The notes under the pieces were generated by a model that worked only from the letters and a program-made list of their open reading frames with translations, was not told where the DNA came from and did no database searches. Below, one piece after another: positions 1 to 64,000 of a DNA stretch of 64,000 nucleotides. Source of the stretch: Chthoniobacteraceae bacterium (GTDB taxonomy: Bacteria; Verrucomicrobiota; Verrucomicrobiia; Chthoniobacterales; Chthoniobacteraceae); assembly GCA_031409335.1 (NCBI GenBank), contig JANNWY010000195.1:1-64000 (forward strand), read 5' to 3'. The translations under genes and the position numbers were made by a program. Positions within the stretch are counted from its first letter, which is position 1. Every line of letters begins with the position of its first letter.

Positions 1-734
1 GCGGCGTGCGCGCGGTTGTCGCCCTCGGCTTCGCCGTATCCGAAAAGGCAGCGCGGATTCTGCCGACGGAGCGCGGTCTGCAATTCATCGAACCCGACAC
101 GCACCAGCCCCTGCGTCTGCACGAGCAGCGCGATCGCGCGCACGCTCTGGCTGATCGTCTGGTCAGCCACGAGAAACGCCTCCTGGATTCCCGCGCGCGG
201 CGACACGACATCGCCCATCTTGTCATTCTCAAAACAGATCACGACATCCGCGTACTGCTGGAGCGACGCCAGCGCCTCCTCCGCCTGCGCGCGCCGCCGT
301 TTTCCCTCGAAAGTGAACGGCATCGTGACGAACGCGATGACCATCGCGCTCTGCGCCCGCGCATATGAAGCGATCAGCGGCGCGGAGCCGGAGCCCGTGC
401 CGCCGCCGAGTCCCGCGACGAGGAAAACCATCGTCGCACCTTCGAGCGCGCTCTTGATTTCATCCGCGCCTTCCTCCGCTGCGGCGTAGCCGACTTCAGG
501 ATCGCCGCCCGCGCCGAGGCCGCGCGTGGTATTGCGCCCGAGCTGCACTTTGGTGGAAGCGACGGAGCTGGTGAGCGCCTGCACGTCGGTGTTTAGCGCG
601 ACGAGTTCGGCGTTCTCGAATCCATCGAGAAGGATGCGATCCAGCGCGTTCGAGCCCGCGCCGCCGAGGCCGAGAATCTTGATGCGCAGGTCGGTGTCGC
701 TGGTGGTTTGCTGATGGCGGTTGATTTCAATCAT
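1..734 (-). CDS. ftsZ: Cell division protein FtsZ (5' part; runs off the window edge)
   Basis: Not in the ORF track because there is no stop in the window. Manual translation from ATG at 734 gives MIEINRHQQTTSDTDLRIKILGLGGAGSNALDRI and later the tubulin signature AGLGGGTGSG. It lies directly downstream of ftsA. Confidence 0.97.
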   Translation of the reverse strand, partial: MIEINRHQQTTSDTDLRIKILGLGGAGSNALDRILLDGFENAELVALNTDVQALTSSVASTKVQLGRNTTRGLGAGGDPEVGYAAAEEGADEIKSALEGATMVFLVAGLGGGTGSGSAPLIASYARAQSAMVIAFVTMPFTFEGKRRRAQAEEALASLQQYADVVICFENDKMGDVVSPRAGIQEAFLVADQTISQSVRAIALLVQTQGLVRVGFDELQTALRRQNPRCLFGYGEAEGDNRAHA

Positions 735-757
735 GGCGTGATGTGGTGGTGTGCGGT

Positions 758-1969
758 TTACCAAATTCCAAAGCGGTTGAAGCTGCGGCTGATCCGGCTG
801 AACCAGCCGCCGCGCGGCTCGGGGCGCATGGCCTGCGCCCATTTGATGAGGCCGATCGCGGTGGAGAATTGCGGATTTTCAAACGCGGACGTCACACCGC
901 TCACCGTCTGCGCGTGCGTGACGTGGACCGGCATTCCGAAGACTTCCTCCGCGAGATGGCTCACGCCCTGGATCTGCGAACAACCGCCCGTGAGCAGCAG
1001 CCCCGCGCCGAGAAATTCCGTGCAATGCATCGTGTCGATCTCGCGTTTGATCAGCTCGAAAGTCTCGCGCACGCGGCAGTTGATGATCGTGTTCAGCATC
1101 TCGCGCTCGATCTCTTTTCCGGCAAAGCCGGTCTCGTCGCGCAGCACCACGGTCTCGCCGGGCAGCGAGTTGCCGAGCGTCACGCTGCCTTCCTCGTGCA
1201 TGATTTTCACGGCCTTCGCCATCGGCACGCGCAGCCCGAGCGAGAGATCGTTCGCGATGTGATCGCCGCCGATCGCGAGGCAGCCGCTCTGCTTCACCGC
1301 GCCATCCACATACACGACGTATCCGGTCGTCCCGCCGCCCATGTCGATCACCAGCGCGCCGAGACTTTTCTGATTCAAATCGAGCACGACCTGCGCGGAC
1401 GCGAGCGGCGCGAAGACCACGTCCTCGACTTCAAGATCGAGTTCCTTCACGCAGCGCACCGTGTTTTTGATCCGCGTGCCGACGCCGTGGATGATGTGAA
1501 AATCCGCTTCGAGTTTGCGCCCCATCATGCCAATCGGATTCAGCACGCCGTCCTGCCCGTCCACGTAATAGTGCTGGAGGATCGAATGCAAAAAGGTGTT
1601 CGACGGCGGAATGCTGACCTCGCGCGCCGCGGACTGCACTTCCTCGTAATCGTCGTCGCAAATCTCGTCGCGATCCTCGGGGATATTGACGGAGCCGCGA
1701 TTGTTGAAGCTCTCGATGTGGCCGCCGGACACCGCGAGATACACGCTGTTGATCTGCACATCGCTCTTCTCTTCGGCATCCGCGAGCGCTTCGCGGACAC
1801 ATTTTCCGGCAGTGTCGAAATCCACGATTTCGCCTTTGCGCACGCCGCGTGACGGCGTCTGTCCGACGCCCAATATTTTGATGGTGCCATCGCGACGGCT
1901 TTCGCCAACGACAGCGCACACTTTGGATGTGCCAATTTCTAATCCTACGATGATGTCTTCTTTAGCCAT
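758..1969 (-). CDS. ftsA: Cell division protein FtsA
   Basis: Starts MAKEDIIVGLEIGTSKVCAVVGE; has IDMGGGTT, GGDHIANDL and LTGGCSQIQG motifs; lies between ftsQ and ftsZ. Start trimmed to ATG 1969. Confidence 0.97.
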   Translation of the reverse strand: MAKEDIIVGLEIGTSKVCAVVGESRRDGTIKILGVGQTPSRGVRKGEIVDFDTAGKCVREALADAEEKSDVQINSVYLAVSGGHIESFNNRGSVNIPEDRDEICDDDYEEVQSAAREVSIPPSNTFLHSILQHYYVDGQDGVLNPIGMMGRKLEADFHIIHGVGTRIKNTVRCVKELDLEVEDVVFAPLASAQVVLDLNQKSLGALVIDMGGGTTGYVVYVDGAVKQSGCLAIGGDHIANDLSLGLRVPMAKAVKIMHEEGSVTLGNSLPGETVVLRDETGFAGKEIEREMLNTIINCRVRETFELIKREIDTMHCTEFLGAGLLLTGGCSQIQGVSHLAEEVFGMPVHVTHAQTVSGVTSAFENPQFSTAIGLIKWAQAMRPEPRGGWFSRISRSFNRFGIW

Positions 1970-3059
1970 TGAGACGGAACGGTTTTTTGACTGAATCCGC
2001 GGGGCCGTTCGAGCGCTGCGGCGGGGTCGATGGTTTTGGTGGAGTGCTGACGGGAGTGGTTGTGGGAGTCGAGGTCGGTTCGGTCTTTTTCGGCGAAGTT
2101 CCCGACTTGTTTTTCGCGTCCTTGTTTTTTGCCGGGAGTAAAACCACAGGCGCGGCCTCCTCGGGCTCCGGCTCGGCAAAGACGACGGGCGTGTTGCGCT
2201 CGACGAGCAGATTCACGGCCTGAAGCTGCTTCCCGTTCGCTTCGCTGAAATCCAGATAGTGCATGAGCCGGGCGACTTGATGCTCCACGTGCTCGACGCC
2301 GAACGTGATCTTCCGCCGCGCCTGATCGGTGACGACGACGCAATAGCCTTTTGAAATGTCGAGCGCGCGCGGGTGGAAGCGCGTGTTGTCCGCGTTGACC
2401 TGAATGAGATCAAGCGCCGCCTGCATTTCATAGCTGCGCACCTTTTTCCCGAGCACGACATTCTCCATCGAGACTCCCACGATGACCGGCAGCAAAAGGT
2501 ATTCCGGCAAGCGCGTTTTGATCCGCATCGCCACTCCCCGCGAATCCACCAGAAACGATTTGTCCGACACCGAAGGATGCTCCTCCTCGGCTTTCACCGC
2601 CTTCTCCGCCAGCCATGCGATGGGGCGTCGTTCAATGATCGTCACCTCGATCCGATTCGGCAGGAAGCGCTGCAATTCCACCCGCTCGACTTGCGGCAGC
2701 GCATCCAATTTCTCCCGCGCTTTTGCCAGGTCGATGGTGAAAATATTCAGCCCGAGTTCGATCTCCGAGGTCGTCCGCACTTGCTCGTGCGTCAGCGTCC
2801 CGTCCGTATGGAGCCGCAATTCGGCGAGAAAATAGTCGGGATTTTCCCACAGAAAACGGCGCAGGCATTCCTTGCCCCCGACATACGCGCCGAGGACGAG
2901 GCCGACGATGAGCACGGTCTTGAACGCAAAGTGCAATACGGAGCGAATCCGTTTCGCCCGCGCGAAATCGCGGCGCACGCTCACTTCGAGCAAATGCTGA
3001 TGCCGCCGCTGCTGCGGTCTCGAAACGCGGTGGTTTTTGATGGAACGCTGGGACTTCAT
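1962..3059 (-). CDS. ftsQ: Cell division protein FtsQ/DivIB
   Basis: Basic N-terminus, single TM helix, POTRA-like segment (LDALPQVERVELQRFLPNRIEVTIIERRPIA), Pro/Thr/Lys-rich tail; positioned between ddl and ftsA. Confidence 0.9.
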   Translation of the reverse strand: MKSQRSIKNHRVSRPQQRRHQHLLEVSVRRDFARAKRIRSVLHFAFKTVLIVGLVLGAYVGGKECLRRFLWENPDYFLAELRLHTDGTLTHEQVRTTSEIELGLNIFTIDLAKAREKLDALPQVERVELQRFLPNRIEVTIIERRPIAWLAEKAVKAEEEHPSVSDKSFLVDSRGVAMRIKTRLPEYLLLPVIVGVSMENVVLGKKVRSYEMQAALDLIQVNADNTRFHPRALDISKGYCVVVTDQARRKITFGVEHVEHQVARLMHYLDFSEANGKQLQAVNLLVERNTPVVFAEPEPEEAAPVVLLPAKNKDAKNKSGTSPKKTEPTSTPTTTPVSTPPKPSTPPQRSNGPADSVKKPFRLNG

Positions 3060-3982
3060 CGGGCGGAGGGGCGGTTGAGCGAAAGTTCGACGATGCGCGC
3101 GCAAAGCTGCTCATAGCTTTGCCCCGCCGCAGCCGCGGCCTCGGGCAGCAGACTCGCCGAGGTCATGCCGGGAATGGTATTGATTTCGAGGACCATTGGC
3201 TCGCCCGATTCCGTCAGCAGGAAATCGACGCGCGAATAGACTTCGAGATCGAGCGCGCGATGCGCCGCGAGCGCGGTGCGTTGCACGAGCTGCGTCGCCG
3301 CGTCGCCGATCTGCGCGGGACAATAATGATCCGCTCCCGCCGCGTTCGGATTCAAAAACGGGTATTTGTTTTCAAAGTTGTAGAAGTCCTTCCGCGCCAC
3401 GATCTCGATGACCGGCAGCGCCACTTCCCCCACGATCCCGACCGTCAGTTCGCGCCCTTCGACGAATTGTTCGACGAGCAATTCCGCTGCAAATTTTCGC
3501 GCCTCCGCGAGCGCCGACTCGAGCTCGCCCGCGGTCCGCACGATATAGACCCCGACGCTCGATCCCTCGCGCGGCGCCTTCACGACGAATGGCCGCGCCA
3601 GCGTCGGCTGCGCGCCCGGCGCGAGAATCTCAAACGCGGGCGTTGGCACGCCACGCTCCACGAAGCGCCGCTTGCTTGCGATTTTGTCGATCGCGAGTTC
3701 GCTCCCGGCGACACCTTCGCCCGTGTATTTCACGCCGCGCGATTCGAGGATTCGCTGCACCTGCCCGTCTTCGCCGAAGGTGCCGTGAAGAGCGTTGAAC
3801 GCGAGTTCGACTCCGGCAGGCAAAACGAAATTCCCGTCAATCACATCGACCTCCGTCACGTCGGCGCCGAGCTTCCGCAGCGCTTGGGCCACGCCAGCCC
3901 CGGTCGCGAGCGAAACCTTTCGCTCCGAGCCGGGTCCGCCCATGAGGACGGCGATTTTCATGTTGGTAAAGTTGAGACTCAT
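3056..3982 (-). CDS. ddl: D-alanine--D-alanine ligase
   Basis: KIAVLMGGPGSERKVSL, LHGTFGEDG, EGSSVG and EINTIPGMT motifs. The omega loop FYNFENKY keeps the Tyr typical of D-Ala-D-Ala ligases. Confidence 0.97.
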   Translation of the reverse strand: MSLNFTNMKIAVLMGGPGSERKVSLATGAGVAQALRKLGADVTEVDVIDGNFVLPAGVELAFNALHGTFGEDGQVQRILESRGVKYTGEGVAGSELAIDKIASKRRFVERGVPTPAFEILAPGAQPTLARPFVVKAPREGSSVGVYIVRTAGELESALAEARKFAAELLVEQFVEGRELTVGIVGEVALPVIEIVARKDFYNFENKYPFLNPNAAGADHYCPAQIGDAATQLVQRTALAAHRALDLEVYSRVDFLLTESGEPMVLEINTIPGMTSASLLPEAAAAAGQSYEQLCARIVELSLNRPSAR

Positions 3983-4020
3983 GGGATGCGGATTCTTGCG
4001 GCGAAGGTGCCTGCGGCGCT

Positions 4021-4122
<102 letters not shown>

Positions 4123-4129
4123 CCTTTTC

Positions 4130-6430
4130 CTATTCATGGATTCCTTTCTCCTCCCCAACGATTTGCACTTCCGTTTCCAGCGCGATCCCCCGCTCCTTCT
4201 GCGCAGCGGCTTTCACGCGCTCGATCAGCGCCAGCACGTCCGCCGCCGTCGCCTTCTCATCGTTCACGATAAAATTCCCGTGAATCTCCGAGACCTTCGC
4301 ACCGCCAATGCGCGCGCCTTTGAGGCCGAGTTCATCGACCAGTTTTCCCGCGGGCACGGTTGCCGGGTTTTTGAAAATGCAGCCCGCGCTGGATTCGCGC
4401 GGTTGTGAAGTCCGGCGCTTTTGCACCGACTCTTCCAGCAGCTTCTCGATCGACTCCGGTGTACCGGGTTCGCCTTTGAAAGTCGCGGACACCGCGTGAT
4501 TTTTTTCCAGCGTCCCGCAGTGCCGGTAGCGCACATCCATCTCGGCGGGCGTCTTCATGTGAAAGTCGCCGTTCGCGTCGATGTAGCGCACGCTCACCAC
4601 CTGCCGGAAGGTCTCGCCGCCCATCGCGCCCGCGTTCATCCGCAGCGCACCGCCAACGCTTCCGGGGATTCCCTCGAACCACTCGAATCCGCCGATCCCC
4701 GCGTCGCGCGCCGCATACGCGAGTTCCTTCTGCTTCACGCCCACGCCCGCGGTGATTCGTCCATCGCGCACTTCGATCTTCTGAAATTCACCGCGCCGCA
4801 AATGCGCGACCACACCGCGAATGCCACCGTCGCGCACCAGCAGATTCGAGCCGCGCCCGATCACAAAAAGCGGCACGCCGCGCCCAGTCGCAAACTTCAC
4901 CAGGTTCGCAAAACCTTCCTCCGTTTCCGGCTCCGCCCAAAACTGCGCCGGCCCGCCAACCCGCATCGTTGTGTGCTTTGCGAGCGGTTCATAAAGTTTG
5001 ATCACGCCCGCGCCCATCGCGGTTTGCAATTCATCCAGCAGCGCCGCGTCCTTCGCCAGCAGACTCGCCGCTTCGTGAATGTTTCCCGCACCGAGGCTGA
5101 TGACGCAATCGCCCGGCTCCAGCATCCGCCCGATTTCCTGCGCGAGTTTTTTCCGATCCGGTTGAAAGCTCACGGCATCGTGTCCTTCGCGGATCATCTC
5201 ATCCACGATGGTCTGTCCACTGACTCCGGGAATCGGCGTCTCGCTCGCCGGATACACGTCCGCGATGATCGCCACATCCGCGTCGTGAAACGCGCGGCCG
5301 AACTCCGCCTTCAGTTTCAGCGTTCGCGAAAAACGATGCGGCTGAAACATGCAAAGCACGCGCTTGCGCCCCGTATTCCGCGCAGTCGCAAGCGTCGCCT
5401 TCACCTCGCTGGGGTGATGCCCGTAGTCATCGACGATCATGTAACGCTCGCTGCGATACTTGATTTCAAACCGCCGCCGCGCGCCGCGAAACGTCTCGAG
5501 TGCCGCGGAGATTTTTGCGAACGGCACACCGAGTTCCGTCGCGAGCGCGATGACTCCGACGGCGTTGCTGACGTTGTGGCGGCCCGGCACATTCAACGTG
5601 ATCGCGCCGAGCGGCTCGCCGCCGCGCAGCACGCGGAAATGCGACTGAAAATCCTTCGGGTGGACATCGTCGAAGCGGTAAAAGGCGTGGTGCGATTCGC
5701 CGTAGGAAATCGCTCCGGGATGCACCGCGCAGAGCCGCGCTGCGTTCGCGTCATCCGCGCAGTAAAAGACGTTCCCGCTCGTCTGACTGAGCAGTTGTTT
5801 GAAGACCACCTCAATGGCGGCGAGGTCGTCGTAGTAGTCGAGATGCTCCTCCTCGATGTTCAGCACGATCGCGTGCCGCGGGTGATACAGCGCGAGCGTG
5901 CCGTCGCTCTCGTCGCCCTCGACGACGAAATGTTCGCCCGCCGAATCCCAGTTCGCATTCGTCCCCAAAATCGGAATCTCCGCGCCGACATAATGCGAAG
6001 GATGCAAATTGCCCGCCTTCAAAACATGCGCGGCCATCGAGGAAGTCGTCGTCTTCCCGTGCATCCCACAGATCACGATTCCTTTCTTCGCGTGCATGAT
6101 CGCCGCGAGCGCCTCGGCGCGACGCACCATGTTGCGCTTCGTCCGCACGGCTTCGTCGTACTCCACATTTCCAGGCCGGATCGCGGAAGAAAAGACGACG
6201 AGGTCCGCTTCGGAAAGATTCGCGGCATCCTGGCCGAGATGAAATTGCAGGCCGCATTTTTCCAGCCGCTCGATCTCGACCGTGCGCACTTTGTCCGAGC
6301 CGCTCACGCGGTGCCCGAGCGCCATCAAGAGACCCGCGATGCCGCTCATTCCCGAGCCAGCGACGCCGATCAGGTGAATCTTCAATTCACCGCCAATGAT
6401 GATCTCCGCAAGGATTTGGCCGGTATCCAT
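4130..6430 (-). CDS. murC: Fused UDP-N-acetylmuramate--L-alanine ligase (MurC) / UDP-N-acetylenolpyruvoylglucosamine reductase (MurB), 766 aa
   Basis: The N-part has HLIGVAGSGMSG, GMHGKTTT, EGDESDG, DDYGHHP and FQPHRFSR (MurC). The C-part has HTTMRVGGPA, GRGSNLL, GIPGSVGGALRMNAGA, SAGCIFKNP and HGNFIVN (MurB). It is one uninterrupted frame, and the start overlaps the murG stop (TAATG). Confidence 0.96.
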   Translation of the reverse strand: MDTGQILAEIIIGGELKIHLIGVAGSGMSGIAGLLMALGHRVSGSDKVRTVEIERLEKCGLQFHLGQDAANLSEADLVVFSSAIRPGNVEYDEAVRTKRNMVRRAEALAAIMHAKKGIVICGMHGKTTTSSMAAHVLKAGNLHPSHYVGAEIPILGTNANWDSAGEHFVVEGDESDGTLALYHPRHAIVLNIEEEHLDYYDDLAAIEVVFKQLLSQTSGNVFYCADDANAARLCAVHPGAISYGESHHAFYRFDDVHPKDFQSHFRVLRGGEPLGAITLNVPGRHNVSNAVGVIALATELGVPFAKISAALETFRGARRRFEIKYRSERYMIVDDYGHHPSEVKATLATARNTGRKRVLCMFQPHRFSRTLKLKAEFGRAFHDADVAIIADVYPASETPIPGVSGQTIVDEMIREGHDAVSFQPDRKKLAQEIGRMLEPGDCVISLGAGNIHEAASLLAKDAALLDELQTAMGAGVIKLYEPLAKHTTMRVGGPAQFWAEPETEEGFANLVKFATGRGVPLFVIGRGSNLLVRDGGIRGVVAHLRRGEFQKIEVRDGRITAGVGVKQKELAYAARDAGIGGFEWFEGIPGSVGGALRMNAGAMGGETFRQVVSVRYIDANGDFHMKTPAEMDVRYRHCGTLEKNHAVSATFKGEPGTPESIEKLLEESVQKRRTSQPRESSAGCIFKNPATVPAGKLVDELGLKGARIGGAKVSEIHGNFIVNDEKATAADVLALIERVKAAAQKERGIALETEVQIVGEEKGIHE

Positions 6431-7530
6431 TACGTCGGGCGTTGAGGGTTGCACACTTTCAGCACGACATCCGCCACGCGCTCCGCCGCATCCTTCGGCG
6501 CGAGCGCCGCGCACTTGGCAGACATTTCGGAAAGATACGCAGGCTCGGCGGTGAAGCGGATGATCTGCTGCGCCAGCGTTTGCCCCGAGATCGCGCCTTG
6601 CGGCATCAGCACCGCCGCACCCGCACGCTCGAAGATGCGCGCATTCAAAGTCTGGTGATCCTCCGCAGCGGACGGATACGGAATGAGGATCGAAGGCAGC
6701 GCGAAGTGCGAGAGTTCCGTGAGGCTGGCCGCGCCGCTGCGGGCGATGCAAAAATCCGCAGCAGCGTATGCGGTTTCCATCCGGTGCCAGAAAGGTGCGA
6801 CGAACGCGGGCACGCCGGACTGCGCGTATTTTTCGCGCACGGTCTGCTCGTCGTCGCGTCCAGTGAGATGGATGATTTGGAGCGGCGCCTCGCGCAATCG
6901 CGGCAGCGCATCGACGACCGCGTTATTGATCCCGCGCGCACCCTGGCTGCCACCCATCACGAGCATCGTGCGGCGGTCGGGGGAAAGCCCAAACGTCGCG
7001 AGCGCCTCGGCTTTCGGAATGCGCTCCATCAGCGTGCGGCGAATCGGCGTGCCGGTGACATCGCATTTTCCCGGTGCGAAATATTTCGCGCATTCCGCAA
7101 AGCCAAGCAGCACGCGCGAAACGAGCCGCGCGTTCAGTTTGTTGGCCTTGCCGGGGATGGCGTTCGATTCGTGGACAAAAGTGGGAATCTTGCGCAACCG
7201 GCCTGCGAGAATCGGCGCGGTCGAAGTGAAGCCGCCCATGCCGAGCACCGCTGCCGGGATGAACTGCCGGAACAGCGCCTTCACTTGATTCAACCCCGCG
7301 CGGAACTGCGACCAGAACCGCAGCAGCGCGAGCGGCGATTTCCCATCGAGCCCGACGCCGCGCACTTTCTCGATGCGAAAATCTGAGCGTCCCTGCGTCG
7401 CGAGCGCGTCGATTTCCTTCTCTGAAATCAGCAGCATCACGGCATGGCCGCGCGCGAGCAGCACTTCGCCCACGGCGATTCCTGGAAACAAATGTCCGCC
7501 GGTTCCGCCGGCTGCGATGACGAAGTTCAT
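6430..7530 (-). CDS. murG: MurG, lipid I N-acetylglucosaminyltransferase
   Basis: AAGGTGGHLFPG, HESNAIPGKAN, GGSQGA, RSGAAS and DHQTLNA motifs. Confidence 0.97.
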   Translation of the reverse strand: MNFVIAAGGTGGHLFPGIAVGEVLLARGHAVMLLISEKEIDALATQGRSDFRIEKVRGVGLDGKSPLALLRFWSQFRAGLNQVKALFRQFIPAAVLGMGGFTSTAPILAGRLRKIPTFVHESNAIPGKANKLNARLVSRVLLGFAECAKYFAPGKCDVTGTPIRRTLMERIPKAEALATFGLSPDRRTMLVMGGSQGARGINNAVVDALPRLREAPLQIIHLTGRDDEQTVREKYAQSGVPAFVAPFWHRMETAYAAADFCIARSGAASLTELSHFALPSILIPYPSAAEDHQTLNARIFERAGAAVLMPQGAISGQTLAQQIIRFTAEPAYLSEMSAKCAALAPKDAAERVADVVLKVCNPQRPT

Positions 7531-7531
7531 G

Positions 7532-8686
7532 TCAGATGCGCACATGGCGTTTGCGGGTTTTCACCTCGAGCTTTGTGGACCCGCGGTTGTATTCCTTCTC
7601 ACTCAACCCGCGGCGATAGATGTTGATCAGGATGCCCGTGCAAAGCAGGCAGAGCACGAGGTTCGATCCGCCGTAGCTGATGAACGGCAGCGGCATTCCC
7701 TTGTTTGGCAAAAGCGCGGTGGTCATTCCGATATTCACCATCGCCTGGAGCGCGATGAGCAGCACCACGCCGAAGCCGAGCAGCATTCCAAAACGATCCC
7801 GCGCGCGCAGCGAAATCATCGCGCCGCAGACGACGATGACGACATAGCAAAACACGACGAGCAGCGTGAAGCGCAGGCCAAGTTCCTCGCCGATCATCGG
7901 GAAAATGAAGTCCGTGTGCGCGAATGGAAGGTAGGCCATTTTTTGCCGCCCCATGCCGAGCCCGAGCCCATCGACTCCGCCGGACCCGAATGCGATCAAC
8001 GCCTGATATTGCTGAAGTCCCGCGCCTTCCTTGAACTCCTCCAGATTTCGGAACGCCAGAATCCGATGCAGCCGCTCGGGCATTTGATGCGCCACGTAAA
8101 GCATCAGCCCGATGCCGGCGGCGAAGAGCGGAACGATGAAGGAGACGCGACTCCCGGCGATGAACATGACGCCGAGCGCCGCCGCTCCGATCAGCGCGGT
8201 GCTGCCCATGTCCACTTCAAACGCGATGAGCGCCATGATGCCTGCGGCAATGCCCATCGGCGCGAGAAATCCGCGGACGAATTCCTTGGGTTCGCAGTCC
8301 TTCTGCGTGAACCAGCGCGCGATCACCACGATGACGGCAAGCTTTGCCATCTCCGATGGTTGGAACGATGAAAATCCGAGGTTCAGCCAGCGCCATGCGC
8401 CGTTGATCTTCTGCCCGATCGGCGGGATGAAACACAGCACCAGCAGCGCGGCCGCCACGCCATACAGCGGCCACGCGATCCGCCGCCAGTGCAGGTAATC
8501 CGTCTTTGCCGCGATCGCGCAGATGAAAAGTCCGATGCACAGCCACGCCGTCTGGCGCTTGATGAAAAAGTCGGCACCCTGGCCTTTGTCATTCACAAAA
8601 GCACTCGTGCTGAACAGCATCACGCAGCCGATCACGATCAAGATCGTGATGGCGAACAGGAGGCCATAAATGCTTTTGCGATGCAC
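7532..8686 (-). CDS. ftsW: SEDS peptidoglycan glycosyltransferase FtsW
   Basis: Multi-TM protein with NGAWRW, FQPSEMAK, YLPFAHTDFIF, GEELG and LPFISYGGS; upstream of murG; GTG start. Confidence 0.96.
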   Translation of the reverse strand: MHRKSIYGLLFAITILIVIGCVMLFSTSAFVNDKGQGADFFIKRQTAWLCIGLFICAIAAKTDYLHWRRIAWPLYGVAAALLVLCFIPPIGQKINGAWRWLNLGFSSFQPSEMAKLAVIVVIARWFTQKDCEPKEFVRGFLAPMGIAAGIMALIAFEVDMGSTALIGAAALGVMFIAGSRVSFIVPLFAAGIGLMLYVAHQMPERLHRILAFRNLEEFKEGAGLQQYQALIAFGSGGVDGLGLGMGRQKMAYLPFAHTDFIFPMIGEELGLRFTLLVVFCYVVIVVCGAMISLRARDRFGMLLGFGVVLLIALQAMVNIGMTTALLPNKGMPLPFISYGGSNLVLCLLCTGILINIYRRGLSEKEYNRGSTKLEVKTRKRHVRI

Positions 8687-8701
8687 GCGGGCGGGCGGGT
8701 T

Positions 8702-9457
8702 TTAGTTTTTCTTCGCGGGAATTTTCAACGTTTGCCCGAGCTTCATTTTCTTCGGGTCGTCGATCTTGTTGAGCTTCATCAGCTCGTCGGAATTCATTCC
8801 GAATTTCTTCGCGATGGACGTGGGCGTATCACCTTTCGCGACGGTATAGCTGCGCGTCGCGGAATTCGCCGTCGCGGAAACGGTCGGCGTGCTCTCACCC
8901 TTGCTGGCGAGGAACGCGGCCTTCTTGGAATCCTGCACGATTGCCGGTGCGGCTGGCTTTGGCGCGGGCTTCGCCGGCGGGATGGTGAGCACTTGATTTG
9001 GTTTTAAGATCGCGCCGATCTTGATGCCGTTGGCTTCCTCCAAATCGGATACCGCGACGCCATGCACCGCGGCGATCTTCGTCAGCGTGTCCCCGGTCTG
9101 GACGTGATACGCATTCGTCTTTGAAACCGGCGCGGACGCGGTCTTCGCAGCGGGCGTTTCCGGCTTGGGCGCGTTTGGCTTCGGTGCGAGCGGCGTTCCG
9201 AGCGCTGGCACCGCTGCCGCGCCGGTCGGCGAACCAGTCGGCGTGCGCGATGCGCGCAGGCTGTTGAAGGCGTAAATGCCGCCGACTGCGACGACGTGAA
9301 GCACGAGCACGACGATAAAGGCACTCGAAAGATTCGTCTTCGGTTCCTCATCGTAGTAGCCGTCCGACGCGGGTGCGCGGCGGCTGGCGGTCGTGGCCTG
9401 CAGCTTTTTCGGTCTGCCGGCGAACAAGGTGAACTTGGGTAGTTTTAGCTTTTTCAT
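8702..9457 (-). CDS. Membrane-anchored protein with two LysM domains (251 aa)
   Basis: True start MKKLKLPKF overlaps the murD stop (ATGA). It has one TM helix (AFIVVLVLHVVAVGGIYAF), a Pro/Ala linker, LysM1 (YHVQTGDTLTKIA...QVLTIP) and LysM2 (YTVAKGDTPTSIAKKFG...GQTLKIP). Confidence 0.93.
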   Translation of the reverse strand: MKKLKLPKFTLFAGRPKKLQATTASRRAPASDGYYDEEPKTNLSSAFIVVLVLHVVAVGGIYAFNSLRASRTPTGSPTGAAAVPALGTPLAPKPNAPKPETPAAKTASAPVSKTNAYHVQTGDTLTKIAAVHGVAVSDLEEANGIKIGAILKPNQVLTIPPAKPAPKPAAPAIVQDSKKAAFLASKGESTPTVSATANSATRSYTVAKGDTPTSIAKKFGMNSDELMKLNKIDDPKKMKLGQTLKIPAKKN

Positions 9458-10788
9458 TGCGGGTTGGATTTGAGGTCTTGAACGAGGGTGCGGAAGAGGC
9501 TGCCGCGCTCGGCGTAGTTTTTGAACATGTCGAAGGAAGAGGTGCCGGGGCTGAACAGGACGACGTCGCCGGGCTGCGCCTGCTCGCGCGCAAATTGCAC
9601 GGCGCGTTCCAGCGAGCGGCCCGCGTTGCGGACCGGCAGGCGGTCTTTCCAGAGCGCCTCGATCCGGTCGGCCATCTCGCCGAGCGTCACGACGGCGCGG
9701 CATTTTTTCGCGACGAGTTCCGTCAGCATTTCGTACTCGAAACCTTTGTCCTTGCCGCCCGCGATCAGGACGACCGGGCGGGTTTCGGAAAGCAGCGCCT
9801 TCTCGACGGAATCGGGATTCGTGCCCTTGGAATCGTTGATCCACTCGACGCCATCGAGCACGCGCACGGGTTCGCAGCGATGGGGAAGCGCCGTGTATTC
9901 GCAGAGCGGCGCGCGCATCGCGTCGAAGCCGAGTCCCTGCACGAACCCGACGCCGAGCGCGGCCATCAGGTTTTCGGCGTTGTGCGCGCCGCGCAGTTTC
10001 GCGTCTTTCATCGCCAGCACCGGCTCGCCACCGAAGTGAATGACGCCATCGCGCAAATCGAAATCCGCGCCGCTCGTGAACGCGCTGAACGTCACCTTCC
10101 GCGCCTTCAACTCCGGCAGCTTGTCGCGGAAATTCACGACCGCCCAATCGTCGGCGCATTGATTTTCGAAGATGCGAATCTTCGCCCGGTAGTACTCGTC
10201 CATCGACGGGTAGCGATCGAGATGATCGGCTGCGAAACCAAGCCAGACCGCGATCTGCGGGCGGAAGCGGCGGATCGTTTCGAGTTGAAACGAGCTGAGT
10301 TCGAGCGTCATCACATCGAGCCGCGCGCTCTCCTGCACGCGCGCGGAAAACGCCGGGCCGATGTTTCCGGCAGCGAGCGTTTTTACGCCGCACGCATTGA
10401 GCATCCGCTCGACGAGTTGCGTGCAGGTGGTCTTCCCGTTCGTCCCGGTTATGCCCACGATCGGGCACTTGCACCATTCATACGCGAACTCGAGTTCGCC
10501 GATCATCGCGATGCGTTTGCGGATGAAATTTTGCACGAGCGGAGCTGCCGGATCGATGCCGGGACTGAGCACGGCGAGATCGAACGGGTCGGGCTCGCAT
10601 TCGGCGGCGAGTCCGGCGATGACGCTGATCCCGTGCGGGCGGAGCGCGTCGATTTTTTTGCGGAGTTTATTTTCCTCCGCGGTGTCAAAAATGGTCACAA
10701 GCGCTCCCTCCTTCGCAAGCAGGAGCGCGGCGGCTTCACCGCTTTCTCCAGCTCCGAGCACTGCGATTTTCTTGTTGGCGTAGGACAC
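9454..10788 (-). CDS. murD: UDP-N-acetylmuramoyl-L-alanine--D-glutamate ligase
   Basis: IAVLGAGESG, SPGID, GITGTNGKTT, ELSSFQL, HLDRY, NDSKGTN, GGKDKG and SFDMFKNYAERG. GTG start inferred just after the mraY stop. Confidence 0.96.
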   Translation of the reverse strand: MSYANKKIAVLGAGESGEAAALLLAKEGALVTIFDTAEENKLRKKIDALRPHGISVIAGLAAECEPDPFDLAVLSPGIDPAAPLVQNFIRKRIAMIGELEFAYEWCKCPIVGITGTNGKTTCTQLVERMLNACGVKTLAAGNIGPAFSARVQESARLDVMTLELSSFQLETIRRFRPQIAVWLGFAADHLDRYPSMDEYYRAKIRIFENQCADDWAVVNFRDKLPELKARKVTFSAFTSGADFDLRDGVIHFGGEPVLAMKDAKLRGAHNAENLMAALGVGFVQGLGFDAMRAPLCEYTALPHRCEPVRVLDGVEWINDSKGTNPDSVEKALLSETRPVVLIAGGKDKGFEYEMLTELVAKKCRAVVTLGEMADRIEALWKDRLPVRNAGRSLERAVQFAREQAQPGDVVLFSPGTSSFDMFKNYAERGSLFRTLVQDLKSNPQ

Positions 10789-10790
10789 AT

Positions 10791-11924
10791 TTAGCGAAGT
10801 TTGAGGGTGGCGAGCCCGAGGAAGGCGCACATGATCGAGAGGATCCAAAAGCGCGCGACGACGGTGGTTTCCTTCCAGCCGATGAGTTCGAAATGGTGAT
10901 GCAGCGGCGCCATGCGAAACACCCGCCGGCCTTCACCGTAGCGGCGTTTGGTGATCTTGAACCAGGTGCGCTGGATCAGCACCGACGTGGCTTCCGCGAC
11001 GAACACGCCGCCGACCACGACGAGCAGCAGCTCCTGTTTGCAGCAGATGGCGATGACTCCGATGGTCGCGCCGATCGCGAGCGATCCGGTGTCGCCCATG
11101 AACACTTTGGCCGGGTGGCAATTGAACCACAGAAAGCCGAACGACGCGCCGGCCATCGCCATGCACACCACCGCGAGTTCGCCCGCGAATGGGTAAAACG
11201 GGATCTGCAAATACGAGGCGATTTTCACATTGCCCGCCGCATACGCGAAGATCGCGTAGGCGAACGAAGTGCTCGCGGTGCAGCCCGCGGCGAGGCCGTC
11301 GAGACCGTCGGTGAGATTCACGGCATTCGACGAGCCGAGGATGACGAGCGCGAAAAACAGAAAGGTGAACCAGCCGAGATTTTCGATGATCGGCGCTTTG
11401 TAAAACGGCACGTAAAGCGAGCGCGCCTGCACTTCGATCGCGGGATTCAAAAGAAAATAGGCGGTGACGACTGCCGCGAGCGCGAGCTGCGCGATGATCT
11501 TGGTGCCTTCGCTGGCACCCGCCGCGTTCTTCTTTTTCACCTTCAAATAATCATCCCAAAATCCGAGCGCGCCGCACCAGACGATGACGAGGAGGATGAG
11601 CCAGACGGCGGAGTTGTTCAGTCGCGCCCACATCAGCGTCGAGACCGTGACCGCGCCGAGCAGGAGCACGCCGCCCATCGTCGGCGTGCCGGCTTTTTTG
11701 CCGTGGAGTTCGAAGAGGCGGTTCACTTCCTCCTTCGTGCGAATCGGCTGGCCGACTTTCAGCGAGATGAGTTTGCGGATCACGCGGGAGCCGAAGGCGA
11801 GCGAGAGCAGGAAGGCGGTGAGCGCCGCGCCGACGGCGCGAAACGAGATGTAGTTGAAGACGTTGAACGCTCCGAAAAAGTCGGGGCCCGGACGGTCGCT
11901 CAGGTATTGGAGATACCACATCAT
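10791..11924 (-). CDS. mraY: Phospho-N-acetylmuramoyl-pentapeptide transferase
   Basis: GTPTMGG, GFWDDYLK, NAVNLTDGLDGLA, FMGDTGSLAIG and MAPLHHHFE; the start overlaps the murF stop. Confidence 0.97.
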   Translation of the reverse strand: MMWYLQYLSDRPGPDFFGAFNVFNYISFRAVGAALTAFLLSLAFGSRVIRKLISLKVGQPIRTKEEVNRLFELHGKKAGTPTMGGVLLLGAVTVSTLMWARLNNSAVWLILLVIVWCGALGFWDDYLKVKKKNAAGASEGTKIIAQLALAAVVTAYFLLNPAIEVQARSLYVPFYKAPIIENLGWFTFLFFALVILGSSNAVNLTDGLDGLAAGCTASTSFAYAIFAYAAGNVKIASYLQIPFYPFAGELAVVCMAMAGASFGFLWFNCHPAKVFMGDTGSLAIGATIGVIAICCKQELLLVVVGGVFVAEATSVLIQRTWFKITKRRYGEGRRVFRMAPLHHHFELIGWKETTVVARFWILSIMCAFLGLATLKLR

Positions 11925-13288
11925 GGCGTCTGCATTCCCTCCACGATGCGCTCCATTTTTGCAGAGCGACTGCCTTTTACCAAAACGATGTCGCCCGGCT
12001 TTGCGACTTCGCGCAATGCCAGCACGGCCTCCGTGGCGCTGGCGGGCCGGAGCACCCGCGCCACGCCGCCGCGCGTCGCTTCCTCCGCGATGAACGAGGG
12101 TGCCGCGCCGACGTCGATGACGCAGTCGATGCCGAGTTCCGCGGCGATCTTTCCCACGCGGCGATGGCCGGGCTCGGATTCCGCGCCGAGTTCGCCCATG
12201 CGCCCGAGGACCGCGATGCGACGACCCTCGCACGGCATCGCCGCGAGGGTTTGCAGGGCGGCGCACATCGAGTCGGGGTTGGCGTTGTAGGTGTCGTCGA
12301 GGACGTGAATGCTGCCGATGATTTTTTGCTCCAGACGTCCGTGCGTGAGGCGGAGTTTGCGAAGGCCTTCCGCGCATTCTTCGAGCGACATGCCGAAAAA
12401 ACGGCCGACGGCGACGGCGAGCAGCGCGTTGCGCACCATGTGGACGCCGGGCACCGGAATCTCCGCATCGACCCCGCGATCGTCGGCGCACAGGCGGAAT
12501 TTCATTCCACTAAAATCCTGGCGCAAATCCGTCGCACGCACATCGCCCTGCTCCAGTCCGCAGAAGATCGCGTCGGCCTTGGTGCGGGCGGCGATGGCTT
12601 TAGAAAAATCATCGTCGGCATTCAGGATGACGACGCCGCTCGGCTGGAGCGCCTCGGCGAGCGCGCCCTTCTCCTGCGCGATGGCTTCGCGGCTGCCCAT
12701 GTATTCGATGTGCGCGACGCCGATGTTCGTGATGATCGCGACATCCGGCGCGGCGAGCGCGGCGAGCGGCGCGATCTCGCCGGGATGATTCATGCCGATC
12801 TCGAACACGCCGATTTGATCGCTGCTGCGCGCGTGCAGCATCGTCAGCGGGAGCCCGATGTGGTTGTTGAAATTGCCTTCGGTCTTGGTGACGCGAAAAT
12901 TTTCGCCGAGCACCGCGGCGGTAAAATCTTTGGTGCTTGTCTTGCCATTACTTCCCGTGATTGCAACGACTTGCAGCGGAAGCTGACGCCGGTAGCGCGC
13001 GGAGATTTGCTGGAGCGCATCCAGCGTGTTTGGCACACGGATTTGCGCGAATCCCGGCGGCAGACCTTCCAGCGATTCCTCGACCACGGCTCCGATCGCA
13101 CCGCGTCGCGCGGCCTCGGCGACGAAGGTGTGGCCGTCGAATTTGTCACCGCGCAGCGCGAGGAAAAGATTGGCGGCTTTGAGCGCGCGGGAGTCGGTGC
13201 AAATCGTGTCGATCGAAAACGCGGGGTCGCCGTCGAGCAGATGTCCGCCCGACCAGCGGACGATGTTGTCGAGTGCCGTGGGATCCAT
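11921..13288 (-). CDS. murF: UDP-N-acetylmuramoyl-tripeptide--D-Ala-D-Ala ligase
   Basis: TDSR, AITGSNGKTSTKD, NFNNHIGLPLT, EIGMNHPGEI, DDTYNANPDSM and VKGSR. Alternative start at 13297. Confidence 0.96.
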   Translation of the reverse strand: MDPTALDNIVRWSGGHLLDGDPAFSIDTICTDSRALKAANLFLALRGDKFDGHTFVAEAARRGAIGAVVEESLEGLPPGFAQIRVPNTLDALQQISARYRRQLPLQVVAITGSNGKTSTKDFTAAVLGENFRVTKTEGNFNNHIGLPLTMLHARSSDQIGVFEIGMNHPGEIAPLAALAAPDVAIITNIGVAHIEYMGSREAIAQEKGALAEALQPSGVVILNADDDFSKAIAARTKADAIFCGLEQGDVRATDLRQDFSGMKFRLCADDRGVDAEIPVPGVHMVRNALLAVAVGRFFGMSLEECAEGLRKLRLTHGRLEQKIIGSIHVLDDTYNANPDSMCAALQTLAAMPCEGRRIAVLGRMGELGAESEPGHRRVGKIAAELGIDCVIDVGAAPSFIAEEATRGGVARVLRPASATEAVLALREVAKPGDIVLVKGSRSAKMERIVEGMQTP

Positions 13289-13290
13289 CT

Positions 13291-14763
13291 TCACCATTCC
13301 CCCCGCTTTCCTTCGAGCGCCTGGCTCGCGATGGCTACGTCGTCGAACGGAATCGTGTGATCCGCGAATTCTTGAGTTTTTTCGTGTCCCTTCCCCGCGA
13401 TGAGCACGATGTCGCGGGGCTGCGCCATGGCGATGGCTTTGAAGATCGCCTCCTTGCGATCGACGATAGTTTCGTAGTTGCCTCGCACCATGCCGGGCTT
13501 GATATCCTCGACGATCGCGGACGGTTCCTCCTTGCGCGGATTGTCGCTCGTCACGATCGCCCAGTCGGCGAATTCATCGACGACCGCGCCCATCTTCGGG
13601 CGCTTGCCGCGATCCCTGCTGCCGCCGCAGCCAAAGACCACGATGACGCGCGCGGGATTCAAATCGCGGCACGTCTTCAGCACATTTTTCAGGGCATCGT
13701 CGCTGTGCGCGTAATCCACGAACACACGGAATTGCCGCTGGCCGGGAACGGCTTCGAGGCGGCCCGGCACGGGCGGGCTGTCGGCGAGCGCGAGCACGGC
13801 TTCACGCACGTCCACGCCGAGCGCGTGCGCTCCCGCGATGGCGGCGAGCGAGTTGTAAACGTTGAACTGCCCGATGAGCGGAAGGCGCACGAGATAGCTG
13901 CGGCCATTCGCGTCGAGCTGGTAGCTCGTGCCATTCATATCCATGCGGACGTTGCTCGCGCGAAAGTCGGCCTTTGCCCCGCAGCCGTAGCCGGTCACAG
14001 GCATCGCGCGGCCAAAGCGCGCGCTGAATTGCGCTCCGATCCGGTCGTCGATGTTGATGATTGCGCGGCCCTTTTTCTTCTGCGCCAGCAGCCCGCTGAA
14101 GAGCCGTGATTTCGTCTCCGCATAAGCCTCCATCGACTTGTGATAGTCCAGGTGATCCTGGCTGAGATTGGTGAAAATCGCCGCGTCGAATTCGACTTTG
14201 CGCACGCGCTCCTGGTCGAGTGCGTGCGAGCTGACTTCCATCGCCGCGGCCTTGCATCCCGCGGAGCGCATTTGCCAGAGCAGATCCTGGACGTCGAGCG
14301 ACTCGGGCGTGGTGCGCGTCGCGGGCAAAATGCGCTCGCCGATTTCGTAGCGCACCGTCCCGATCACGCCGCAGCGCATCATCGCGCGATCGCAGATGTG
14401 CTTGAGCAGGAAGACCGTGGTCGTTTTCCCGTTAGTGCCGGTCACGCCCGCGATTTTCAGCGCGCTGGAGGGATGCTGGTAAAAATTCGCGGCGACATCC
14501 GCGAGGGCGACGCGCGTGCTTTTCACGACGACGACGGTCGCACGCGAATGCATCTCGACGTCTTCGGAAAGCACGGCGACCGCGCCTTTCTCGACGGCCT
14601 GCGAGACGAAGATGGAGCCGTTCACCTTCTCGCCTTTCAGCGCGACGAAGAGCGAGTCGGGCTGCACGCGCCGCGAGTCGTAGCAGATCGAAGTGATCTC
14701 GCGATTGAGCGGACCATCGACCTGCAGCGTCGGCACGGAACGGAGAATGGTTTCGAGATTCAT
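13291..14763 (-). CDS. murE: UDP-N-acetylmuramoyl-dipeptide--meso-DAP ligase
   Basis: GVTGTNGKTT, RTTPES, MEVSSHAL, DHLDYH, VDYAH and AGKGHE. The DNPR motif (TSDNPRKE) indicates meso-DAP specificity. Confidence 0.97.
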   Translation of the reverse strand: MNLETILRSVPTLQVDGPLNREITSICYDSRRVQPDSLFVALKGEKVNGSIFVSQAVEKGAVAVLSEDVEMHSRATVVVVKSTRVALADVAANFYQHPSSALKIAGVTGTNGKTTTVFLLKHICDRAMMRCGVIGTVRYEIGERILPATRTTPESLDVQDLLWQMRSAGCKAAAMEVSSHALDQERVRKVEFDAAIFTNLSQDHLDYHKSMEAYAETKSRLFSGLLAQKKKGRAIINIDDRIGAQFSARFGRAMPVTGYGCGAKADFRASNVRMDMNGTSYQLDANGRSYLVRLPLIGQFNVYNSLAAIAGAHALGVDVREAVLALADSPPVPGRLEAVPGQRQFRVFVDYAHSDDALKNVLKTCRDLNPARVIVVFGCGGSRDRGKRPKMGAVVDEFADWAIVTSDNPRKEEPSAIVEDIKPGMVRGNYETIVDRKEAIFKAIAMAQPRDIVLIAGKGHEKTQEFADHTIPFDDVAIASQALEGKRGEW

Positions 14764-16592
14764 CGCCCGTTCCGCGCGTTGGAAGTGAGTTTGCCTTTCG
14801 CGCCAGCGGCACCCGGAAGGAGAATCGGCTCCGTTGGCTGAAGATTCAGGTAGCGCGCGGCCTTTTCGGCGATGCGCGAAAAGACGGGTCCGGCGACGGT
14901 GCCGCCGGTCTCGGAATCGAGTTTGGCCTGTGGTTCGTCGAGCAGGACGAGCAGGACGAATGCGGGATCCTCCGCCGGCATGTAGCCAACGAAACTCAAC
15001 ACGAATTTCTCGTGCGATGCGCGCCCGTTCTCTTCGAACTTTTGCGCAGTACCGGTCTTCCCCGCGACTTTGAACCCCGGGACACTCGCGAGCGGCGCCG
15101 TCCCTTTCGCGCGGACGACTTGCATCAGCGCCTCACGCGTCAGCGTCGCGGACCGCTGCGGAACCACCCGCCATCTGTCCTGCGGTTTGTATTCCAGCGT
15201 GTGCCCATCGACGGCGACATCGCGGACGATTTGCGGGATCATCAGCGTCCCGCCATTCGCGATCACGCACATCGCATTGGTGATCTGCAGCGGCGTCGCC
15301 GGCAGCGATTGCCCGATCGCCATCCGCGACAGCGAGAGCTTGTCCCACTTGTCCGGCGGAACGACTGAGCCGCGGATTTCAAACGGCAGATTGATGCTCG
15401 TTTTGTCGCCGAATCCGAATTTTCGCGCGGCTTCATAAAACTTTTGATCACCGAGTTGAATCGCGATTTTTGCCGTCCCGATGTTGCTCGATTTCGCGAG
15501 CACGTTGCGGACGCTCAACATTCCATGAGTCCCTGAATCACTGAGTTTATACGTCCGCCAATACCGATTCTCGCACCAGATTTCCGTGTCGAGACTGACG
15601 ATTCCTTCCGTGAGGGCCGCGGACACTGGCACGATCTTGAAGGTGGAACCGGGGTCCACCTGGTCGGTGATCGCGATGTTCCGCGTCGTGTCCGGCGCGC
15701 CCTTTTTCTGCTTTGGCACCGCGTTCGGATTGAAGTGTGGCCGATTCGCCATCGCCATGATTTCACCCGTCTTCGGGTTCATCATGATGAACGACGCTTT
15801 TTTCGGACGCGTCTGTTTCATCACGATGTCGAGTTCGTTCTCGACGATCTGTTGAAGATTCAAGTCGATCGTCAGCCGGACGTTTCCGCCATCGGTCGGA
15901 GGCTTCTCCTGGCCCCGGTAAAGCACGAGTTCGCGCCCCGTCCGGTCGCGCTCCACGTAGCGGCTCCCGTCGTGACTCGCGAGCCGGTCGTTCATCGACG
16001 CTTCGATGCCGTCCATGCCGACGCCCGCTTCATTTACAAAACCGACGACGTGACAAAGTGAAGAGCCGTTCGGGTACACGCGCACGAAATCCTGCTCATA
16101 GCGGACCGCTTCCTTGGCATACACGAGCCCGTCTTTCTTTGGAGTGGCGACGGTGTCGGCGACCAGCCGCGCGATCTCGTTTGCCTCGATCTCGGACACG
16201 CCTTTGCGCAGCACGATGTAGCGCATCGGCGACGCGCCGACGCCCTGGCCGGACTTCACTTTCCGCCCGAGCTTTGCCCGGATGACTGCGGCCTCCATCT
16301 TCAACGGGCCGGAAAGAAGCTGGGCAAGGCCGTCGTAATCTTTGATCAGCGAACCATCGGCAACGACCGTTTTTACAGGCTCATTTTGCGCCAGCGGCAC
16401 GCCATTCACATCGAGGATCGCACCGCGCCGCGCGTAGATCGGCTCGTTGTGAAGATTCTGCTTCGCCGCCCGGCCTTCGTAATGTTTGTGCCGGGTGACC
16501 TGGAGGTGGACGAGCCGGCAGGAGAGACCCGTGAAACACATCGCCAGCACGATGCCCGCCGCCAGTCCGCGTTGATTCATCGTGGTCGTCAT
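14760..16592 (-). CDS. ftsI: Class B penicillin-binding protein (PBP3/FtsI)
   Basis: N-terminal TM helix, RGAILD, and active-site motifs PGSTFK (SxxK), SSN (SxN) and KTGT; located between ftsL and murE. Confidence 0.94.
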   Translation of the reverse strand: MTTTMNQRGLAAGIVLAMCFTGLSCRLVHLQVTRHKHYEGRAAKQNLHNEPIYARRGAILDVNGVPLAQNEPVKTVVADGSLIKDYDGLAQLLSGPLKMEAAVIRAKLGRKVKSGQGVGASPMRYIVLRKGVSEIEANEIARLVADTVATPKKDGLVYAKEAVRYEQDFVRVYPNGSSLCHVVGFVNEAGVGMDGIEASMNDRLASHDGSRYVERDRTGRELVLYRGQEKPPTDGGNVRLTIDLNLQQIVENELDIVMKQTRPKKASFIMMNPKTGEIMAMANRPHFNPNAVPKQKKGAPDTTRNIAITDQVDPGSTFKIVPVSAALTEGIVSLDTEIWCENRYWRTYKLSDSGTHGMLSVRNVLAKSSNIGTAKIAIQLGDQKFYEAARKFGFGDKTSINLPFEIRGSVVPPDKWDKLSLSRMAIGQSLPATPLQITNAMCVIANGGTLMIPQIVRDVAVDGHTLEYKPQDRWRVVPQRSATLTREALMQVVRAKGTAPLASVPGFKVAGKTGTAQKFEENGRASHEKFVLSFVGYMPAEDPAFVLLVLLDEPQAKLDSETGGTVAGPVFSRIAEKAARYLNLQPTEPILLPGAAGAKGKLTSNARNGR

Positions 16593-16957
16593 CGCGCACC
16601 TTTCTCGTTTGAAACCGGACGCAGCTCCTTCGTGCCGGTCGCTTTCACGGGGATCGTCACGATCACGATTTTTTCGCCCGCGATCGGGCTGAGTTTGAAG
16701 AAACCGTTATCGAGCTTTTTTTTCAGCTCCTGCTTCGATGAGTATTTGGTGATTTTCACCTCCACTCCTTCCGTGAGGTTCCTCAGTTGCTCGGAGTCCC
16801 TTTCGAGTCTTCCGGTCTCGCCGAGCAGGCGATGCAGTTCATTCTGGCAATAAACGTAGCCGAGGCCGGTCATGAGCAGGATCGCGCCGATCGAAAAACA
16901 CAGGAGCAGCTTCAGCCCTGGCAGGGCATTGATGTGGCGGCGGCGATTCGCGGACAT
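16589..16957 (-). CDS. ftsL: FtsL-like cell division protein
   Basis: Short basic N-terminus, one TM helix and a coiled-coil segment. Assigned mainly from its canonical position between rsmH and ftsI. Confidence 0.7.
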   Translation of the reverse strand: MSANRRRHINALPGLKLLLCFSIGAILLMTGLGYVYCQNELHRLLGETGRLERDSEQLRNLTEGVEVKITKYSSKQELKKKLDNGFFKLSPIAGEKIVIVTIPVKATGTKELRPVSNEKGAR

Positions 16958-16961
16958 GGGA

Positions 16962-17972
16962 TTACAGCCTCTCGACGACGCGCAGTTTCGCGCTGCGGGA
17001 CCGCGGGTTCGCGCGCTGTTCGGCAGCGCTCGCGACGACGGGTTTGCCGGTGATTTTTCGGAAAATGCAAGCCGGGTTCGGACGCGCCTCGGGCCACTCC
17101 GGCCGATCCAGCATCGCGACGCTGTGGCTCTTGAAAAAATCCTTCACGATCCGGTCTTCCAAAGAATGGAACGTGATCACCGCGAATCGGCCGCCCGGCG
17201 CGAGACGCGCGGAAAGCTGCGCCAGCCCTTCGGCGAGGACATCGAGTTCGCGATTCACCGCGATCCGCAGCGCTTGGAAAACTTTCGTCGCGGGATGCGC
17301 GCGACTGTGCCGCGGCACGACGGACTCGACGAGTCGCGCGAGATCGAGCGTGGTCGCGAGCGGGTTTTGCATCCGCTCGCGGGTGATCCGCGCCGCGATC
17401 CTTTTCGCGGCGGGTTCTTCGCCAAACTGCCGAAAGATCCGCACAAGCTCGTCTTCACTCAGCGTATTCACCAAATCCGCCGCCGTCGTGAGCCCGCGCG
17501 CATCCATCCGCATGTCCAGCGGCCCCTCTTTCATAAAACTGAATCCGCGCTCCGCCGCATCGAGATGACGCGACGACACGCCGAGATCGAGCAGCACCCC
17601 ATCGAGCCGGGTGATGCCGAGTCCATCCAGCGCTTCAGCCGCCTCCGAAAAATTGCACCGCACGGGCACAAAACAGTCACCGAATTCCGCGAGCCGCCGG
17701 AACGCGTGATCCAGCGCCTCCGCGTCGTGATCCATCCCGATCACCGTCGCCCCGGCCGCGAGCAGCCCCGCGGCATGGCCGCCACCGCCGACGGTTCCAT
17801 CCAGGAAAACCCGCCCCGGCGCGGGCGCAAGCCGCTCGATCGTCTCGGCCAGCAAGACGGACTCGTGATATTCGTACCCGCGATTTGGCGCAGCCATGGT
17901 TTTGACGCGGAGTTTCAGCCGCGCTTTCGTGCGGCTTCTCCGTGCTCCTTGAGGTTTCGAGGTCGCGATCAT
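16962..17972 (-). CDS. rsmH: 16S rRNA m4C1402 methyltransferase
   Basis: HESVLL, DGTVGGGGHA, DLGVSS, RGFSF, PLDMRMD, FQALRIAVNREL, FHSLEDR and NPRSRSAKLR. ATG 17972 overlaps the mraZ stop; alternative start 17897. Confidence 0.97.
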   Translation of the reverse strand: MIATSKPQGARRSRTKARLKLRVKTMAAPNRGYEYHESVLLAETIERLAPAPGRVFLDGTVGGGGHAAGLLAAGATVIGMDHDAEALDHAFRRLAEFGDCFVPVRCNFSEAAEALDGLGITRLDGVLLDLGVSSRHLDAAERGFSFMKEGPLDMRMDARGLTTAADLVNTLSEDELVRIFRQFGEEPAAKRIAARITRERMQNPLATTLDLARLVESVVPRHSRAHPATKVFQALRIAVNRELDVLAEGLAQLSARLAPGGRFAVITFHSLEDRIVKDFFKSHSVAMLDRPEWPEARPNPACIFRKITGKPVVASAAEQRANPRSRSAKLRVVERL

Positions 17973-18430
17973 ATCCCGAGCGCGTCAGCGTAGTAGTTGT
18001 ACTGCGCCGCCTCTTTCGCGTGGTGTGCGGCGAACAATTCCTGGTTCCAAATCTCAAACAGATCGCAGCAACCGAGCACGCGCACGGAGCCCTTCAGTTT
18101 CAGACTCGCGCAGTATTCCTTGGGAATCATGATGCGCCCCTGCTTGTCGGTCGTCACCGCGGTGGATTTGGAGAAAAAATTCCGCATGAAAACCCGATGT
18201 GTCTTCGCGTCCATGCCGGGTTGCTGGCGGGCCTCCTCGCCAAATTTCACAAAACGATCCGGCCGCATCACGCGCAGGCAGGTGCCCTTGCTGTCCGGCA
18301 CGAGATGCAGCGTCTCGGTTTCCACGCCGGCAAGACGCCAGTCGCGCTGCACGGTCAGACGGCATTTGTCGTCCAACGTGTAGTCGCTCTGTCCTGAGAA
18401 AAGCGCGTCGGTAGTGGAAGTGGAAAGCAT
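17969..18430 (-). CDS. mraZ: Transcriptional regulator MraZ
   Basis: Two AbrB-like DxxxR motifs (LDDKCRL, DKQGRIMIP) and FEIWN; first gene of the dcw cluster. Confidence 0.9.
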   Translation of the reverse strand: MLSTSTTDALFSGQSDYTLDDKCRLTVQRDWRLAGVETETLHLVPDSKGTCLRVMRPDRFVKFGEEARQQPGMDAKTHRVFMRNFFSKSTAVTTDKQGRIMIPKEYCASLKLKGSVRVLGCCDLFEIWNQELFAAHHAKEAAQYNYYADALGI

Positions 18431-18468
18431 GGGCGTCCAGGGAGCGATTCCCGCTTTTTCCCGGAATT

Positions 18469-18545
18469 TGCCCTTTTTCACCATTTTTCTCCACTCGTGT
18501 CAAACGAGTTTGCTAAAAAAACTCGCACTTCTCCCAATCTCCACC
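18469..18545 (-). promoter_or_regulatory. Putative dcw promoter with MraZ-box-like direct repeats
   Basis: The minus strand reads TTGACA (18503-18498) followed by GTGGAG-AAAA-ATGGTG-AAAA-AGGGCA at 10-bp period, with GTGGAG/TGGGAG copies further upstream. This resembles GTGG(A/G)G MraZ boxes. The -10 element is weak. Confidence 0.55.
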
Positions 18546-18551
18546 AACGCG

Positions 18552-20297
18552 CTAAAGCACCGCCCCGGCCAGCACGCCACTCTTCCCCTCGAAGCCACTC
18601 TCGTAAAGCCGCGCGTAAACCCCGCCCAGCGCCAGCAAATCCTCGTGTTTCCCCCGCTCGACAATCCGGCCGCGATCCATCACCAGGATTTGATCCGCGT
18701 GCCGCACCGTCGAGAGCCGGTGCGCGATGACGAAACTCGTGCGCTGCGCCATCAGCCGGTCGAGCGCCTCCTGGATCAGCCGCTCCGTGCGGTTGTCCAC
18801 GCTCGAAGTCGCCTCATCGAGCACGAGGATCGGCGGATCTTTCAGCAGCGCCCGCGCGATGGAAACGCGCTGCTTTTCCCCCACGCTGAGTTTCACGCCG
18901 CGCTCGCCAACCACTGTCGCCAGGCCGTCCGGCAGACGTTCGATGAATTCCCGCGCGTTCGCGGAACCGAGCGCGTCCCACAACTCTTCATCCGTCGCGT
19001 CCGGTTTTCCGAGCCGCAGATTGTCGCGGATCGATCCATTAAAAAGAAAGCTCTCCTGCGTCACCATCCCCACGCCACTCCGCAGCGCGCTGCGGGAGAA
19101 ATCGCGGAGAGGCTTCCCATCGATCAGGATTTCGCCGGAATCGTATTCGTAAAAACGCGTCAGCATGTTCACCAGCGTCGATTTCCCCGCGCCGGTGTGG
19201 CCGACCAGCGCGATCGTCTCGCCCGGCGTCGCGTGCAGGGTAACTTGGTGCAGCACCGGCACCGCTTCGTCGTACGCAAAGCTCACTTTTTGAAAACGCA
19301 CATCGCCCGTGATCTCCACCGGATCATCGTACTCCACGCGGCCCGGCTCGATCTTTTCATCGAGAATCTCGAACACCCGCTCACCCGCCGCGCGACCCGA
19401 CTGAATAAGTTGATTGAGCGAATGCAAACGCCCGATGGGTTCATACAGATAACCCACTAACAAAAGGAAACCCACAAAGTCCCCGACACCCATCTCCCCG
19501 GCCAGCACCGCCCTGCCGCCAAAGCCGATGACCAACACCGCGCCACAGGCACCGAAGAAACTCATCGCAGGGTTATACATCGCCCACACCCGCATCACGA
19601 TCAGGGTAGCTTCACGCAACTGCTGACTAACTCCGTTGAACCGCGCGTGTTCCTCACGCTCACGCACATAAGTCTTGATCTGCCGGATGCCCGCGAGGTT
19701 GTCATGCAGCAAGGCATTCATCGCCGATGAAGCCTTGCGCTGGATGCGATAGCGACGGTGGGCAGTGAGGGTATAGGCAAGCGCGCCACCAATCAGGAAA
19801 GGCACCGGAACCAATGCGAACCAAGCCAGCTTCGCATTGTAGATAAATAGCATCGAAGCCACGACGATGATTTGTAACACCGAGACTATCCCCTGCTCGA
19901 TCCCATCGATCAGCACCCGCTCCACACTTGTCACATCCTCCAGCAATCTAGTCATGATGTCGCCCGTCGCCCGGTTGTCGAACCAAGTCAGCGGCAACTG
20001 CTGAATGTGCGAGTAGAGATCGCTGCGCAGATCAAAGATCACCTTTTGCTCGAAAGTATTGTTCAGAACGATGCGCAGCGCGTTGAACAGATCCCGTGTG
20101 AAAAATGCCGCCGCCGCGACCAGGACCAGCCAAACCAACCGATCCCCTCGCCCGGCCCGCACATCGTCGAGGACGAGCTGAGTCACCTTTGGAAAGACCG
20201 TGACCATCATCGTCGCCACGATCGCGCAAAACAGCGTGCCCGCGGCCATCCCCGGATAGCGGCGGACATATGCGAAGACGCGGAAAATGGTTTTCAT
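18552..20297 (-). CDS. ABC transporter, fused permease/ATPase (MsbA-like exporter)
   Basis: N-terminal multi-TM domain; Walker A GHTGAGKS, signature LSVGEKQR, Walker B ILVLDEATS and IAHRLST. Confidence 0.95.
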   Translation of the reverse strand: MKTIFRVFAYVRRYPGMAAGTLFCAIVATMMVTVFPKVTQLVLDDVRAGRGDRLVWLVLVAAAAFFTRDLFNALRIVLNNTFEQKVIFDLRSDLYSHIQQLPLTWFDNRATGDIMTRLLEDVTSVERVLIDGIEQGIVSVLQIIVVASMLFIYNAKLAWFALVPVPFLIGGALAYTLTAHRRYRIQRKASSAMNALLHDNLAGIRQIKTYVREREEHARFNGVSQQLREATLIVMRVWAMYNPAMSFFGACGAVLVIGFGGRAVLAGEMGVGDFVGFLLLVGYLYEPIGRLHSLNQLIQSGRAAGERVFEILDEKIEPGRVEYDDPVEITGDVRFQKVSFAYDEAVPVLHQVTLHATPGETIALVGHTGAGKSTLVNMLTRFYEYDSGEILIDGKPLRDFSRSALRSGVGMVTQESFLFNGSIRDNLRLGKPDATDEELWDALGSANAREFIERLPDGLATVVGERGVKLSVGEKQRVSIARALLKDPPILVLDEATSSVDNRTERLIQEALDRLMAQRTSFVIAHRLSTVRHADQILVMDRGRIVERGKHEDLLALGGVYARLYESGFEGKSGVLAGAVL

Positions 20298-20407
20298 CGT
20301 CCTTCACCTCGCACGAAAGCGGCCTTTCCAAAGATCGTCAATTCGACGGAATGATGGAGAAACGAATCGAGCGTTTCGAGGATGAGACCCGGATGATCAA
20401 GCGGCAT
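20294..20407 (-). pseudogene. 37-codon remnant resembling the N-terminus of a nucleotidyltransferase-type (DUF6036/AbiEii-like) protein
   Basis: Manual translation gives MPLDHPGLILETLDSFLHHSVELTIFGKAAFVRGEGR*. It overlaps the 3' end of the upstream gene, and its stop overlaps the ABC start (ATGA). The family call is from recalled resemblance only. Confidence 0.4.
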
Positions 20408-20960
20408 GGCTCGCGGCACGCAGCGCCATCGGGCGCAACCAGGTCGGTTTTCCGAAGGTTCTCGGCGCGATCAATCCGGGATCGCTGACGAACCGCGAAT
20501 GGTGCGGCATCACTCCGTCCTTCGGCATCGGCCCCGACGGAAGAGCCTCCAGCAACTCCATCCAAAATGGACTGCCCGGCTCGTAACGAAGCGCGCAGTT
20601 CGCCACATACCGGACGACGCACTCGCATCGCTCCCAAACGGCAAGACGGGCCAGATCGCGCGGGTCGTTTTCCCTGGCACCGAGCATCATCGCGCCGATG
20701 CGGATCACGCGCGAATCGTATTGATTCGCGACGGTGAGCAAGGCCATTGCCAGCTCGTCGTTTGGGAATTCGCGCTCGCTCAAGTGCGACTCCAATCCGT
20801 GATCGAAGGCCGGCGCATAGTGGTAGCAACCGCGCGCGATGGCTTCGCTCGCCAAGGCGTCGAGCACAGACAGGCCCAGACGACGCGCCTTGTGTCGAAG
20901 ACCGGAAATGTGCGCGGTCATGCCGAGTCGTTCGGCGAGTGTGATTTTCTTTTCGTCCAT
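20397..20960 (-). CDS. Hypothetical protein (187 aa), possible antitoxin-type partner
   Basis: Globular-looking ORF starting MDEKKITLAERLGMTAHISGLRHKARRLG; overlaps the truncated ORF at 20294-20407. Confidence 0.7.
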   Translation of the reverse strand: MDEKKITLAERLGMTAHISGLRHKARRLGLSVLDALASEAIARGCYHYAPAFDHGLESHLSEREFPNDELAMALLTVANQYDSRVIRIGAMMLGARENDPRDLARLAVWERCECVVRYVANCALRYEPGSPFWMELLEALPSGPMPKDGVMPHHSRFVSDPGLIAPRTFGKPTWLRPMALRAASHAA

Positions 20961-20985
20961 CGCGCCGGAAGTGTGGCGCAGCACA

Positions 20986-21025
20986 CGCGGCTAGTAAACG
21001 CCTTCCACGATCTTGTTCTCCATCG
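20986..21025. repeat. Direct repeat, left copy: duplicated 3' end (MENKIVEGVY*) of the gene at 59405-60472
   Basis: cgcggctagtaaacgccttccacgatcttgttctccatcg matches 59400-59439 at 38/40 positions. Confidence 0.92.
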
Positions 21026-21176
21026 TACTTGAACAGGCGGACGAATAGCGCAGCCATTCTCAAACCGGGTGCAATTTCAATTTCCCTTTCCCACCGCATC
21101 CTCGGGAATCGTTCGATTGAAAAAACCGTCGCGTTCGGAAATTGACGCCACCCCCGCGCCGGGTAGTCTCCCCGCC

Positions 21177-21749
21177 ATGAGCGCCGCGTCCCAGATGCTT
21201 GATCTTCCCGAAGTCCGCGCCCGCATCTCCCCGGTCGAGGTCGCGCAGTATCACCAGTTCCCCGAATTCAACGCGAACGGTCGCCGCACCGAACTCATCC
21301 GCGGAGTCGTCATCGAAAAAATGTCCAAGTCACCCCTCCATTCCGGCATCGCCTCCGATTTATACGATTTGATCCGCCCGCAAGTCCCGCCGGGCTTCTG
21401 GCTGCGTAAAGAGGAACCTCTCACGTTGCCCGACTCCGAGCCCGAGCCAGACCTCTCCCTCGTTCGTGGCCGCCGCGCGGATTTCACTAAGAGCCATCCT
21501 ACCACCGCCGCGCTGATCATCGAAATCGCCGTCACTTCCGCCGCTGAAGACCGCTCCCTGGCTTCCCTCTACGCCGAGGCAGGCGTGGAGGAATACTGGA
21601 TCGTCCTCCCGGTCGAGCGACGGATCGAAATCTATCGCCGCCCGCAGGATGGGAGCTATCTTGATCGCGCCGTCATGGAAGGTGATACCGTTGTCACTTG
21701 CGATAGTCTTCCAACCATTCAAGTCCCACTCTCCGAGCTTTTCGACTAA
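21177..21749 (+). CDS. Uma2 family (DUF820) putative endonuclease
   Basis: RTELIRGVVIEKM, SPLH, SEPEPDLSLV, LIIEIAVTS, LYAEAGVEEYWIV and IEIYRRP. Confidence 0.93.
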   Translation: MSAASQMLDLPEVRARISPVEVAQYHQFPEFNANGRRTELIRGVVIEKMSKSPLHSGIASDLYDLIRPQVPPGFWLRKEEPLTLPDSEPEPDLSLVRGRRADFTKSHPTTAALIIEIAVTSAAEDRSLASLYAEAGVEEYWIVLPVERRIEIYRRPQDGSYLDRAVMEGDTVVTCDSLPTIQVPLSELFD

Positions 21750-21768
21750 CCTTCTGCTTTCTACCTAA

Positions 21769-22739
21769 ATGAAAAGTATCCATCGCATGTACCTTGGAAC
21801 CACGCTGGCCGGAGTGCTCGCGCTCCTCGTCACCTCCGCCCATGCCGACACCTTTGGCAGCGGAGGAAATGCGTTCACCATCGACTTCGTGAATATCGGT
21901 AACGCGGGAAACGGGGATGATCTCGGTGCTGGCGGGGGCATCTACTTCACACCGTATGGCGGCGTGGGCTACGACTACCGGATGGGAGTGACGGAGGTGC
22001 CGCAGGATTGGATCACCAAGGCGACGAATCTCGGCCTGACCAACGTGACGGCAGGCGCGTGGGGAGCCAGCCAGCCGGCGGCGAATATGACATGGTATGA
22101 AGCGGCGGCGTTTGTGAACTTTCTGAATGTGAGCACGAGGCATCAGGCGGCGTATAATCTGAATGGAACCGCCACAGCCATGACGCTGTGGACGGCGGGG
22201 ATGCGTGGGACAACGATCCAGGAGCCGGAGTAGACCTGAACCTGTATCGTCACAAGGATGCATACTACTTCCTACCGAGTGAGGATGAGTGGTACAAGTC
22301 TGCGTATCACAAGAACGATGGAGTGACGGCGAACTACTGGGACTACGCGATGGGGAGTAACAGCGTTCCCGATGGGATCGACTTTGTGGGGGACCTGGTA
22401 TTTGACGCGGTGTTTTTTGATGGAGGCAACAATGCTCAACCCAATGGGGTGACGAGTCCCTACGGAACACTCGGGCAGAACGGGAACGTGTGGGAATGGG
22501 GCGAGACTCTCTTTGGAATGAGCAATATATTGTTCTCGAGTCGCACGATCCGGGGTGGTCCTTGGGGTACCACCGAGGTCGACCTGCGCTCCTCGGACCG
22601 CGAAGAAATCAATGCGGCGAACTCGAGCCGCAACGTTGGTTTCCGTATTGCGAGCGTCCCTGAACCTACGGCCAGCATGTTGATGATCGTATCAGGGATG
22701 ATGCGGCCGATACGGAGACGCCGCGAGTCGGCCCTTTGA
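21769..22739 (+). pseudogene. Frameshifted formylglycine-generating-enzyme (SUMF1/FGE-sulfatase) family PEP-CTERM protein
   Basis: Frame 1 has a signal peptide plus FTIDFVNIGNAGN, YGGVGYDYRMGVTEV and TWYEAAAFVNFLN. After a -1 shift near 22190-22200, frame 2 continues LPSEDEWYKSAY, GQNGNVWEW, RGGPW, VGFRIAS and VPEP with a degraded TM tail. Confidence 0.85.
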
Positions 22740-22798
22740 TCTTTTCGGACTCGTTGCCAAGAACTTGGGAAGGAGTTTCCGTACGAGTTCCGCCTTTG

Positions 22799-23053
22799 CT
22801 ACCGATCTGCAAGGACGATGCGCAGAATCTTTACATGACGATCGGCGAAGTCGTCCCAAAACGTGATGGCAAAGCGACCGCAAACGGTGACGCCTAAAGT
22901 CCGCCCACTTGCATCCCGATCGACAAACTCCACCCACGAGGTGGGAGATTCGAGCAACTCGGCGAATCGTTTCCGCAATTGCCTTCGTTCCGAAGGCTTG
23001 AGCGCGGCCAGGAAGTCATAGACTTCCAAGTCGAGAAGCAGCCGGTATTTCAC
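22799..23053 (-). CDS. RelE/ParE-like toxin (84 aa)
   Basis: Small ORF MKYRLLLDLEVYDFLAALKPSERRQL...FAITFWDDFADRHVKILRI with a RelE-like layout; its GTG start overlaps the upstream antitoxin stop. Confidence 0.65.
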   Translation of the reverse strand: MKYRLLLDLEVYDFLAALKPSERRQLRKRFAELLESPTSWVEFVDRDASGRTLGVTVCGRFAITFWDDFADRHVKILRIVLADR

Positions 23054-23259
23054 TCCTCGCCGACTTCATCGAGAGCCCGCAGTTTTTCATCGAGTTGTTC
23101 CAAAGTCAGCCAGTTGGCCGGGGTGCGATCGTCGATTTTTCGAGCCATTTCCGCCCGGTCTTCATCGGTCAAATTCAAAGAAACGAGAAATCCCATGAGG
23201 TGCCGCCGTTCCGCTGGCGCGAGCGCGGCGGCTTCTTGTTTGACGTTTTCCAAACTCAT
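23050..23259 (-). CDS. Putative addiction-module antitoxin (69 aa)
   Basis: Small acidic ORF MSLENVKQEAAALAPAERRHL...WLTLEQLDEKL, directly upstream of and overlapping the toxin-like gene. Confidence 0.65.
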   Translation of the reverse strand: MSLENVKQEAAALAPAERRHLMGFLVSLNLTDEDRAEMARKIDDRTPANWLTLEQLDEKLRALDEVGEE

Positions 23260-23316
23260 GGAGCGAGCAAATCACGACTGAACGAGGGTTGCAACGGACC
23301 TTGTTCTGAATTCTCC

Positions 23317-23916
23317 CATGTTTTCGCCGCAGGCGGGAACCTGACGGCCCCGGCGCAAATGCTCGCCTCGGAAGGCGCCCTTTACGTTCTCAATACCGAC
23401 GCCGCCAAGGTCGTCCGTTACCACATGGCCACGGGAGCCGCCATCGGTGGCCCGGACGACTTCATCGTGCCCGACACCAGGGGCCTCGCCAGCCCGCGCT
23501 ACATGGCTTTTGCCCCGCCCGCCGATGCCGACGGCGACGGCCTCCCCGATGCCTGGGAGCACACCCACGGCCTCAGTTCCGCCAATCCCCTCGACGCCGC
23601 GCAAGACGCCGACGGCGACGGCCAGACCAATCTCGCCGAATACCAATCCGGCACCGACCCCCGCGACCCCGCCAGCACCCCCGGCGTGACCGCCCTGCAA
23701 CGCGACGCCCAAGGCCTCCTCCTCACCTTCCGCACCGTCCCCGGCAGCTTCTACGTGCTGGAAGCCAAAACCGACCTCGCCAACCCCGCCGACCCGTGGA
23801 TCACGATCGTCCCCAACATCATCGCCACCACCCGAACCGCCCAAGTCCGCGACCCCAACGCCGCCACCTTCACCCAGCGAAACTACTGCCTGCGCGTGAC
23901 GGGGCAGCAGCAGTAA
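23317..23916 (+). pseudogene. 5'-truncated fragment of a verrucomicrobial surface protein (DxDxDG Ca-binding/TSP3-like repeats plus C-terminal beta domain)
   Basis: DADGDGLPDAWE and DADGDGQTNLAEYQSGTDP repeats, then LLLTFRTVPGSFYVLEAKTDL...W...RNYCLRV. No signal peptide or convincing start; abuts the TA promoter region. Confidence 0.7.
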
Positions 23917-24077
23917 GGTGGATGGCGTCGCTCGTCGAGCCATGCCCCACACCGCCGAAGGCGCACCTTCTTAGAAATTTGGCGCTGCGCGCAGAGTTTT
24001 TCCCATGGCGCGACGGAGCGCGCCATCCACCTTTGCGCGTTGAGTCGCGCGATTCACTTTTGATAGACGGGGACGAT

Positions 24078-24563
24078 ATGAAATTGGTCTTCCTGACGGT
24101 TTTCTACTTCGGCGTGTTCATGACCGTCATCATCATGAACTCCATGGGTGGCCCGGAAGAGGCCTTGCGGATCGTGCATACCGACCCATCCGCCATCGTC
24201 ATGGTCGCCATCGTCAATCTCGTGGCGGTGCACGGCGTTTATTTGTTTTGGAGAAATGCGCGCGGGACGCGATCGCTGGAAACGCCGGGCGGAGCGAGCA
24301 TCAGCTTTGATCAAATGGTGTTTCGCCATCCGAAGATCGTCATGGTGCTGCTCGTCCTCACGGGAGTCTTCGCCATGCTGGGAGCGGGCGACGCAACGAT
24401 GATTTCCACCATCGTAAAAAATCCGCCCGCCGCGCCTTTGGGCGCGGCCATCCTGCTCGCCATGGGAAATGTGGTCCTGTTTCGCGTCGCGACTCTCTAC
24501 GAGAAAATGCGCTACTTTTGCGCCGCCGCGTTTATCGGCGGGTTCATCTGGCACTTCGTGTAG
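24078..24563 (+). CDS. Small multi-pass membrane protein of unknown function (161 aa)
   Basis: ATG at 24078 after GGGGA; 4-5 hydrophobic segments; 3' end overlaps the fpg 3' end by 20 bp. Confidence 0.75.
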   Translation: MKLVFLTVFYFGVFMTVIIMNSMGGPEEALRIVHTDPSAIVMVAIVNLVAVHGVYLFWRNARGTRSLETPGGASISFDQMVFRHPKIVMVLLVLTGVFAMLGAGDATMISTIVKNPPAAPLGAAILLAMGNVVLFRVATLYEKMRYFCAAAFIGGFIWHFV

Positions 24564-25362
24564 CAGCCGGACCCTGACAGAGCGGACACCACGCCGTCGT
24601 GCGTCCGCCGATCGTCGCGTGCTCCAGCGCCGTGCCGTGGCGCGGGCAGATGCCGGATTTGGTCCACCGCTGATGAATCAGCCAGTCGTCCGGCGGATCG
24701 CTCCAATCGACGCCGATGGTTTTCAGCGCCACGCGCGAAACGGCGCGCAACGTTTTCCAAAGTGTCCGAGCTTCTTCGGCATTGAGCGATCCACCGGGCG
24801 TGCGCGGATGGAACCGCGCCTGCCAGAGGATTTCGTCGGCCATCCAATTGCCGATGCCGGGAAAAAACTCCTGCATGAGCAGCAACGCTTTCAGCGGAGC
24901 GCGGCCTCGGCGGGCGAGGATGGCGCGCAGCGCTGCGAGCGTGAACTCGCGCGATGTAACCGCCGGAGGCAGCGATGTCCACCAGTCGGGCGCATCGTTT
25001 CCGCGATGAAACCGCACCCGCCCGAACATGCGCGGATCGCTGAAAACGAGCACCTGCCGCTTCTGCACGAGCACGAGATGATCGTGTTTCCCCGGCGCAT
25101 AATCCGGTGCCTCGACGCACAGTTTTCCCGACATCCCGAGATGCACGCCGAGCCATCCACCTTTGGAAAAACGAAACACCATCTGCTTCCCACGCGTCTC
25201 GGAACCGAGCAGCGTCGCGCCGGACAAAGTGCGCCTGATTTCTACCGGATCGTTGCCACGGAAAATACGCTTCTTTTCATGCAACAACACCCGCAGGACG
25301 CGCTGGCGCAGACCGGCATCCCAGCGCGTGCGGAAATATTCGACCTCGGCGAGTTCAGGCAT
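24544..25362 (-). CDS. mutM: Fpg/Nei family DNA glycosylase/AP lyase
   Basis: N-terminal MPELAEVE, RGK, HLGMSG, DPRMFG, H2TH GIGNWMADEILW and a C-terminal zinc finger CPRH...GRTTAWCPLCQ. Confidence 0.9.
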   Translation of the reverse strand: MPELAEVEYFRTRWDAGLRQRVLRVLLHEKKRIFRGNDPVEIRRTLSGATLLGSETRGKQMVFRFSKGGWLGVHLGMSGKLCVEAPDYAPGKHDHLVLVQKRQVLVFSDPRMFGRVRFHRGNDAPDWWTSLPPAVTSREFTLAALRAILARRGRAPLKALLLMQEFFPGIGNWMADEILWQARFHPRTPGGSLNAEEARTLWKTLRAVSRVALKTIGVDWSDPPDDWLIHQRWTKSGICPRHGTALEHATIGGRTTAWCPLCQGPAATRSAR

Positions 25363-25471
25363 CGGTCAGTTCATTGCCTTGATGCGCGCCAGTCTGAAAG
25401 CGCAAACCCGCGTTCTCTTCGCCCTTCCGCCATAAAACATTCCCCGACATCCTCCGCGCATGAGTTTTCCC

Positions 25472-26866
25472 ATGAAACCGCTACTCGCCGCCCTGCTGCT
25501 CTGCGCGTCCACGATCCTCCACGCCGCCGATCCCGATGGCTCCACGAATCTTCGCTCCGAAAAAGGCAAAATCCTCGACCGCGTTCGCGTCGGCGATCCG
25601 TTCGTTTTGCTGGAGCACGACAAAGCCAAACAACGCGGCTCGTGCGGCTGCCATCCGGGCTCGGCGGATACATTCACGAAAGCCGCATCCGGCCCATCAC
25701 GAAAGAACAGGCCGATCGCGCGCAGGCCGGGGCGCGGGTCGTCGCGAATCCGCTCGTTTTCAGCAACACGCAGACCGAGTTCACCGTCACGAATAATCTC
25801 ACCTTCACCAACCCCGCTGCGAAAACGCTCAGCGGTGTCTCCGACCTCCTGAACACCTCGACCGCGATCACCAGCGTCGCGGGCACTTTCCTCGGGCAAA
25901 ATACCACGAGCATCAATGTGAACGCCGGGACGCTCATCCTCGGCGCGGCGGTGAACAACGGCTTCCGCATGGACGGCGCGATCAACGTCGCCAGCGGCGC
26001 GACCTTGCAAATGATCTCGAACAGCCCCGTGAAACTCGGCCCCACCAATCTGAACGGCGGCACGCTCATCGCCGCGAACGGCATCGCCGTCCCCACCGGC
26101 CTCGCGCTCACCGCGACCGGTACCATCCAGGGCCGCGTGTCTTCGGAAGCGGGCTCGCTGATCGAGGCCACCGGCGTGCTTACCATCGGCGATGCCACCA
26201 GCTTCGGCGGATTTTTCTCGAATGGCGAACTCCGCGAAATGGCGCAAGGCGTGACCCTGCTCGATAAAAAACCAGGCCGTGCTCGGCAGCCTCACCGAAG
26301 TCGGCACCGTCTCGCTCCCCAGCCTGCTCACGGCGGCGAACGGCGTCTTCGTCGATTTCGGACGCGCTATCACCGGCTACGGCATCGTCGCGGGAAATAA
26401 CGCGCTGGCCGACGCCACGATCATCAACGGCGACGCCGCCGGAAATTCCAACGTGCAGCCGCTCGACTTCACCGGCTACGTGAAAGGGCTTGGCACCTTT
26501 ACCGATGTCACCTTCAGCGGCACCTTCTCGCCCGGCCTCAGCCCGGCGATCGTGCCGTTGAACAACGTGACCTTCGGCCCTTCGAGCACGCTGCTCATGG
26601 AAATCGGCGGTACCCTCGGTCTGAACGGTCTGCTCGATGTCGATCTCATCAACGGCTTCAACCCCGTGCTCGGCGATTTCTTCAACATCCTCGACGGCAC
26701 CACCAGCGGCGCGTTCAGCAGTTTCAGCTTCCCCGCGCTCAGCCCCGGCCTCACGTGGGATACGAGCGATCTCTACACCGTGGGAAATCTGAAAATCGTC
26801 CCCGAGCCCACCACCAGCCTGCTCCTGCTCGCCGGAGTCGGCGCGTTACTCCGTCGCCGTCACTGA
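25472..26866 (+). pseudogene. Doubly frameshifted chimera: signal peptide plus SH3b-like domain joined to a beta-strand-repeat PEP-CTERM C-terminus
   Basis: MKPLLAALLLCASTILHAADPDGSTNLRSEKGKILDRV, then a -1 shift at about 25625-25640 into LVRLPSGLGGYIHESRIRP...TLLDK, then a +1 shift in the A6 run at 26266-26271 into NQAVLGSLTEVG...SPGLSP...VPEPTTSLLLLAGVGALLRRRH*. Confidence 0.75.
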
Positions 26867-26952
26867 GGAAAACCGCGCCACTGCGGGGAAAAAATGGACC
26901 GCCCAGCCAACGGCTCCGTCACACCCACGCCGCGAATCTCGCGGATTGATGC

Positions 26953-26981
26953 TTGATCGGCAGCCGGTTTAGGCGCGCAAT
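26953..26981 (+). promoter_or_regulatory. Putative promoter TTGATC-N17-CGCAAT of the CHAT operon
   Basis: 15 bp upstream of the ATG at 26997; the same architecture occurs at 56324-56352 and 59116-59143. Confidence 0.35.
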
Positions 26982-26996
26982 AGAACCTTCTCCCAA

Positions 26997-29387
26997 ATGA
27001 CCACTACGCTACCGATCGTCAGCGCGGTCCTCCGCAGGGCGGGCGCGATCCTTGTTGCGACGCTTCTCGTTTCCTTTGCGCCGTCCGATGCGGCGGAGCG
27101 CCGCCTCTCATCCGCCGACCGCAGGGTCGAGGCGGGGGCGGCTGCTTTTCAGCGGGGCGCATTTGAATCCGCGGTCGCCGAGTGGAAATCCGCGGCCGAG
27201 TCCTTTCAGCGAAAGCGCGAGACACCGGCGCTGATCGACACGCTCGCGCAACTCGCCAGCGCGTATCACGCGCTCGGCCAGCACCGCCTCGCGGTCGAGG
27301 TGCTCGACGAGGCGGTGGCGCTCGCGCGTGAATCGAGTGATCGCCCGCGGCTCATCAGTGCGCTCTCGAGCCTCGGCGCGATCAACACATTTTCCCGCGA
27401 AGCCGGCGACGCGGAAAAAACTTTGCGCGAAGCGCTCGCCCTCGCGCGCAAGGAAGGCGATGCCGCCGCGCTCGGCTCGGTGCAGAACAACCTCGGCAAT
27501 CTGCTTGCCGCGCAGGAAAGATTTAGCGAAGCGCGCGCCGCCTATCGCGAGGCCATCGCGCACACGAGCGGCGCGGCCGCCGCGAAGGCCCGCGTGAACC
27601 TCGCCCGGATGGCCGTCGCGAGCGGCGACTTCGCACAGGCGCGCACACTCAACACCGCCGCCATCCAGGCCGCGCAAAGCCTGCCGGATTCGCACGACAA
27701 AGCTTTCGCGCTGCTCCGCGCTGGCCAGACGTGGGAGGAGCTTTTCGAGAATGCTCCCGCGCACGAACAGCGCCGCCGCCTCGACGCGCTGCACGCTTAC
27801 CAGCAGGCCGCGCGCGCCGCCGAGGTGACCGGCGACGACCGCGCGCTGTCGTTCGCGCTGGGCTATACGGGCCGCCTTTACGAGCAGGAAAAAAAGTTTG
27901 CGGAAGCCATGCGGCTCACGAACCGCGCGCTTTTTCTCGCGCAGAAAATCCAATCGCAAGACGTGCTCTACCAGTGGGAATGGCAGATGGGCCGCATCCT
28001 CCGCGCGCAGGGTCGGCGCGACGATGCCATCGCGGCCTGCCAGCGCGCCGTCGAGTTGCTGAAAAACATCCGCACCGATCTCTCGACGCGCCTCGGCAAC
28101 AGCAATGCGCGCTCGTCGTTCCGCGAAAAGGCGGGCGGCGTGTATTTCGATCTCGCCGATCTCCTGCTCCAGCGCGCGGACGATCTCACCGATGAAGCGG
28201 CGCTGCGCGATTGCCTGATCGAGGCGCGCGACGCCTGCGAGCAGCTCAAGACCGTCGAGCTCGAGGATTATTTCCAGGACGATTGCGTGAACCTTTTGAA
28301 AAAGAAGCGCGAGACGATCGAGGACATTCTCCAGTCAAAAGGCTCCGCAAAAGAGCAGGACAAGGATGGTCGCAATGCCGCATTGGAAAAGGCCACGCGC
28401 ACCACGGCGGTCGTCTATATCATCCCGCTGCACGATCGCACCGAGACGCTCATCAGCCTGCCCGGCGGGCTGCGCCGCGTGAAGTCGCGCGCCACCGTCG
28501 CGCAGATCACGGAGACGGTGCGCGCATTCCGCGAGCATCTCGAAAAACGCACCACCAGCGAATACCTCGCGGAATCGTGGCAGCTCTACGACTGGCTGAT
28601 CCGCCCGCTCGAAACGCTGCTCGAACAAAACAAAATCGACACGCTCGTCTTCGTGCCGGACGGCGCGCTGCGCACGATCCCGATGGCCGCGCTGAATGAC
28701 CGCCAGAATTTCCTCATCGAGAAATACTCCATCGCCATCACGCCGGGCCTCACGCTCATGGAGCCGCGGCCGATCGCGCGCACGAATATGACCGTGATGG
28801 CCAGCGGCCTTTCCGATTCCGTGCAGGGCTACCAGGCGCTGCCATTCGTGGTGGCGGAGATGAACCGGCTCAAGGAACTCTTCAATCCGGACATCATTAT
28901 GAATCGCGATTTCGCGCCGGAGCGACTGGTGAAGGAATTCGCCGCGCGCCCGTACTCGATCGTCCACATCGCGTCGCACGGCGAGTTCAGCAGCGATGTC
29001 AAAAAGACCTTCGTGCTCACCTACAATTCGCGCTTCACGCTCGACGCCCTCGAGAAACTGCTCAGCCCGACGCTGCTTCGCAAAGATCCCGTCGAGATGC
29101 TCACGCTCAGCGCCTGCCAGACCGCCGCGGGCGACGATCGCGCGGCGCTCGGGCTCGGCGGTATCGCGGTGAAAGCGGGCGCGCGCAGTGCCTTCGCGAC
29201 GCTTTGGAATGTGAACGACCAGGCCTCGACAACGCTCGTCGGTGATTTCTACACGACGCTGCGCGACCAGCCGCAAATGTCGAAAGCGCAGGCGCTCCGC
29301 AAAGCGCAGGTGGCGCTGCTGAAGGATGAACGCTTCAGCCATCCGTGCCTCTGGGCGCCGTATCTCATCATCGGCAACTGGCTGTGA
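26997..29387 (+). CDS. Exported TPR-CHAT domain (caspase-like) protein
   Basis: Signal-peptide-like N-terminus, TPR repeats (NNLGNLLAAQERFSEA, YQWEWQMGRIL), and CHAT motifs FVPDGALRTIPMAAL, HIASHG (His), LSACQTA (Cys), TLWNVND and HPCLWAPYLIIGNWL. Confidence 0.95.
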   Translation: MTTTLPIVSAVLRRAGAILVATLLVSFAPSDAAERRLSSADRRVEAGAAAFQRGAFESAVAEWKSAAESFQRKRETPALIDTLAQLASAYHALGQHRLAVEVLDEAVALARESSDRPRLISALSSLGAINTFSREAGDAEKTLREALALARKEGDAAALGSVQNNLGNLLAAQERFSEARAAYREAIAHTSGAAAAKARVNLARMAVASGDFAQARTLNTAAIQAAQSLPDSHDKAFALLRAGQTWEELFENAPAHEQRRRLDALHAYQQAARAAEVTGDDRALSFALGYTGRLYEQEKKFAEAMRLTNRALFLAQKIQSQDVLYQWEWQMGRILRAQGRRDDAIAACQRAVELLKNIRTDLSTRLGNSNARSSFREKAGGVYFDLADLLLQRADDLTDEAALRDCLIEARDACEQLKTVELEDYFQDDCVNLLKKKRETIEDILQSKGSAKEQDKDGRNAALEKATRTTAVVYIIPLHDRTETLISLPGGLRRVKSRATVAQITETVRAFREHLEKRTTSEYLAESWQLYDWLIRPLETLLEQNKIDTLVFVPDGALRTIPMAALNDRQNFLIEKYSIAITPGLTLMEPRPIARTNMTVMASGLSDSVQGYQALPFVVAEMNRLKELFNPDIIMNRDFAPERLVKEFAARPYSIVHIASHGEFSSDVKKTFVLTYNSRFTLDALEKLLSPTLLRKDPVEMLTLSACQTAAGDDRAALGLGGIAVKAGARSAFATLWNVNDQASTTLVGDFYTTLRDQPQMSKAQALRKAQVALLKDERFSHPCLWAPYLIIGNWL

Positions 29388-29424
29388 AAACGGGTGTGAT
29401 TCAAAGTGGCGACAGCGCAAAAAA

Positions 29425-29501
29425 TCGTGCTCGTCCTCCTACTCGTCCACGAAAAACGCGGCACCTTCGAGGACGAGGACGAGTAGGAGTAGGAGGACGA
29501 G
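29425..29501. repeat. Inverted hexamer-repeat element, (TCGTCC/TCCTAC)n ... (GAGGAC/GAGTAG)n
   Basis: Left arm tcgtgc tcgtcc tcctac tcgtcc pairs with right arm ggacgagtaggag-taggag-gacgag; intergenic between CHAT and the cyclase. Confidence 0.85.
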
Positions 29502-29517
29502 TCGCCGACCCTTGCCT

Positions 29518-31548
29518 GTGAAGCGGCTTCGCAAGGCGCTCCAGCGCCCGTGGGTCGCCTGCATCGTCATCAGCCTGCTCGTCCTCGGCGCGATCCTCGG
29601 CGTGCGCGCGGCGGGCTTGCTCCAGGGCCAGGAACTCGATGCCTATGACCATTTCATCGGCTGGCGCTCGGACCCGGACGCGAAGGACGACCGCATCGCC
29701 ATCGTCGGCATGACCGAGGACGACCTCAAAAAATACGGTTACCCGCTCGACGACGCGAAGCTCGCGGAAGTGCTCGAAGCTCTCGACCGCCGCGAACCCT
29801 GCGTGATCGGCTTCGACCTTTATCGCGACCTGCCCGAGCCGCGCACCGGTGAGCTTTACCCACAACTGGAAGCGGCCCTGAAAAAACTCGAGCGTGTCAT
29901 CGTCATCGAGCGCGTCGGCTACTTCGGATTGCCGCCGGCGCTCGCGGATGGACCCGAGCACCGGGTCGCGGCCAACAACCTTGCAAAGGACTACGCCATC
30001 GACGGCTACTACCGGCGCATGCCGCTCGCGATCCAACGGGATGTGGAAGGGAACCGGATCGACCCGTCGAAGAAAAGTTTAAGCCTCGCCGTCACGCTGG
30101 CTTATCTCGATGCGCACGGCGTGGACTACGCAGCGGTGCCGGATCCGGACAGCACTCGCGACGATCCGCTCACGCTCCTGCGGCTCGGCACGACAATCTT
30201 CCCGCGCCTCACCGCGAACGCGGGCGGTTACGTCGGCCTGCGTGTTTTCGACTACGAATACCTTCTCGATTTCAAAGGCCCGCGCCGCTTCGGGCCGCGC
30301 GAATCCACCGTGGAAAAAACCGAGGACTCGCCCATTGGCCGGATCCGGCAGCGCATTCACGACTACAGCTTCGGCGATGTCATCGAGGGCCGCATCCCGC
30401 CCGATGCCCTGCGCGACAAGATCGTATTCGTCGCGACGGTGATGCCGAGCATCAAGGACAGCAACCCGACGCCGATCGACGACAACCTGCGCGGCGTGGT
30501 GCAGCACGCGATGGCCGTGAATCAACTTTTGCGCGCCGCGCTCGACGGCGAGAAACCGATGACGTGGTGGCCGGAATGGGCCGAAGTCGCGTGGATCGCA
30601 GCGGCCACGCTGCTCGGCGGCGCGCTTGGCGTGTGGTTCCGTTCGCCGTGGAAACTCGCGCCCGCGCTGCTGCTGCTCCTCGGCGGCATCCACGGGGCCG
30701 GCTGGCTCATGTTTCGGGACGCCGGCACATGGATCCTCGTCGTCGCGCCCGCGCTCGGCAGCTTCATTGCCGCGACTTTTGTCACCTCCTTCATCGCCTA
30801 TCTCGAACTCACCGAACGCGGCGCGATGCAGACCATTTTTTCCCGGCACGTCTCCTCGAAAGTCGTCGATGAACTCTGGGCAAATCGTGACGCCTTTCTC
30901 GAAGGCAACCGGCTGCGCCCTTCCCGGCTCACCGCCACCGTGCTCTTCACCGACCTCAAGGGTTTCTCCACGACCTCGGAAAAAATGGACCCCGCGACGC
31001 TGCTCGACTGGATGAACCGCTACATGGACGCCGTCGCGCGCCACGTCGATGCGCACAATGGCATGGTCAACAAATTCATCGGCGACGCCATCATGGCCGT
31101 CTTCGGCGCGCCCATCCCGAGCAGCGGCGAAGAAGCCATCGACCGCGACGCGGACAACGCCGTGCAGTGCGCGCTGGCGATGGAGAAAACGCTCATCGCG
31201 CTCAACGAGGAATGGCGCGCCGAGGGTCTGCCGACCACGGAAATGCGCGTCGGCATTTACACCGGCGGCCTCGTCGCCGGCAGCCTCGGCACCACCGACC
31301 GCATGGAATTCACCGTGCTCGGCGACACCGTGAACACCGCCGCGCGGCTCGAAAGCGCGGGCAAGGAAGCCACCGGCCCGGACATGCCGCAAAGCCCCTG
31401 CATCATCCTCGTCGGCCAGACGACATTCGAGCGGCTGCACGGTCGCTACCGCACGCTTCCGCTCGGAGCTATGACCTTGAAGGGAAAAGCCGAAAAGATT
31501 AGCGTCCATCGAGTCATCGGTTTGGCTCAGCCAAAATCATCCATATGA
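29518..31548 (+). CDS. CHASE2-domain class III adenylate cyclase (676 aa)
   Basis: N-terminal TM helix, CHASE2 (ELDAYDHF, DDRIAIVGMTEDD, IGFDLYRD, GVVQHA), 3 TM helices, and cyclase motifs VLFTDLKGFS, NKFIGDAIMA and FTVLGDTVNTAARLE. The Lys/Thr specificity pair implies ATP. GTG start inferred. Confidence 0.94.
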   Translation: MKRLRKALQRPWVACIVISLLVLGAILGVRAAGLLQGQELDAYDHFIGWRSDPDAKDDRIAIVGMTEDDLKKYGYPLDDAKLAEVLEALDRREPCVIGFDLYRDLPEPRTGELYPQLEAALKKLERVIVIERVGYFGLPPALADGPEHRVAANNLAKDYAIDGYYRRMPLAIQRDVEGNRIDPSKKSLSLAVTLAYLDAHGVDYAAVPDPDSTRDDPLTLLRLGTTIFPRLTANAGGYVGLRVFDYEYLLDFKGPRRFGPRESTVEKTEDSPIGRIRQRIHDYSFGDVIEGRIPPDALRDKIVFVATVMPSIKDSNPTPIDDNLRGVVQHAMAVNQLLRAALDGEKPMTWWPEWAEVAWIAAATLLGGALGVWFRSPWKLAPALLLLLGGIHGAGWLMFRDAGTWILVVAPALGSFIAATFVTSFIAYLELTERGAMQTIFSRHVSSKVVDELWANRDAFLEGNRLRPSRLTATVLFTDLKGFSTTSEKMDPATLLDWMNRYMDAVARHVDAHNGMVNKFIGDAIMAVFGAPIPSSGEEAIDRDADNAVQCALAMEKTLIALNEEWRAEGLPTTEMRVGIYTGGLVAGSLGTTDRMEFTVLGDTVNTAARLESAGKEATGPDMPQSPCIILVGQTTFERLHGRYRTLPLGAMTLKGKAEKISVHRVIGLAQPKSSI

Positions 31549-32345
31549 AAACGTCCGCATTGCTCCATTCACTCATCGGCGCCGCGCTCCTCCACACCGC
31601 CGCTCCCATCGCCACCAGCCAGGAAAAATCCGAGCCCGCCGCTTCGCCAACAAAGGCTCCCGCGGCTCCCGCGGTGCCCGTCCCCGCCGCACCCGCGCCC
31701 GCAAAACGCAAAACGCTCAACTTCACCGCTCCAAAAAATGCCGGTCCCACCGGCCCGCGCGTCGATGGCGACGGAGGTTCGCGTACCGGCGGGGAAAAAC
31801 TTCCCTACATCTGCGTGCTCTCGCCAAAACAAATCGCGCTCACCACGCAGGCGCAGCCCGCGCTGTTCTGGTTTCAAACGGAGCCATCGAACGCCGGCTT
31901 TGAACTCACCGTCACCGAGCCCAAAAAAGCCGAGCCGCTGCTCAGCCTCAAAGGCAGCGAAAAGCAAGCCGGCGGCACGCACAGCGTCTCGCTCGCGAAA
32001 AACAAAGTCACCCTCACCCCAAACGTCAGCTACCAGTGGAGCATCGCGCTCGTGCCCGACCCGAAGAACCGCTCGAAGGATCTCATCGCCAGCGGCTACG
32101 TGAAGCGCATCGAAGCACCCGCCGACCTCACCGCGCAGCTCGCAAAAACCCCCGCGCAAGCGGACCGCGCCGCGCTCTACGCGCAAGCCGGATACTGGTA
32201 CGACGCGCTGCAATCCATCTCGCTCGCGATCGGCGAAGCCGCGAAAAAGAAGGACACGGCTGCCGTCGGTGAGCTGAAAAGATTACGCGCCTCGCTCCTG
32301 GAGCAAGGCGACCTCAAACAAGCCGCCGCCGCCGATCGGAAATAA
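31545..32345 (+). CDS. Exported DUF928 domain protein
   Basis: Signal peptide, Pro/Ala linker, RVDGDGGSR, LTTQAQPALFWF, YQWSIAL, GYVKRI and YAQAGYWYDAL; the start overlaps the cyclase stop (ATGA). Confidence 0.88.
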   Translation: MKTSALLHSLIGAALLHTAAPIATSQEKSEPAASPTKAPAAPAVPVPAAPAPAKRKTLNFTAPKNAGPTGPRVDGDGGSRTGGEKLPYICVLSPKQIALTTQAQPALFWFQTEPSNAGFELTVTEPKKAEPLLSLKGSEKQAGGTHSVSLAKNKVTLTPNVSYQWSIALVPDPKNRSKDLIASGYVKRIEAPADLTAQLAKTPAQADRAALYAQAGYWYDALQSISLAIGEAAKKKDTAAVGELKRLRASLLEQGDLKQAAAADRK

Positions 32346-32495
32346 CAAGGAGCGGCGATTTCCGAATCGCCGACCCAAACGATCGCGCCGAGCGCCCATC
32401 TTCCCCGGTAGCCGCGTCGCACCCGCCACCTTTCCGCGATCATCTGCCGCTCCGCGTGTTTGCTGGGTCAGCGGTTCGGAGACCGCCGCTCCTTG
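32346..32495. repeat. REP/REPIN-like inverted-repeat element between converging operons
   Basis: caaggagcggcgatttccgaatcgccgacccaaac (32346-32380) is the inverted counterpart of gtttgctgggtcagcggttcggagaccgccgctccttg (32458-32495). Each arm is GGAG plus its own short palindrome. Confidence 0.82.
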
Positions 32496-32508
32496 ATGCA
32501 CTCCCCGC

Positions 32509-34443
32509 TCAAAACGCGCTGATACTCACGCTGAAGTGCAGCCCGTAATCCTGCGCGTTGTCCCCGCTTTTCACCGTATTCCCCTGGTTCAACGCATAGC
32601 CCCAGTAGAGCTGCGCGCTCACTCGTTTCGTCGGCGTAAAAATCACCCCAGCACCCACGCTCGACAAAATTTCCAGCCGGTCATCGCCGCCGCCTTTCGG
32701 CTTCGCGCCGATGTATTCCTTGCGATCCCAGCCCGCCCCGAAATCGAAGAACGGCGCGAACGTCAAGATCGGCTCCTTCAACTTGTTTTTCCAAACCGGC
32801 ACACGCACCTCCAGCGAACCGAACACCCCGTTGTCGCGCAGGATTTGATTTTCCCGATACCCCCGCACGCTCTGCGCGCCGCCGAGACTGTATTGCTCCA
32901 GCGAAAGCAGCGGATCGTTCGCGAACTGCGCATTGATCCGCACGACCGCGAGATTCTCCGTCTCGAAAAGACGGCGCACATATTGCGCCTGCCCGAGCCA
33001 CGAAAAGAACTGCCCGTCCGGCAGCTTCCGCACGCCATCCGTCGAGCCGATGCCGCCGCCGAGCCCGTTCGCGTGACGCGTCGCGCCAAATTCATTGATC
33101 CCGAGATTGAACGTCGAGCGCACCGCCAGCACATGCTTCTGGCTGCGGTTCACAAACTCGAGCGCCAGCCGCAGCACGAATACTTCCGTCTCCCCATCGA
33201 CCGCACCCGCCGACAACGTGAACGGACGCCCGAGCAGAAAGCTGCTGCTCTTCCGCTTATCCGCCGTCACCGACACCGCAAATTCATTCGTCAGGCTTTC
33301 GTACAACGGCTGCCGCAGCGTCACGCCGTACTGCTCCGACTCGCTCGTGATATCGAGCGGCTGAAACTGCTCCTCGACGATCGCCGCATCATTCCGGCTC
33401 GCGTGAAATTCCAGCGTCGTGTGCCACGGCGAAATCGGAATCCGGTAGGAACCCTCAATGTTCTCATCCCCGCTCGCCTCCCAGCTCTCCACCGTCTCCG
33501 AAGTCGTGTGCAGGATTCCGTAACGCAGCGAAATCGGATCGTTGTGCCCCGTCAGATTCAGCACCGACGCATTCACCTCGAGAATCTCCGCGCCCACGCT
33601 CGGCGGACGGCGATTGCTAAAATCCAGGCTCAAGCGGAACGGCTGATTCTCCTGCACGCTCACCTTCAACATACTCTCGCCCGGCTTCACCCCTGGCATC
33701 AGCTCCGCATTGATCTGCCGGATATTCGGATTTTCCCGCAGCAATTGCAGCCGCTCCTTCATCCGGTTGAAATTCAGCGGCGTCCCCGCGCTGCGCCGCA
33801 TTTCATGCCGCAGCCACCACGCGCGAAACCACCAATTCCCGCTCATCTCGATGTCCGTCAGCCGCCCCTCGACGATCTTGAAAACGATGATCCCATCCTT
33901 CAAATCCTGATCCGGCAGCGTCGCCCCCGAGTTGATAAATCCACGCTCCACGTAATGCACCGTAATCGCCTGCCGCGCCTCCTCGAGTTCCGCGCCCGTG
34001 ATCTCGCGCCCCGCAAAACGCGCCACCAACTTCTCCAGTTCGCGATCGGAAAAAACCGTGTTCCCCTCAAACCGAAACCGTTTCACCTGCACGCGCAGCG
34101 CCGACTCCAGCGTCCCCGTATCCGCAAACCCCGGCGCGACCGGCGGCAGCACCGGCTCGATCTCCGCCGGCTCGAGCCTCAGTTTGTAAGGCAGTAGTTT
34201 TCCGCGCCTCACACCCGTCCCGCCCGCAGTCGCCGGCAACTGCGGCGTCAGCACGATCTCCTCACCCGGCAGCAGCGACGGCTCCTCGACTCCCGCCGGC
34301 AAAGGATTCGCCGGCAGCACCTCCAGATTCGGCGTCTGCTGCGCCCGCGCCAACCCCACGCCCGCAAGGATCGTCATAACGAGTGTCGCAGCGATCGGCA
34401 GAATCCTTCTGTCAAGTAAAAATCGATGGGCGGGGAAGAGCAC
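32509..34443 (-). CDS. ShlB/FhaC/HecB family two-partner secretion outer-membrane transporter (TpsB)
   Basis: Signal peptide, POTRA motifs (VKRFRFEGNTVFS, YVERGFINSGA, IVEGRL), barrel motif LGGAQSVRGYREN (VRGY) and terminal Phe. Start uncertain (34467 TTG, 34443 GTG or 34377 ATG). Confidence 0.95.
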   Translation of the reverse strand: MLFPAHRFLLDRRILPIAATLVMTILAGVGLARAQQTPNLEVLPANPLPAGVEEPSLLPGEEIVLTPQLPATAGGTGVRRGKLLPYKLRLEPAEIEPVLPPVAPGFADTGTLESALRVQVKRFRFEGNTVFSDRELEKLVARFAGREITGAELEEARQAITVHYVERGFINSGATLPDQDLKDGIIVFKIVEGRLTDIEMSGNWWFRAWWLRHEMRRSAGTPLNFNRMKERLQLLRENPNIRQINAELMPGVKPGESMLKVSVQENQPFRLSLDFSNRRPPSVGAEILEVNASVLNLTGHNDPISLRYGILHTTSETVESWEASGDENIEGSYRIPISPWHTTLEFHASRNDAAIVEEQFQPLDITSESEQYGVTLRQPLYESLTNEFAVSVTADKRKSSSFLLGRPFTLSAGAVDGETEVFVLRLALEFVNRSQKHVLAVRSTFNLGINEFGATRHANGLGGGIGSTDGVRKLPDGQFFSWLGQAQYVRRLFETENLAVVRINAQFANDPLLSLEQYSLGGAQSVRGYRENQILRDNGVFGSLEVRVPVWKNKLKEPILTFAPFFDFGAGWDRKEYIGAKPKGGGDDRLEILSSVGAGVIFTPTKRVSAQLYWGYALNQGNTVKSGDNAQDYGLHFSVSISAF

Positions 34444-34463
34444 GTCGAAAATGAAAACAGATT

Positions 34464-37400
34464 TCAACGGGCAACGCGCGCTTTTTCTCGCTCTTTCCCC
34501 GTGCTCGGAGGGGTATCGGCGAGCGGCTCGTCGGGAGTGAGCGAGATACCTCCGCGGCCGATCACGAGAAAGCTGCTGAATTCCAAGCCGAGCCGCCGCG
34601 CGCATTGCTCGCGAAGTTGCGTCGAGGCATCGACGAGCGAAGCGGTAAAGCCCTCGACAGCATTCGAGAGGTCCAACTCCGGCGCCCGGATGAGCAGCGC
34701 ACCTTGCAAGCCCACTTCGGAGGAGGCAGTGATTCGGCTGTCGGCGGATTGCCGCACGAAATCGGAGACTATGACAAAATCGCCCGGGTCGCCCAGCACG
34801 CCGGTTGCGGGAAAATTCAGGGTGATGAGCCCGCCGTCGCCAGCCACGGCATTCGCAGTGATGAGTCCCGCATCGAGCCCGAGCGCGCTGGCGTCGATTG
34901 TGATGTTTCCTCCGCTGCCGCCCGCTTCGGCAATGATGCCGCTTCTCTTCAACTCGATCCGCTTCGGGGTGCGAATCGCGATTTGTCCTGCATCGCCAAG
35001 GGATGCCTGGACTGTAATGGAGCTGTCCTCCAGCCGCACGCTGCCGCCCGCGCGCACGTCGATCAGGCCGGCGTTACTTTGACTGGAAGTGGTTGCAACG
35101 CTGCTCCCATCGCGAAGCAGCAGCGAACCTCCGACCCTAAATCGAATGCCGCCCGCAATGCCGGAGCCCGAAGCCGAGGTGTTGATGGATGCGCGGTTTT
35201 TCAGCGCGAGGTTTTCCGCCTTGATGTCAATGTCCCCACCTTTCCCCGCGCCTGCGGTGCGCGCGGAAATTTTACCGCCCTGTGTGAGCGCGACTTGTCC
35301 GGCGTCGATCTTGATGCTGCCGCCATCTCCAGAGGTGGCAATGCGGCTATCGGCGAAGATGCCGGTGGGCGCGCTGCCTCCGCGGATATTCAGGGCCTTG
35401 GCGTTCACGAGCACGTCGCCGCCTTTTCCCGAGCCGGTCGTCGAGGCCATGATCGCGCTACCGGGCTGGAGTGAGAGCAGGTCCGCGGTGAGCGAAACAG
35501 CCCCGCCCTGGCCGGAGCCGGAAGTGCTGGCGGCAATCTGGCCACCGGCATTGAGGGCGATCTCCCCGGCATGAATGGCAATGCCGCCGCCGCGTTGTGC
35601 GCTGGCGGTAATTGCGGAGATGGTGCCGCCCGTGAGCACGACTTCGGCGGCATTCAAAGTGATGCTGCCGCCGACGCCAGAGCGCGCGGTTTGGCTATCC
35701 GCAATGATGCCCGTCTGCGGCGTGCCGCGACCATCGATCGTGACCCGCTGCGCGGTAAGCTGCAGATTGCCACCGTGGCCAGCGCCCGCCGTGGATGCGT
35801 TGATCAAGCCGCCGCGCGAGATCGTGAGATCGCGGGTCTGGAGCGTGACACTGCCGCTGTCTCCGCGGCCAAAAGTTTGCACCGAGATCGCGCCGCCGCG
35901 CCGGATGTCCAGCGTCTCGCTTTGCACGGAGACGCTGCCGCCAGCTGCCGACGCCCCCTTTTCGGAGCTGGCAAAAATGCCGCCGCCGAAGGGCGCTCCT
36001 TCGCCGTCGATCAGGAGGTTTGGGGCGTTCACCGAAACGCTGCCGCCCGCTCCGGCGGCAAAGGTGCTCGCGGAAATATACGCGCCACTGCGCAGGGTCA
36101 GTTCCGCGGCGTTGACCTGCACCGCGCCGCCTGCGCCGGGACCGGTGGTGCGCGCGGTGATAAGCCCGCCATCGCGTAACGTGAGGCTGCCAAACTGCGC
36201 GTCGATATTCCCGCCCCGTCCCGTCCCGTCGCGCCCTTCCACGCTCGCGGCGAGGCCAGCGAAAAGAATCGTCGCACCATCTGGCCCGAACAACTTGATG
36301 GGGCGCGCGTGCGTGAACTCGGCTTCGTCGGCCCGCACGATCAGATTGCCCGCGCGGCCCGAGCCAAGGGTGGACGCGGCGATGCCCGCGCCGTCGAGGA
36401 TGCCCAGTTTCCCGGCCTCGACGTGGATCGACCCGCCCTTGCCGCCGCGCAGCGTGGGCGGCAATTTTTCAGAAATCGCCGCCGCAAACACGCCGGTGAA
36501 ACGCGAACTCCCGCGTCCGTCAATGGTGAAGCGCTCCGCCGAAATTCGCACCGGGCCGGCATCCGCAGGACCCTGCGTGCTGGTCGAGACGAGCATCCCG
36601 GACGCGATCGTGAGGTCGCCCGTCCGCAGCGTCACGGCCCCTGCCTGCCCGGCGTTTTTCACGACCGAAAACGAATTGGCAAAGATGCCGACATTGTCGG
36701 CCAGATTATTCACGAGCGGCGGCAGGTTCCCGCCAAGTAGCGAGATGGAATCCTTCGCGACGACGCGCACATCGCCACCGCGCCCGGATGAAAACGTGGA
36801 GGCGGAAATGACGACGTTGTCGCGCATCGTGAAGGTGTCCGCCGCGATGTCGATGCTCCCGCCTTTTCCATGCGCCGCCGCCGCATCGGCCCCGGCGTCC
36901 GAAGTCGCGAAAATGCCTGGTGCCCCCAGCCCAGCCGCTACGCCCTTGAGATTCACTCGATTCGCCCGGACGATGACATTCCCACCCGCGCCTGCGCCCG
37001 AGGTGCTCGCGGAGATGACAGCGCGATCCTTCAAGTCGAACGAAACCGCGTCGATCGTGATGCTACCGCCTTCCCCCGCGCCCGACGTGGTGGCCGCAAT
37101 CGACGAATTGCCGAACAACTCGACGCTCTTCGCGAACTCGCTGCTGCCGCGCGCTTCGAGGGTAATATCGCCGGCCAGTCCGGTGCCGCTGGTGCTGGCA
37201 TTGATCCGGCCATCGGAAAGCACGATCATCGGCGAGCGGATGCCGATGCGCGGGCGCAGCTCGGGCTTCGCCACGGTACCCACCGTTGCGGTGACGCGCG
37301 CACCACCGTAGAGAAAAAAGCCGCCGCTTGCGGTAATGTCGATTCTGCCAGCGTTGCCCAAGCCTGTGCTCTCGCTGGAAATGGCGGCATCGAAATCGAC

Positions 37401-40400
37401 GCTGATGATTTCGCCCGTGAGCGAAATCGAGCCCGCCGAACCGGTGCCGGTAGTGGCCGCGGTGACCGTCGAATTAGTGCCAGCGATGAGGATGGAGGGT
37501 GCGGAAACATCAATGTTCGGTATGTGCAGTTGGGTGGTCGCTACGTCACCGAGCGTCGCGGTGATTTTGCCGCCGCTGAACAAAGAAACTGCATCGCTCG
37601 CGGAGACGGTGATGCTGCCAGCATTGCCTAAGCCCACGCTTCGAGTGGAGATGCTAGCGCTTTCGGTCAGCGTCAGGCGGTTGAGATTCAGATCGATCGT
37701 TCCACCCAAGCCGGAGCCAAACGTTTCCGCGGAAATGCCGACCTGCGCGGCACCTTCGCCAGCAATGTTCAGATCGCCCGCTCGAATATGAATGACCCCG
37801 CCGTTGCCGGCGTTTTCGAGCGCGAGCGTTTCCGTGCTGATGCCAGCGTTTGCGCCAGAAATACTAATTGCGCTGGCATCGATTGACACCGAGCCGCCAT
37901 TGCCAGACCCCTGCGATGCCGCGGTGATCGTCGCGCCAGCAGCGAGTTGGAGCGTGCCGTCGATGCTAATCTGCACTTCGCCTCCGGGGCCGCCGTTGAC
38001 CGGCTGTGTGGTCTGGGCGCTGACTGCTGAGCCAAGTCCGGTGGCAAAAAATTCCCCCGCCACGATGCTGAGATCGCCACCGCGGCCGCTGCCGTTCGTG
38101 GCCGTGCTCAGGCGCGCGCCATCAGCGAGTTCGAGGCGACCCTCTACAGCCAGTGAAAGATCACCCGCGTTTCCGTCGGCACCGGTCTGCGTGGTGATGC
38201 CAGTGAGGCGCCCGGTGGCACCGGGAGAGACACGCAGAGTGTCGGCGGCAATTGCGATGTCGCCCCCGTTGCCGGGGCCAAAACTGTTGGCGGTGATATT
38301 GCCGCCGTCGAGCACTTCGACCGCGCCACCGATATTGAAATGCAAATCGCCCCCTCGACTAGCGAGGGGCAGTTTCCCAAGCGTTTGGCCGGTGATGCCC
38401 GAATCTTTCCCGCTGACGGTGAGACTGCCGGCGTCTAACTGGAGATCGCCACTGGAACCGGGACCGCTGGTGGTCAGCGAAATGAGAGCGCCGTCCAGCA
38501 CTTCCACCGCACCGGTGATGGCGAGGAAAACATTGGCACCCGCTCCGCCCGCGATGGGGTTCGAAGTTTCCGCGCCGATGCCGGATCGGGCCGTCCCCTG
38601 CCGGCCCGAAAGCTTGAGACTGTCGGCGCTCAAGTAGAGATCGCCACCGCTCGCCAGTCCATTGGCGGTGCGGGTGATTTGGCTGCCGGAGAGCACCTGC
38701 ACCGCACCGGAGATCGTCAGGCGGATCGCGCCGCCGAGTCCCGTCGCGGTTGATCCGAACGCATTCGCGCCAATGCTGCTGCGATCCATCAGCGTGACCG
38801 CTGCGGCCTGCACGGTGAGATCGCCTCCCGGCCCTGAGCCCTGCGTTTCGGAGAGGATTGAGGCGCGGGCCAATGTGATCGCGCCGCCAGCTTCGATCGT
38901 GAGTTTGCCGCCCACTCCGCTGGCACCGGACACTACGGTGCTGCCGATTTGCGAGTTGGTACTCATTGCCAGCGAACCCGCCGCGACCGCGATGTTGCCT
39001 CCGTGCGACGCACCCGCGGTGCTTGTCTGAATGGTGGCCCCATCAAGCAGACTAAGCGCGCCCGTTACGGCCAGCGAAACGTCGCCGCCAGGTCCGCTGG
39101 CGGTGGCATCGGTGGCCGTGACGATGCCCGCCGAATCGCCCAAAGCGAGCCGCGGATCGCCTTTGAGTTCCACACTTCCCGCAGTGATCACCACCGCGCC
39201 TCCTGCGCCAGTCCTTTCGACGACAGAGGCAATTTTCGAATCGTTTTGAATTTGGAGAGCACCGGAAATATTGAGCCGCACCGCTCCCCCGGCACCACCG
39301 CCCTGGCTGCTGGTTAAAATAGAAGAGCCTGTCACGAGGGAAATACTGTCGGCGATGATGTCGAGCGTGACGCCAGTCGCACCTCCCGTACTCGAGGTCT
39401 GAATCTGCCCGCCACCACTCATGCTGATCCGGGGCGTCCGAAGCTCGGCCCGGCCCGCGCGGCCCGCAGACGCCGCGGTAAAAAAATTGATCGAGCCCCC
39501 GGTATTCAAGCGCAGGCTCGGCGTGGCAATGCGGAGGACCGTGGCATCCTGCAAATCCGTATCTCCCGTGATGGAAAGCGCCGTGTCGGAGGCGAGGGTC
39601 ACAAGCTCCCGCGTTTCGATGTCGATCCCGTCGCCGCGGCTGCCGTCCACCGTCCGCACCTGGATCTGGGCCCGATTCGCCACGAGGCGTCCCGCGCGAA
39701 TGACCAAACGCCCGCCGCCCGGGTTGCCGACGTTCGCGCCACTGAAACGGTTGGCATCCGCCACCGTGGTGATATTGCCAAGGGTGGAGAATCCGGCGGT
39801 TCCTGCCGTGGCGCGACGATCGCGGATATCCAGCGCCATCGTCCCGCCCGAACGGACGCTCGCGAGATGAAGGGTTCCGCCCGGCACCGCGAGACTCCCG
39901 CCTTCGCGCAGAGTGATGTCGCCTCCGAGCAGCGCCAGATTGTTCCCCGTTTTCACATTGAGAAAAGACCCGCGCACGGTGATCGCCGCAGGAGTTGGTC
40001 CGAGAAAGCCAAAGGCCGAAACCGGCGCGCTGGTGAGAACGTCATCCGCCGGTCGCGTCGCATCGAAACGGCCCTGCTGACCGAGCGCCACGGAGTTCGC
40101 CGTCGTGGCGACGAACGATCCGCCCACGTTGAGCGTGGCGTTCGGGCCGAAGAGGATGCCGCTCGGATTGATCAAAAAAAGGTTCGCGCCGGCGATGGTC
40201 GAATTGATCCGACCGTCGATCGCCGACGCCGCGCCCCCGGTGACGCGGGCGAGCACGTTGGCAATATCGGCCGGGCCGCTAAACGTGGCGGACTCGCCCG
40301 CCACCAAATCGAAGCGCGAAAAACTGTGGAAGAGATTGGCCCCCGCTCGCGTGCCGAACGTGTGAGGGATCGGAAAATCCTGGCCGACCTTGCCGATCGC

Positions 40401-40538
40401 CCCAGCCGCGCCAGTCGTACCGTCGGTCGCGAGGTCCGCGAAGATCGCTCTGCCGTCGAACACAACAGCAGCCAGCAGCCAGAGCAACGCGGTGGGAGAT
40501 CGCCGCTTTCGAGACAGCGTTCGATTCACGGGATTCAC
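34464..40538 (-). CDS. Filamentous haemagglutinin family TpsA protein 1 (2024 aa)
   Basis: Signal peptide, TPS domain (GANLFHSFSRF, NVLARVTGG, LFLINPSGILFG), many G-x-GG-x-I beta-helix repeats and C-terminal QLREQCARRLGLEFSSFLVIGRGG. Confidence 0.95.
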   Translation of the reverse strand: MNPVNRTLSRKRRSPTALLWLLAAVVFDGRAIFADLATDGTTGAAGAIGKVGQDFPIPHTFGTRAGANLFHSFSRFDLVAGESATFSGPADIANVLARVTGGAASAIDGRINSTIAGANLFLINPSGILFGPNATLNVGGSFVATTANSVALGQQGRFDATRPADDVLTSAPVSAFGFLGPTPAAITVRGSFLNVKTGNNLALLGGDITLREGGSLAVPGGTLHLASVRSGGTMALDIRDRRATAGTAGFSTLGNITTVADANRFSGANVGNPGGGRLVIRAGRLVANRAQIQVRTVDGSRGDGIDIETRELVTLASDTALSITGDTDLQDATVLRIATPSLRLNTGGSINFFTAASAGRAGRAELRTPRISMSGGGQIQTSSTGGATGVTLDIIADSISLVTGSSILTSSQGGGAGGAVRLNISGALQIQNDSKIASVVERTGAGGAVVITAGSVELKGDPRLALGDSAGIVTATDATASGPGGDVSLAVTGALSLLDGATIQTSTAGASHGGNIAVAAGSLAMSTNSQIGSTVVSGASGVGGKLTIEAGGAITLARASILSETQGSGPGGDLTVQAAAVTLMDRSSIGANAFGSTATGLGGAIRLTISGAVQVLSGSQITRTANGLASGGDLYLSADSLKLSGRQGTARSGIGAETSNPIAGGAGANVFLAITGAVEVLDGALISLTTSGPGSSGDLQLDAGSLTVSGKDSGITGQTLGKLPLASRGGDLHFNIGGAVEVLDGGNITANSFGPGNGGDIAIAADTLRVSPGATGRLTGITTQTGADGNAGDLSLAVEGRLELADGARLSTATNGSGRGGDLSIVAGEFFATGLGSAVSAQTTQPVNGGPGGEVQISIDGTLQLAAGATITAASQGSGNGGSVSIDASAISISGANAGISTETLALENAGNGGVIHIRAGDLNIAGEGAAQVGISAETFGSGLGGTIDLNLNRLTLTESASISTRSVGLGNAGSITVSASDAVSLFSGGKITATLGDVATTQLHIPNIDVSAPSILIAGTNSTVTAATTGTGSAGSISLTGEIISVDFDAAISSESTGLGNAGRIDITASGGFFLYGGARVTATVGTVAKPELRPRIGIRSPMIVLSDGRINASTSGTGLAGDITLEARGSSEFAKSVELFGNSSIAATTSGAGEGGSITIDAVSFDLKDRAVISASTSGAGAGGNVIVRANRVNLKGVAAGLGAPGIFATSDAGADAAAAHGKGGSIDIAADTFTMRDNVVISASTFSSGRGGDVRVVAKDSISLLGGNLPPLVNNLADNVGIFANSFSVVKNAGQAGAVTLRTGDLTIASGMLVSTSTQGPADAGPVRISAERFTIDGRGSSRFTGVFAAAISEKLPPTLRGGKGGSIHVEAGKLGILDGAGIAASTLGSGRAGNLIVRADEAEFTHARPIKLFGPDGATILFAGLAASVEGRDGTGRGGNIDAQFGSLTLRDGGLITARTTGPGAGGAVQVNAAELTLRSGAYISASTFAAGAGGSVSVNAPNLLIDGEGAPFGGGIFASSEKGASAAGGSVSVQSETLDIRRGGAISVQTFGRGDSGSVTLQTRDLTISRGGLINASTAGAGHGGNLQLTAQRVTIDGRGTPQTGIIADSQTARSGVGGSITLNAAEVVLTGGTISAITASAQRGGGIAIHAGEIALNAGGQIAASTSGSGQGGAVSLTADLLSLQPGSAIMASTTGSGKGGDVLVNAKALNIRGGSAPTGIFADSRIATSGDGGSIKIDAGQVALTQGGKISARTAGAGKGGDIDIKAENLALKNRASINTSASGSGIAGGIRFRVGGSLLLRDGSSVATTSSQSNAGLIDVRAGGSVRLEDSSITVQASLGDAGQIAIRTPKRIELKRSGIIAEAGGSGGNITIDASALGLDAGLITANAVAGDGGLITLNFPATGVLGDPGDFVIVSDFVRQSADSRITASSEVGLQGALLIRAPELDLSNAVEGFTASLVDASTQLREQCARRLGLEFSSFLVIGRGGISLTPDEPLADTPPSTGKEREKARVAR

Positions 40539-40643
40539 AGGAAGTGGGATAGCCGACAGGCCCCTCTCTTCACAAGGAAAAGTGCGGTCTCTTTACCGGA
40601 AAGCGAATTGACTCGCCGCAGCCAGATTGATATTTGCAGCGTC

Positions 40644-41981
40644 ATGTCGGATTCACCACGACTCAAAACGACCGCTCTTCGGTCGGTCCAAGGGTGGTTG
40701 GTCATCGCGCTGTGCGCGGCACAGGCTCCCGCCAGGGCCGCGGTCTTGGCGGAATACCGCGTGGCGCTGACCCAAAACGCCGCCACGGAACTCCCGCCCG
40801 CCGTCGTCGCCAGCGGCGTCACGGCCTCGGCCGTGCAACCCGTGGGAGGGCTGACGGCCTTCGGCATCAACCAAAGCCCGATCGTCCTTTTCGGCGGAAG
40901 TTTCTGGCCCGCGGATGCCTTCGGTACCCAGGCATTCGAGATCACGGTGGTGCCGACGGGAGGTGCCATGCTGCACCTCGATTCTTTGAATATCCGGATG
41001 TATTCGGCTCCACCCATGACCTTCCGCCTCGCGGCGAGCAACGATGGCTTCCTCAGTACGCTGGATCAAGAATTCAGCATCGCTTCGGAATCCGAACTCT
41101 CGGTTTCGCTCTCGCTCGCCGCGTTACCCACTACGGGCCAGCCACTGAGCCTCCGTTTATTCGGCTACTACGACTCGGAATGGCTAGATGCGGTAATCGC
41201 AGGTTTCGTGGACAGCGGCGGCTGGGGTATTCGCGTCAATGGTACAATTCTGAATTCCATCGTCTGGGACGGCGGCGGAACAAACAACGCGTGGTCCACC
41301 GCGGCCAACTGGAACAACGACATCGCACCGCTGAACGACGGCACAGCGAATCTTGTCTTCGGAGGCAATGTGCGGCTGACGCCCAGCGTCGATACAACCC
41401 GGAATGTCGCCTCGATCGCTTTCAACAATACCGCTGGCACATTCACAATCGGCGGTCCGCGGAGCCTGACCATCGGTTCCGGCGGCATCACCAACAACGA
41501 CGCTGACCTGCAGACCATCACGGCGAACGTGACGCTTAGCGCCAGCCAGACTTTCACCGCGATAGCGGGCGATCTTTCCCTGAATAACGTGAATATCGGC
41601 TCCAACGCGCTGACCGTCACCGGCGCTCATCGTGTGAAACTCGGCGATCTTATCGGGACGGGAACGATCACAAAAACTGGCGCGGGAATTCTGGAGTTTG
41701 CCGGCAGCGTCGGCGATGGCGATATCGTGGTGAACGCGAATGGCGGCGTGACGGTGTTTAGCGAAAGCCAGACGCTCTCCGAGCTGAACATCGGCACCGG
41801 CGCAACGGTGACGCTGGCTGCGCCGGCGAACTCGCTCCTGCCAGTGCCCGAACCGGCGGCGGCGAGCCTGCTTTTGAGCGGTGCGCTGGCGCTGTGCGGG
41901 AGACGGCGTAGCCGACGGCAGCTCACCGGCCCGTCGCGCTCAATGGCGGTTTTGCGCGTTGCCGTGAAGCGAGAGGGCTGA
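40644..41981 (+). CDS. PEP-CTERM surface protein with beta-strand repeats (445 aa)
   Basis: Start at ATG 40644 (signal peptide ...LCAAQAPARA); WDGGGTNNAWSTAANW, ITKTGAGIL and PVPEPAAASLLLSGALALCGRRR; the 3' end overlaps tpsA2 by 59 bp. Confidence 0.9.
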   Translation: MSDSPRLKTTALRSVQGWLVIALCAAQAPARAAVLAEYRVALTQNAATELPPAVVASGVTASAVQPVGGLTAFGINQSPIVLFGGSFWPADAFGTQAFEITVVPTGGAMLHLDSLNIRMYSAPPMTFRLAASNDGFLSTLDQEFSIASESELSVSLSLAALPTTGQPLSLRLFGYYDSEWLDAVIAGFVDSGGWGIRVNGTILNSIVWDGGGTNNAWSTAANWNNDIAPLNDGTANLVFGGNVRLTPSVDTTRNVASIAFNNTAGTFTIGGPRSLTIGSGGITNNDADLQTITANVTLSASQTFTAIAGDLSLNNVNIGSNALTVTGAHRVKLGDLIGTGTITKTGAGILEFAGSVGDGDIVVNANGGVTVFSESQTLSELNIGTGATVTLAAPANSLLPVPEPAAASLLLSGALALCGRRRSRRQLTGPSRSMAVLRVAVKREG

Positions 41982-44900
41982 GGTCGGCGAGGGGCTCGTC
42001 GGGGGCGAGCGAGATGCCGCCGCGGCCGATGACGAGGAGGCTGCTGAAATCGAGCCCGAGCCGTCGCGCGCACTGCTCGCGCAGTTGCGTGGCGACATCG
42101 ACCAGCGTGCCGGGGAGGATGACGAGGCCGGCGGCGAGGTCGAGTTCGGGCGCGGCGATTTCCACGATGCCGGCGGTCGTGCCGGTCGCGGTGAGGACGC
42201 TTTCGGATGAGAAAAAATTGTCGGCCACCAGCAGGATGTTTCCTCCGCGCCCGAGGGCCGCGTTGGCGCTGATCGTGCCGTGGTCGAGAATGATGAAGAT
42301 CGGATCGACGGTGATGTTTCCGCCCGTCCCCGCGCTGCCGCCACCCAGCTCCGAGCCGGCGGTGGCGGCGAGGGTGCTGTGGTCGAGGTAGAAAAGGTCG
42401 CGCGCTGAAATGACGATGCTGCCGCCATTCGTGCCGGCGGAGGCGATGACGCTCGCGCCGCCGTGCAACTCGACGCGCCGACCGCTGAGCGTGATCGAGC
42501 CCGCGTCACCGGTCTGGGAAAAGACGGTGATCAGGCTGGCGTCGTCCAGCGTCACGGCGTCGCGCGCGGCGATCGCGATGGAACCGGCATTGCCCGTCGC
42601 CGCGTTGGCGCTGGAGATCACGGCGCTCCCGGTCATCGCGAGGCTGCCGGTTTTCAAGACCACGCTGCCCGCGGGGGCGCTGGTGTTGGATTGCGCGATG
42701 ATTCCGCCATCAACGAGCGAGTCGGCATTTCCGCGGAGCGCGATCGTCCGGGCCTCGATGTCCACACTGCCGCCGCGGCCCGTGGAGCCGACTTCCACGT
42801 TGGCGAAAATACCGCCCTCGATCGGCGTGCCGGAGGTGTCGATGCGCAGATCGCCGACGCGCAGGCGGACGCTGCCCGCATTGCCGCCGCCGAGCGTGGC
42901 CGCGGAGATGCGGCCGGAGCCGCGCAGCGAGACCGCGTCGCCGGCGATGCGGACGTTTCCGCCGCGACCCATCGCGCCGGGGCCGACGCCCGAGGAGATT
43001 CCGGTGAACAAAGGACTCCCCGTGCCATCGATGCTCAGACGCCCGGCGGACACCGTGACGGGCCCGCCGTCGCCGCGGCCCAAGGTGTCCGCGAAGATGG
43101 CTCCTCCCGCGCGCAGCGTGAGTTGGCCGGCGGTGATGCTGAGCGGACCGCCGTCGCCAATTGCGCCCGGAAAAACGCTGGAAGTAATGCCGGTGGGCAG
43201 GGGCGCGGATTCGCCGTCGATCCGCAGGACATCGGCCACCACGCGCACGCTGCCCGCCGCGCCGAGGCCGGAGGTGATCGCGGAAACTCCCGCCTGATGC
43301 CGGAGCGAAATCTCATTGATGCGGAGCACGATGTCGCCGCCGCGACCGATCCCACCTTCGCCCACTTCCGACGAGATGGTGGTGAACCCATCGCTGCCTC
43401 GCCCGTCGATCAGCAACCGGCGCGCGGAGACTTCGATGCGACCGCCATCGCCGCGGCCAAACGTGTCGGTCGAAACGAAAGCCCCACCGCGCAGCGTGAA
43501 TTCATCGACGCGCACGGCGATGGCGCCGCCGAGGCCGAAGGCTCCCTCATTCACGTCCGAGGAGATGCCGGTGAAAAAGTCGGCACCCCGCGCGTCGATG
43601 AGCAACCGGCGCGCGGCGACTTCGATGCGACCGCCATCGCCGCGGCCACAGGTGTCCGTCGAAATTGTCGCTCCACCGAGGACATTGATTTCGTCGCCGT
43701 GAATGATGAGATCGCCGCCGCGGCCGACCGCGCCCGCGTTCAAGTCCGAGGAAATCGCGGTGATGGCGTCGAGCCCCTGCCCGTCGAGATGCAGCCGCTG
43801 CGCGGAAACCGCGACCGCGCCGCCCTTGCCGCGGCCCGAATTGTCGGCGGAAATACTGCCGCCACCGATGATCGAAAGATCCCGCGCGCGGACAACGAGA
43901 TCGCCGCCATTGCCCTGCGCGGCAACATCGACTCCGGCAAAGATTCCCGTCGCCGCATCCGCCCCGCGCTGTTCGATCCGGAGCCGGTCGGCGATCACGC
44001 GCACGCTGCCGCCATCGCCGAGCGCGAAGGTATTCGAGGAAATCTGGCCGCCGCGAAAGATCGCCAGATCCCCACTTTCGACGATCACCCCGCCGCCGCG
44101 CCCGACCGCGCCCAAACCGACATCGGCGACGATGCCAGTCGTCGCGCCGGAGTCCTGCCCGTCGATCCGCAACTGCGGCGCGAAGACCGCGATGCTGCCG
44201 CCGTCGCCCTGGCCAAAAGTGTCCGCGAAGATCACGCCGCCATTTTCGATCGCGAGACTCCCGCTGCGCACGCTGATGTCGCCGCCGCGCCCGACCGCGC
44301 CGGCGCCGACCGCCGCGAGGAGGCCCGTCAGTTGATTGGAATCGCCGGCATCGATCGCCAGCGTCCCCGTCGTCACGCGAATGCTGCCGCCGTTGCCGCG
44401 ACCAAACGAGTTCGCGACAATGGCTCCCCCGGCAGTCAGCGTGAGGTGTTCACTCTTCACGATGAGATCCCCGCCATCCCCGATCGCCGCAGCATTCACC
44501 GTCGAAGTGATGCCGGTGAAAAAACCGGAGGACATCGCGTCGAGACGCAACCGCGCGGCGCGGACCGTGACGTTGCCGCCGTCTCCCTGGCCCAGGGTGT
44601 CGCCCGAAATCACGCCACCGCCAATCAACAACGCATCCGCGCTTTCCACGAAAATATTGCCCCCGCGCCCGATCGCGCCCGGCCCGACCGCCGCGAAGAT
44701 GCCCGTCTGAAGCAGCGAGCGTTCGCGGTCGATGCTCAGCCGGGTCGCCGAGACGCGGATATCGCCGCCATCGCCGATGCCAAACGTGGTCGTGGAGATG
44801 GTGCCGCCCGCGGTCATCGCGAGATCATCGGTGCGCAAATCGATATCGCCGCCACGCGCGCCACTGGGCGAATTGCTGAAGGCAAAGATGCCGGAGAAGA

Positions 44901-45894
44901 GCGCCGTGCCGCCCATGCTCAACACCGGTGCCCGCACCGTGACATCGCCGCCGCGTCCCGCGCCGACAGTCCTGGCCCCGATCTGGCCCTCGCGGAGCAC
45001 GAGCGATTCCGTGGCGCGCACATCCACCGGCCCGCCCGCCGCGCTGCCGCGATTTTCGCTGCGGATGAGCGAAGCGCCGGCGACCAGCAGCCGCCCGCCG
45101 CGGATCACGACGCGCCCGCCGCCATTGCCGTCGATGTTTGCGAACGCGCCGTTTTTCACCTCGATCGCGCCCATCGTCGGCAGCACTGCCGCGCCGGACG
45201 CCGCGAGCGCGTCGGGTGACGCAGGTACGTCGCCCGCTGCGCGAACGCTCACCAGACTGAGCCGTCCGGAAGATGCCGCGACGAGCGCACCATCGAGCGT
45301 CAGATCGCCCGCGACGATCGTGAAATCACGACCTGCGGGCACGACGAGTTGGCTGCCCGCGAGGCTGATCGGCGCGGGCGCGGGCGAGAGAAAACCGAAC
45401 GCGCTCACCGGCGCGGCAGTGAGCAGATCGTCGCCGCCGAGACGCGCGTTGAATTTGCCACCATCCGCGAGCCGCAAATAATCCGCCGTCGTGACCGCGA
45501 ACGAACCGCTGATGTCGAGCCGCGCACCCGGTCCGAAAATCACGCCCGCCGGATTGATGAGAAAAAGATTCGCGCCCGAAATCTCCGAGCGCAGCGTGCC
45601 GTCGATCGACGACGCGCTCCCATCGGTGATGCGCGCGAGGATATTCCCAATGCTCGCCGGCCCCTGAAAACTCGCGCTTTCGCCGCTGCTCAAATCGAGC
45701 TTGCTGAAGCTGTGAAAAAGATTCCCCCCGACCTGCCGCCCCGCGTCCGCCGGGATCAAAAAGCCCGGGCCGGGGAGCGAATCACTGCGACCAAAGCTGC
45801 CATCGAATCTCACCTCACCGCCCCCCGCCGCACCCGCCGCGAAGCAGGCGAACGCCGCGCTCGCGATGGGAAGGGAGCGCGGGGAAAGTTTCAA
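41923..45894 (-). CDS. Filamentous haemagglutinin family TpsA protein 2 (~1323 aa) with 63-aa tandem repeats
   Basis: GGNLFHSFSKL, NILARITDG and LFLINPAGVIFG; repeats with 189-bp period (e.g. 43432 vs 43621); conserved C-terminal peptide. Start is TTG 45894 or 45948. Confidence 0.94.
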   Translation of the reverse strand: MKLSPRSLPIASAAFACFAAGAAGGGEVRFDGSFGRSDSLPGPGFLIPADAGRQVGGNLFHSFSKLDLSSGESASFQGPASIGNILARITDGSASSIDGTLRSEISGANLFLINPAGVIFGPGARLDISGSFAVTTADYLRLADGGKFNARLGGDDLLTAAPVSAFGFLSPAPAPISLAGSQLVVPAGRDFTIVAGDLTLDGALVAASSGRLSLVSVRAAGDVPASPDALAASGAAVLPTMGAIEVKNGAFANIDGNGGGRVVIRGGRLLVAGASLIRSENRGSAAGGPVDVRATESLVLREGQIGARTVGAGRGGDVTVRAPVLSMGGTALFSGIFAFSNSPSGARGGDIDLRTDDLAMTAGGTISTTTFGIGDGGDIRVSATRLSIDRERSLLQTGIFAAVGPGAIGRGGNIFVESADALLIGGGVISGDTLGQGDGGNVTVRAARLRLDAMSSGFFTGITSTVNAAAIGDGGDLIVKSEHLTLTAGGAIVANSFGRGNGGSIRVTTGTLAIDAGDSNQLTGLLAAVGAGAVGRGGDISVRSGSLAIENGGVIFADTFGQGDGGSIAVFAPQLRIDGQDSGATTGIVADVGLGAVGRGGGVIVESGDLAIFRGGQISSNTFALGDGGSVRVIADRLRIEQRGADAATGIFAGVDVAAQGNGGDLVVRARDLSIIGGGSISADNSGRGKGGAVAVSAQRLHLDGQGLDAITAISSDLNAGAVGRGGDLIIHGDEINVLGGATISTDTCGRGDGGRIEVAARRLLIDARGADFFTGISSDVNEGAFGLGGAIAVRVDEFTLRGGAFVSTDTFGRGDGGRIEVSARRLLIDGRGSDGFTTISSEVGEGGIGRGGDIVLRINEISLRHQAGVSAITSGLGAAGSVRVVADVLRIDGESAPLPTGITSSVFPGAIGDGGPLSITAGQLTLRAGGAIFADTLGRGDGGPVTVSAGRLSIDGTGSPLFTGISSGVGPGAMGRGGNVRIAGDAVSLRGSGRISAATLGGGNAGSVRLRVGDLRIDTSGTPIEGGIFANVEVGSTGRGGSVDIEARTIALRGNADSLVDGGIIAQSNTSAPAGSVVLKTGSLAMTGSAVISSANAATGNAGSIAIAARDAVTLDDASLITVFSQTGDAGSITLSGRRVELHGGASVIASAGTNGGSIVISARDLFYLDHSTLAATAGSELGGGSAGTGGNITVDPIFIILDHGTISANAALGRGGNILLVADNFFSSESVLTATGTTAGIVEIAAPELDLAAGLVILPGTLVDVATQLREQCARRLGLDFSSLLVIGRGGISLAPDEPLADLSPLASRQRAKPPLSATGR

Positions 45895-45951
45895 GGCGCG
45901 GGCATGTAGCAGATGCCGGGGCCGCGGGCAAATCCCCGCGCCGCGCAAAAC

Positions 45952-48900
45952 TCAGCGGCGCTTGCGCACCGGACCGCTCGGCAGCGGATCTTCCGGCCCG
46001 AGATCCAACCCGCCGCGACCGATCACGAGAAAGCTGCTGAAGTCCAGGCCAAGCCGCCGCGCGCACTGCTCGCGCAATTGCCTGGAGGCATCGACCAGCG
46101 CGTTGGGCAGGATGATGAGCGCGGCGGAAAGATCGAGTTCCGGCGCGACGATTTCGACGGTGCCCGCCGTCGTCCCCGTGGCAGTGATCGAAGTTTCCGA
46201 AGAGAGAAAATTGTCAGCCTGGAGAAAAATATTCCCACCCCGCCCGATCGCCGCGTCCGCTTTGATGACGCTGTGATCGAGCACCATGAATTCCGGGTCG
46301 ATGCTGATGTTCCCTCCCTGACCTCCGACGGGAGAAGGCGTGGTTCCAGCGATGGCGGTGATGCTGCTGTCGATGAGATGGATGAAATCCGGCGCGGCGA
46401 TGGTAATGCTGCCGCCGTTCAGTCCAGCACTTGCGGTGATGCCGCTGCCTTCGCGCAAGTCGATGCGGGTGCCGGAAGCGATGTTGATGTCCCCGGCGTT
46501 GGCCCGCACAGCGGAAACGCTGATGAAGCTGCCGCCGCGCATGAAAATATCCCCGTCCGCGCGCACCCGAACACTGCCGGCATTGCCGGTTCCCTCATTG
46601 GAACTGGCGATGGAAGCGCGTGAATCGAGCGCGAGCTTCCCGAGTTGCAGCCGCACCGATCCGCTCTCGCCCGCGCCGAGCGATCGCGCGGAAATGCCAG
46701 TCGAGGAATCGGACGCGCCGTTGATTTTGAGACTCCCCGCGGCGATTGAGATATCGCCGCCGCGCCCTCCTGCCCCGGTGTTCGTACTTTCCGCGCTGAT
46801 GAGCGTCGCACCGCTGCCATCGCCTTTCGTGCTCACAACCATCTCGCCAGCCGCAATCCCGACGTCGCCGCCGCGACTCGAGTTACTCGTTTGCGCAGAA
46901 ATCCGCGCGCCATTCGCGAGGGTCAACATGTTGGCTATGACATGCACGTCGCCGCCTCTGCCGGGAATGATCGGGACAAATCGCTCCGGCGGAATGTTCT
47001 CCACAATCAGCACCGAGAAAGGGAACGGGTCGGTCGCTACCACTGCTTTCGGTACGTCCGTCGAACTTCGCGTGAAGCCACCGGTGCTTAACGACCAGTT
47101 TTGGACAGTAATCGTCTCCGCCGGGTCGGATCCGCCAATGAACAACAGCCATTCGCCTTCGAAAAGAGTGCCATCGAAAACGCCGAGAAGTCCTTGCGGT
47201 TTAAAACGTCCGGTGAACGGCGCGGTGCCATTTTCAATGGGCGTTTTGGCGTTATCCGCAAGCGTTGTGTTTTCGAAACGCTGTTCCGTTCCGCCAACGC
47301 CGCTCAACAACGGAATGAAAATTTCCTGGTGAACGAGTCCCAAGGTGAGGTTTTGGGCTTGCGGAAGATCAATGGTAAACGCGATCTCGAGATCGGAAAC
47401 CTTTCTGGGTACGGGAACCTGCTCCGGGCCCGCCGTGTCGGAGGTGATGCGCGCGCCATCGAGCGCGATGCTTTTCGCGACAATGTCGAGCGTGCCGCCT
47501 GCGCCGGAGCCCGCCGTGGAAGCGGAGATGCTCGCGCCCGCACTAGCCTTGATCGAGTCGGCGCGAACGAGAATACGGCCGCCAGCGCCGCCGTTGATTC
47601 CTAGTGTGCTTTCGGCGCTGATGCTCGTGCGCTCGCCCGTCAGCGAGATGCTACTGGCGGTGATATCCGCGTTTCCCCCGAGGCCCGAGCCAAACGTGTT
47701 CACGGTGATCTGGCCGCGATCGGTGAGCACGAGCGGCCCGGCAATGCTCAAACGCAAATCGCCACCGGGACCGCCCGATTGCGGGTCGCGAGTGCTGGCA
47801 TTGATCCCCGTCAAACCCGAGGCACCCGCGCCGGAGATCCGCATGCTTCCAGCAGTGATGTCGATGCTGCCGCCCGCACCTGGGCTGAATGTCGCCGCAG
47901 TGATGAGGCCACCGCCAGTGATCGTGAGCGCGTCGCGTACGCGCAGCACGATGTTGCCGCCGCGCCCGTTGAGGCCGGGTTGCGACTCGGTGCTAATCGC
48001 GGTGAAGGACGGCAGGCCCTCACCGGCGATGCTCACGCTTTGCGCCGCGATCCCGATGTTCCCTCCCGCACCGCCGCCGCCGAAAGTGTCCGAACTAATC
48101 TTCCCGCCACCGCTGATCGAGAGAGATCCTGCAATGTCCAACTGCACGTTGCCGGCGCTAGCGCCGCTAGAGGTGTCGGCGGCGATGCCGGTTTGCGGAG
48201 CCCCTTGACCAATAATCGCGACCCGACCGGCTTTGACGAGGATGCTACCACCCGCCCCGGCATCCCCTGCAACGGTTTGAATGAGACTCCCCGTTTGGAT
48301 GTTAAGTTCGCCAGTCACGTCGAGGCGGATACTCGCGGCACCGGTGCCGGAAGAAGTTGTGCTGATTCCCGACCCCAGCCCACTGATCGAAATGCTGTCC
48401 GCGGATAGATGGAGGTCGCCGCCGCCAGAGGCGGACGCGTTGATAGAGCTGACATCCCGCAGGGTTAAAGCACCGCGAACTTTCACGTCCGCGCCGTGGA
48501 CGGGCCGACTCGCGGTGACTTCGATTTTCGAGCCTTCCATCGTCAGTCGTCCCCCGCGAATCACAACCCCAGTGGCGTTCAGAGACGCCCCGTTTTTCAT
48601 CCGAACATCGCCGCCGACCAGCGACCATTTTCCGAGGGGTGTCGGCAGTCCGGTGTCCGGGTCGGGCGGACCCTGCAACTGGCTGCCATCGACCGTGATC
48701 GGCCCGGCTCCCTTGCCAAGAAAACCGAACGCCGCCGGGGCCGCGCTCGTGAGCAGCGCGTCCGAGGGATCGCTGCGTTGCGCTTTGAAATGGCGACCGT
48801 CTTCGAGCGTGATGCGGTCGCCCGTGCTCACGGCGAATGAGCCGGTGACATCGACCGAAGCGCTCGGTCCGAAGACGACGCCTTTCGGATTCAGGAAGTA

Positions 48901-49224
48901 AAAATTCGCCCCGGCGATTTCGGATTTCAGCATTCCGTCGATCGTCGAAATGTTTCCGCCGGTGACGCGCGAGAGGATGTTCGTCACGTCCGCCGGCCCG
49001 GAGAAAGTGGCCGACTGGGTTTGGGCGAGGCTGAATTCGCTGAAGCTGTGGAACAGATTTCCGCCGACCTTTTTTCCAAGGCTCGCGGGAATCGCAAAGG
49101 CTGGGCCGGGCAGCGCCCCGGCTGCGCCGAAACTGCCGTCGGTGGCGACCTGCGCGCGGCTTGCGGACGGGAGGCCGACTGCGAGCAGTAGCAACCATCG
49201 GTAGCGAAAATTCACGTAATTCAT
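45952..49224 (-). CDS. Filamentous haemagglutinin family TpsA protein 3 (1090 aa) with an inserted P-domain-like module
   Basis: Clear signal peptide (ASRA-QV), GGNLFHSFSEF, FYFLNPKGVVFG, beta-helix repeats and the conserved C-terminal peptide. Confidence 0.95.
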   Translation of the reverse strand: MNYVNFRYRWLLLLAVGLPSASRAQVATDGSFGAAGALPGPAFAIPASLGKKVGGNLFHSFSEFSLAQTQSATFSGPADVTNILSRVTGGNISTIDGMLKSEIAGANFYFLNPKGVVFGPSASVDVTGSFAVSTGDRITLEDGRHFKAQRSDPSDALLTSAAPAAFGFLGKGAGPITVDGSQLQGPPDPDTGLPTPLGKWSLVGGDVRMKNGASLNATGVVIRGGRLTMEGSKIEVTASRPVHGADVKVRGALTLRDVSSINASASGGGDLHLSADSISISGLGSGISTTSSGTGAASIRLDVTGELNIQTGSLIQTVAGDAGAGGSILVKAGRVAIIGQGAPQTGIAADTSSGASAGNVQLDIAGSLSISGGGKISSDTFGGGGAGGNIGIAAQSVSIAGEGLPSFTAISTESQPGLNGRGGNIVLRVRDALTITGGGLITAATFSPGAGGSIDITAGSMRISGAGASGLTGINASTRDPQSGGPGGDLRLSIAGPLVLTDRGQITVNTFGSGLGGNADITASSISLTGERTSISAESTLGINGGAGGRILVRADSIKASAGASISASTAGSGAGGTLDIVAKSIALDGARITSDTAGPEQVPVPRKVSDLEIAFTIDLPQAQNLTLGLVHQEIFIPLLSGVGGTEQRFENTTLADNAKTPIENGTAPFTGRFKPQGLLGVFDGTLFEGEWLLFIGGSDPAETITVQNWSLSTGGFTRSSTDVPKAVVATDPFPFSVLIVENIPPERFVPIIPGRGGDVHVIANMLTLANGARISAQTSNSSRGGDVGIAAGEMVVSTKGDGSGATLISAESTNTGAGGRGGDISIAAGSLKINGASDSSTGISARSLGAGESGSVRLQLGKLALDSRASIASSNEGTGNAGSVRVRADGDIFMRGGSFISVSAVRANAGDINIASGTRIDLREGSGITASAGLNGGSITIAAPDFIHLIDSSITAIAGTTPSPVGGQGGNISIDPEFMVLDHSVIKADAAIGRGGNIFLQADNFLSSETSITATGTTAGTVEIVAPELDLSAALIILPNALVDASRQLREQCARRLGLDFSSFLVIGRGGLDLGPEDPLPSGPVRKRR

Positions 49225-49264
49225 GGTGTCGGGATCGAGGAATTTTCAGCCGGTTCCGATCTCC

Positions 49265-52200
49265 TCATGTAAGCGGCTCCCGCTTCCCACGCCGCAGAAG
49301 ACTCAGCGCTCCGAGCAACAGCAGGCTCAACGAACCGGGCTCCGGCACCGCTGGGCCGGCGGGGAGCAAGACACCTTCGCCGCTCAGGAAGTCCTCCGGC
49401 AAATCAAGCACCCCAGCGTTGTTCATATCGCCGCCGCCGTCGTCCGCGGGTGAAGGTCCCGCAGCGACCAACGTGGCCACTGCGCCGACACCGATATTGA
49501 GCGCGGTCAGAGTCTGGCTGGCTCCGAAGTTGGTCACTGCACTGACGTTCACCGTCGAGTTGGTGGCGTTGGCGTTGAGGTTCAAAATGCCGCCGGTGTT
49601 GTTGATCGTCGCGCCCGGCAGCGAAGACGTAAGCGTGGTCGTGCCCGCCAGCGTCTGGAGCGTGGCATAGCTCTGCGCCCCGCTGATGGTGACGGCACCC
49701 GCACCTTGCTTCACCACCGTGCCCGCGCCAGAGATGTCGCGGTTCATATTCCAAGTCCCATCGAGCCCGAGCGTCGCGCCCGCGGCGATCGAGACCGAAG
49801 TGGTCGCGGCGAGCGTGCCGGTCGCGCCGGAGAGGTTGAAGGTGAGCTTGCCAGCGCTGATCGTCGCCGTTCCAAAAGCGTGCGGTGCTGCGGCCACGTT
49901 ACGAATTTCCTGCGTGCCGAGACCAGTCTTCACCAGATTCAAGGGGCCACCGACTCGCGTGCGGATCAGGCCATTAAAGATGAAGTTGCTCGTGTTGTTG
50001 ATCGTCAGCGTAGCCGTCGGGGGAGCGCCGCTTTCCTGATTCTGAATGATCGAGAGCGTGTCGTCGGCGTCGGATTGAATCCCCGCGACCGTCTGGTTAA
50101 AACCACGCAACTCGAACTTGTTGTCGCGGCTCGGACCGTTGTTGAAGGTGACCACCGAAGTCGGACCAAATTGGTTCGGGGCACCCATAATCAGGAAGAT
50201 TCCGGCCTGCACGCCGGTCCCGAGCGTCACGTTTCCCGGCAGCGCGGTGCCGCCTGCGGAGCCCAGCACGAGATTGCCCTGCGAAAGCGTCGTCGTGCCG
50301 GTGAAAGTGTTGACGCCGGTGAGCGTCAGCGTGCCCGTCCCAGCCTTGGTGAGCCCACCGATGCCGGCGATCTGGCCGCCCAACGTCAGCGCGGTGGTGG
50401 TCGAGATCGTGCCCGCTCCGGTGAGGGTGAGCGCCCGGTTGGTGCTGCCGCTTGCGCCGGTGAATTGAAGCGTACCGCCGTTGAAGGTGATGTTGCTCCC
50501 CGCTCCGAGTGCGCTGGGCGAGCCGCCGTCTGCGATCGTCGGAATGCTGAGCGTGCCGAAGTTCAGGGTCATCGGCCCGGTGAAGCTGTTGGTCGTGCTG
50601 AGCGTGACGGTCCCGGTGCCGTCTTTGGTAAAGGGCAGGAATCCGGCGATCCCGTTCGATCCGGTGACGGTGTAGTTCTTCGTCGTGTTGTTGAAGCGGA
50701 TCAGCGCGGGGGTCACGTCCGCGCCGTTGATCGCCACCGCGGTGGTGGTCGCGAAGTCGCTGAAGAGCACGCTGTCGCTGGTGAGGAAGTCGGTCGTGAT
50801 CCCGTTGTTCGAGGCAAGCACCCAGTTCTTCGGCGGCCCGAGCACAGCGGTGCTCCACGCGCTGCCCAGCGCGCCGCTCCAGACGGGCGAGTCCACGGCG
50901 GTGACGTTGAGATCGATCGAAGTGTTGCCGGCGTTGTTCACCAGCGCCGCTGCGGTCCGCGGAGGAAGCGTTCCGAGGAGGAATCCGCCAAAGCCCCCGC
51001 CGCCAATGGCCCCCGTGTAGTCGATCAAGACCTGCAGGCCGAGCGCGAGCGTGCTGCCGCTCAGGTTCAATCTCACGGAGTTCGCCCCGCCGTTGGCCGC
51101 GAGACCGCCCATCGTGGTAACATTCAACCGCGAAAGCACAGAGCCGGTCGAGGCGAGGGCGACATTTGAAGGAGAGGCTGCGGCTCCGCCAAAGCTCAGC
51201 GTGCCCACGGTCAGAGTTCCCGCGCCGATGTCGCCTACACGCACGATGCTTGACGCCGCCGCGGACAATGTGCCGTTGATGGTTCCGGTACCCGCGACGG
51301 TGCCACCGACGATGACGGTCGTGAGGCTTCCCGCACCGACAGAACCGTTCACGAGAAAAGTGCCACCGTTCACATTGATCGCGCTGTTGTTCGGAAGCGA
51401 TCCGCTGAGCACGAGCGTGCCCGCGTTGACCGTGGTCGCGCCCGTGTAGGTGTTCGCGCCGGAGAGCGTCATCGTGCCCGTCCCGGCTTTCGTGACTCCG
51501 CCCGCGGCACCGCCATAGGTCACATTGGTTAGTGCAGACGAGACGAGCAGGTCGGTCGCCGCACTGCCGTCCGCCACCGTGAAGACGATCGGGCTCTGCA
51601 AGCCGAAGCTTGGAGCGTTGATCGTGGAGGTCGTTACCGAAGCGTTGGTCGTCACGGTCGATCCCGAGTTGATCGAATACACGCCGCTCGATCCATCGCC
51701 CGTGTTTCCCCCGGCAGAGGTCACGGTGCCACCCGTGAGGTTGAGACTCGGCACGGTCGTGCGGAAGTTGCCCGCTCCACCAGTGGTAACGGTGCCCCCA
51801 AGTACGTTGATGACCGAAGGCGCGCCGCCGAAAAATCCAAACGAATCCCCGATGTCCGACCGGAGCGTCGTGCTGGCGTTGACGGTCACTGCGCCTTGGC
51901 CCAGCCGACCGGTCTGGTCTCCGCCGCCGGCAGCCGCCAAGGTGCCGACCATGATGTTCACGCCTCCGGTAAACGTGTTCATACCGGCGAGTGTGAGCGT
52001 GCCGGCACCGGCTTTGACGAGGTTGGCCGCGTTGCCGGTGAAGCCGTCTTCGACCGTGCCGGACACAGTGAGCGTTCCGCCTGTGGCAACGGTGAAGTTG
52101 CGGGCCGCACCCGGCGACGACACGGCGAGGTTCACGCGGGCGGCGATCGTTGAGTTCGTCGAGGCATCGGCGGTGACATGGCCGAAAAGCCCCAGAAATC

Positions 52201-55200
52201 CACTTGCTGACCCGATGACGTTTCCGCCGTTGACGGCCAGCCCGCCAACGGTCTCGCTTTGCCCGTTGAGGTCGAGCGTGCCGCCGTTGAGCGTTACGAC
52301 AGCAGCATCGTTAATCTGGCTGCTCGCCGAGAGCCGCACGGTCGCACTGCTGCTGACCGTCAAAGCTCCGCTGATCGCCCCGCCGAAATTATTCGCGCCC
52401 CCCCCTTGCGGCTTGTTGAGCACGAGCGTGCCCGCGTTGACCGTGGTTGCGCCGGTGTAGGTGTTGTCGGCCGTGCCAGCGATCGTGACGGTGCCCGTGC
52501 CCAGCTTCATCACCGACCCCGCGCCGGTGATAGGGCGGTTCATCGTCCATGTGCCGTCAAGTCCGAGTTGCCCGCCAGCATTGACGAAAATCGTCGTGCC
52601 CGCGCCGAGCGAGCCGGTCACCCCGGAGAGGTTGAAAGTGAGCTTGCCGGCGTTGATCGTGGCCGTGCCAAAGTTGAGGGTGTCGGCGAAAGTGTTGCGG
52701 ATTTCCTGCGTGCCGGAACCGTTTTTCACGAGGTTCAGGGCCGCGCCACCGCCGCCCGAGAACGAGCGAATGATGCCGTTGAAAATGTGGTCGCCCGTGT
52801 TGTTGATGGTCAGCGTGGCCAGCGTGGGATTGCCGTTTTCCTCGTTCTGAATGATCGAAGCGACATCGTCCGCGTCGGAACTCAGGCCCGCGACGGTTTG
52901 ATTCGAGCCAAGCAACTCGAACTTCGCCGCGGCGTTCCCGTGATTGAAAGTCAGCACCGAGGTCGGGCCGAACTGATTGGCTGCGCCCATGCGCAAAAAG
53001 GCATTGTCCCCCAAGCTCGACCCGAGCGTGACGTTGCCCGGCAGCGCACTGCCGCCAGGGGAAGACGCCATGAGCGAGCGCGTCAGGATCAGCGTCGGGC
53101 CGGTGTAGCTGTTCACCCCGGTGAGCACGAGCGTGCCAGCGCCCGTCTTGATCAGCGAGCCGCTCCCGGAGATCGCACCCGTAAGCGTCAGCGTATTACT
53201 GATCGAGGGAATCGCCACCGTGCCATCTCCAGTGAGCGTGACCACCCGGTTCGTGGTGCCGCTCGCGCCGGTGAATTCGAGCGTGCCGCCATTGAAAACA
53301 AGGCTGCTTCCATCACCGAGCGGACTGGCCGTGCCGTTGTTCGCCACGGTCGGCACAGCCACGGTCCCGCTGTTCAACGTCATCGCGCCCGTGAAGGTAT
53401 TCGCCCCGCTCATGGTCAAAATGCCGGTGCCGGTTTTCGTCAGGCCGAACGCGCCGCCGGATTCCTGCACGATCGTGGAGATATTGAGCTGGCTGCTCCC
53501 TTCGACACGGATTTCGCCACTCGTTTTCAAGCTCAAGGCCAGCGTCCGCCCACCGGCACCCGTGCCGGCGATGGTGGAAACCACGTTGGCATTCGTCTTG
53601 ATGAGCGGAATGCCCGTGCCTCGTCCGCCATTGAGGCTCAAGATCATGTTGGTCGTGCCGCTCGCGTTCGTCAGCGTGGTGTTTGCCGTGCCCGTGAAGG
53701 AAATATCCTGGACTTCCGTGCTGCCGCCGAGGCTCGCGCCGTTGATGTCGATCGTCCCGGTCGCTGCGATCACCGCATTATCCGTGATCGCGGGAATGCC
53801 CGGCGTGAACCAGTTCCCGCCCGTCGCCCACGGTCCATTGTTCACGTTCAGCACTTTCGGAGAGATCACCCGGAATTCCGCGGCAAACCCACCGACCAGA
53901 CCCGCCCCAAAGTTGATCGAAGTCGGGACCATTTTATTCAAGGTCACCCCGAAGCCGTCCGGCACCCTTGCACCGTTGAGCGTGGCGACCACCGCCGCGC
54001 CTTGCAGAAATGGCGTCGAGTCCACTGCAGTGAAAAAGCCGCCCAGGAAAGTGAGGCCGTTCGATAGGCTGCCGAGTTGGAAGTCGAAAGCGATGCGGCT
54101 CGTCGCGCAAAGCGGCACGGCAAAAGGAGTGGTAGGATCGGTCAGGCGCAGCAGATCATTGCTCGGATCGTAGAGCGCGCCGGTATGACCGACATCGAAT
54201 CGAAAATCGGTTTCCTGCGTGGCATTGAGGGACACCGCCGTCAGGATGCCCGTGCCGAGCCCCGGCAGGGCGGTATTCCCGCCGGGCGAAACCGTCCCTC
54301 CGCCAGAGATCACGCTGACACTTCCCGTGCCTCCGAGCGTTGCCTCGGGCAAAAGCGCGATCGGCGAGCTGACGCTGCCCGTGACGAGCAACTTGCCATC
54401 GTTCACGATCGTGGGGCCGGTGTAGGCGTTCGTGCCGCTTAGCGTCAGGGTGCCCTGGCCAGATTTCGTCAAGCCACCGGTGGACGAACTCAGGATGGAA
54501 GAGCTGATCGTCAAGTCATCGGTTGGCAGGTCGGTGCGGACGATCAATTCCGTGGAACCGCCGGTCGTGATGCCGGACCCCGCTCCGCCAAAGATCGTCG
54601 AGGCCCCGCCCGCCTTGAGCAGCCCGCCTTCGGTCAGCGTCAGAGTCGCCCCGGCGGTGAGTCCGAAGGTCGTGTTGCCGCCGAGCCGCAAGGTCCGCCA
54701 CGAGGTGGAATTGAACACCGGAACAAACGCGAAATTCAGATTCACATGATTGCCGGGCGTCAGGGAATTCGTCGCCACGGTATTCGCGTCCGTGCCGTAA
54801 CTGAGCGCGCGCACAAAGCCGCCGGCATCGCGCGCGGCAAAGTTCGCGCCGTCGGCGAAAAGGCGCGGGCTCAGGATGCGGTTGACCGTGCCTGGGACGA
54901 AAATCTCTGCCCCGTTCAAGCCCGGGACGAAGTTTCCCGTCGCCCCCGCAGACGCGGAAAGGCTGGTGAAGGAAAGTCCGCTTTCCGTGGTGCCCATGCC
55001 GGGACTCGTGGTCAGGGTGGAGCGCACGTTCCCGTCGCCGGCCGTGAAAGCGAGCGCGCCATACGGCAGACGCAAGACGGCGTCGAAAGGCGTTTGGTTT
55101 TCCGCGCGATATTCAAACGCGCCGTTGCCCGCGAGCGTGACGTTCGTACTCGGAGGCGCGTTGAGATAGGCGTCAAGCAGCGCGAAATCGCCCGCGTCCA

Positions 55201-56272
55201 CGAGCACCGCCTCGGTTTGGACCGTGCCGCCTTTGACCGTGACCATCCCCAGAACCGCCCCCACGCTGGGCCCTGCGATCGTGGCGAGAGTGCCCAGGGT
55301 CAGCGCGCCGCGCCCGAGTTTTTGAAAGCTGCCGTTGATCGGGATGTTGACCGTCGCGCTGTTTGCGCCCGTATCGATCGTCGGGACCGAGGAGGCCGGA
55401 CGGCTCAGCGTCAACACCGTTCCCGCTCCGATCTCCAGCGCGTAGCCCGAAGAGTCGAACTGCAATCCGCCGGCCGAAATGTCCGCGCCAAGCGTCACGA
55501 TTCCCCCGTTTCCACCGAAGACGGCGATGTCATGCACGTTCACGGTATTGCTCCAGGCAACATCCGTGCCCACGATTCCCCCCGGCAAATTGTCGAACCG
55601 CGCCAAGGTCGTATTCCAAGTCCCCGTGCCTCCGAGCGTCCCATTGTTAAACGCGCCATCGCCATCCCAAATCATCGGCGAAACGCCGGGTGTGGCGCTG
55701 CGGCTCGTCGCGGCGATCTCCGCGGCGGAGAAGCGCGTGCGTGCATTGGGGAACACCGAGTCCCTGCTCACCAGATAATCGTTGCCGGTGGCGTAGGCGG
55801 TGAACTTGATCTCACTGAGATTCTTATCGCTCCCTGCCAGGATCTGATTGCCTGGAGCGGAGCCCGTTCCCTCGAAAATCACCTCGAAAATATCCACGTC
55901 GCCCGGAGTGAATGTCCCGGCGCTCCCGCTGATTTGAAAGGTGTTGCCAACGAGTTCGATTACATATCCGGCCGAAAGGAACGGCTCGCGGATGTTAGAC
56001 ATGATGTTCGATAGATTGATCTCGGCGTCATCGACCTGAAAGTGGAGTTGAAACGCTTCCACCTCGGGTGGATCGACCCGCATCACCCACGTAGCGGTAC
56101 CCGTGGAGTACGAAAGCGACATCGTCGTCTTCGTGCCGCCGGTCGCGGTCGCGGCGTGGCCGCAATCTGGAGCGAGCACGATCAGCCCCATGCAGACAAG
56201 CAGCGGGGGGAGGATGGGACGCGCAAGGATCGGCTGGCGAACCAGCCCGGGGGAGGGAGGATTTTTACACAT
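49265..56272 (-). CDS. Giant PEP-CTERM protein with autotransporter-associated beta-strand repeats (~2335 aa)
   Basis: Many LTKxGxGTLTLxGxNTYTGxT repeats, no beta-barrel, and C-terminal AVPEPGSLSLLLLGALSLLRRGKR. Start 56272 chosen from the RBS GAGGCGG; alternatives are 56320 and a later ATG (MGLIVL). Confidence 0.93.
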   Translation of the reverse strand: MCKNPPSPGLVRQPILARPILPPLLVCMGLIVLAPDCGHAATATGGTKTTMSLSYSTGTATWVMRVDPPEVEAFQLHFQVDDAEINLSNIMSNIREPFLSAGYVIELVGNTFQISGSAGTFTPGDVDIFEVIFEGTGSAPGNQILAGSDKNLSEIKFTAYATGNDYLVSRDSVFPNARTRFSAAEIAATSRSATPGVSPMIWDGDGAFNNGTLGGTGTWNTTLARFDNLPGGIVGTDVAWSNTVNVHDIAVFGGNGGIVTLGADISAGGLQFDSSGYALEIGAGTVLTLSRPASSVPTIDTGANSATVNIPINGSFQKLGRGALTLGTLATIAGPSVGAVLGMVTVKGGTVQTEAVLVDAGDFALLDAYLNAPPSTNVTLAGNGAFEYRAENQTPFDAVLRLPYGALAFTAGDGNVRSTLTTSPGMGTTESGLSFTSLSASAGATGNFVPGLNGAEIFVPGTVNRILSPRLFADGANFAARDAGGFVRALSYGTDANTVATNSLTPGNHVNLNFAFVPVFNSTSWRTLRLGGNTTFGLTAGATLTLTEGGLLKAGGASTIFGGAGSGITTGGSTELIVRTDLPTDDLTISSSILSSSTGGLTKSGQGTLTLSGTNAYTGPTIVNDGKLLVTGSVSSPIALLPEATLGGTGSVSVISGGGTVSPGGNTALPGLGTGILTAVSLNATQETDFRFDVGHTGALYDPSNDLLRLTDPTTPFAVPLCATSRIAFDFQLGSLSNGLTFLGGFFTAVDSTPFLQGAAVVATLNGARVPDGFGVTLNKMVPTSINFGAGLVGGFAAEFRVISPKVLNVNNGPWATGGNWFTPGIPAITDNAVIAATGTIDINGASLGGSTEVQDISFTGTANTTLTNASGTTNMILSLNGGRGTGIPLIKTNANVVSTIAGTGAGGRTLALSLKTSGEIRVEGSSQLNISTIVQESGGAFGLTKTGTGILTMSGANTFTGAMTLNSGTVAVPTVANNGTASPLGDGSSLVFNGGTLEFTGASGTTNRVVTLTGDGTVAIPSISNTLTLTGAISGSGSLIKTGAGTLVLTGVNSYTGPTLILTRSLMASSPGGSALPGNVTLGSSLGDNAFLRMGAANQFGPTSVLTFNHGNAAAKFELLGSNQTVAGLSSDADDVASIIQNEENGNPTLATLTINNTGDHIFNGIIRSFSGGGGAALNLVKNGSGTQEIRNTFADTLNFGTATINAGKLTFNLSGVTGSLGAGTTIFVNAGGQLGLDGTWTMNRPITGAGSVMKLGTGTVTIAGTADNTYTGATTVNAGTLVLNKPQGGGANNFGGAISGALTVSSSATVRLSASSQINDAAVVTLNGGTLDLNGQSETVGGLAVNGGNVIGSASGFLGLFGHVTADASTNSTIAARVNLAVSSPGAARNFTVATGGTLTVSGTVEDGFTGNAANLVKAGAGTLTLAGMNTFTGGVNIMVGTLAAAGGGDQTGRLGQGAVTVNASTTLRSDIGDSFGFFGGAPSVINVLGGTVTTGGAGNFRTTVPSLNLTGGTVTSAGGNTGDGSSGVYSINSGSTVTTNASVTTSTINAPSFGLQSPIVFTVADGSAATDLLVSSALTNVTYGGAAGGVTKAGTGTMTLSGANTYTGATTVNAGTLVLSGSLPNNSAINVNGGTFLVNGSVGAGSLTTVIVGGTVAGTGTINGTLSAAASSIVRVGDIGAGTLTVGTLSFGGAAASPSNVALASTGSVLSRLNVTTMGGLAANGGANSVRLNLSGSTLALGLQVLIDYTGAIGGGGFGGFLLGTLPPRTAAALVNNAGNTSIDLNVTAVDSPVWSGALGSAWSTAVLGPPKNWVLASNNGITTDFLTSDSVLFSDFATTTAVAINGADVTPALIRFNNTTKNYTVTGSNGIAGFLPFTKDGTGTVTLSTTNSFTGPMTLNFGTLSIPTIADGGSPSALGAGSNITFNGGTLQFTGASGSTNRALTLTGAGTISTTTALTLGGQIAGIGGLTKAGTGTLTLTGVNTFTGTTTLSQGNLVLGSAGGTALPGNVTLGTGVQAGIFLIMGAPNQFGPTSVVTFNNGPSRDNKFELRGFNQTVAGIQSDADDTLSIIQNQESGAPPTATLTINNTSNFIFNGLIRTRVGGPLNLVKTGLGTQEIRNVAAAPHAFGTATISAGKLTFNLSGATGTLAATTSVSIAAGATLGLDGTWNMNRDISGAGTVVKQGAGAVTISGAQSYATLQTLAGTTTLTSSLPGATINNTGGILNLNANATNSTVNVSAVTNFGASQTLTALNIGVGAVATLVAAGPSPADDGGGDMNNAGVLDLPEDFLSGEGVLLPAGPAVPEPGSLSLLLLGALSLLRRGKREPLT

Positions 56273-56323
56273 AGCTTTATCGACCGCCTCGCCTTTCGTC
56301 ACGAAAGACGAATTACACATGGG

Positions 56324-56352
56324 ATTGCGACCACTTCGCTACGAATTGTCAA
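56324..56352 (-). promoter_or_regulatory. Putative promoter TTGACA-N17-CGCAAT
   Basis: Perfect -35 hexamer and 17-bp spacer upstream of the giant PEP-CTERM gene. Confidence 0.45.
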
Positions 56353-56518
56353 TCACGGAATTCGCATATTTTCAGCAGCTCACTCACAAACAACGGACGT
56401 GTTTGCGAAGATGCCGCGCGCTGGTCTCCCGAAACGAATTGTGGCGGCTGGATTTGCCGGATTTCGGACGCGCCGCCTCCGCTCGGGCGGGTGTTTTCCA
56501 ATCGATCAACTCAATCGC

Positions 56519-56548
56519 CCCCTTCGGCAAGCTCAGGGCCTTCGGCAA
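56519..56548. repeat. Short REP-like remnant CCCTTCGGCAAGCTCAGGG with a partial tandem copy
   Basis: ccttcggcaa occurs twice around gctcaggg; resembles the widespread CCCTTCGACAAGCTCAGGG intergenic repeat (from recall). Confidence 0.45.
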
Positions 56549-56551
56549 ATC

Positions 56552-59068
56552 TCAAAATCTCTGCCTCACCCGCCGCAGCAATCCGAGCGTTCCCAACAGC
56601 AGCAGACTCAGCGTGCCCGGCTCCGGAACGATGCGGATTTGCAGCGCGCGACCGGCGACCGGGCCTGCGCCAAAGTCGGCGATCTGGGGGATCATTTGGT
56701 CGAACACGATGCCGAAGTCGCCAGGCATCGGGGTGCCGTTGAATGTGGAAACATAGGCGGCGTCGCGGACGTAATCCGAAAAATCGGTGAGTGAATCGGT
56801 GAAGAAGCCCACGATGAAGAGGTCGCCGAGCGTAAGGAACGGCACGCCGAGATCGAAGAGCAGCCGGTTCGTGGCGCACAGGCCCGTGGTGAATGGAGTG
56901 GCGCCCGTGAGGTGCAACACATCGTTCCCGCTGGCGGAAGCGAAGAGGTAGTCCGGCCCGAACTGGCTGACCTCGAAGTGGAAACCCATGTCGAGCGAGG
57001 GATCGACGGAGGTCGCGGTGAGAATGCCCGCGCTCGCGCCGGGCGAGACGGTGCCCGCGCCGGAGAGCGCGCCCACCGTTCCAGTCCCACCGAGCGTCGC
57101 GCTGCCACTGAGGTTGACCGCGGAGGAGGTCGCGATCGAGCCGTTGACGATCAACGTGCCTTCCAGCACGTCGGTGGGGCCGGTGAAGGTATTGGTGCCC
57201 GTGAGAGTCAGCGTGCCCGCACCGGATTTCAGCAGGCCAGCGGTGTTGAAGATCGGACTCGCGATGGTGAGCGCATCGGCGACGGTGTCGGTGCGGACGA
57301 CGAGCGTGGGACCGGCGGTGGTGAGTCCGCCAGTCAAGTTGCCGGGAGCGTGACTAATCATTCCCGGTGCGCCGCCGCCGGATTTGATCAAGCCGCCTTC
57401 CGAGAGCGTGAGCGTTTGGTCCGCGCCAAATGTGCCTCCCGCGGCGTTGCCGCCGAGATTCAAGGTGCGGAACGAAAAGCCGGGGAGTGTGCCGGGCGCG
57501 GGGCCGGTGATTTTCACATGCGTGTTGGGAGCGGCCGTGTCGATCGGGGAAGTGTTCGCGTCACTGCCATAATTAAGCGCCCTCACAAATCTCTCGAAGG
57601 CACCGGCACCGGGATTGACTGCGGCGTAATCGGCGCCGTTAAAAAAGAGCGTCGGGCTCAAAAGCTGGGCGGTTGGAGGACTGACGACGAAAAAGATGCC
57701 CGTACTAAGTGCGTTGGCGACCACGAAATTTCCCGTCGCAACACCGCTCGGAACGACCAGTGAATTAAAGACGAGGAAGGTGGCTCCGAAGCCGCCGGAG
57801 ACGATTTCCACCGTGCCGTCACCCGAGCCAAAGGTCAGCGCGCCAACGTTCTCAGCACGTAAATCGGTGCTTCCGTTGAGATACCGCAGCGTGCCCTTTC
57901 CCGTAAAGAGGATCGCGGAGTTATCGCTCAACTGATTTTGCCCGCCCGGAAAGACATTGGTCGCGTCGAGTGCCACGGTGCCGCCTTTAATCGTGGTCGC
58001 GCCCGTGTAGGTGTTTGCGCCACCGAGGGTGAGCGTGCCTTTGCCGATTTTTTGGAGTCCGCTGGAACCCACGATCGGCGAGTTGATCGTCGCATCGTTT
58101 CCGCCGGTATCGATCGTCCCCGCCGCACCGCCGGGCTTGCTAAGATTGAGGCTGCCGCCTTGGAAAGTGTAACCCGGCATGTCAAAGCGCAGTCCTCCCG
58201 CCGAGATCGGCTCCGCGAGCGTGACGATCCCCGTGCCCGGATTGCCGCCGAAGATCGCCTCGTCGTTGACGTTGATTGAGTTGCCCCAGAAGACGTTCGG
58301 AAACTCCTGCACCGGCCCCAAAACGTTAGTGTTCAGGTTGTCCCAACTGACGCCCGTCGTATTCCAAGTCCCCGGCCCGCCCATCGTCCCGTTGTCGTTC
58401 ACGGCATCGGGATCCCAGACCATGGGATTCACCCCCGGCGTGACAGTGCGGCTGGTTGTGCCGATCTCCGCCGCAGTGATTCTCCTCGACACGGATCCCG
58501 GCACGTTTGGATCCCGCGCCATGATGAAATCGTTGCCTTTGGCAAACATGGTGAACTTGATCTGGTCGAGCGGCTTGTTGTTTCCCGTCCCGACCGCTCC
58601 CAAGCCGCCACCCGCCGGAGCGGGTGCCGGAGAAGGCGGAATAGGCGGAGTCGCGGTAAATCGCCCCTCAAAAATGTCCACATCGCCAGGGGTGAGCGAG
58701 AGCGCCGTCCCGGACACTTGATACCCGTTGGCTCCGTCCGGCACCACGGAAATCATCATGAACGGATTCCGCCCATCGACACCCATCTCCGGCGAGAAAG
58801 TGAGGTCCGGCACGGCTTCGCCCGGATCGAACTGGATGTGGAGTTGGAAAGATTCCACATCCTCGGGATCGCAGCGCATGACCCACTTGGAGCCCGTTGC
58901 GTAATACTTGAGCGACATCGTGGTCGTCGTGCCGCCGGTCGCGGTCGCGGCCTGACTGGCTTCAGGGAGGACAGCAAGCCACCCGAGACCAGCCAGCATC
59001 GGCAGGATTAGTGTGCGTACGAGGATTGACCGGGAAACCGGCCAGTGGGGGGAGTGGCTAGAGTTCAT
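56552..59068 (-). CDS. PEP-CTERM protein with autotransporter-associated beta-strand repeats (838 aa); paralog of the N-terminal third of the giant protein
   Basis: RBS GAGGT, signal peptide (ASQA-AT), LQKIGKGTLTLGGANTYTGATT, TVSPGASAGILT and IVPEPGTLSLLLLGTLGLLRRVRQRF. Confidence 0.93.
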   Translation of the reverse strand: MNSSHSPHWPVSRSILVRTLILPMLAGLGWLAVLPEASQAATATGGTTTTMSLKYYATGSKWVMRCDPEDVESFQLHIQFDPGEAVPDLTFSPEMGVDGRNPFMMISVVPDGANGYQVSGTALSLTPGDVDIFEGRFTATPPIPPSPAPAPAGGGLGAVGTGNNKPLDQIKFTMFAKGNDFIMARDPNVPGSVSRRITAAEIGTTSRTVTPGVNPMVWDPDAVNDNGTMGGPGTWNTTGVSWDNLNTNVLGPVQEFPNVFWGNSINVNDEAIFGGNPGTGIVTLAEPISAGGLRFDMPGYTFQGGSLNLSKPGGAAGTIDTGGNDATINSPIVGSSGLQKIGKGTLTLGGANTYTGATTIKGGTVALDATNVFPGGQNQLSDNSAILFTGKGTLRYLNGSTDLRAENVGALTFGSGDGTVEIVSGGFGATFLVFNSLVVPSGVATGNFVVANALSTGIFFVVSPPTAQLLSPTLFFNGADYAAVNPGAGAFERFVRALNYGSDANTSPIDTAAPNTHVKITGPAPGTLPGFSFRTLNLGGNAAGGTFGADQTLTLSEGGLIKSGGGAPGMISHAPGNLTGGLTTAGPTLVVRTDTVADALTIASPIFNTAGLLKSGAGTLTLTGTNTFTGPTDVLEGTLIVNGSIATSSAVNLSGSATLGGTGTVGALSGAGTVSPGASAGILTATSVDPSLDMGFHFEVSQFGPDYLFASASGNDVLHLTGATPFTTGLCATNRLLFDLGVPFLTLGDLFIVGFFTDSLTDFSDYVRDAAYVSTFNGTPMPGDFGIVFDQMIPQIADFGAGPVAGRALQIRIVPEPGTLSLLLLGTLGLLRRVRQRF

Positions 59069-59115
59069 AAATGACCTCGTCGGCCCCGTTAATGGACAGC
59101 CGAAGGGATGGATAG

Positions 59116-59143
59116 ATGGCGCGCATGGCCGACTACTTGTCAA
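59116..59143 (-). promoter_or_regulatory. Putative promoter TTGACA-N16-CGCCAT
   Basis: Perfect -35 hexamer about 70 bp upstream of ATG 59068; its -10-position hexamer resembles those of the two other island promoters. Confidence 0.4.
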
Positions 59144-59399
59144 GGGTTCATTTCGCCCGAATGGCTCAGTGCTCAGCCATCTTCCGAGCCTTTAATACGT
59201 TACGCGTTTCCGGCACGCTGGCAGCCCGTGCTACGGCGCGATTGCCGACGTTTGATCCAAAACTCCGCGATGGGGTTGACCGCGGATTCCGATCCCGATC
59301 TCAGGTTCAAAAAGTAAAAGCTCGCAGCCGCCGAGAGTCCGCAAAACTTCGGCATCGGCAGCAGATCGCGGCGATCCTGCCGAAACTTGGAAAGGCGTG

Positions 59400-59439
59400 C
59401 GCGGCTAGTAAACCCCTTCGACGATCTTGTTCTCCATCG
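59400..59439. repeat. Direct repeat, right copy: 3' end of the EhpF-like gene
   Basis: cgcggctagtaaaccccttcgacgatcttgttctccatcg, 38/40 identical to 20986-21025. Confidence 0.92.
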
Positions 59440-60472
59440 CGCCGAACGGACGCACTTCGGCGACGCCGTCCCACGCATACGGTGCGCGGGGTTTGCGGCG
59501 GAGGGCTTCGTCCCGCTCGAGGAAGCGGGGCATGAAAAACTCTTTCGTGAGCGTGGTCAGCTCGACCCGGCCCCAGGTGTCGTATGGGACCGTATTCGTC
59601 GTATCTTTCGGATCGACCACGCGCAGCACGGCGCGCGGTTGCGGGGCGTAGTAGGTGATCGAGAAATTGTCCTCCGGCAAAAGCGGGACGCTGGCGGCTA
59701 GGCCCATGAGCGTGTTGCCGTAGGTCGGGTAGAAACCGATGCGGCCTTCCAGCACTTCCTCGACGATGAAACGCACGTATTGCGGGAGCATCGTGGTGCC
59801 GCCGCAGAAGACGCCGCGAATGCCAGCCTCGTAGATGTCCACCTTCTCTGCGAGTGCTTCGAGCAGCTTTGGCGTGGTGAAGAGGCCGCTGACTTTGCGG
59901 TGCTTCAGGATCACCGCGGCCTGATCGGCGACGTGTTCCATGTATTGTTTCGCCACGTCGAATTGCTTCGCGGAAATCAGCTTTTTCACGAAGCGTGGGT
60001 CGAGGTCGATGAAGTAACACGACGATCCGCGGACGTGCGCGAGGTGCTCGATCGCGAGCCGCAGACGGCGCGGCCCGGTCGGTCCCATCATCAGCCAGGC
60101 ACCGCCGCGCGGGAAATGTTCGTCGGAAATTTTTTCGCTGAACTCGCTGTAATCCACTTTGTAGTCGGTCCAGCCGATGCGCTGTTTCGGCATCCCGGTC
60201 GTGCCCCCGGTCTCGAAAATGTTAAACGGTTTGCCTTTGAACTCCGCGGGCACCCACACTTCCGGCTGCAAGTCGCGCAGCCATTCATCCTCGAAATGCG
60301 GGAATTTTTTCACGTCGTCGATCGTCTTGATCTCCGCGTGCGGATCGAAGTTTTTCTTTGCCCAATCGAGCCAGAACGGGCAGCCGGTTTCCGGCGAGAA
60401 ATGCCACGCGATGATCTCGCGCAGGTGGGTGTCGAGTTGAGCTTGGGCCTGTTCGGAAGTGAGTTGGGTCAT
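59405..60472 (-). CDS. EhpF-like (ANL / acyl-adenylate-forming superfamily) protein, 355 aa
   Basis: WHFSPETGCPFWL, phosphate-binding loop FETGGTTGMPK, IDLDPRFVKK, TTPKLLE, YGNTLMG and ERD resemble the phenazine-modifying EhpF family. No phenazine genes are in the window. Confidence 0.7.
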   Translation of the reverse strand: MTQLTSEQAQAQLDTHLREIIAWHFSPETGCPFWLDWAKKNFDPHAEIKTIDDVKKFPHFEDEWLRDLQPEVWVPAEFKGKPFNIFETGGTTGMPKQRIGWTDYKVDYSEFSEKISDEHFPRGGAWLMMGPTGPRRLRLAIEHLAHVRGSSCYFIDLDPRFVKKLISAKQFDVAKQYMEHVADQAAVILKHRKVSGLFTTPKLLEALAEKVDIYEAGIRGVFCGGTTMLPQYVRFIVEEVLEGRIGFYPTYGNTLMGLAASVPLLPEDNFSITYYAPQPRAVLRVVDPKDTTNTVPYDTWGRVELTTLTKEFFMPRFLERDEALRRKPRAPYAWDGVAEVRPFGAMENKIVEGVY

Positions 60473-60582
60473 GTGCGGGAAAAATACGTAAGCCAACGCA
60501 TATCGGGACGCGGCCCCGGCGCAAATGGCAAACTCTCGGCTTTTGCCGCCAAAGCGACGACCATCTGCGCCAGTGAATAGCC

Positions 60583-60603
60583 TGTGAATAACTCTGTGGA
60601 ATG
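60583..60603. promoter_or_regulatory. DnaA-box-like pair in the divergent intergenic region
   Basis: TGTGAATAA (reverse complement TTATTCACA) at 60583-60591 followed by a degenerate TGTGGAATG. Confidence 0.3.
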
Positions 60604-60689
60604 GCTTGAACTTTCAGCAGGGCGACGGATTGAATATGGCTTCCCTCATTTTTGCGGTGAATGAGGCCGTACTAAACCGAACTGTGACT

Positions 60690-63600
60690 ATGCTTAAACA
60701 GGCTGAAATTATCGTCAGGGAGGGCTCGAAAGCTCTCGCTGAATATCTCTTTGACCCCGGCAACTACGTCATCGGTCGCGATCCCTCTTGCGACATTTTG
60801 GTGAACAGTCTCGGCATTTCGCGCAAACACGCGCAACTTACGGTCACCGCTGACCGCCTCATCGTTCGGGATCTCGGCAGCACCAATGGCACCTATCTCG
60901 GCGAAGATCTCGTCGTCGGCGAGCAACCCGTGCTCCCGGGAAGTGCGATCCGCATCGGCACGCTGGGCAGCGTGGAAGTGCGGCTCGTGGATGCAAAAGT
61001 GCAGCCGCAAAATGGCAACGGGAACGGCAACGGGAACGGCCACGCGCAGGGCAATGGGAATGGCAACGGCAACGGCAGCGATCACGGGCAGTCGCGGATC
61101 GGGCAGTTGGAAAAGGCGATGGCTGAAGCGCAAAGCGAACGCGTCTCCGCGATCGGGCAAGTGGCGGAACTGCGCGCGCAATTGGACGCGGCCACACAGG
61201 AATTGGCCGCCGCGCGTTCCGAGACGCAGATGGGCTTTGAGAGTTCGGGGAAACTCGCGCGCGAAATGGAAGCGCAGACGGAAGAACTGGCCGCGCTGAA
61301 AACGACACACCGCGCGTTCACCGAAAAATATGAGATGGCGCTCGCCGAAAGCGATCACCTACGCGCCACTCACGAGAATCAGCGTCGAGAATGGGAAGAG
61401 CAGCGCGGCGTGCTCACGTCCCGCGTCCAGACTCTCGAGGCGGGTCAACGAGAGAGCGCCGTCGCGGCGCAGGCGCAACTCGGCGCGCTCCGGCAGGAAT
61501 CCGCCGACGTCCTGAAAGCGCGCGACGCGGCGCTGGCCGACGCGAGCCAGGAGCGCGAGGCGCATCGGACTTACCGGCAGCAAATGGCTGCGGAAATGGC
61601 GGAACTCCGCGAAAAAAATCAACGCCAGCTCGAAGTGCTCAATGCCGACTGGGAGCAAGTCATCACCGAGCGCGACGACGCGCTGCACCGCCTCGCGGAA
61701 AGCGGTGGCGAACTGCAAACTCGCATCGCCGCACTGCTCCGGGAGCGCGACGAAGCCAGGAAACTCGCGCAGGATCGGGAACAGAATCTCGCGGTTTCCA
61801 CCAAAGCGATCGAGGCGCTGAAACGCGAAGGGTCCGCGCTCACCCAGCAACGCGACGAGGCAGAGAAGGCGAAGGCGGCGCTCGGTGCCGAAGCCCAAGC
61901 AGCTCGACAGCAGCTTGCGGAAAGCGAGACGAACCATTCGCGGAAGATCGCGTCGCTGCAATGGGAGCGCGACGAACTCGAGAAGATGGCCCGCGCCGTC
62001 CAGGAGGAATTTGACCAGCATCGCGCCGCGATCACCCGCGAAAAATCCACGCTGAACGTCGAGGTGGCCACGCTCACCGATTCGCACAAGGCGCAGCTCG
62101 ACCAGATTTCCGCAGAACTCCAAGCTGCGGCGAAGGAGCGGGACGAAACCGCGCGCCAGTTTGCGGAATTCAAATCCGCCAGCCAAAAGCGGATGGCTGC
62201 AGTCACGAGTGAACGCGATGAGCTGACGAAAGCCGCGGGCGAACAACACGCCGAACTCCAGCGCCTCCGCGAAGAAGCCGCCCAAACCAAAACCGCGCTC
62301 TCCGGCGAAATGGCGGCGCTGGCCCAAACGCGCGACACGCAAATCGAGCAACTCACCAGCGAACGCGCCGAGGCCTTGCGCAAGTTTGCGGAACTCAAAA
62401 CGAGCAGCGAGCAGCAGTGCAATCTGCTGCGCACACAGCGCGATGAGTTTGAAAAAATCGCCAAAGCCGCCAAAGCCGAACGCGACCAGGCGGTGCAGGC
62501 GAAGGCCGAACTTTCCGGCGAAGTGACGACGCTCGCCGAAACGCGCACCGCGCAGCTCGCTCAACTCAAGAGCAGCAGCGAACAGCAACTCGCCGCGCTG
62601 CGGAAGGAGCGCGACGGATTTGAAAAAGCCGCCAAAGCGGCGCAGGCGGAACTCGTCCGCGACCGCGACGAAGCAGCGGGGATCAAGGCCGCACTTTCCG
62701 GCGAGATGGCAAATCGCTCGGCGCAAATCGAAAAAGTAGTCGGCGAGCGTGCCGCGGCTTTGCGCGAGATCGAGGAACTCAAGACCAGCAGCGGGCAGCA
62801 ACTCGCCGCGCTGCGAGAAGAGCGCGATGAATTTCAAAAGAACGCCAAAGCGGCGCAGGCAGAACTCGTCCGCGACCGCGATGAAGCAGCGGGGATCAAG
62901 GCCGCACTTTCCGGCGAGATGGCAAATCGCTCGGCGCAAATCGAAAAAGTAGTCGGCGAGCGTGCCGCAGCTTTGCGCGAGATCGAGGAACTCAAGGCGA
63001 GCCGCGAGCAACAACTCGCCGCCTTGCGCAACGAGCGCGATGAATTTGAAAAAGCCGCCCAAGCCCTGCGCTCGGAACTCGATCGCGAGCGTGGCGAGGC
63101 CGCGCAGACCAAAGCCGCGCTTTCCGGCGAGATGGCGACACTCAGCGAAACGCGCACGACGGAGCTCGAACGGCTCACCCAAGAACGTCAGGCCGCGCTC
63201 GAAGCGCGCGCGGAAACTCTGCTGCGGATCGAAGGGCTCAAGGCAGACAGCGAGCGACAATTCGCCGCGCTGCGCACGGAGCGCAGTGAGTTTGAAAAGA
63301 TCGCGAAGGCTGCGCAGGCGGAACTCAGCCGCGAACGCGAACAAGCAGCGCTGGCGCAGGCCACGCTTTCCGGCGAGATGACGACGCTCGTCGAAACGCG
63401 CACGGCGCAATTCGACGAATTGAAAAAGAGCAGCGGGCAGCACATCGCTGCACTGCAAAAGGAGCGCGATGAATTTCAAAAAACCGCCAAAGCCGCGCGG
63501 GCAGAACTCGATCGCGAACGCAGTCTGGCCGCTCAGGCGAAGGCTGCGCTTTCCGGCGAGATGGCGACACTCAGCGAAACGCGCACGATGGAGATCGAAC

Positions 63601-64000
63601 GGCTCACCCAAGAACGTCAGGCCGCGCTCGAAGCGCGCGCGGAAACTCTGCTGCGGATCGAAGGGCTCAAGGCGGACAGCGAGCGACAATTCGCCGCGCT
63701 GCGCACGGAGCGCAATGAGTTTGAAAAGAACGCGAATGCCGCGCAGGCGGAACTCAGCCGCGAACGCGAACAAGCTGCACAGGCGAAGGCGGCGCTCTCG
63801 GGCGAAGTGGCGACGCTGATCGAAACGCACACCGCGCAGATCCAGCAGCTCACCAACGAGCGGGCCGAAACGCTGCGCCGAATCGAGGAACTGAAGACGA
63901 ACAGCGAGCGGGAACTCGCTGCGTTGCGCGCGGAGCGGGATGAACTCGGCGCGCGTGAACGCGATGCTCAGGGCAAAATCGCCGCGATGGCGCGTGCGGT
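60690..64000 (+). CDS. FHA-domain protein with a very long repetitive coiled coil (runs off the window edge, >1100 aa)
   Basis: Not in the ORF track because there is no stop. Manual translation gives MLKQAEIIVREG...YVIGRDPSCDI...ISRKHAQL...RDLGSTNGTY (FHA GR/SxxH/NGT motifs), an (NG)n linker, then an E/A/R/K/L-rich helix with recurring LSGE(M/V). Confidence 0.92.
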   Translation, partial: MLKQAEIIVREGSKALAEYLFDPGNYVIGRDPSCDILVNSLGISRKHAQLTVTADRLIVRDLGSTNGTYLGEDLVVGEQPVLPGSAIRIGTLGSVEVRLVDAKVQPQNGNGNGNGNGHAQGNGNGNGNGSDHGQSRIGQLEKAMAEAQSERVSAIGQVAELRAQLDAATQELAAARSETQMGFESSGKLAREMEAQTEELAALKTTHRAFTEKYEMALAESDHLRATHENQRREWEEQRGVLTSRVQTLEAGQRESAVAAQAQLGALRQESADVLKARDAALADASQEREAHRTYRQQMAAEMAELREKNQRQLEVLNADWEQVITERDDALHRLAESGGELQTRIAALLRERDEARKLAQDREQNLAVSTKAIEALKREGSALTQQRDEAEKAKAALGAEAQAARQQLAESETNHSRKIASLQWERDELEKMARAVQEEFDQHRAAITREKSTLNVEVATLTDSHKAQLDQISAELQAAAKERDETARQFAEFKSASQKRMAAVTSERDELTKAAGEQHAELQRLREEAAQTKTALSGEMAALAQTRDTQIEQLTSERAEALRKFAELKTSSEQQCNLLRTQRDEFEKIAKAAKAERDQAVQAKAELSGEVTTLAETRTAQLAQLKSSSEQQLAALRKERDGFEKAAKAAQAELVRDRDEAAGIKAALSGEMANRSAQIEKVVGERAAALREIEELKTSSGQQLAALREERDEFQKNAKAAQAELVRDRDEAAGIKAALSGEMANRSAQIEKVVGERAAALREIEELKASREQQLAALRNERDEFEKAAQALRSELDRERGEAAQTKAALSGEMATLSETRTTELERLTQERQAALEARAETLLRIEGLKADSERQFAALRTERSEFEKIAKAAQAELSREREQAALAQATLSGEMTTLVETRTAQFDELKKSSGQHIAALQKERDEFQKTAKAARAELDRERSLAAQAKAALSGEMATLSETRTMEIERLTQERQAALEARAETLLRIEGLKADSERQFAALRTERNEFEKNANAAQAELSREREQAAQAKAALSGEVATLIETHTAQIQQLTNERAETLRRIEELKTNSERELAALRAERDELGARERDAQGKIAAMARA

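Follow-up and report, generated by a model that had tools for sequence, protein, structure and literature searches.

The window, by which we mean the whole stretch of 64,000 nucleotides of Chthoniobacteraceae DNA analysed here, holds one full copy of a set of five genes encoding TpsA, TpsB, a TPR-CHAT protease, a DUF928 protein and a CHASE2 cyclase (Table 1). An earlier note on this DNA had listed these genes together with PEP-CTERM proteins, and all of them are present in the window, with coordinates corrected in places. The note had described a minus-strand run of two PEP-CTERM genes, tpsA3, tpsA2, tpsA1 and tpsB; genes and order hold, but the run is interrupted by a plus-strand gene (40644-41981), which lies in the stretch of 1384 nt that separates tpsA2 from tpsA1 and overlaps the 3' end of tpsA2. 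Likewise, the convergent genes had been called a tight plus-strand operon. The ATGA overlap of the cyclase stop with the DUF928 start is indeed there, but the CHAT-cyclase part is not tight, because a 130-nt spacer with a strong hairpin separates both genes. The frames upstream of CHAT (23095-26866) gave no Pfam match and had no relative among the 80 loci compared, and they were left out of the module boundaries. Export signals and membrane helices were assigned throughout by crude hydropathy rules of our own.

Table 1. Features of the module and of its surroundings in the window
Feature	Position	Strand	Remarks
TPR-CHAT protease, exported (predicted)	26997..29387	+	796 aa; Pfam, translation
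CHAT-cyclase spacer, strong inverted repeat	29388..29517	+	RNA fold
CHASE2 + class III cyclase	29518..31548	+	676 aa from GTG 29518; longest frame 29326-31548
DUF928 protein, exported (predicted)	31545..32345	+	266 aa; Pfam, alignment A1, model
TpsB outer-membrane transporter	32509..34467	-	POTRA_2 + ShlB barrel (Pfam)
TpsA1	34464..40538	-	2024 aa; TPS domain, beta-helix repeats, tail 34509-34676
PEP-CTERM-like protein, exported (predicted)	40644..41981	+	445 aa; by eye from translation
TpsA2	41923..45948	-	1341 aa; TPS domain, repeats, tail 41977-42144
TpsA3	45952..49224	-	1090 aa; TPS domain, repeats, tail 45970-46137
PATR protein, PEP-CTERM-like end	49265..56320	-	2351 aa; 8 PATR repeats (Pfam; TIGR02601)
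PATR + PEP-CTERM protein	56552..59143	-	longest frame 863 aa; true start may lie later

The TPR-CHAT protein consists of a signal-like N-terminus (residues 1-32), TPRs at about residues 80-360 and a CHAT domain at residues 529-794, the latter scoring 185.8 bits against a Pfam cut-off of 24 (PF12770). Both members of the catalytic dyad can be read in the translation as had been reported, the His in HIASHG and the Cys in LSACQT, and both are invariant in all 166 aligned sequences. The catalytic residues are intact and peptidase activity is predicted; clan CD enzymes provide the basis for a guess that CHAT might cleave after Arg. The signal-like N-terminus that had been proposed for this protein is present and is common to its family by our hydropathy rule, since the N-terminus is hydrophobic in 105 of 114 full-length CHAT relatives, whereas an internal stretch used as control was hydrophobic in 26 of 114.

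The inverted repeat of the spacer downstream of CHAT has a predicted RNA fold of -57 kcal/mol (z -2.77), and its 3' arm carries GGAGGA just 5' of the cyclase start. The arm was found again on contigs C150, C229 and C226, and in one locus (L008) the end of the CHAT frame directly abuts the cyclase start. Judged from the sequence, GTG 29518 is most likely the start of the cyclase and is preferred because the relatives start at the same position. The protein has clear matches to CHASE2 (PF05226, 159.3 bits, cut-off 26.3) and to the class III cyclase domain (PF00211, 76.5 bits, cut-off 21.9). Hydropathy gives the order of one N-terminal helix, an extracytoplasmic CHASE2 domain, more helices and a cytoplasmic cyclase, with membrane helices at ORF residues 75-93, 444-462 and 470-488. 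The proposed position of CHASE2 between hydrophobic helices applies to the window protein and also to its family, with a membrane helix at the N-terminus and one or more helices after CHASE2 in 53 of 53 cyclase relatives. The Asp pair that binds metal, the Asn of the transition state and the Arg are invariant in the same 53 relatives. In class III cyclases a pair of Lys and Thr/Asp selects ATP, and the window cyclase carries the Lys (in NKFIGD) and the Thr (in EFTVLG) expected for this substrate. Of 53 relatives, 28 retain the Lys and 40 the Thr, so that the product may differ among copies of the cyclase.

The CHASE2 domain was defined in 2003. Its model for the window protein (pLDDT 92.2) gave no match in the PDB at E <= 0.001 with Foldseek, and a comparison with 48,161 chains by VIA-align reached a best Z of 5.3, which is below the chance level of 7-8 of that tool (top chain 3mvn_A, rmsd 3.1, 107 residues aligned). 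Since a profile of the CHASE2 cyclase (A2) likewise had no match among PDB sequences, no known fold can be named for this domain and none is excluded. CHASE2 has been termed a small-molecule receptor domain (PMC8195603). In the literature on these systems, as far as its text was accessible, we found no description of direct ligand binding to CHASE2.

The only DUF928 match in the genome (PF06051, 97.7 bits, cut-off 26) combines a signal-like N-terminus, a Pro/Ala linker and a Gly/Arg-rich motif with an invariant R80 (alignment A1). The hydrophobic N-terminus recurs in 62 of 70 DUF928 sequences, so that the export signal proposed for this protein is, by the hydropathy rule, a common trait of its relatives. 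The model (pLDDT 84.4) places the strands of a beta-sandwich at residues 89-188 and the helices of a TPR-like domain at residues 193-265. Foldseek ranked two chains of 4z29, the C-terminal domain of MtxA from magnetotactic bacteria, first and second (E 1e-4, 187-189 columns, TM on target 0.55-0.57, rmsd about 5 A), with an identity of 13-14% in the structural alignment. A search of all PDB sequences with the DUF928 profile (A1) returned weak antibody matches (E >= 0.038), with 4z29 absent from them. The modelled DUF928 resembles MtxA at the level of the fold, with an Ig-like sandwich in front of a TPR-like helical domain, while the profile search gave no match between the two in sequence. MtxA has a signal peptide, and mtxA is followed by the gene of a CHASE2 adenylate cyclase; its function was left open in the available text of its description (PMC4439547). 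The two systems share an Ig-like and TPR-like protein, exported or, for DUF928, predicted to be so, that is encoded beside a CHASE2 adenylate cyclase, whereas the gene order differs, with mtxA before the cyclase in magnetotactic bacteria and the cyclase before DUF928 in the window. CHAT and TpsAB, both present in our module, are not mentioned in the accessible part of the MtxA paper (PMC4439547).

A complex prediction of the periplasmic CHASE2 domain (A2 1-325) with DUF928 (A1 50-266) scored 0.02 against a mark of 0.32 and speaks neither for nor against a contact. A search for longer forms of DUF928 returned one protein of 489 aa with DUF928 alone, and the fusion search gave no DUF928 protein joined to CHAT or CHASE2, which the tool itself counts as weak evidence. 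A Gly/Arg motif shared by DUF928 and the TpsA tail was also considered and was dropped, the comparison of profiles A3 and A1 giving a probability of 0.1 over 1 aligned column.

TpsB scored 71.3 bits for POTRA_2 and 112 bits for ShlB. Its longest frame reaches 34605, with a hydrophobic segment at 68-86, and the start is probably either TTG 34467, which forms a TTGA overlap with the stop of tpsA1, or GTG 34443. The three TpsA proteins of the window matched PF05860 with 145.5, 127.3 and 116.4 bits and TIGR01901, the TPS domain with its NPXG motif, with 77.1, 67.6 and 66.7 bits; tpsA3 sits 3 nt upstream of tpsA2. The Pfam scan of the window proteins found no toxin or haemolysin domain. What sets these TpsA proteins apart is a C-terminal tail in which a Cys is invariant and a GRGG nearly so, and for which Pfam has no family. 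Within the genome, this tail occurs on the three window TpsA only, the fourth TPS protein being devoid of it. Among the module TpsA frames, 43 of 51 carry the tail, the other 8 being truncated at the end of a locus or disrupted. The tail family extends to 4243 representative proteins at E <= 0.001 and lies mostly at or near the C-terminal end among the best 150 of these 4243 matches. In proteobacterial loci a second Cys follows near the very end, whereas verrucomicrobial tails, including those of the window, have one conserved Cys only. The Cys-containing C-terminus by which HMW1 is held is a precedent for a retained tail, and the Cys/GRGG tail, specific to the TpsA of the module, is a concrete candidate for a TpsA segment retained in the periplasm.

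Upstream of tpsA3 on the same strand lies the gene of the 2351-aa PATR protein, which is probably co-transcribed with tpsA3 because its stop is 40 nt before the tpsA3 start. Its C-terminus was read by eye as VPEP, a hydrophobic stretch and RRGKR, with no HMM match. The 445-aa protein of the plus strand has a PATR-like stretch followed by PVPEP, a hydrophobic stretch and RRRSRR, and it was likewise assigned by eye only, because no HMM matched it. For the outermost PATR protein, the PEP-CTERM signal is below the Pfam cut-off (19.6 bits, cut-off 20.7) and above that of TIGR02595 (20.3 bits, cut-off 16). The link of the module to PEP-CTERM proteins that had been suggested applies to one lineage, namely 4 of the 80 loci, all labelled Chthoniobacter and counted by a clear or variant PEP-CTERM end, but it is not a general one; in other lineages different large exported proteins occupy this place.

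Evidence that these genes belong together comes from other genomes. Loci were gathered through DUF928, so that the set describes the surroundings of this gene, and not how often CHAT, TpsAB and CHASE2 cyclases occur apart from it. Of the DUF928 loci of other genomes, 32 have 9 kb or more on either side (the full-flank set); among these, a CHASE2 cyclase was found in 30, TPR-CHAT in 28, TpsB in 24, TpsA in 26 and all five genes in 21. This bears out the linkage that the earlier note had assumed for the five families, which occur together far beyond chance in several phyla. Going by their titles, the records of these loci belong to Verrucomicrobiota, Beta- and Gammaproteobacteria, Geobacteraceae, Nitrospirota, Myxococcota, Phycisphaeraceae and a spirochaete. 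These lineages have the genes in shuffled order, the order of the window being the usual one among DUF928 loci. On the same strand and within 300 bp, cyclase and DUF928 were found in 64 of 71 loci holding both, CHAT and cyclase in 51 of 56, and TpsA and TpsB in 27 of 39; DUF928 and TpsB are convergent in 27 of 52 loci. The whole 7.94-Mb genome has 1 profile match for DUF928, 6 for CHASE2, 4 for CHAT and 4 for TPS, and from these counts a CHASE2 or a CHAT gene would be expected by chance within any 20-kb span about 1-2% of the time. Some loci are smaller: four of the 32 full-flank loci (L012, L068, L073 and L078) have cyclase and DUF928 without CHAT, TpsB and TpsA, one (L076) has CHAT, TpsAB and DUF928 but no cyclase, and one (L085) has TpsAB and DUF928 alone. 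The existence of such variants suggests that the parts can work in smaller sets. Among 301 sampled genomes of the phylum, DUF928 was present in 3, the TpsA tail in 3 and both in 2. We conclude that this is a real module, conserved across several phyla and likely to serve envelope signalling. In the literature searched, judged by title for most of the papers that name both CHASE2 and CHAT, we found no description of a combination of DUF928, CHASE2, CHAT and two-partner secretion.

A domain scan of the window frames found no gene for a cyclic-nucleotide reader or effector. The genome has 13 cNMP-binding matches elsewhere, on other contigs. Near the loci of other genomes, cNMP_binding domains tie together one single-linkage cluster that spans 26 of the 80 loci; the domain was found in 8 of 9 scanned members, fused to a glutaminase-STAS protein, a Crp HTH, a Ser/Thr kinase, transporters or a sigma-54 activator. 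Crp-type genes occur in two loci (L067 and L069).

Our best explanation, which we hold tentatively and at slightly below an even chance, is that the five genes form a module for inward signalling from the surface to cAMP. In this scheme TpsB would export the TpsA filaments, while the Cys/GRGG tail specific to the module is predicted to remain on the periplasmic side. There the exported TPR-CHAT protease might cut either the TpsA tail or DUF928, and DUF928, with its MtxA-like Ig and TPR domains, would be the periplasmic partner of the CHASE2 sensor. The sensor would then produce cAMP, to be read by proteins encoded elsewhere in the genome. We infer all of the contacts and cleavages, and also the direction of the signal. 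A proteolytic relay coupled to secretion, in which the cell shows its own TpsA filament on the surface, a periplasmic caspase-like protease reads the state of the retained TpsA tail and either the cut or freed tail or DUF928 is the ligand of CHASE2, appears to us doubtful, if worth keeping in mind.

Other readings assign the protease a different role. The main task of CHAT might be to sever the tail by which TpsA stays in TpsB, so that the filament is shed; CHASE2 and DUF928 would then control the protease, sequester it or signal that shedding has taken place, and not sense the outside. The model for such retention and release is the periplasmic cysteine protease LapG, which cleaves the TpsA-type adhesin CdrA and is sequestered by LapD, as described in the available part of that work (PMC4694147). 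The invariant Cys and near-invariant GRGG of the module tail, with a second Cys in proteobacterial loci, fit this reading, as does the closeness of CHAT to the secretion genes in the shuffled gene orders, with TpsB no more than 300 bp away in 9 of 42 loci and TpsA in 8 of 39. Verrucomicrobial tails, however, have a single conserved Cys; the partner in the inner membrane retains an intact cyclase and so carries an output domain instead of a LapD-like cytoplasmic receptor of a second messenger; and the cyclic-nucleotide readers near many loci agree with an inward signal. We consider release unlikely on balance, though well worth weighing. A rather improbable alternative is that CHAT only matures TpsA or the large surface proteins, for which the processing of FhaB by a dedicated protease is a precedent, and that CHASE2 and DUF928 are a separate sensor controlling the same operons. 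The four full-flank loci in which cyclase and DUF928 have no CHAT or TpsAB within 10 kb would be explained in this way, and so would the CHAT/TpsB/TpsA blocks about 1 kb away from the cyclase-DUF928 pair (L063, L083 and L084). Against this, 51 of the 56 loci with both genes have CHAT directly 5' of the cyclase and in the same orientation, and because this link is tighter than that of CHAT to TpsA or TpsB, a pathway shared by CHAT and the cyclase is favoured.

A caspase-like effector next to a cyclic-nucleotide alarm also recalls conflict and defence systems, such as Pycsar or the caspase-CHASE2 systems of the Aravind group. The cyclase domain matches PADLOC PycC models (best E 6.3e-26), but what these models recognise here is the cyclase fold common to all class III cyclases, and DUF928, TpsB and TpsA have no PADLOC match. 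Caspase-CHASE2 fusions were described in predicted conflict systems, as far as the accessible text goes (PMC8195603), and on another contig of this genome a CHASE2 cyclase adjoins CHAT-SIR2 and nSTAND1-WD40 proteins. By prediction, however, the protease of the window is exported and thus removed from targets in the cytoplasm, and the readers found nearby are metabolic or regulatory proteins and not typical suicide effectors, which makes a defence function very improbable. That the genes are chance neighbours without a common function is hardly credible, given that 21 of the 32 full-flank loci, which come from several phyla, have all five together and in shuffled order.

Parts of the module resemble known systems. 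FhaB/FhaC, ShlA/ShlB and HMW1/HMW1B are the classical two-partner secretion systems, with which the window shares the TPS domain with NPXG and the POTRA and ShlB barrel. It differs from them in having three TpsA paralogues for one TpsB, a tail outside Pfam, and genes fixed beside a protease and a cyclase. The CdrA/CdrB-LapG/LapD system of Pseudomonas aeruginosa pairs a two-partner-secreted surface protein with a periplasmic cysteine protease (PMC4694147), the corresponding role of CHAT in the module being predicted. Both systems have in common, as a logic only, an inner-membrane protein that links the protease to a nucleotide second messenger. LapG is transglutaminase-like, whereas CHAT is a clan CD protease with TPRs; LapD is a receptor of c-di-GMP, whereas the CHASE2 cyclase makes its messenger. 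In the text available for the Pseudomonas system there is no counterpart of DUF928, and the tail of the module TpsA is of a different sequence. The signal runs inside-out there, and probably outside-in in the module. No LapG- or LapD-type domain was present in the scanned frames of the window.

Rhizobial CHASE2 cyclases are a precedent, since a protein signal that acts via an outer-membrane beta-barrel protein makes them raise cAMP (PMC13001267). CyaD1/CyaD2/CyaK-NsrA-Clr of Sinorhizobium meliloti shares with our module the CHASE2 class III cyclases and an outer-membrane barrel, which in the window is a TpsB of the Omp85 type that has a secreted substrate of its own. Its output is read by a Crp-type regulator, whereas there is no Crp gene in the window. 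Its signal is a foreign protein, uL2 of the plant, and protease, DUF928 and TpsA are not reported in the accessible part of that study (PMC13001267). Caspase-fold proteases are paired with CHASE2 in conflict systems and in cyanobacterial metacaspases (PMC8195603, PMC2853523). According to what is available of these sources, the pair is a single fused protein found among STAND NTPases and effectors, whereas in the window protease and CHASE2 are encoded separately, with a signal-like N-terminus on the protease itself and with DUF928 and a secretion pair as the partners.

The module provides a short list of candidate ligands for CHASE2, namely an exported protein, an exported protease and a secretion pair, and thereby a way to test what such sensors respond to. 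If the proteolytic relay holds true, CHASE2 would gain its first protein ligand made by the cell itself, and a protease of the caspase type would serve signalling from the envelope to cAMP and not cell death. The module would also enlarge the small number of known periplasmic proteases that are tied to type Vb secretion. The C-terminal tail moreover defines a large subfamily of TpsA outside Pfam, which spans the 4243 representative proteins found at E <= 0.001.

Relatives of the window's DUF928 protein were gathered (72 sequences, with 32 aligned in alignment A1). In 80 loci of other genomes, each reaching up to 10 kb to either side of DUF928, the open frames were searched by phmmer with the window's own domains. 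Flanks of 9 kb or more on each side were available for 32 loci, a set that was gathered through DUF928 and so measures companions of DUF928 and not the reverse; of these, 30 have a CHASE2 cyclase, 28 CHAT, 26 TpsA and 24 TpsB, and all five genes occurred together in 21. Since matches are few in the whole genome that holds the window's contig C195 (7.94 Mb, 326 contigs, 98% complete; CHASE2 6, CHAT 4, TPS 4), we calculated a chance neighbourhood of about 1-2% per family. The linkage of the five families thus goes beyond chance. Eleven of the 32 loci (L-numbers denote loci fetched for comparison) were incomplete: L012, L068, L073 and L078 hold cyclase and DUF928 without CHAT, TpsB and TpsA, L076 holds CHAT, TpsAB and DUF928 without the cyclase, L085 holds TpsAB and DUF928 alone, and the remaining five each lack TpsB, TpsA or both.

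Cyclase and DUF928 genes lie on the same strand within 300 bp in 64 of the 71 loci holding both, as do CHAT and cyclase genes in 51/56 loci and TpsA and TpsB genes in 27/39. Convergent DUF928 and TpsB genes were seen in 27 of 52 loci. These counts indicate that the arrangement in the window is the usual one. By their record titles, in which several MAG labels look wrong and individual names were not relied on, the loci come from Verrucomicrobiota, Beta- and Gammaproteobacteria, Geobacteraceae, Nitrospirota, Myxococcota, Phycisphaeraceae and a spirochaete, and the set is retained while gene order shuffles between these groups. The loci closest to the window's in DUF928 are records labelled Verrucomicrobiota or Chthoniobacterales. 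CHAT and CHASE2 cyclase share one 1417-aa open frame at L044:5591-9841 (+). A true fusion would be at odds with the predicted topology, and a fault in assembly or sequencing is equally probable. The module is rare among the genomes of the phylum that were searched: of 301 evenly sampled genomes, 3 hold DUF928, 3 the TpsA tail described below (one of them weak, E 9.9e-6) and 2 both, an overlap that is suggestive, with counts too small to carry weight.

Genes of the module and its immediate neighbours in the window
Feature	Position	Strand	Length	Remarks
TPR + CHAT protein	26997-29387	+	796 aa	
CHASE2 + class III cyclase protein	probable GTG start at 29518	+		between CHAT and DUF928 genes
DUF928 protein	31545-32345	+	266 aa	
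tpsB		-		POTRA_2 + ShlB; converges on plus-strand genes
tpsA1		-	2024 aa	converges on plus-strand genes
tpsA2		-	1341 aa	converges on plus-strand genes
tpsA3		-	1090 aa	converges on plus-strand genes
PATR protein		-	2351 aa	8 PATR repeats
PATR protein with PEP-CTERM end		-	863 aa	
Plus-strand gene	40644-41981	+	445 aa	PEP-CTERM-like end; occupies tpsA2-tpsA1 gap

The tight plus-strand operon facing a minus-strand run, as described in the earlier note, holds for the gene set, the ATGA overlap of the cyclase stop with the DUF928 ATG and the converging strands, but not for the tightness at the cyclase start. A start at the first ATG of the frame (29326) would give the cyclase a low-complexity leader overlapping CHAT, and the relatives begin where the GTG stands, which leaves a 130-nt spacer (29388-29517) between CHAT and cyclase genes. 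This spacer carries a stable hairpin (-57 kcal/mol, z -2.77), the 3' arm of which covers the GGAGGA immediately upstream of the cyclase start. The arm sequence is repeated on contigs C150, C229 and C226, which gives the element the look of a REP-type intergenic repeat. In L008, a close relative, the cyclase begins right where the CHAT frame ends. On the minus strand, tpsB and three tpsA genes were recovered as described, together with two PATR genes, but a plus-strand gene interrupts the run between tpsA2 and tpsA1. The start of tpsB is most likely TTG 34467, overlapping the tpsA1 stop, or GTG 34443. A dcw cell-division cluster, an ABC transporter and frames that matched nothing lie upstream of the module, and an FHA-domain protein follows downstream. 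Inside the dcw cluster, an 873-aa open frame with Mur ligase and MurB domains (4130-6751, -) is an apparent MurC-MurB fusion. The FHA-domain frame (60606-64000) covers 1131 aa or more and continues past the window end. It stands in a region of extreme AT skew (0.41 at 62001-64000), and the opposite strand is also open over a long span, which points to repetitive or biased sequence.

The three TpsA proteins of the window have in common a terminal segment of about 55 residues (consensus DLSG.L..LP..LLDA...LR..C..RL....SSF.V.GRGGLP..P.G.LPS), in which Cys, Ser and Pro are invariant and GRGG is near-invariant; a second Cys stands near the very end in proteobacterial tails. Its profile matches 43 of the 51 TpsA frames of the loci, and the eight without it are broken or cut by the locus end. 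A six-frame profile search of the genome found the tail only in these three proteins and not in the fourth TPS protein, on contig C33. Pfam holds no family for it. A search of 1.84 billion representative proteins gave 4243 matches at E <= 0.001 (858 at E <= 1e-10), and among the best 150 of these the tail lies mostly at or near the C-terminal end. It is a natural candidate for the periplasm-retained TpsA segment postulated earlier.

The model of the DUF928 protein (pLDDT 84.4) consists of a flexible Pro/Ala linker, a Gly/Arg-rich motif in which R80 is invariant, a beta-sandwich and a TPR-like helical domain. Among solved structures it matches best the C-terminal domain of MtxA, an exported protein of magnetotactic bacteria (PDB 4Z29; E 1e-4, TM 0.55-0.57 on target), with both domains aligned; the next-ranked solved matches are single FN3 domains. 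MtxA is described as having a signal peptide, an Ig-like and a TPR domain, and its gene is followed by that of a CHASE2 adenylate cyclase (PMC4439547). A sequence profile search gave no connection between DUF928 and MtxA. On the strength of the fold match and the common cyclase neighbour, we regard the two as probable remote relatives that share a genomic partner. The CHASE2 domain itself was modelled as an alpha/beta domain (pLDDT 92.2), and structure and profile searches found no clear solved relative. Its invariant residues include an acidic patch (E10, D15, D71 and D285 in the numbering of CHASE2 profile A2).

The His and Cys of the CHAT dyad, reported earlier for the window protein, are invariant in 166/166 aligned sequences, and the metal-binding Asp pair, Asn and Arg of the cyclase in 53/53. 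At its base-specifying positions the window cyclase carries Lys and Thr, so that ATP is the predicted substrate. The Lys is retained in 28 of the 53 relatives; it is replaced in 25 (by Gln in 10, Asp in 8 and others), with the remaining catalytic set invariant, and the product may be a nucleotide different from cAMP in some copies. Export and membrane segments were called by our own hydropathy rules and not by SignalP. A strongly hydrophobic 10-residue N-terminal stretch was found in 105 of 114 full-length CHAT relatives with called starts (internal control stretch, 26/114), only two of which have a lipobox-like motif. By a stricter rule, 62 of 70 DUF928 relatives have a hydrophobic N-terminus, and the signal-like start is directly visible in alignment A1. 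In each of the 53 cyclase relatives a membrane helix stands at the N-terminus and one or more follow CHASE2. These patterns fit the earlier note's placing of CHAT, DUF928 and CHASE2 together outside the cytoplasm.

Neighbour genes in 26 of the 80 loci form one single-linkage cluster held together by cNMP_binding domains (8 of 9 members scanned), fused to glutaminase-STAS, Crp helix-turn-helix, Ser/Thr kinase, sodium:sulfate symporter, MMPL transporter or sigma-54 activator parts; this argues that the cyclase product would be a real signal with lineage-specific readers. A Pfam scan of the window frames found no cNMP-binding gene, and 13 matches lie elsewhere in the genome. In Verrucomicrobiota (L019, L034, L042-L047, L052, L055, L060 and others) the module is adjoined by a glutaminase-STAS-cNMP_binding protein of about 620-660 aa, an architecture confirmed by Pfam in both members scanned and possibly a cAMP-controlled glutaminase.

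Moreover, large exported proteins adjoin the module TpsA in many loci: HYR-domain proteins in 13, a PATR-like family in 8 and relatives of the window's PATR/PEP-CTERM proteins in 5, four of which (L013, L015, L020, L030) place the relative between DUF928 and TpsA. In the window, 40 nt separate the end of the gene for the 2351-aa PATR protein from tpsA3. The ends of the five relatives comprise three clear PEP-CTERM signals, one variant and one frame cut by the locus end. The suggested PEP-CTERM link is thus real, but confined to one lineage, and seems to be one instance of a wider tendency to set large surface proteins beside TpsA. The two PATR/PEP-CTERM proteins of the window (49265-59143, -) share a segment right after the signal-like start (ATATGGT..TTMSL.Y...G...WVMR.DP..VE.FQLH), which had no family match in Pfam and NCBIfam scans.

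Export of TpsA by TpsB begins with the N-terminus, the enzymes of clan CD act as endopeptidases, and cAMP is the product of class III cyclases that have Lys/Thr. In an outside-in relay, the TpsA tail would be kept at the periplasmic face of TpsB, where the TPR-CHAT protease would cut at this tail or else cut DUF928, and DUF928, whose gene is probably translationally coupled to that of the cyclase, would be the periplasmic partner of CHASE2; the outcome would be a cAMP change read by proteins encoded elsewhere. We hold this relay as a whole tentatively. The main rival is a release switch like that of LapG and CdrA, in which filament shedding would be the point and the cyclase would report or control it, a reading that we consider rather doubtful. 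That the protease serves maturation only is unlikely, and a defence system is very improbable. At locus L088 (G000:C251:5000-24000; locus coordinates 390-8527 and 16912-18048), a second CHASE2 cyclase of the window's own genome adjoins CHAT-SIR2 and nSTAND1-WD40 proteins. A cNMP-binding histidine kinase lies some 8 kb off, and the locus has no DUF928 or TpsAB; it looks like a separate system of conflict type.

The closest described systems have a common logic with the module and different parts. In CdrAB with LapG and LapD (PMC4694147), a cysteine protease of the periplasm is combined with a type Vb adhesin and with a membrane protein linked to a second messenger. Rhizobial CHASE2 cyclases with NsrA (PMC13001267) turn a protein signal that passes an outer-membrane barrel into cAMP. 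MtxA and the CHASE2 cyclase encoded after it (PMC4439547) and the caspase-CHASE2 fusions of predicted conflict systems (PMC8195603, PMC2853523) also belong here. A full-text literature search found no paper on the five-family combination. We regard the module as a form of envelope signalling that assembles known families in a combination not described before, and it gives a short, testable list of candidate ligands for CHASE2.
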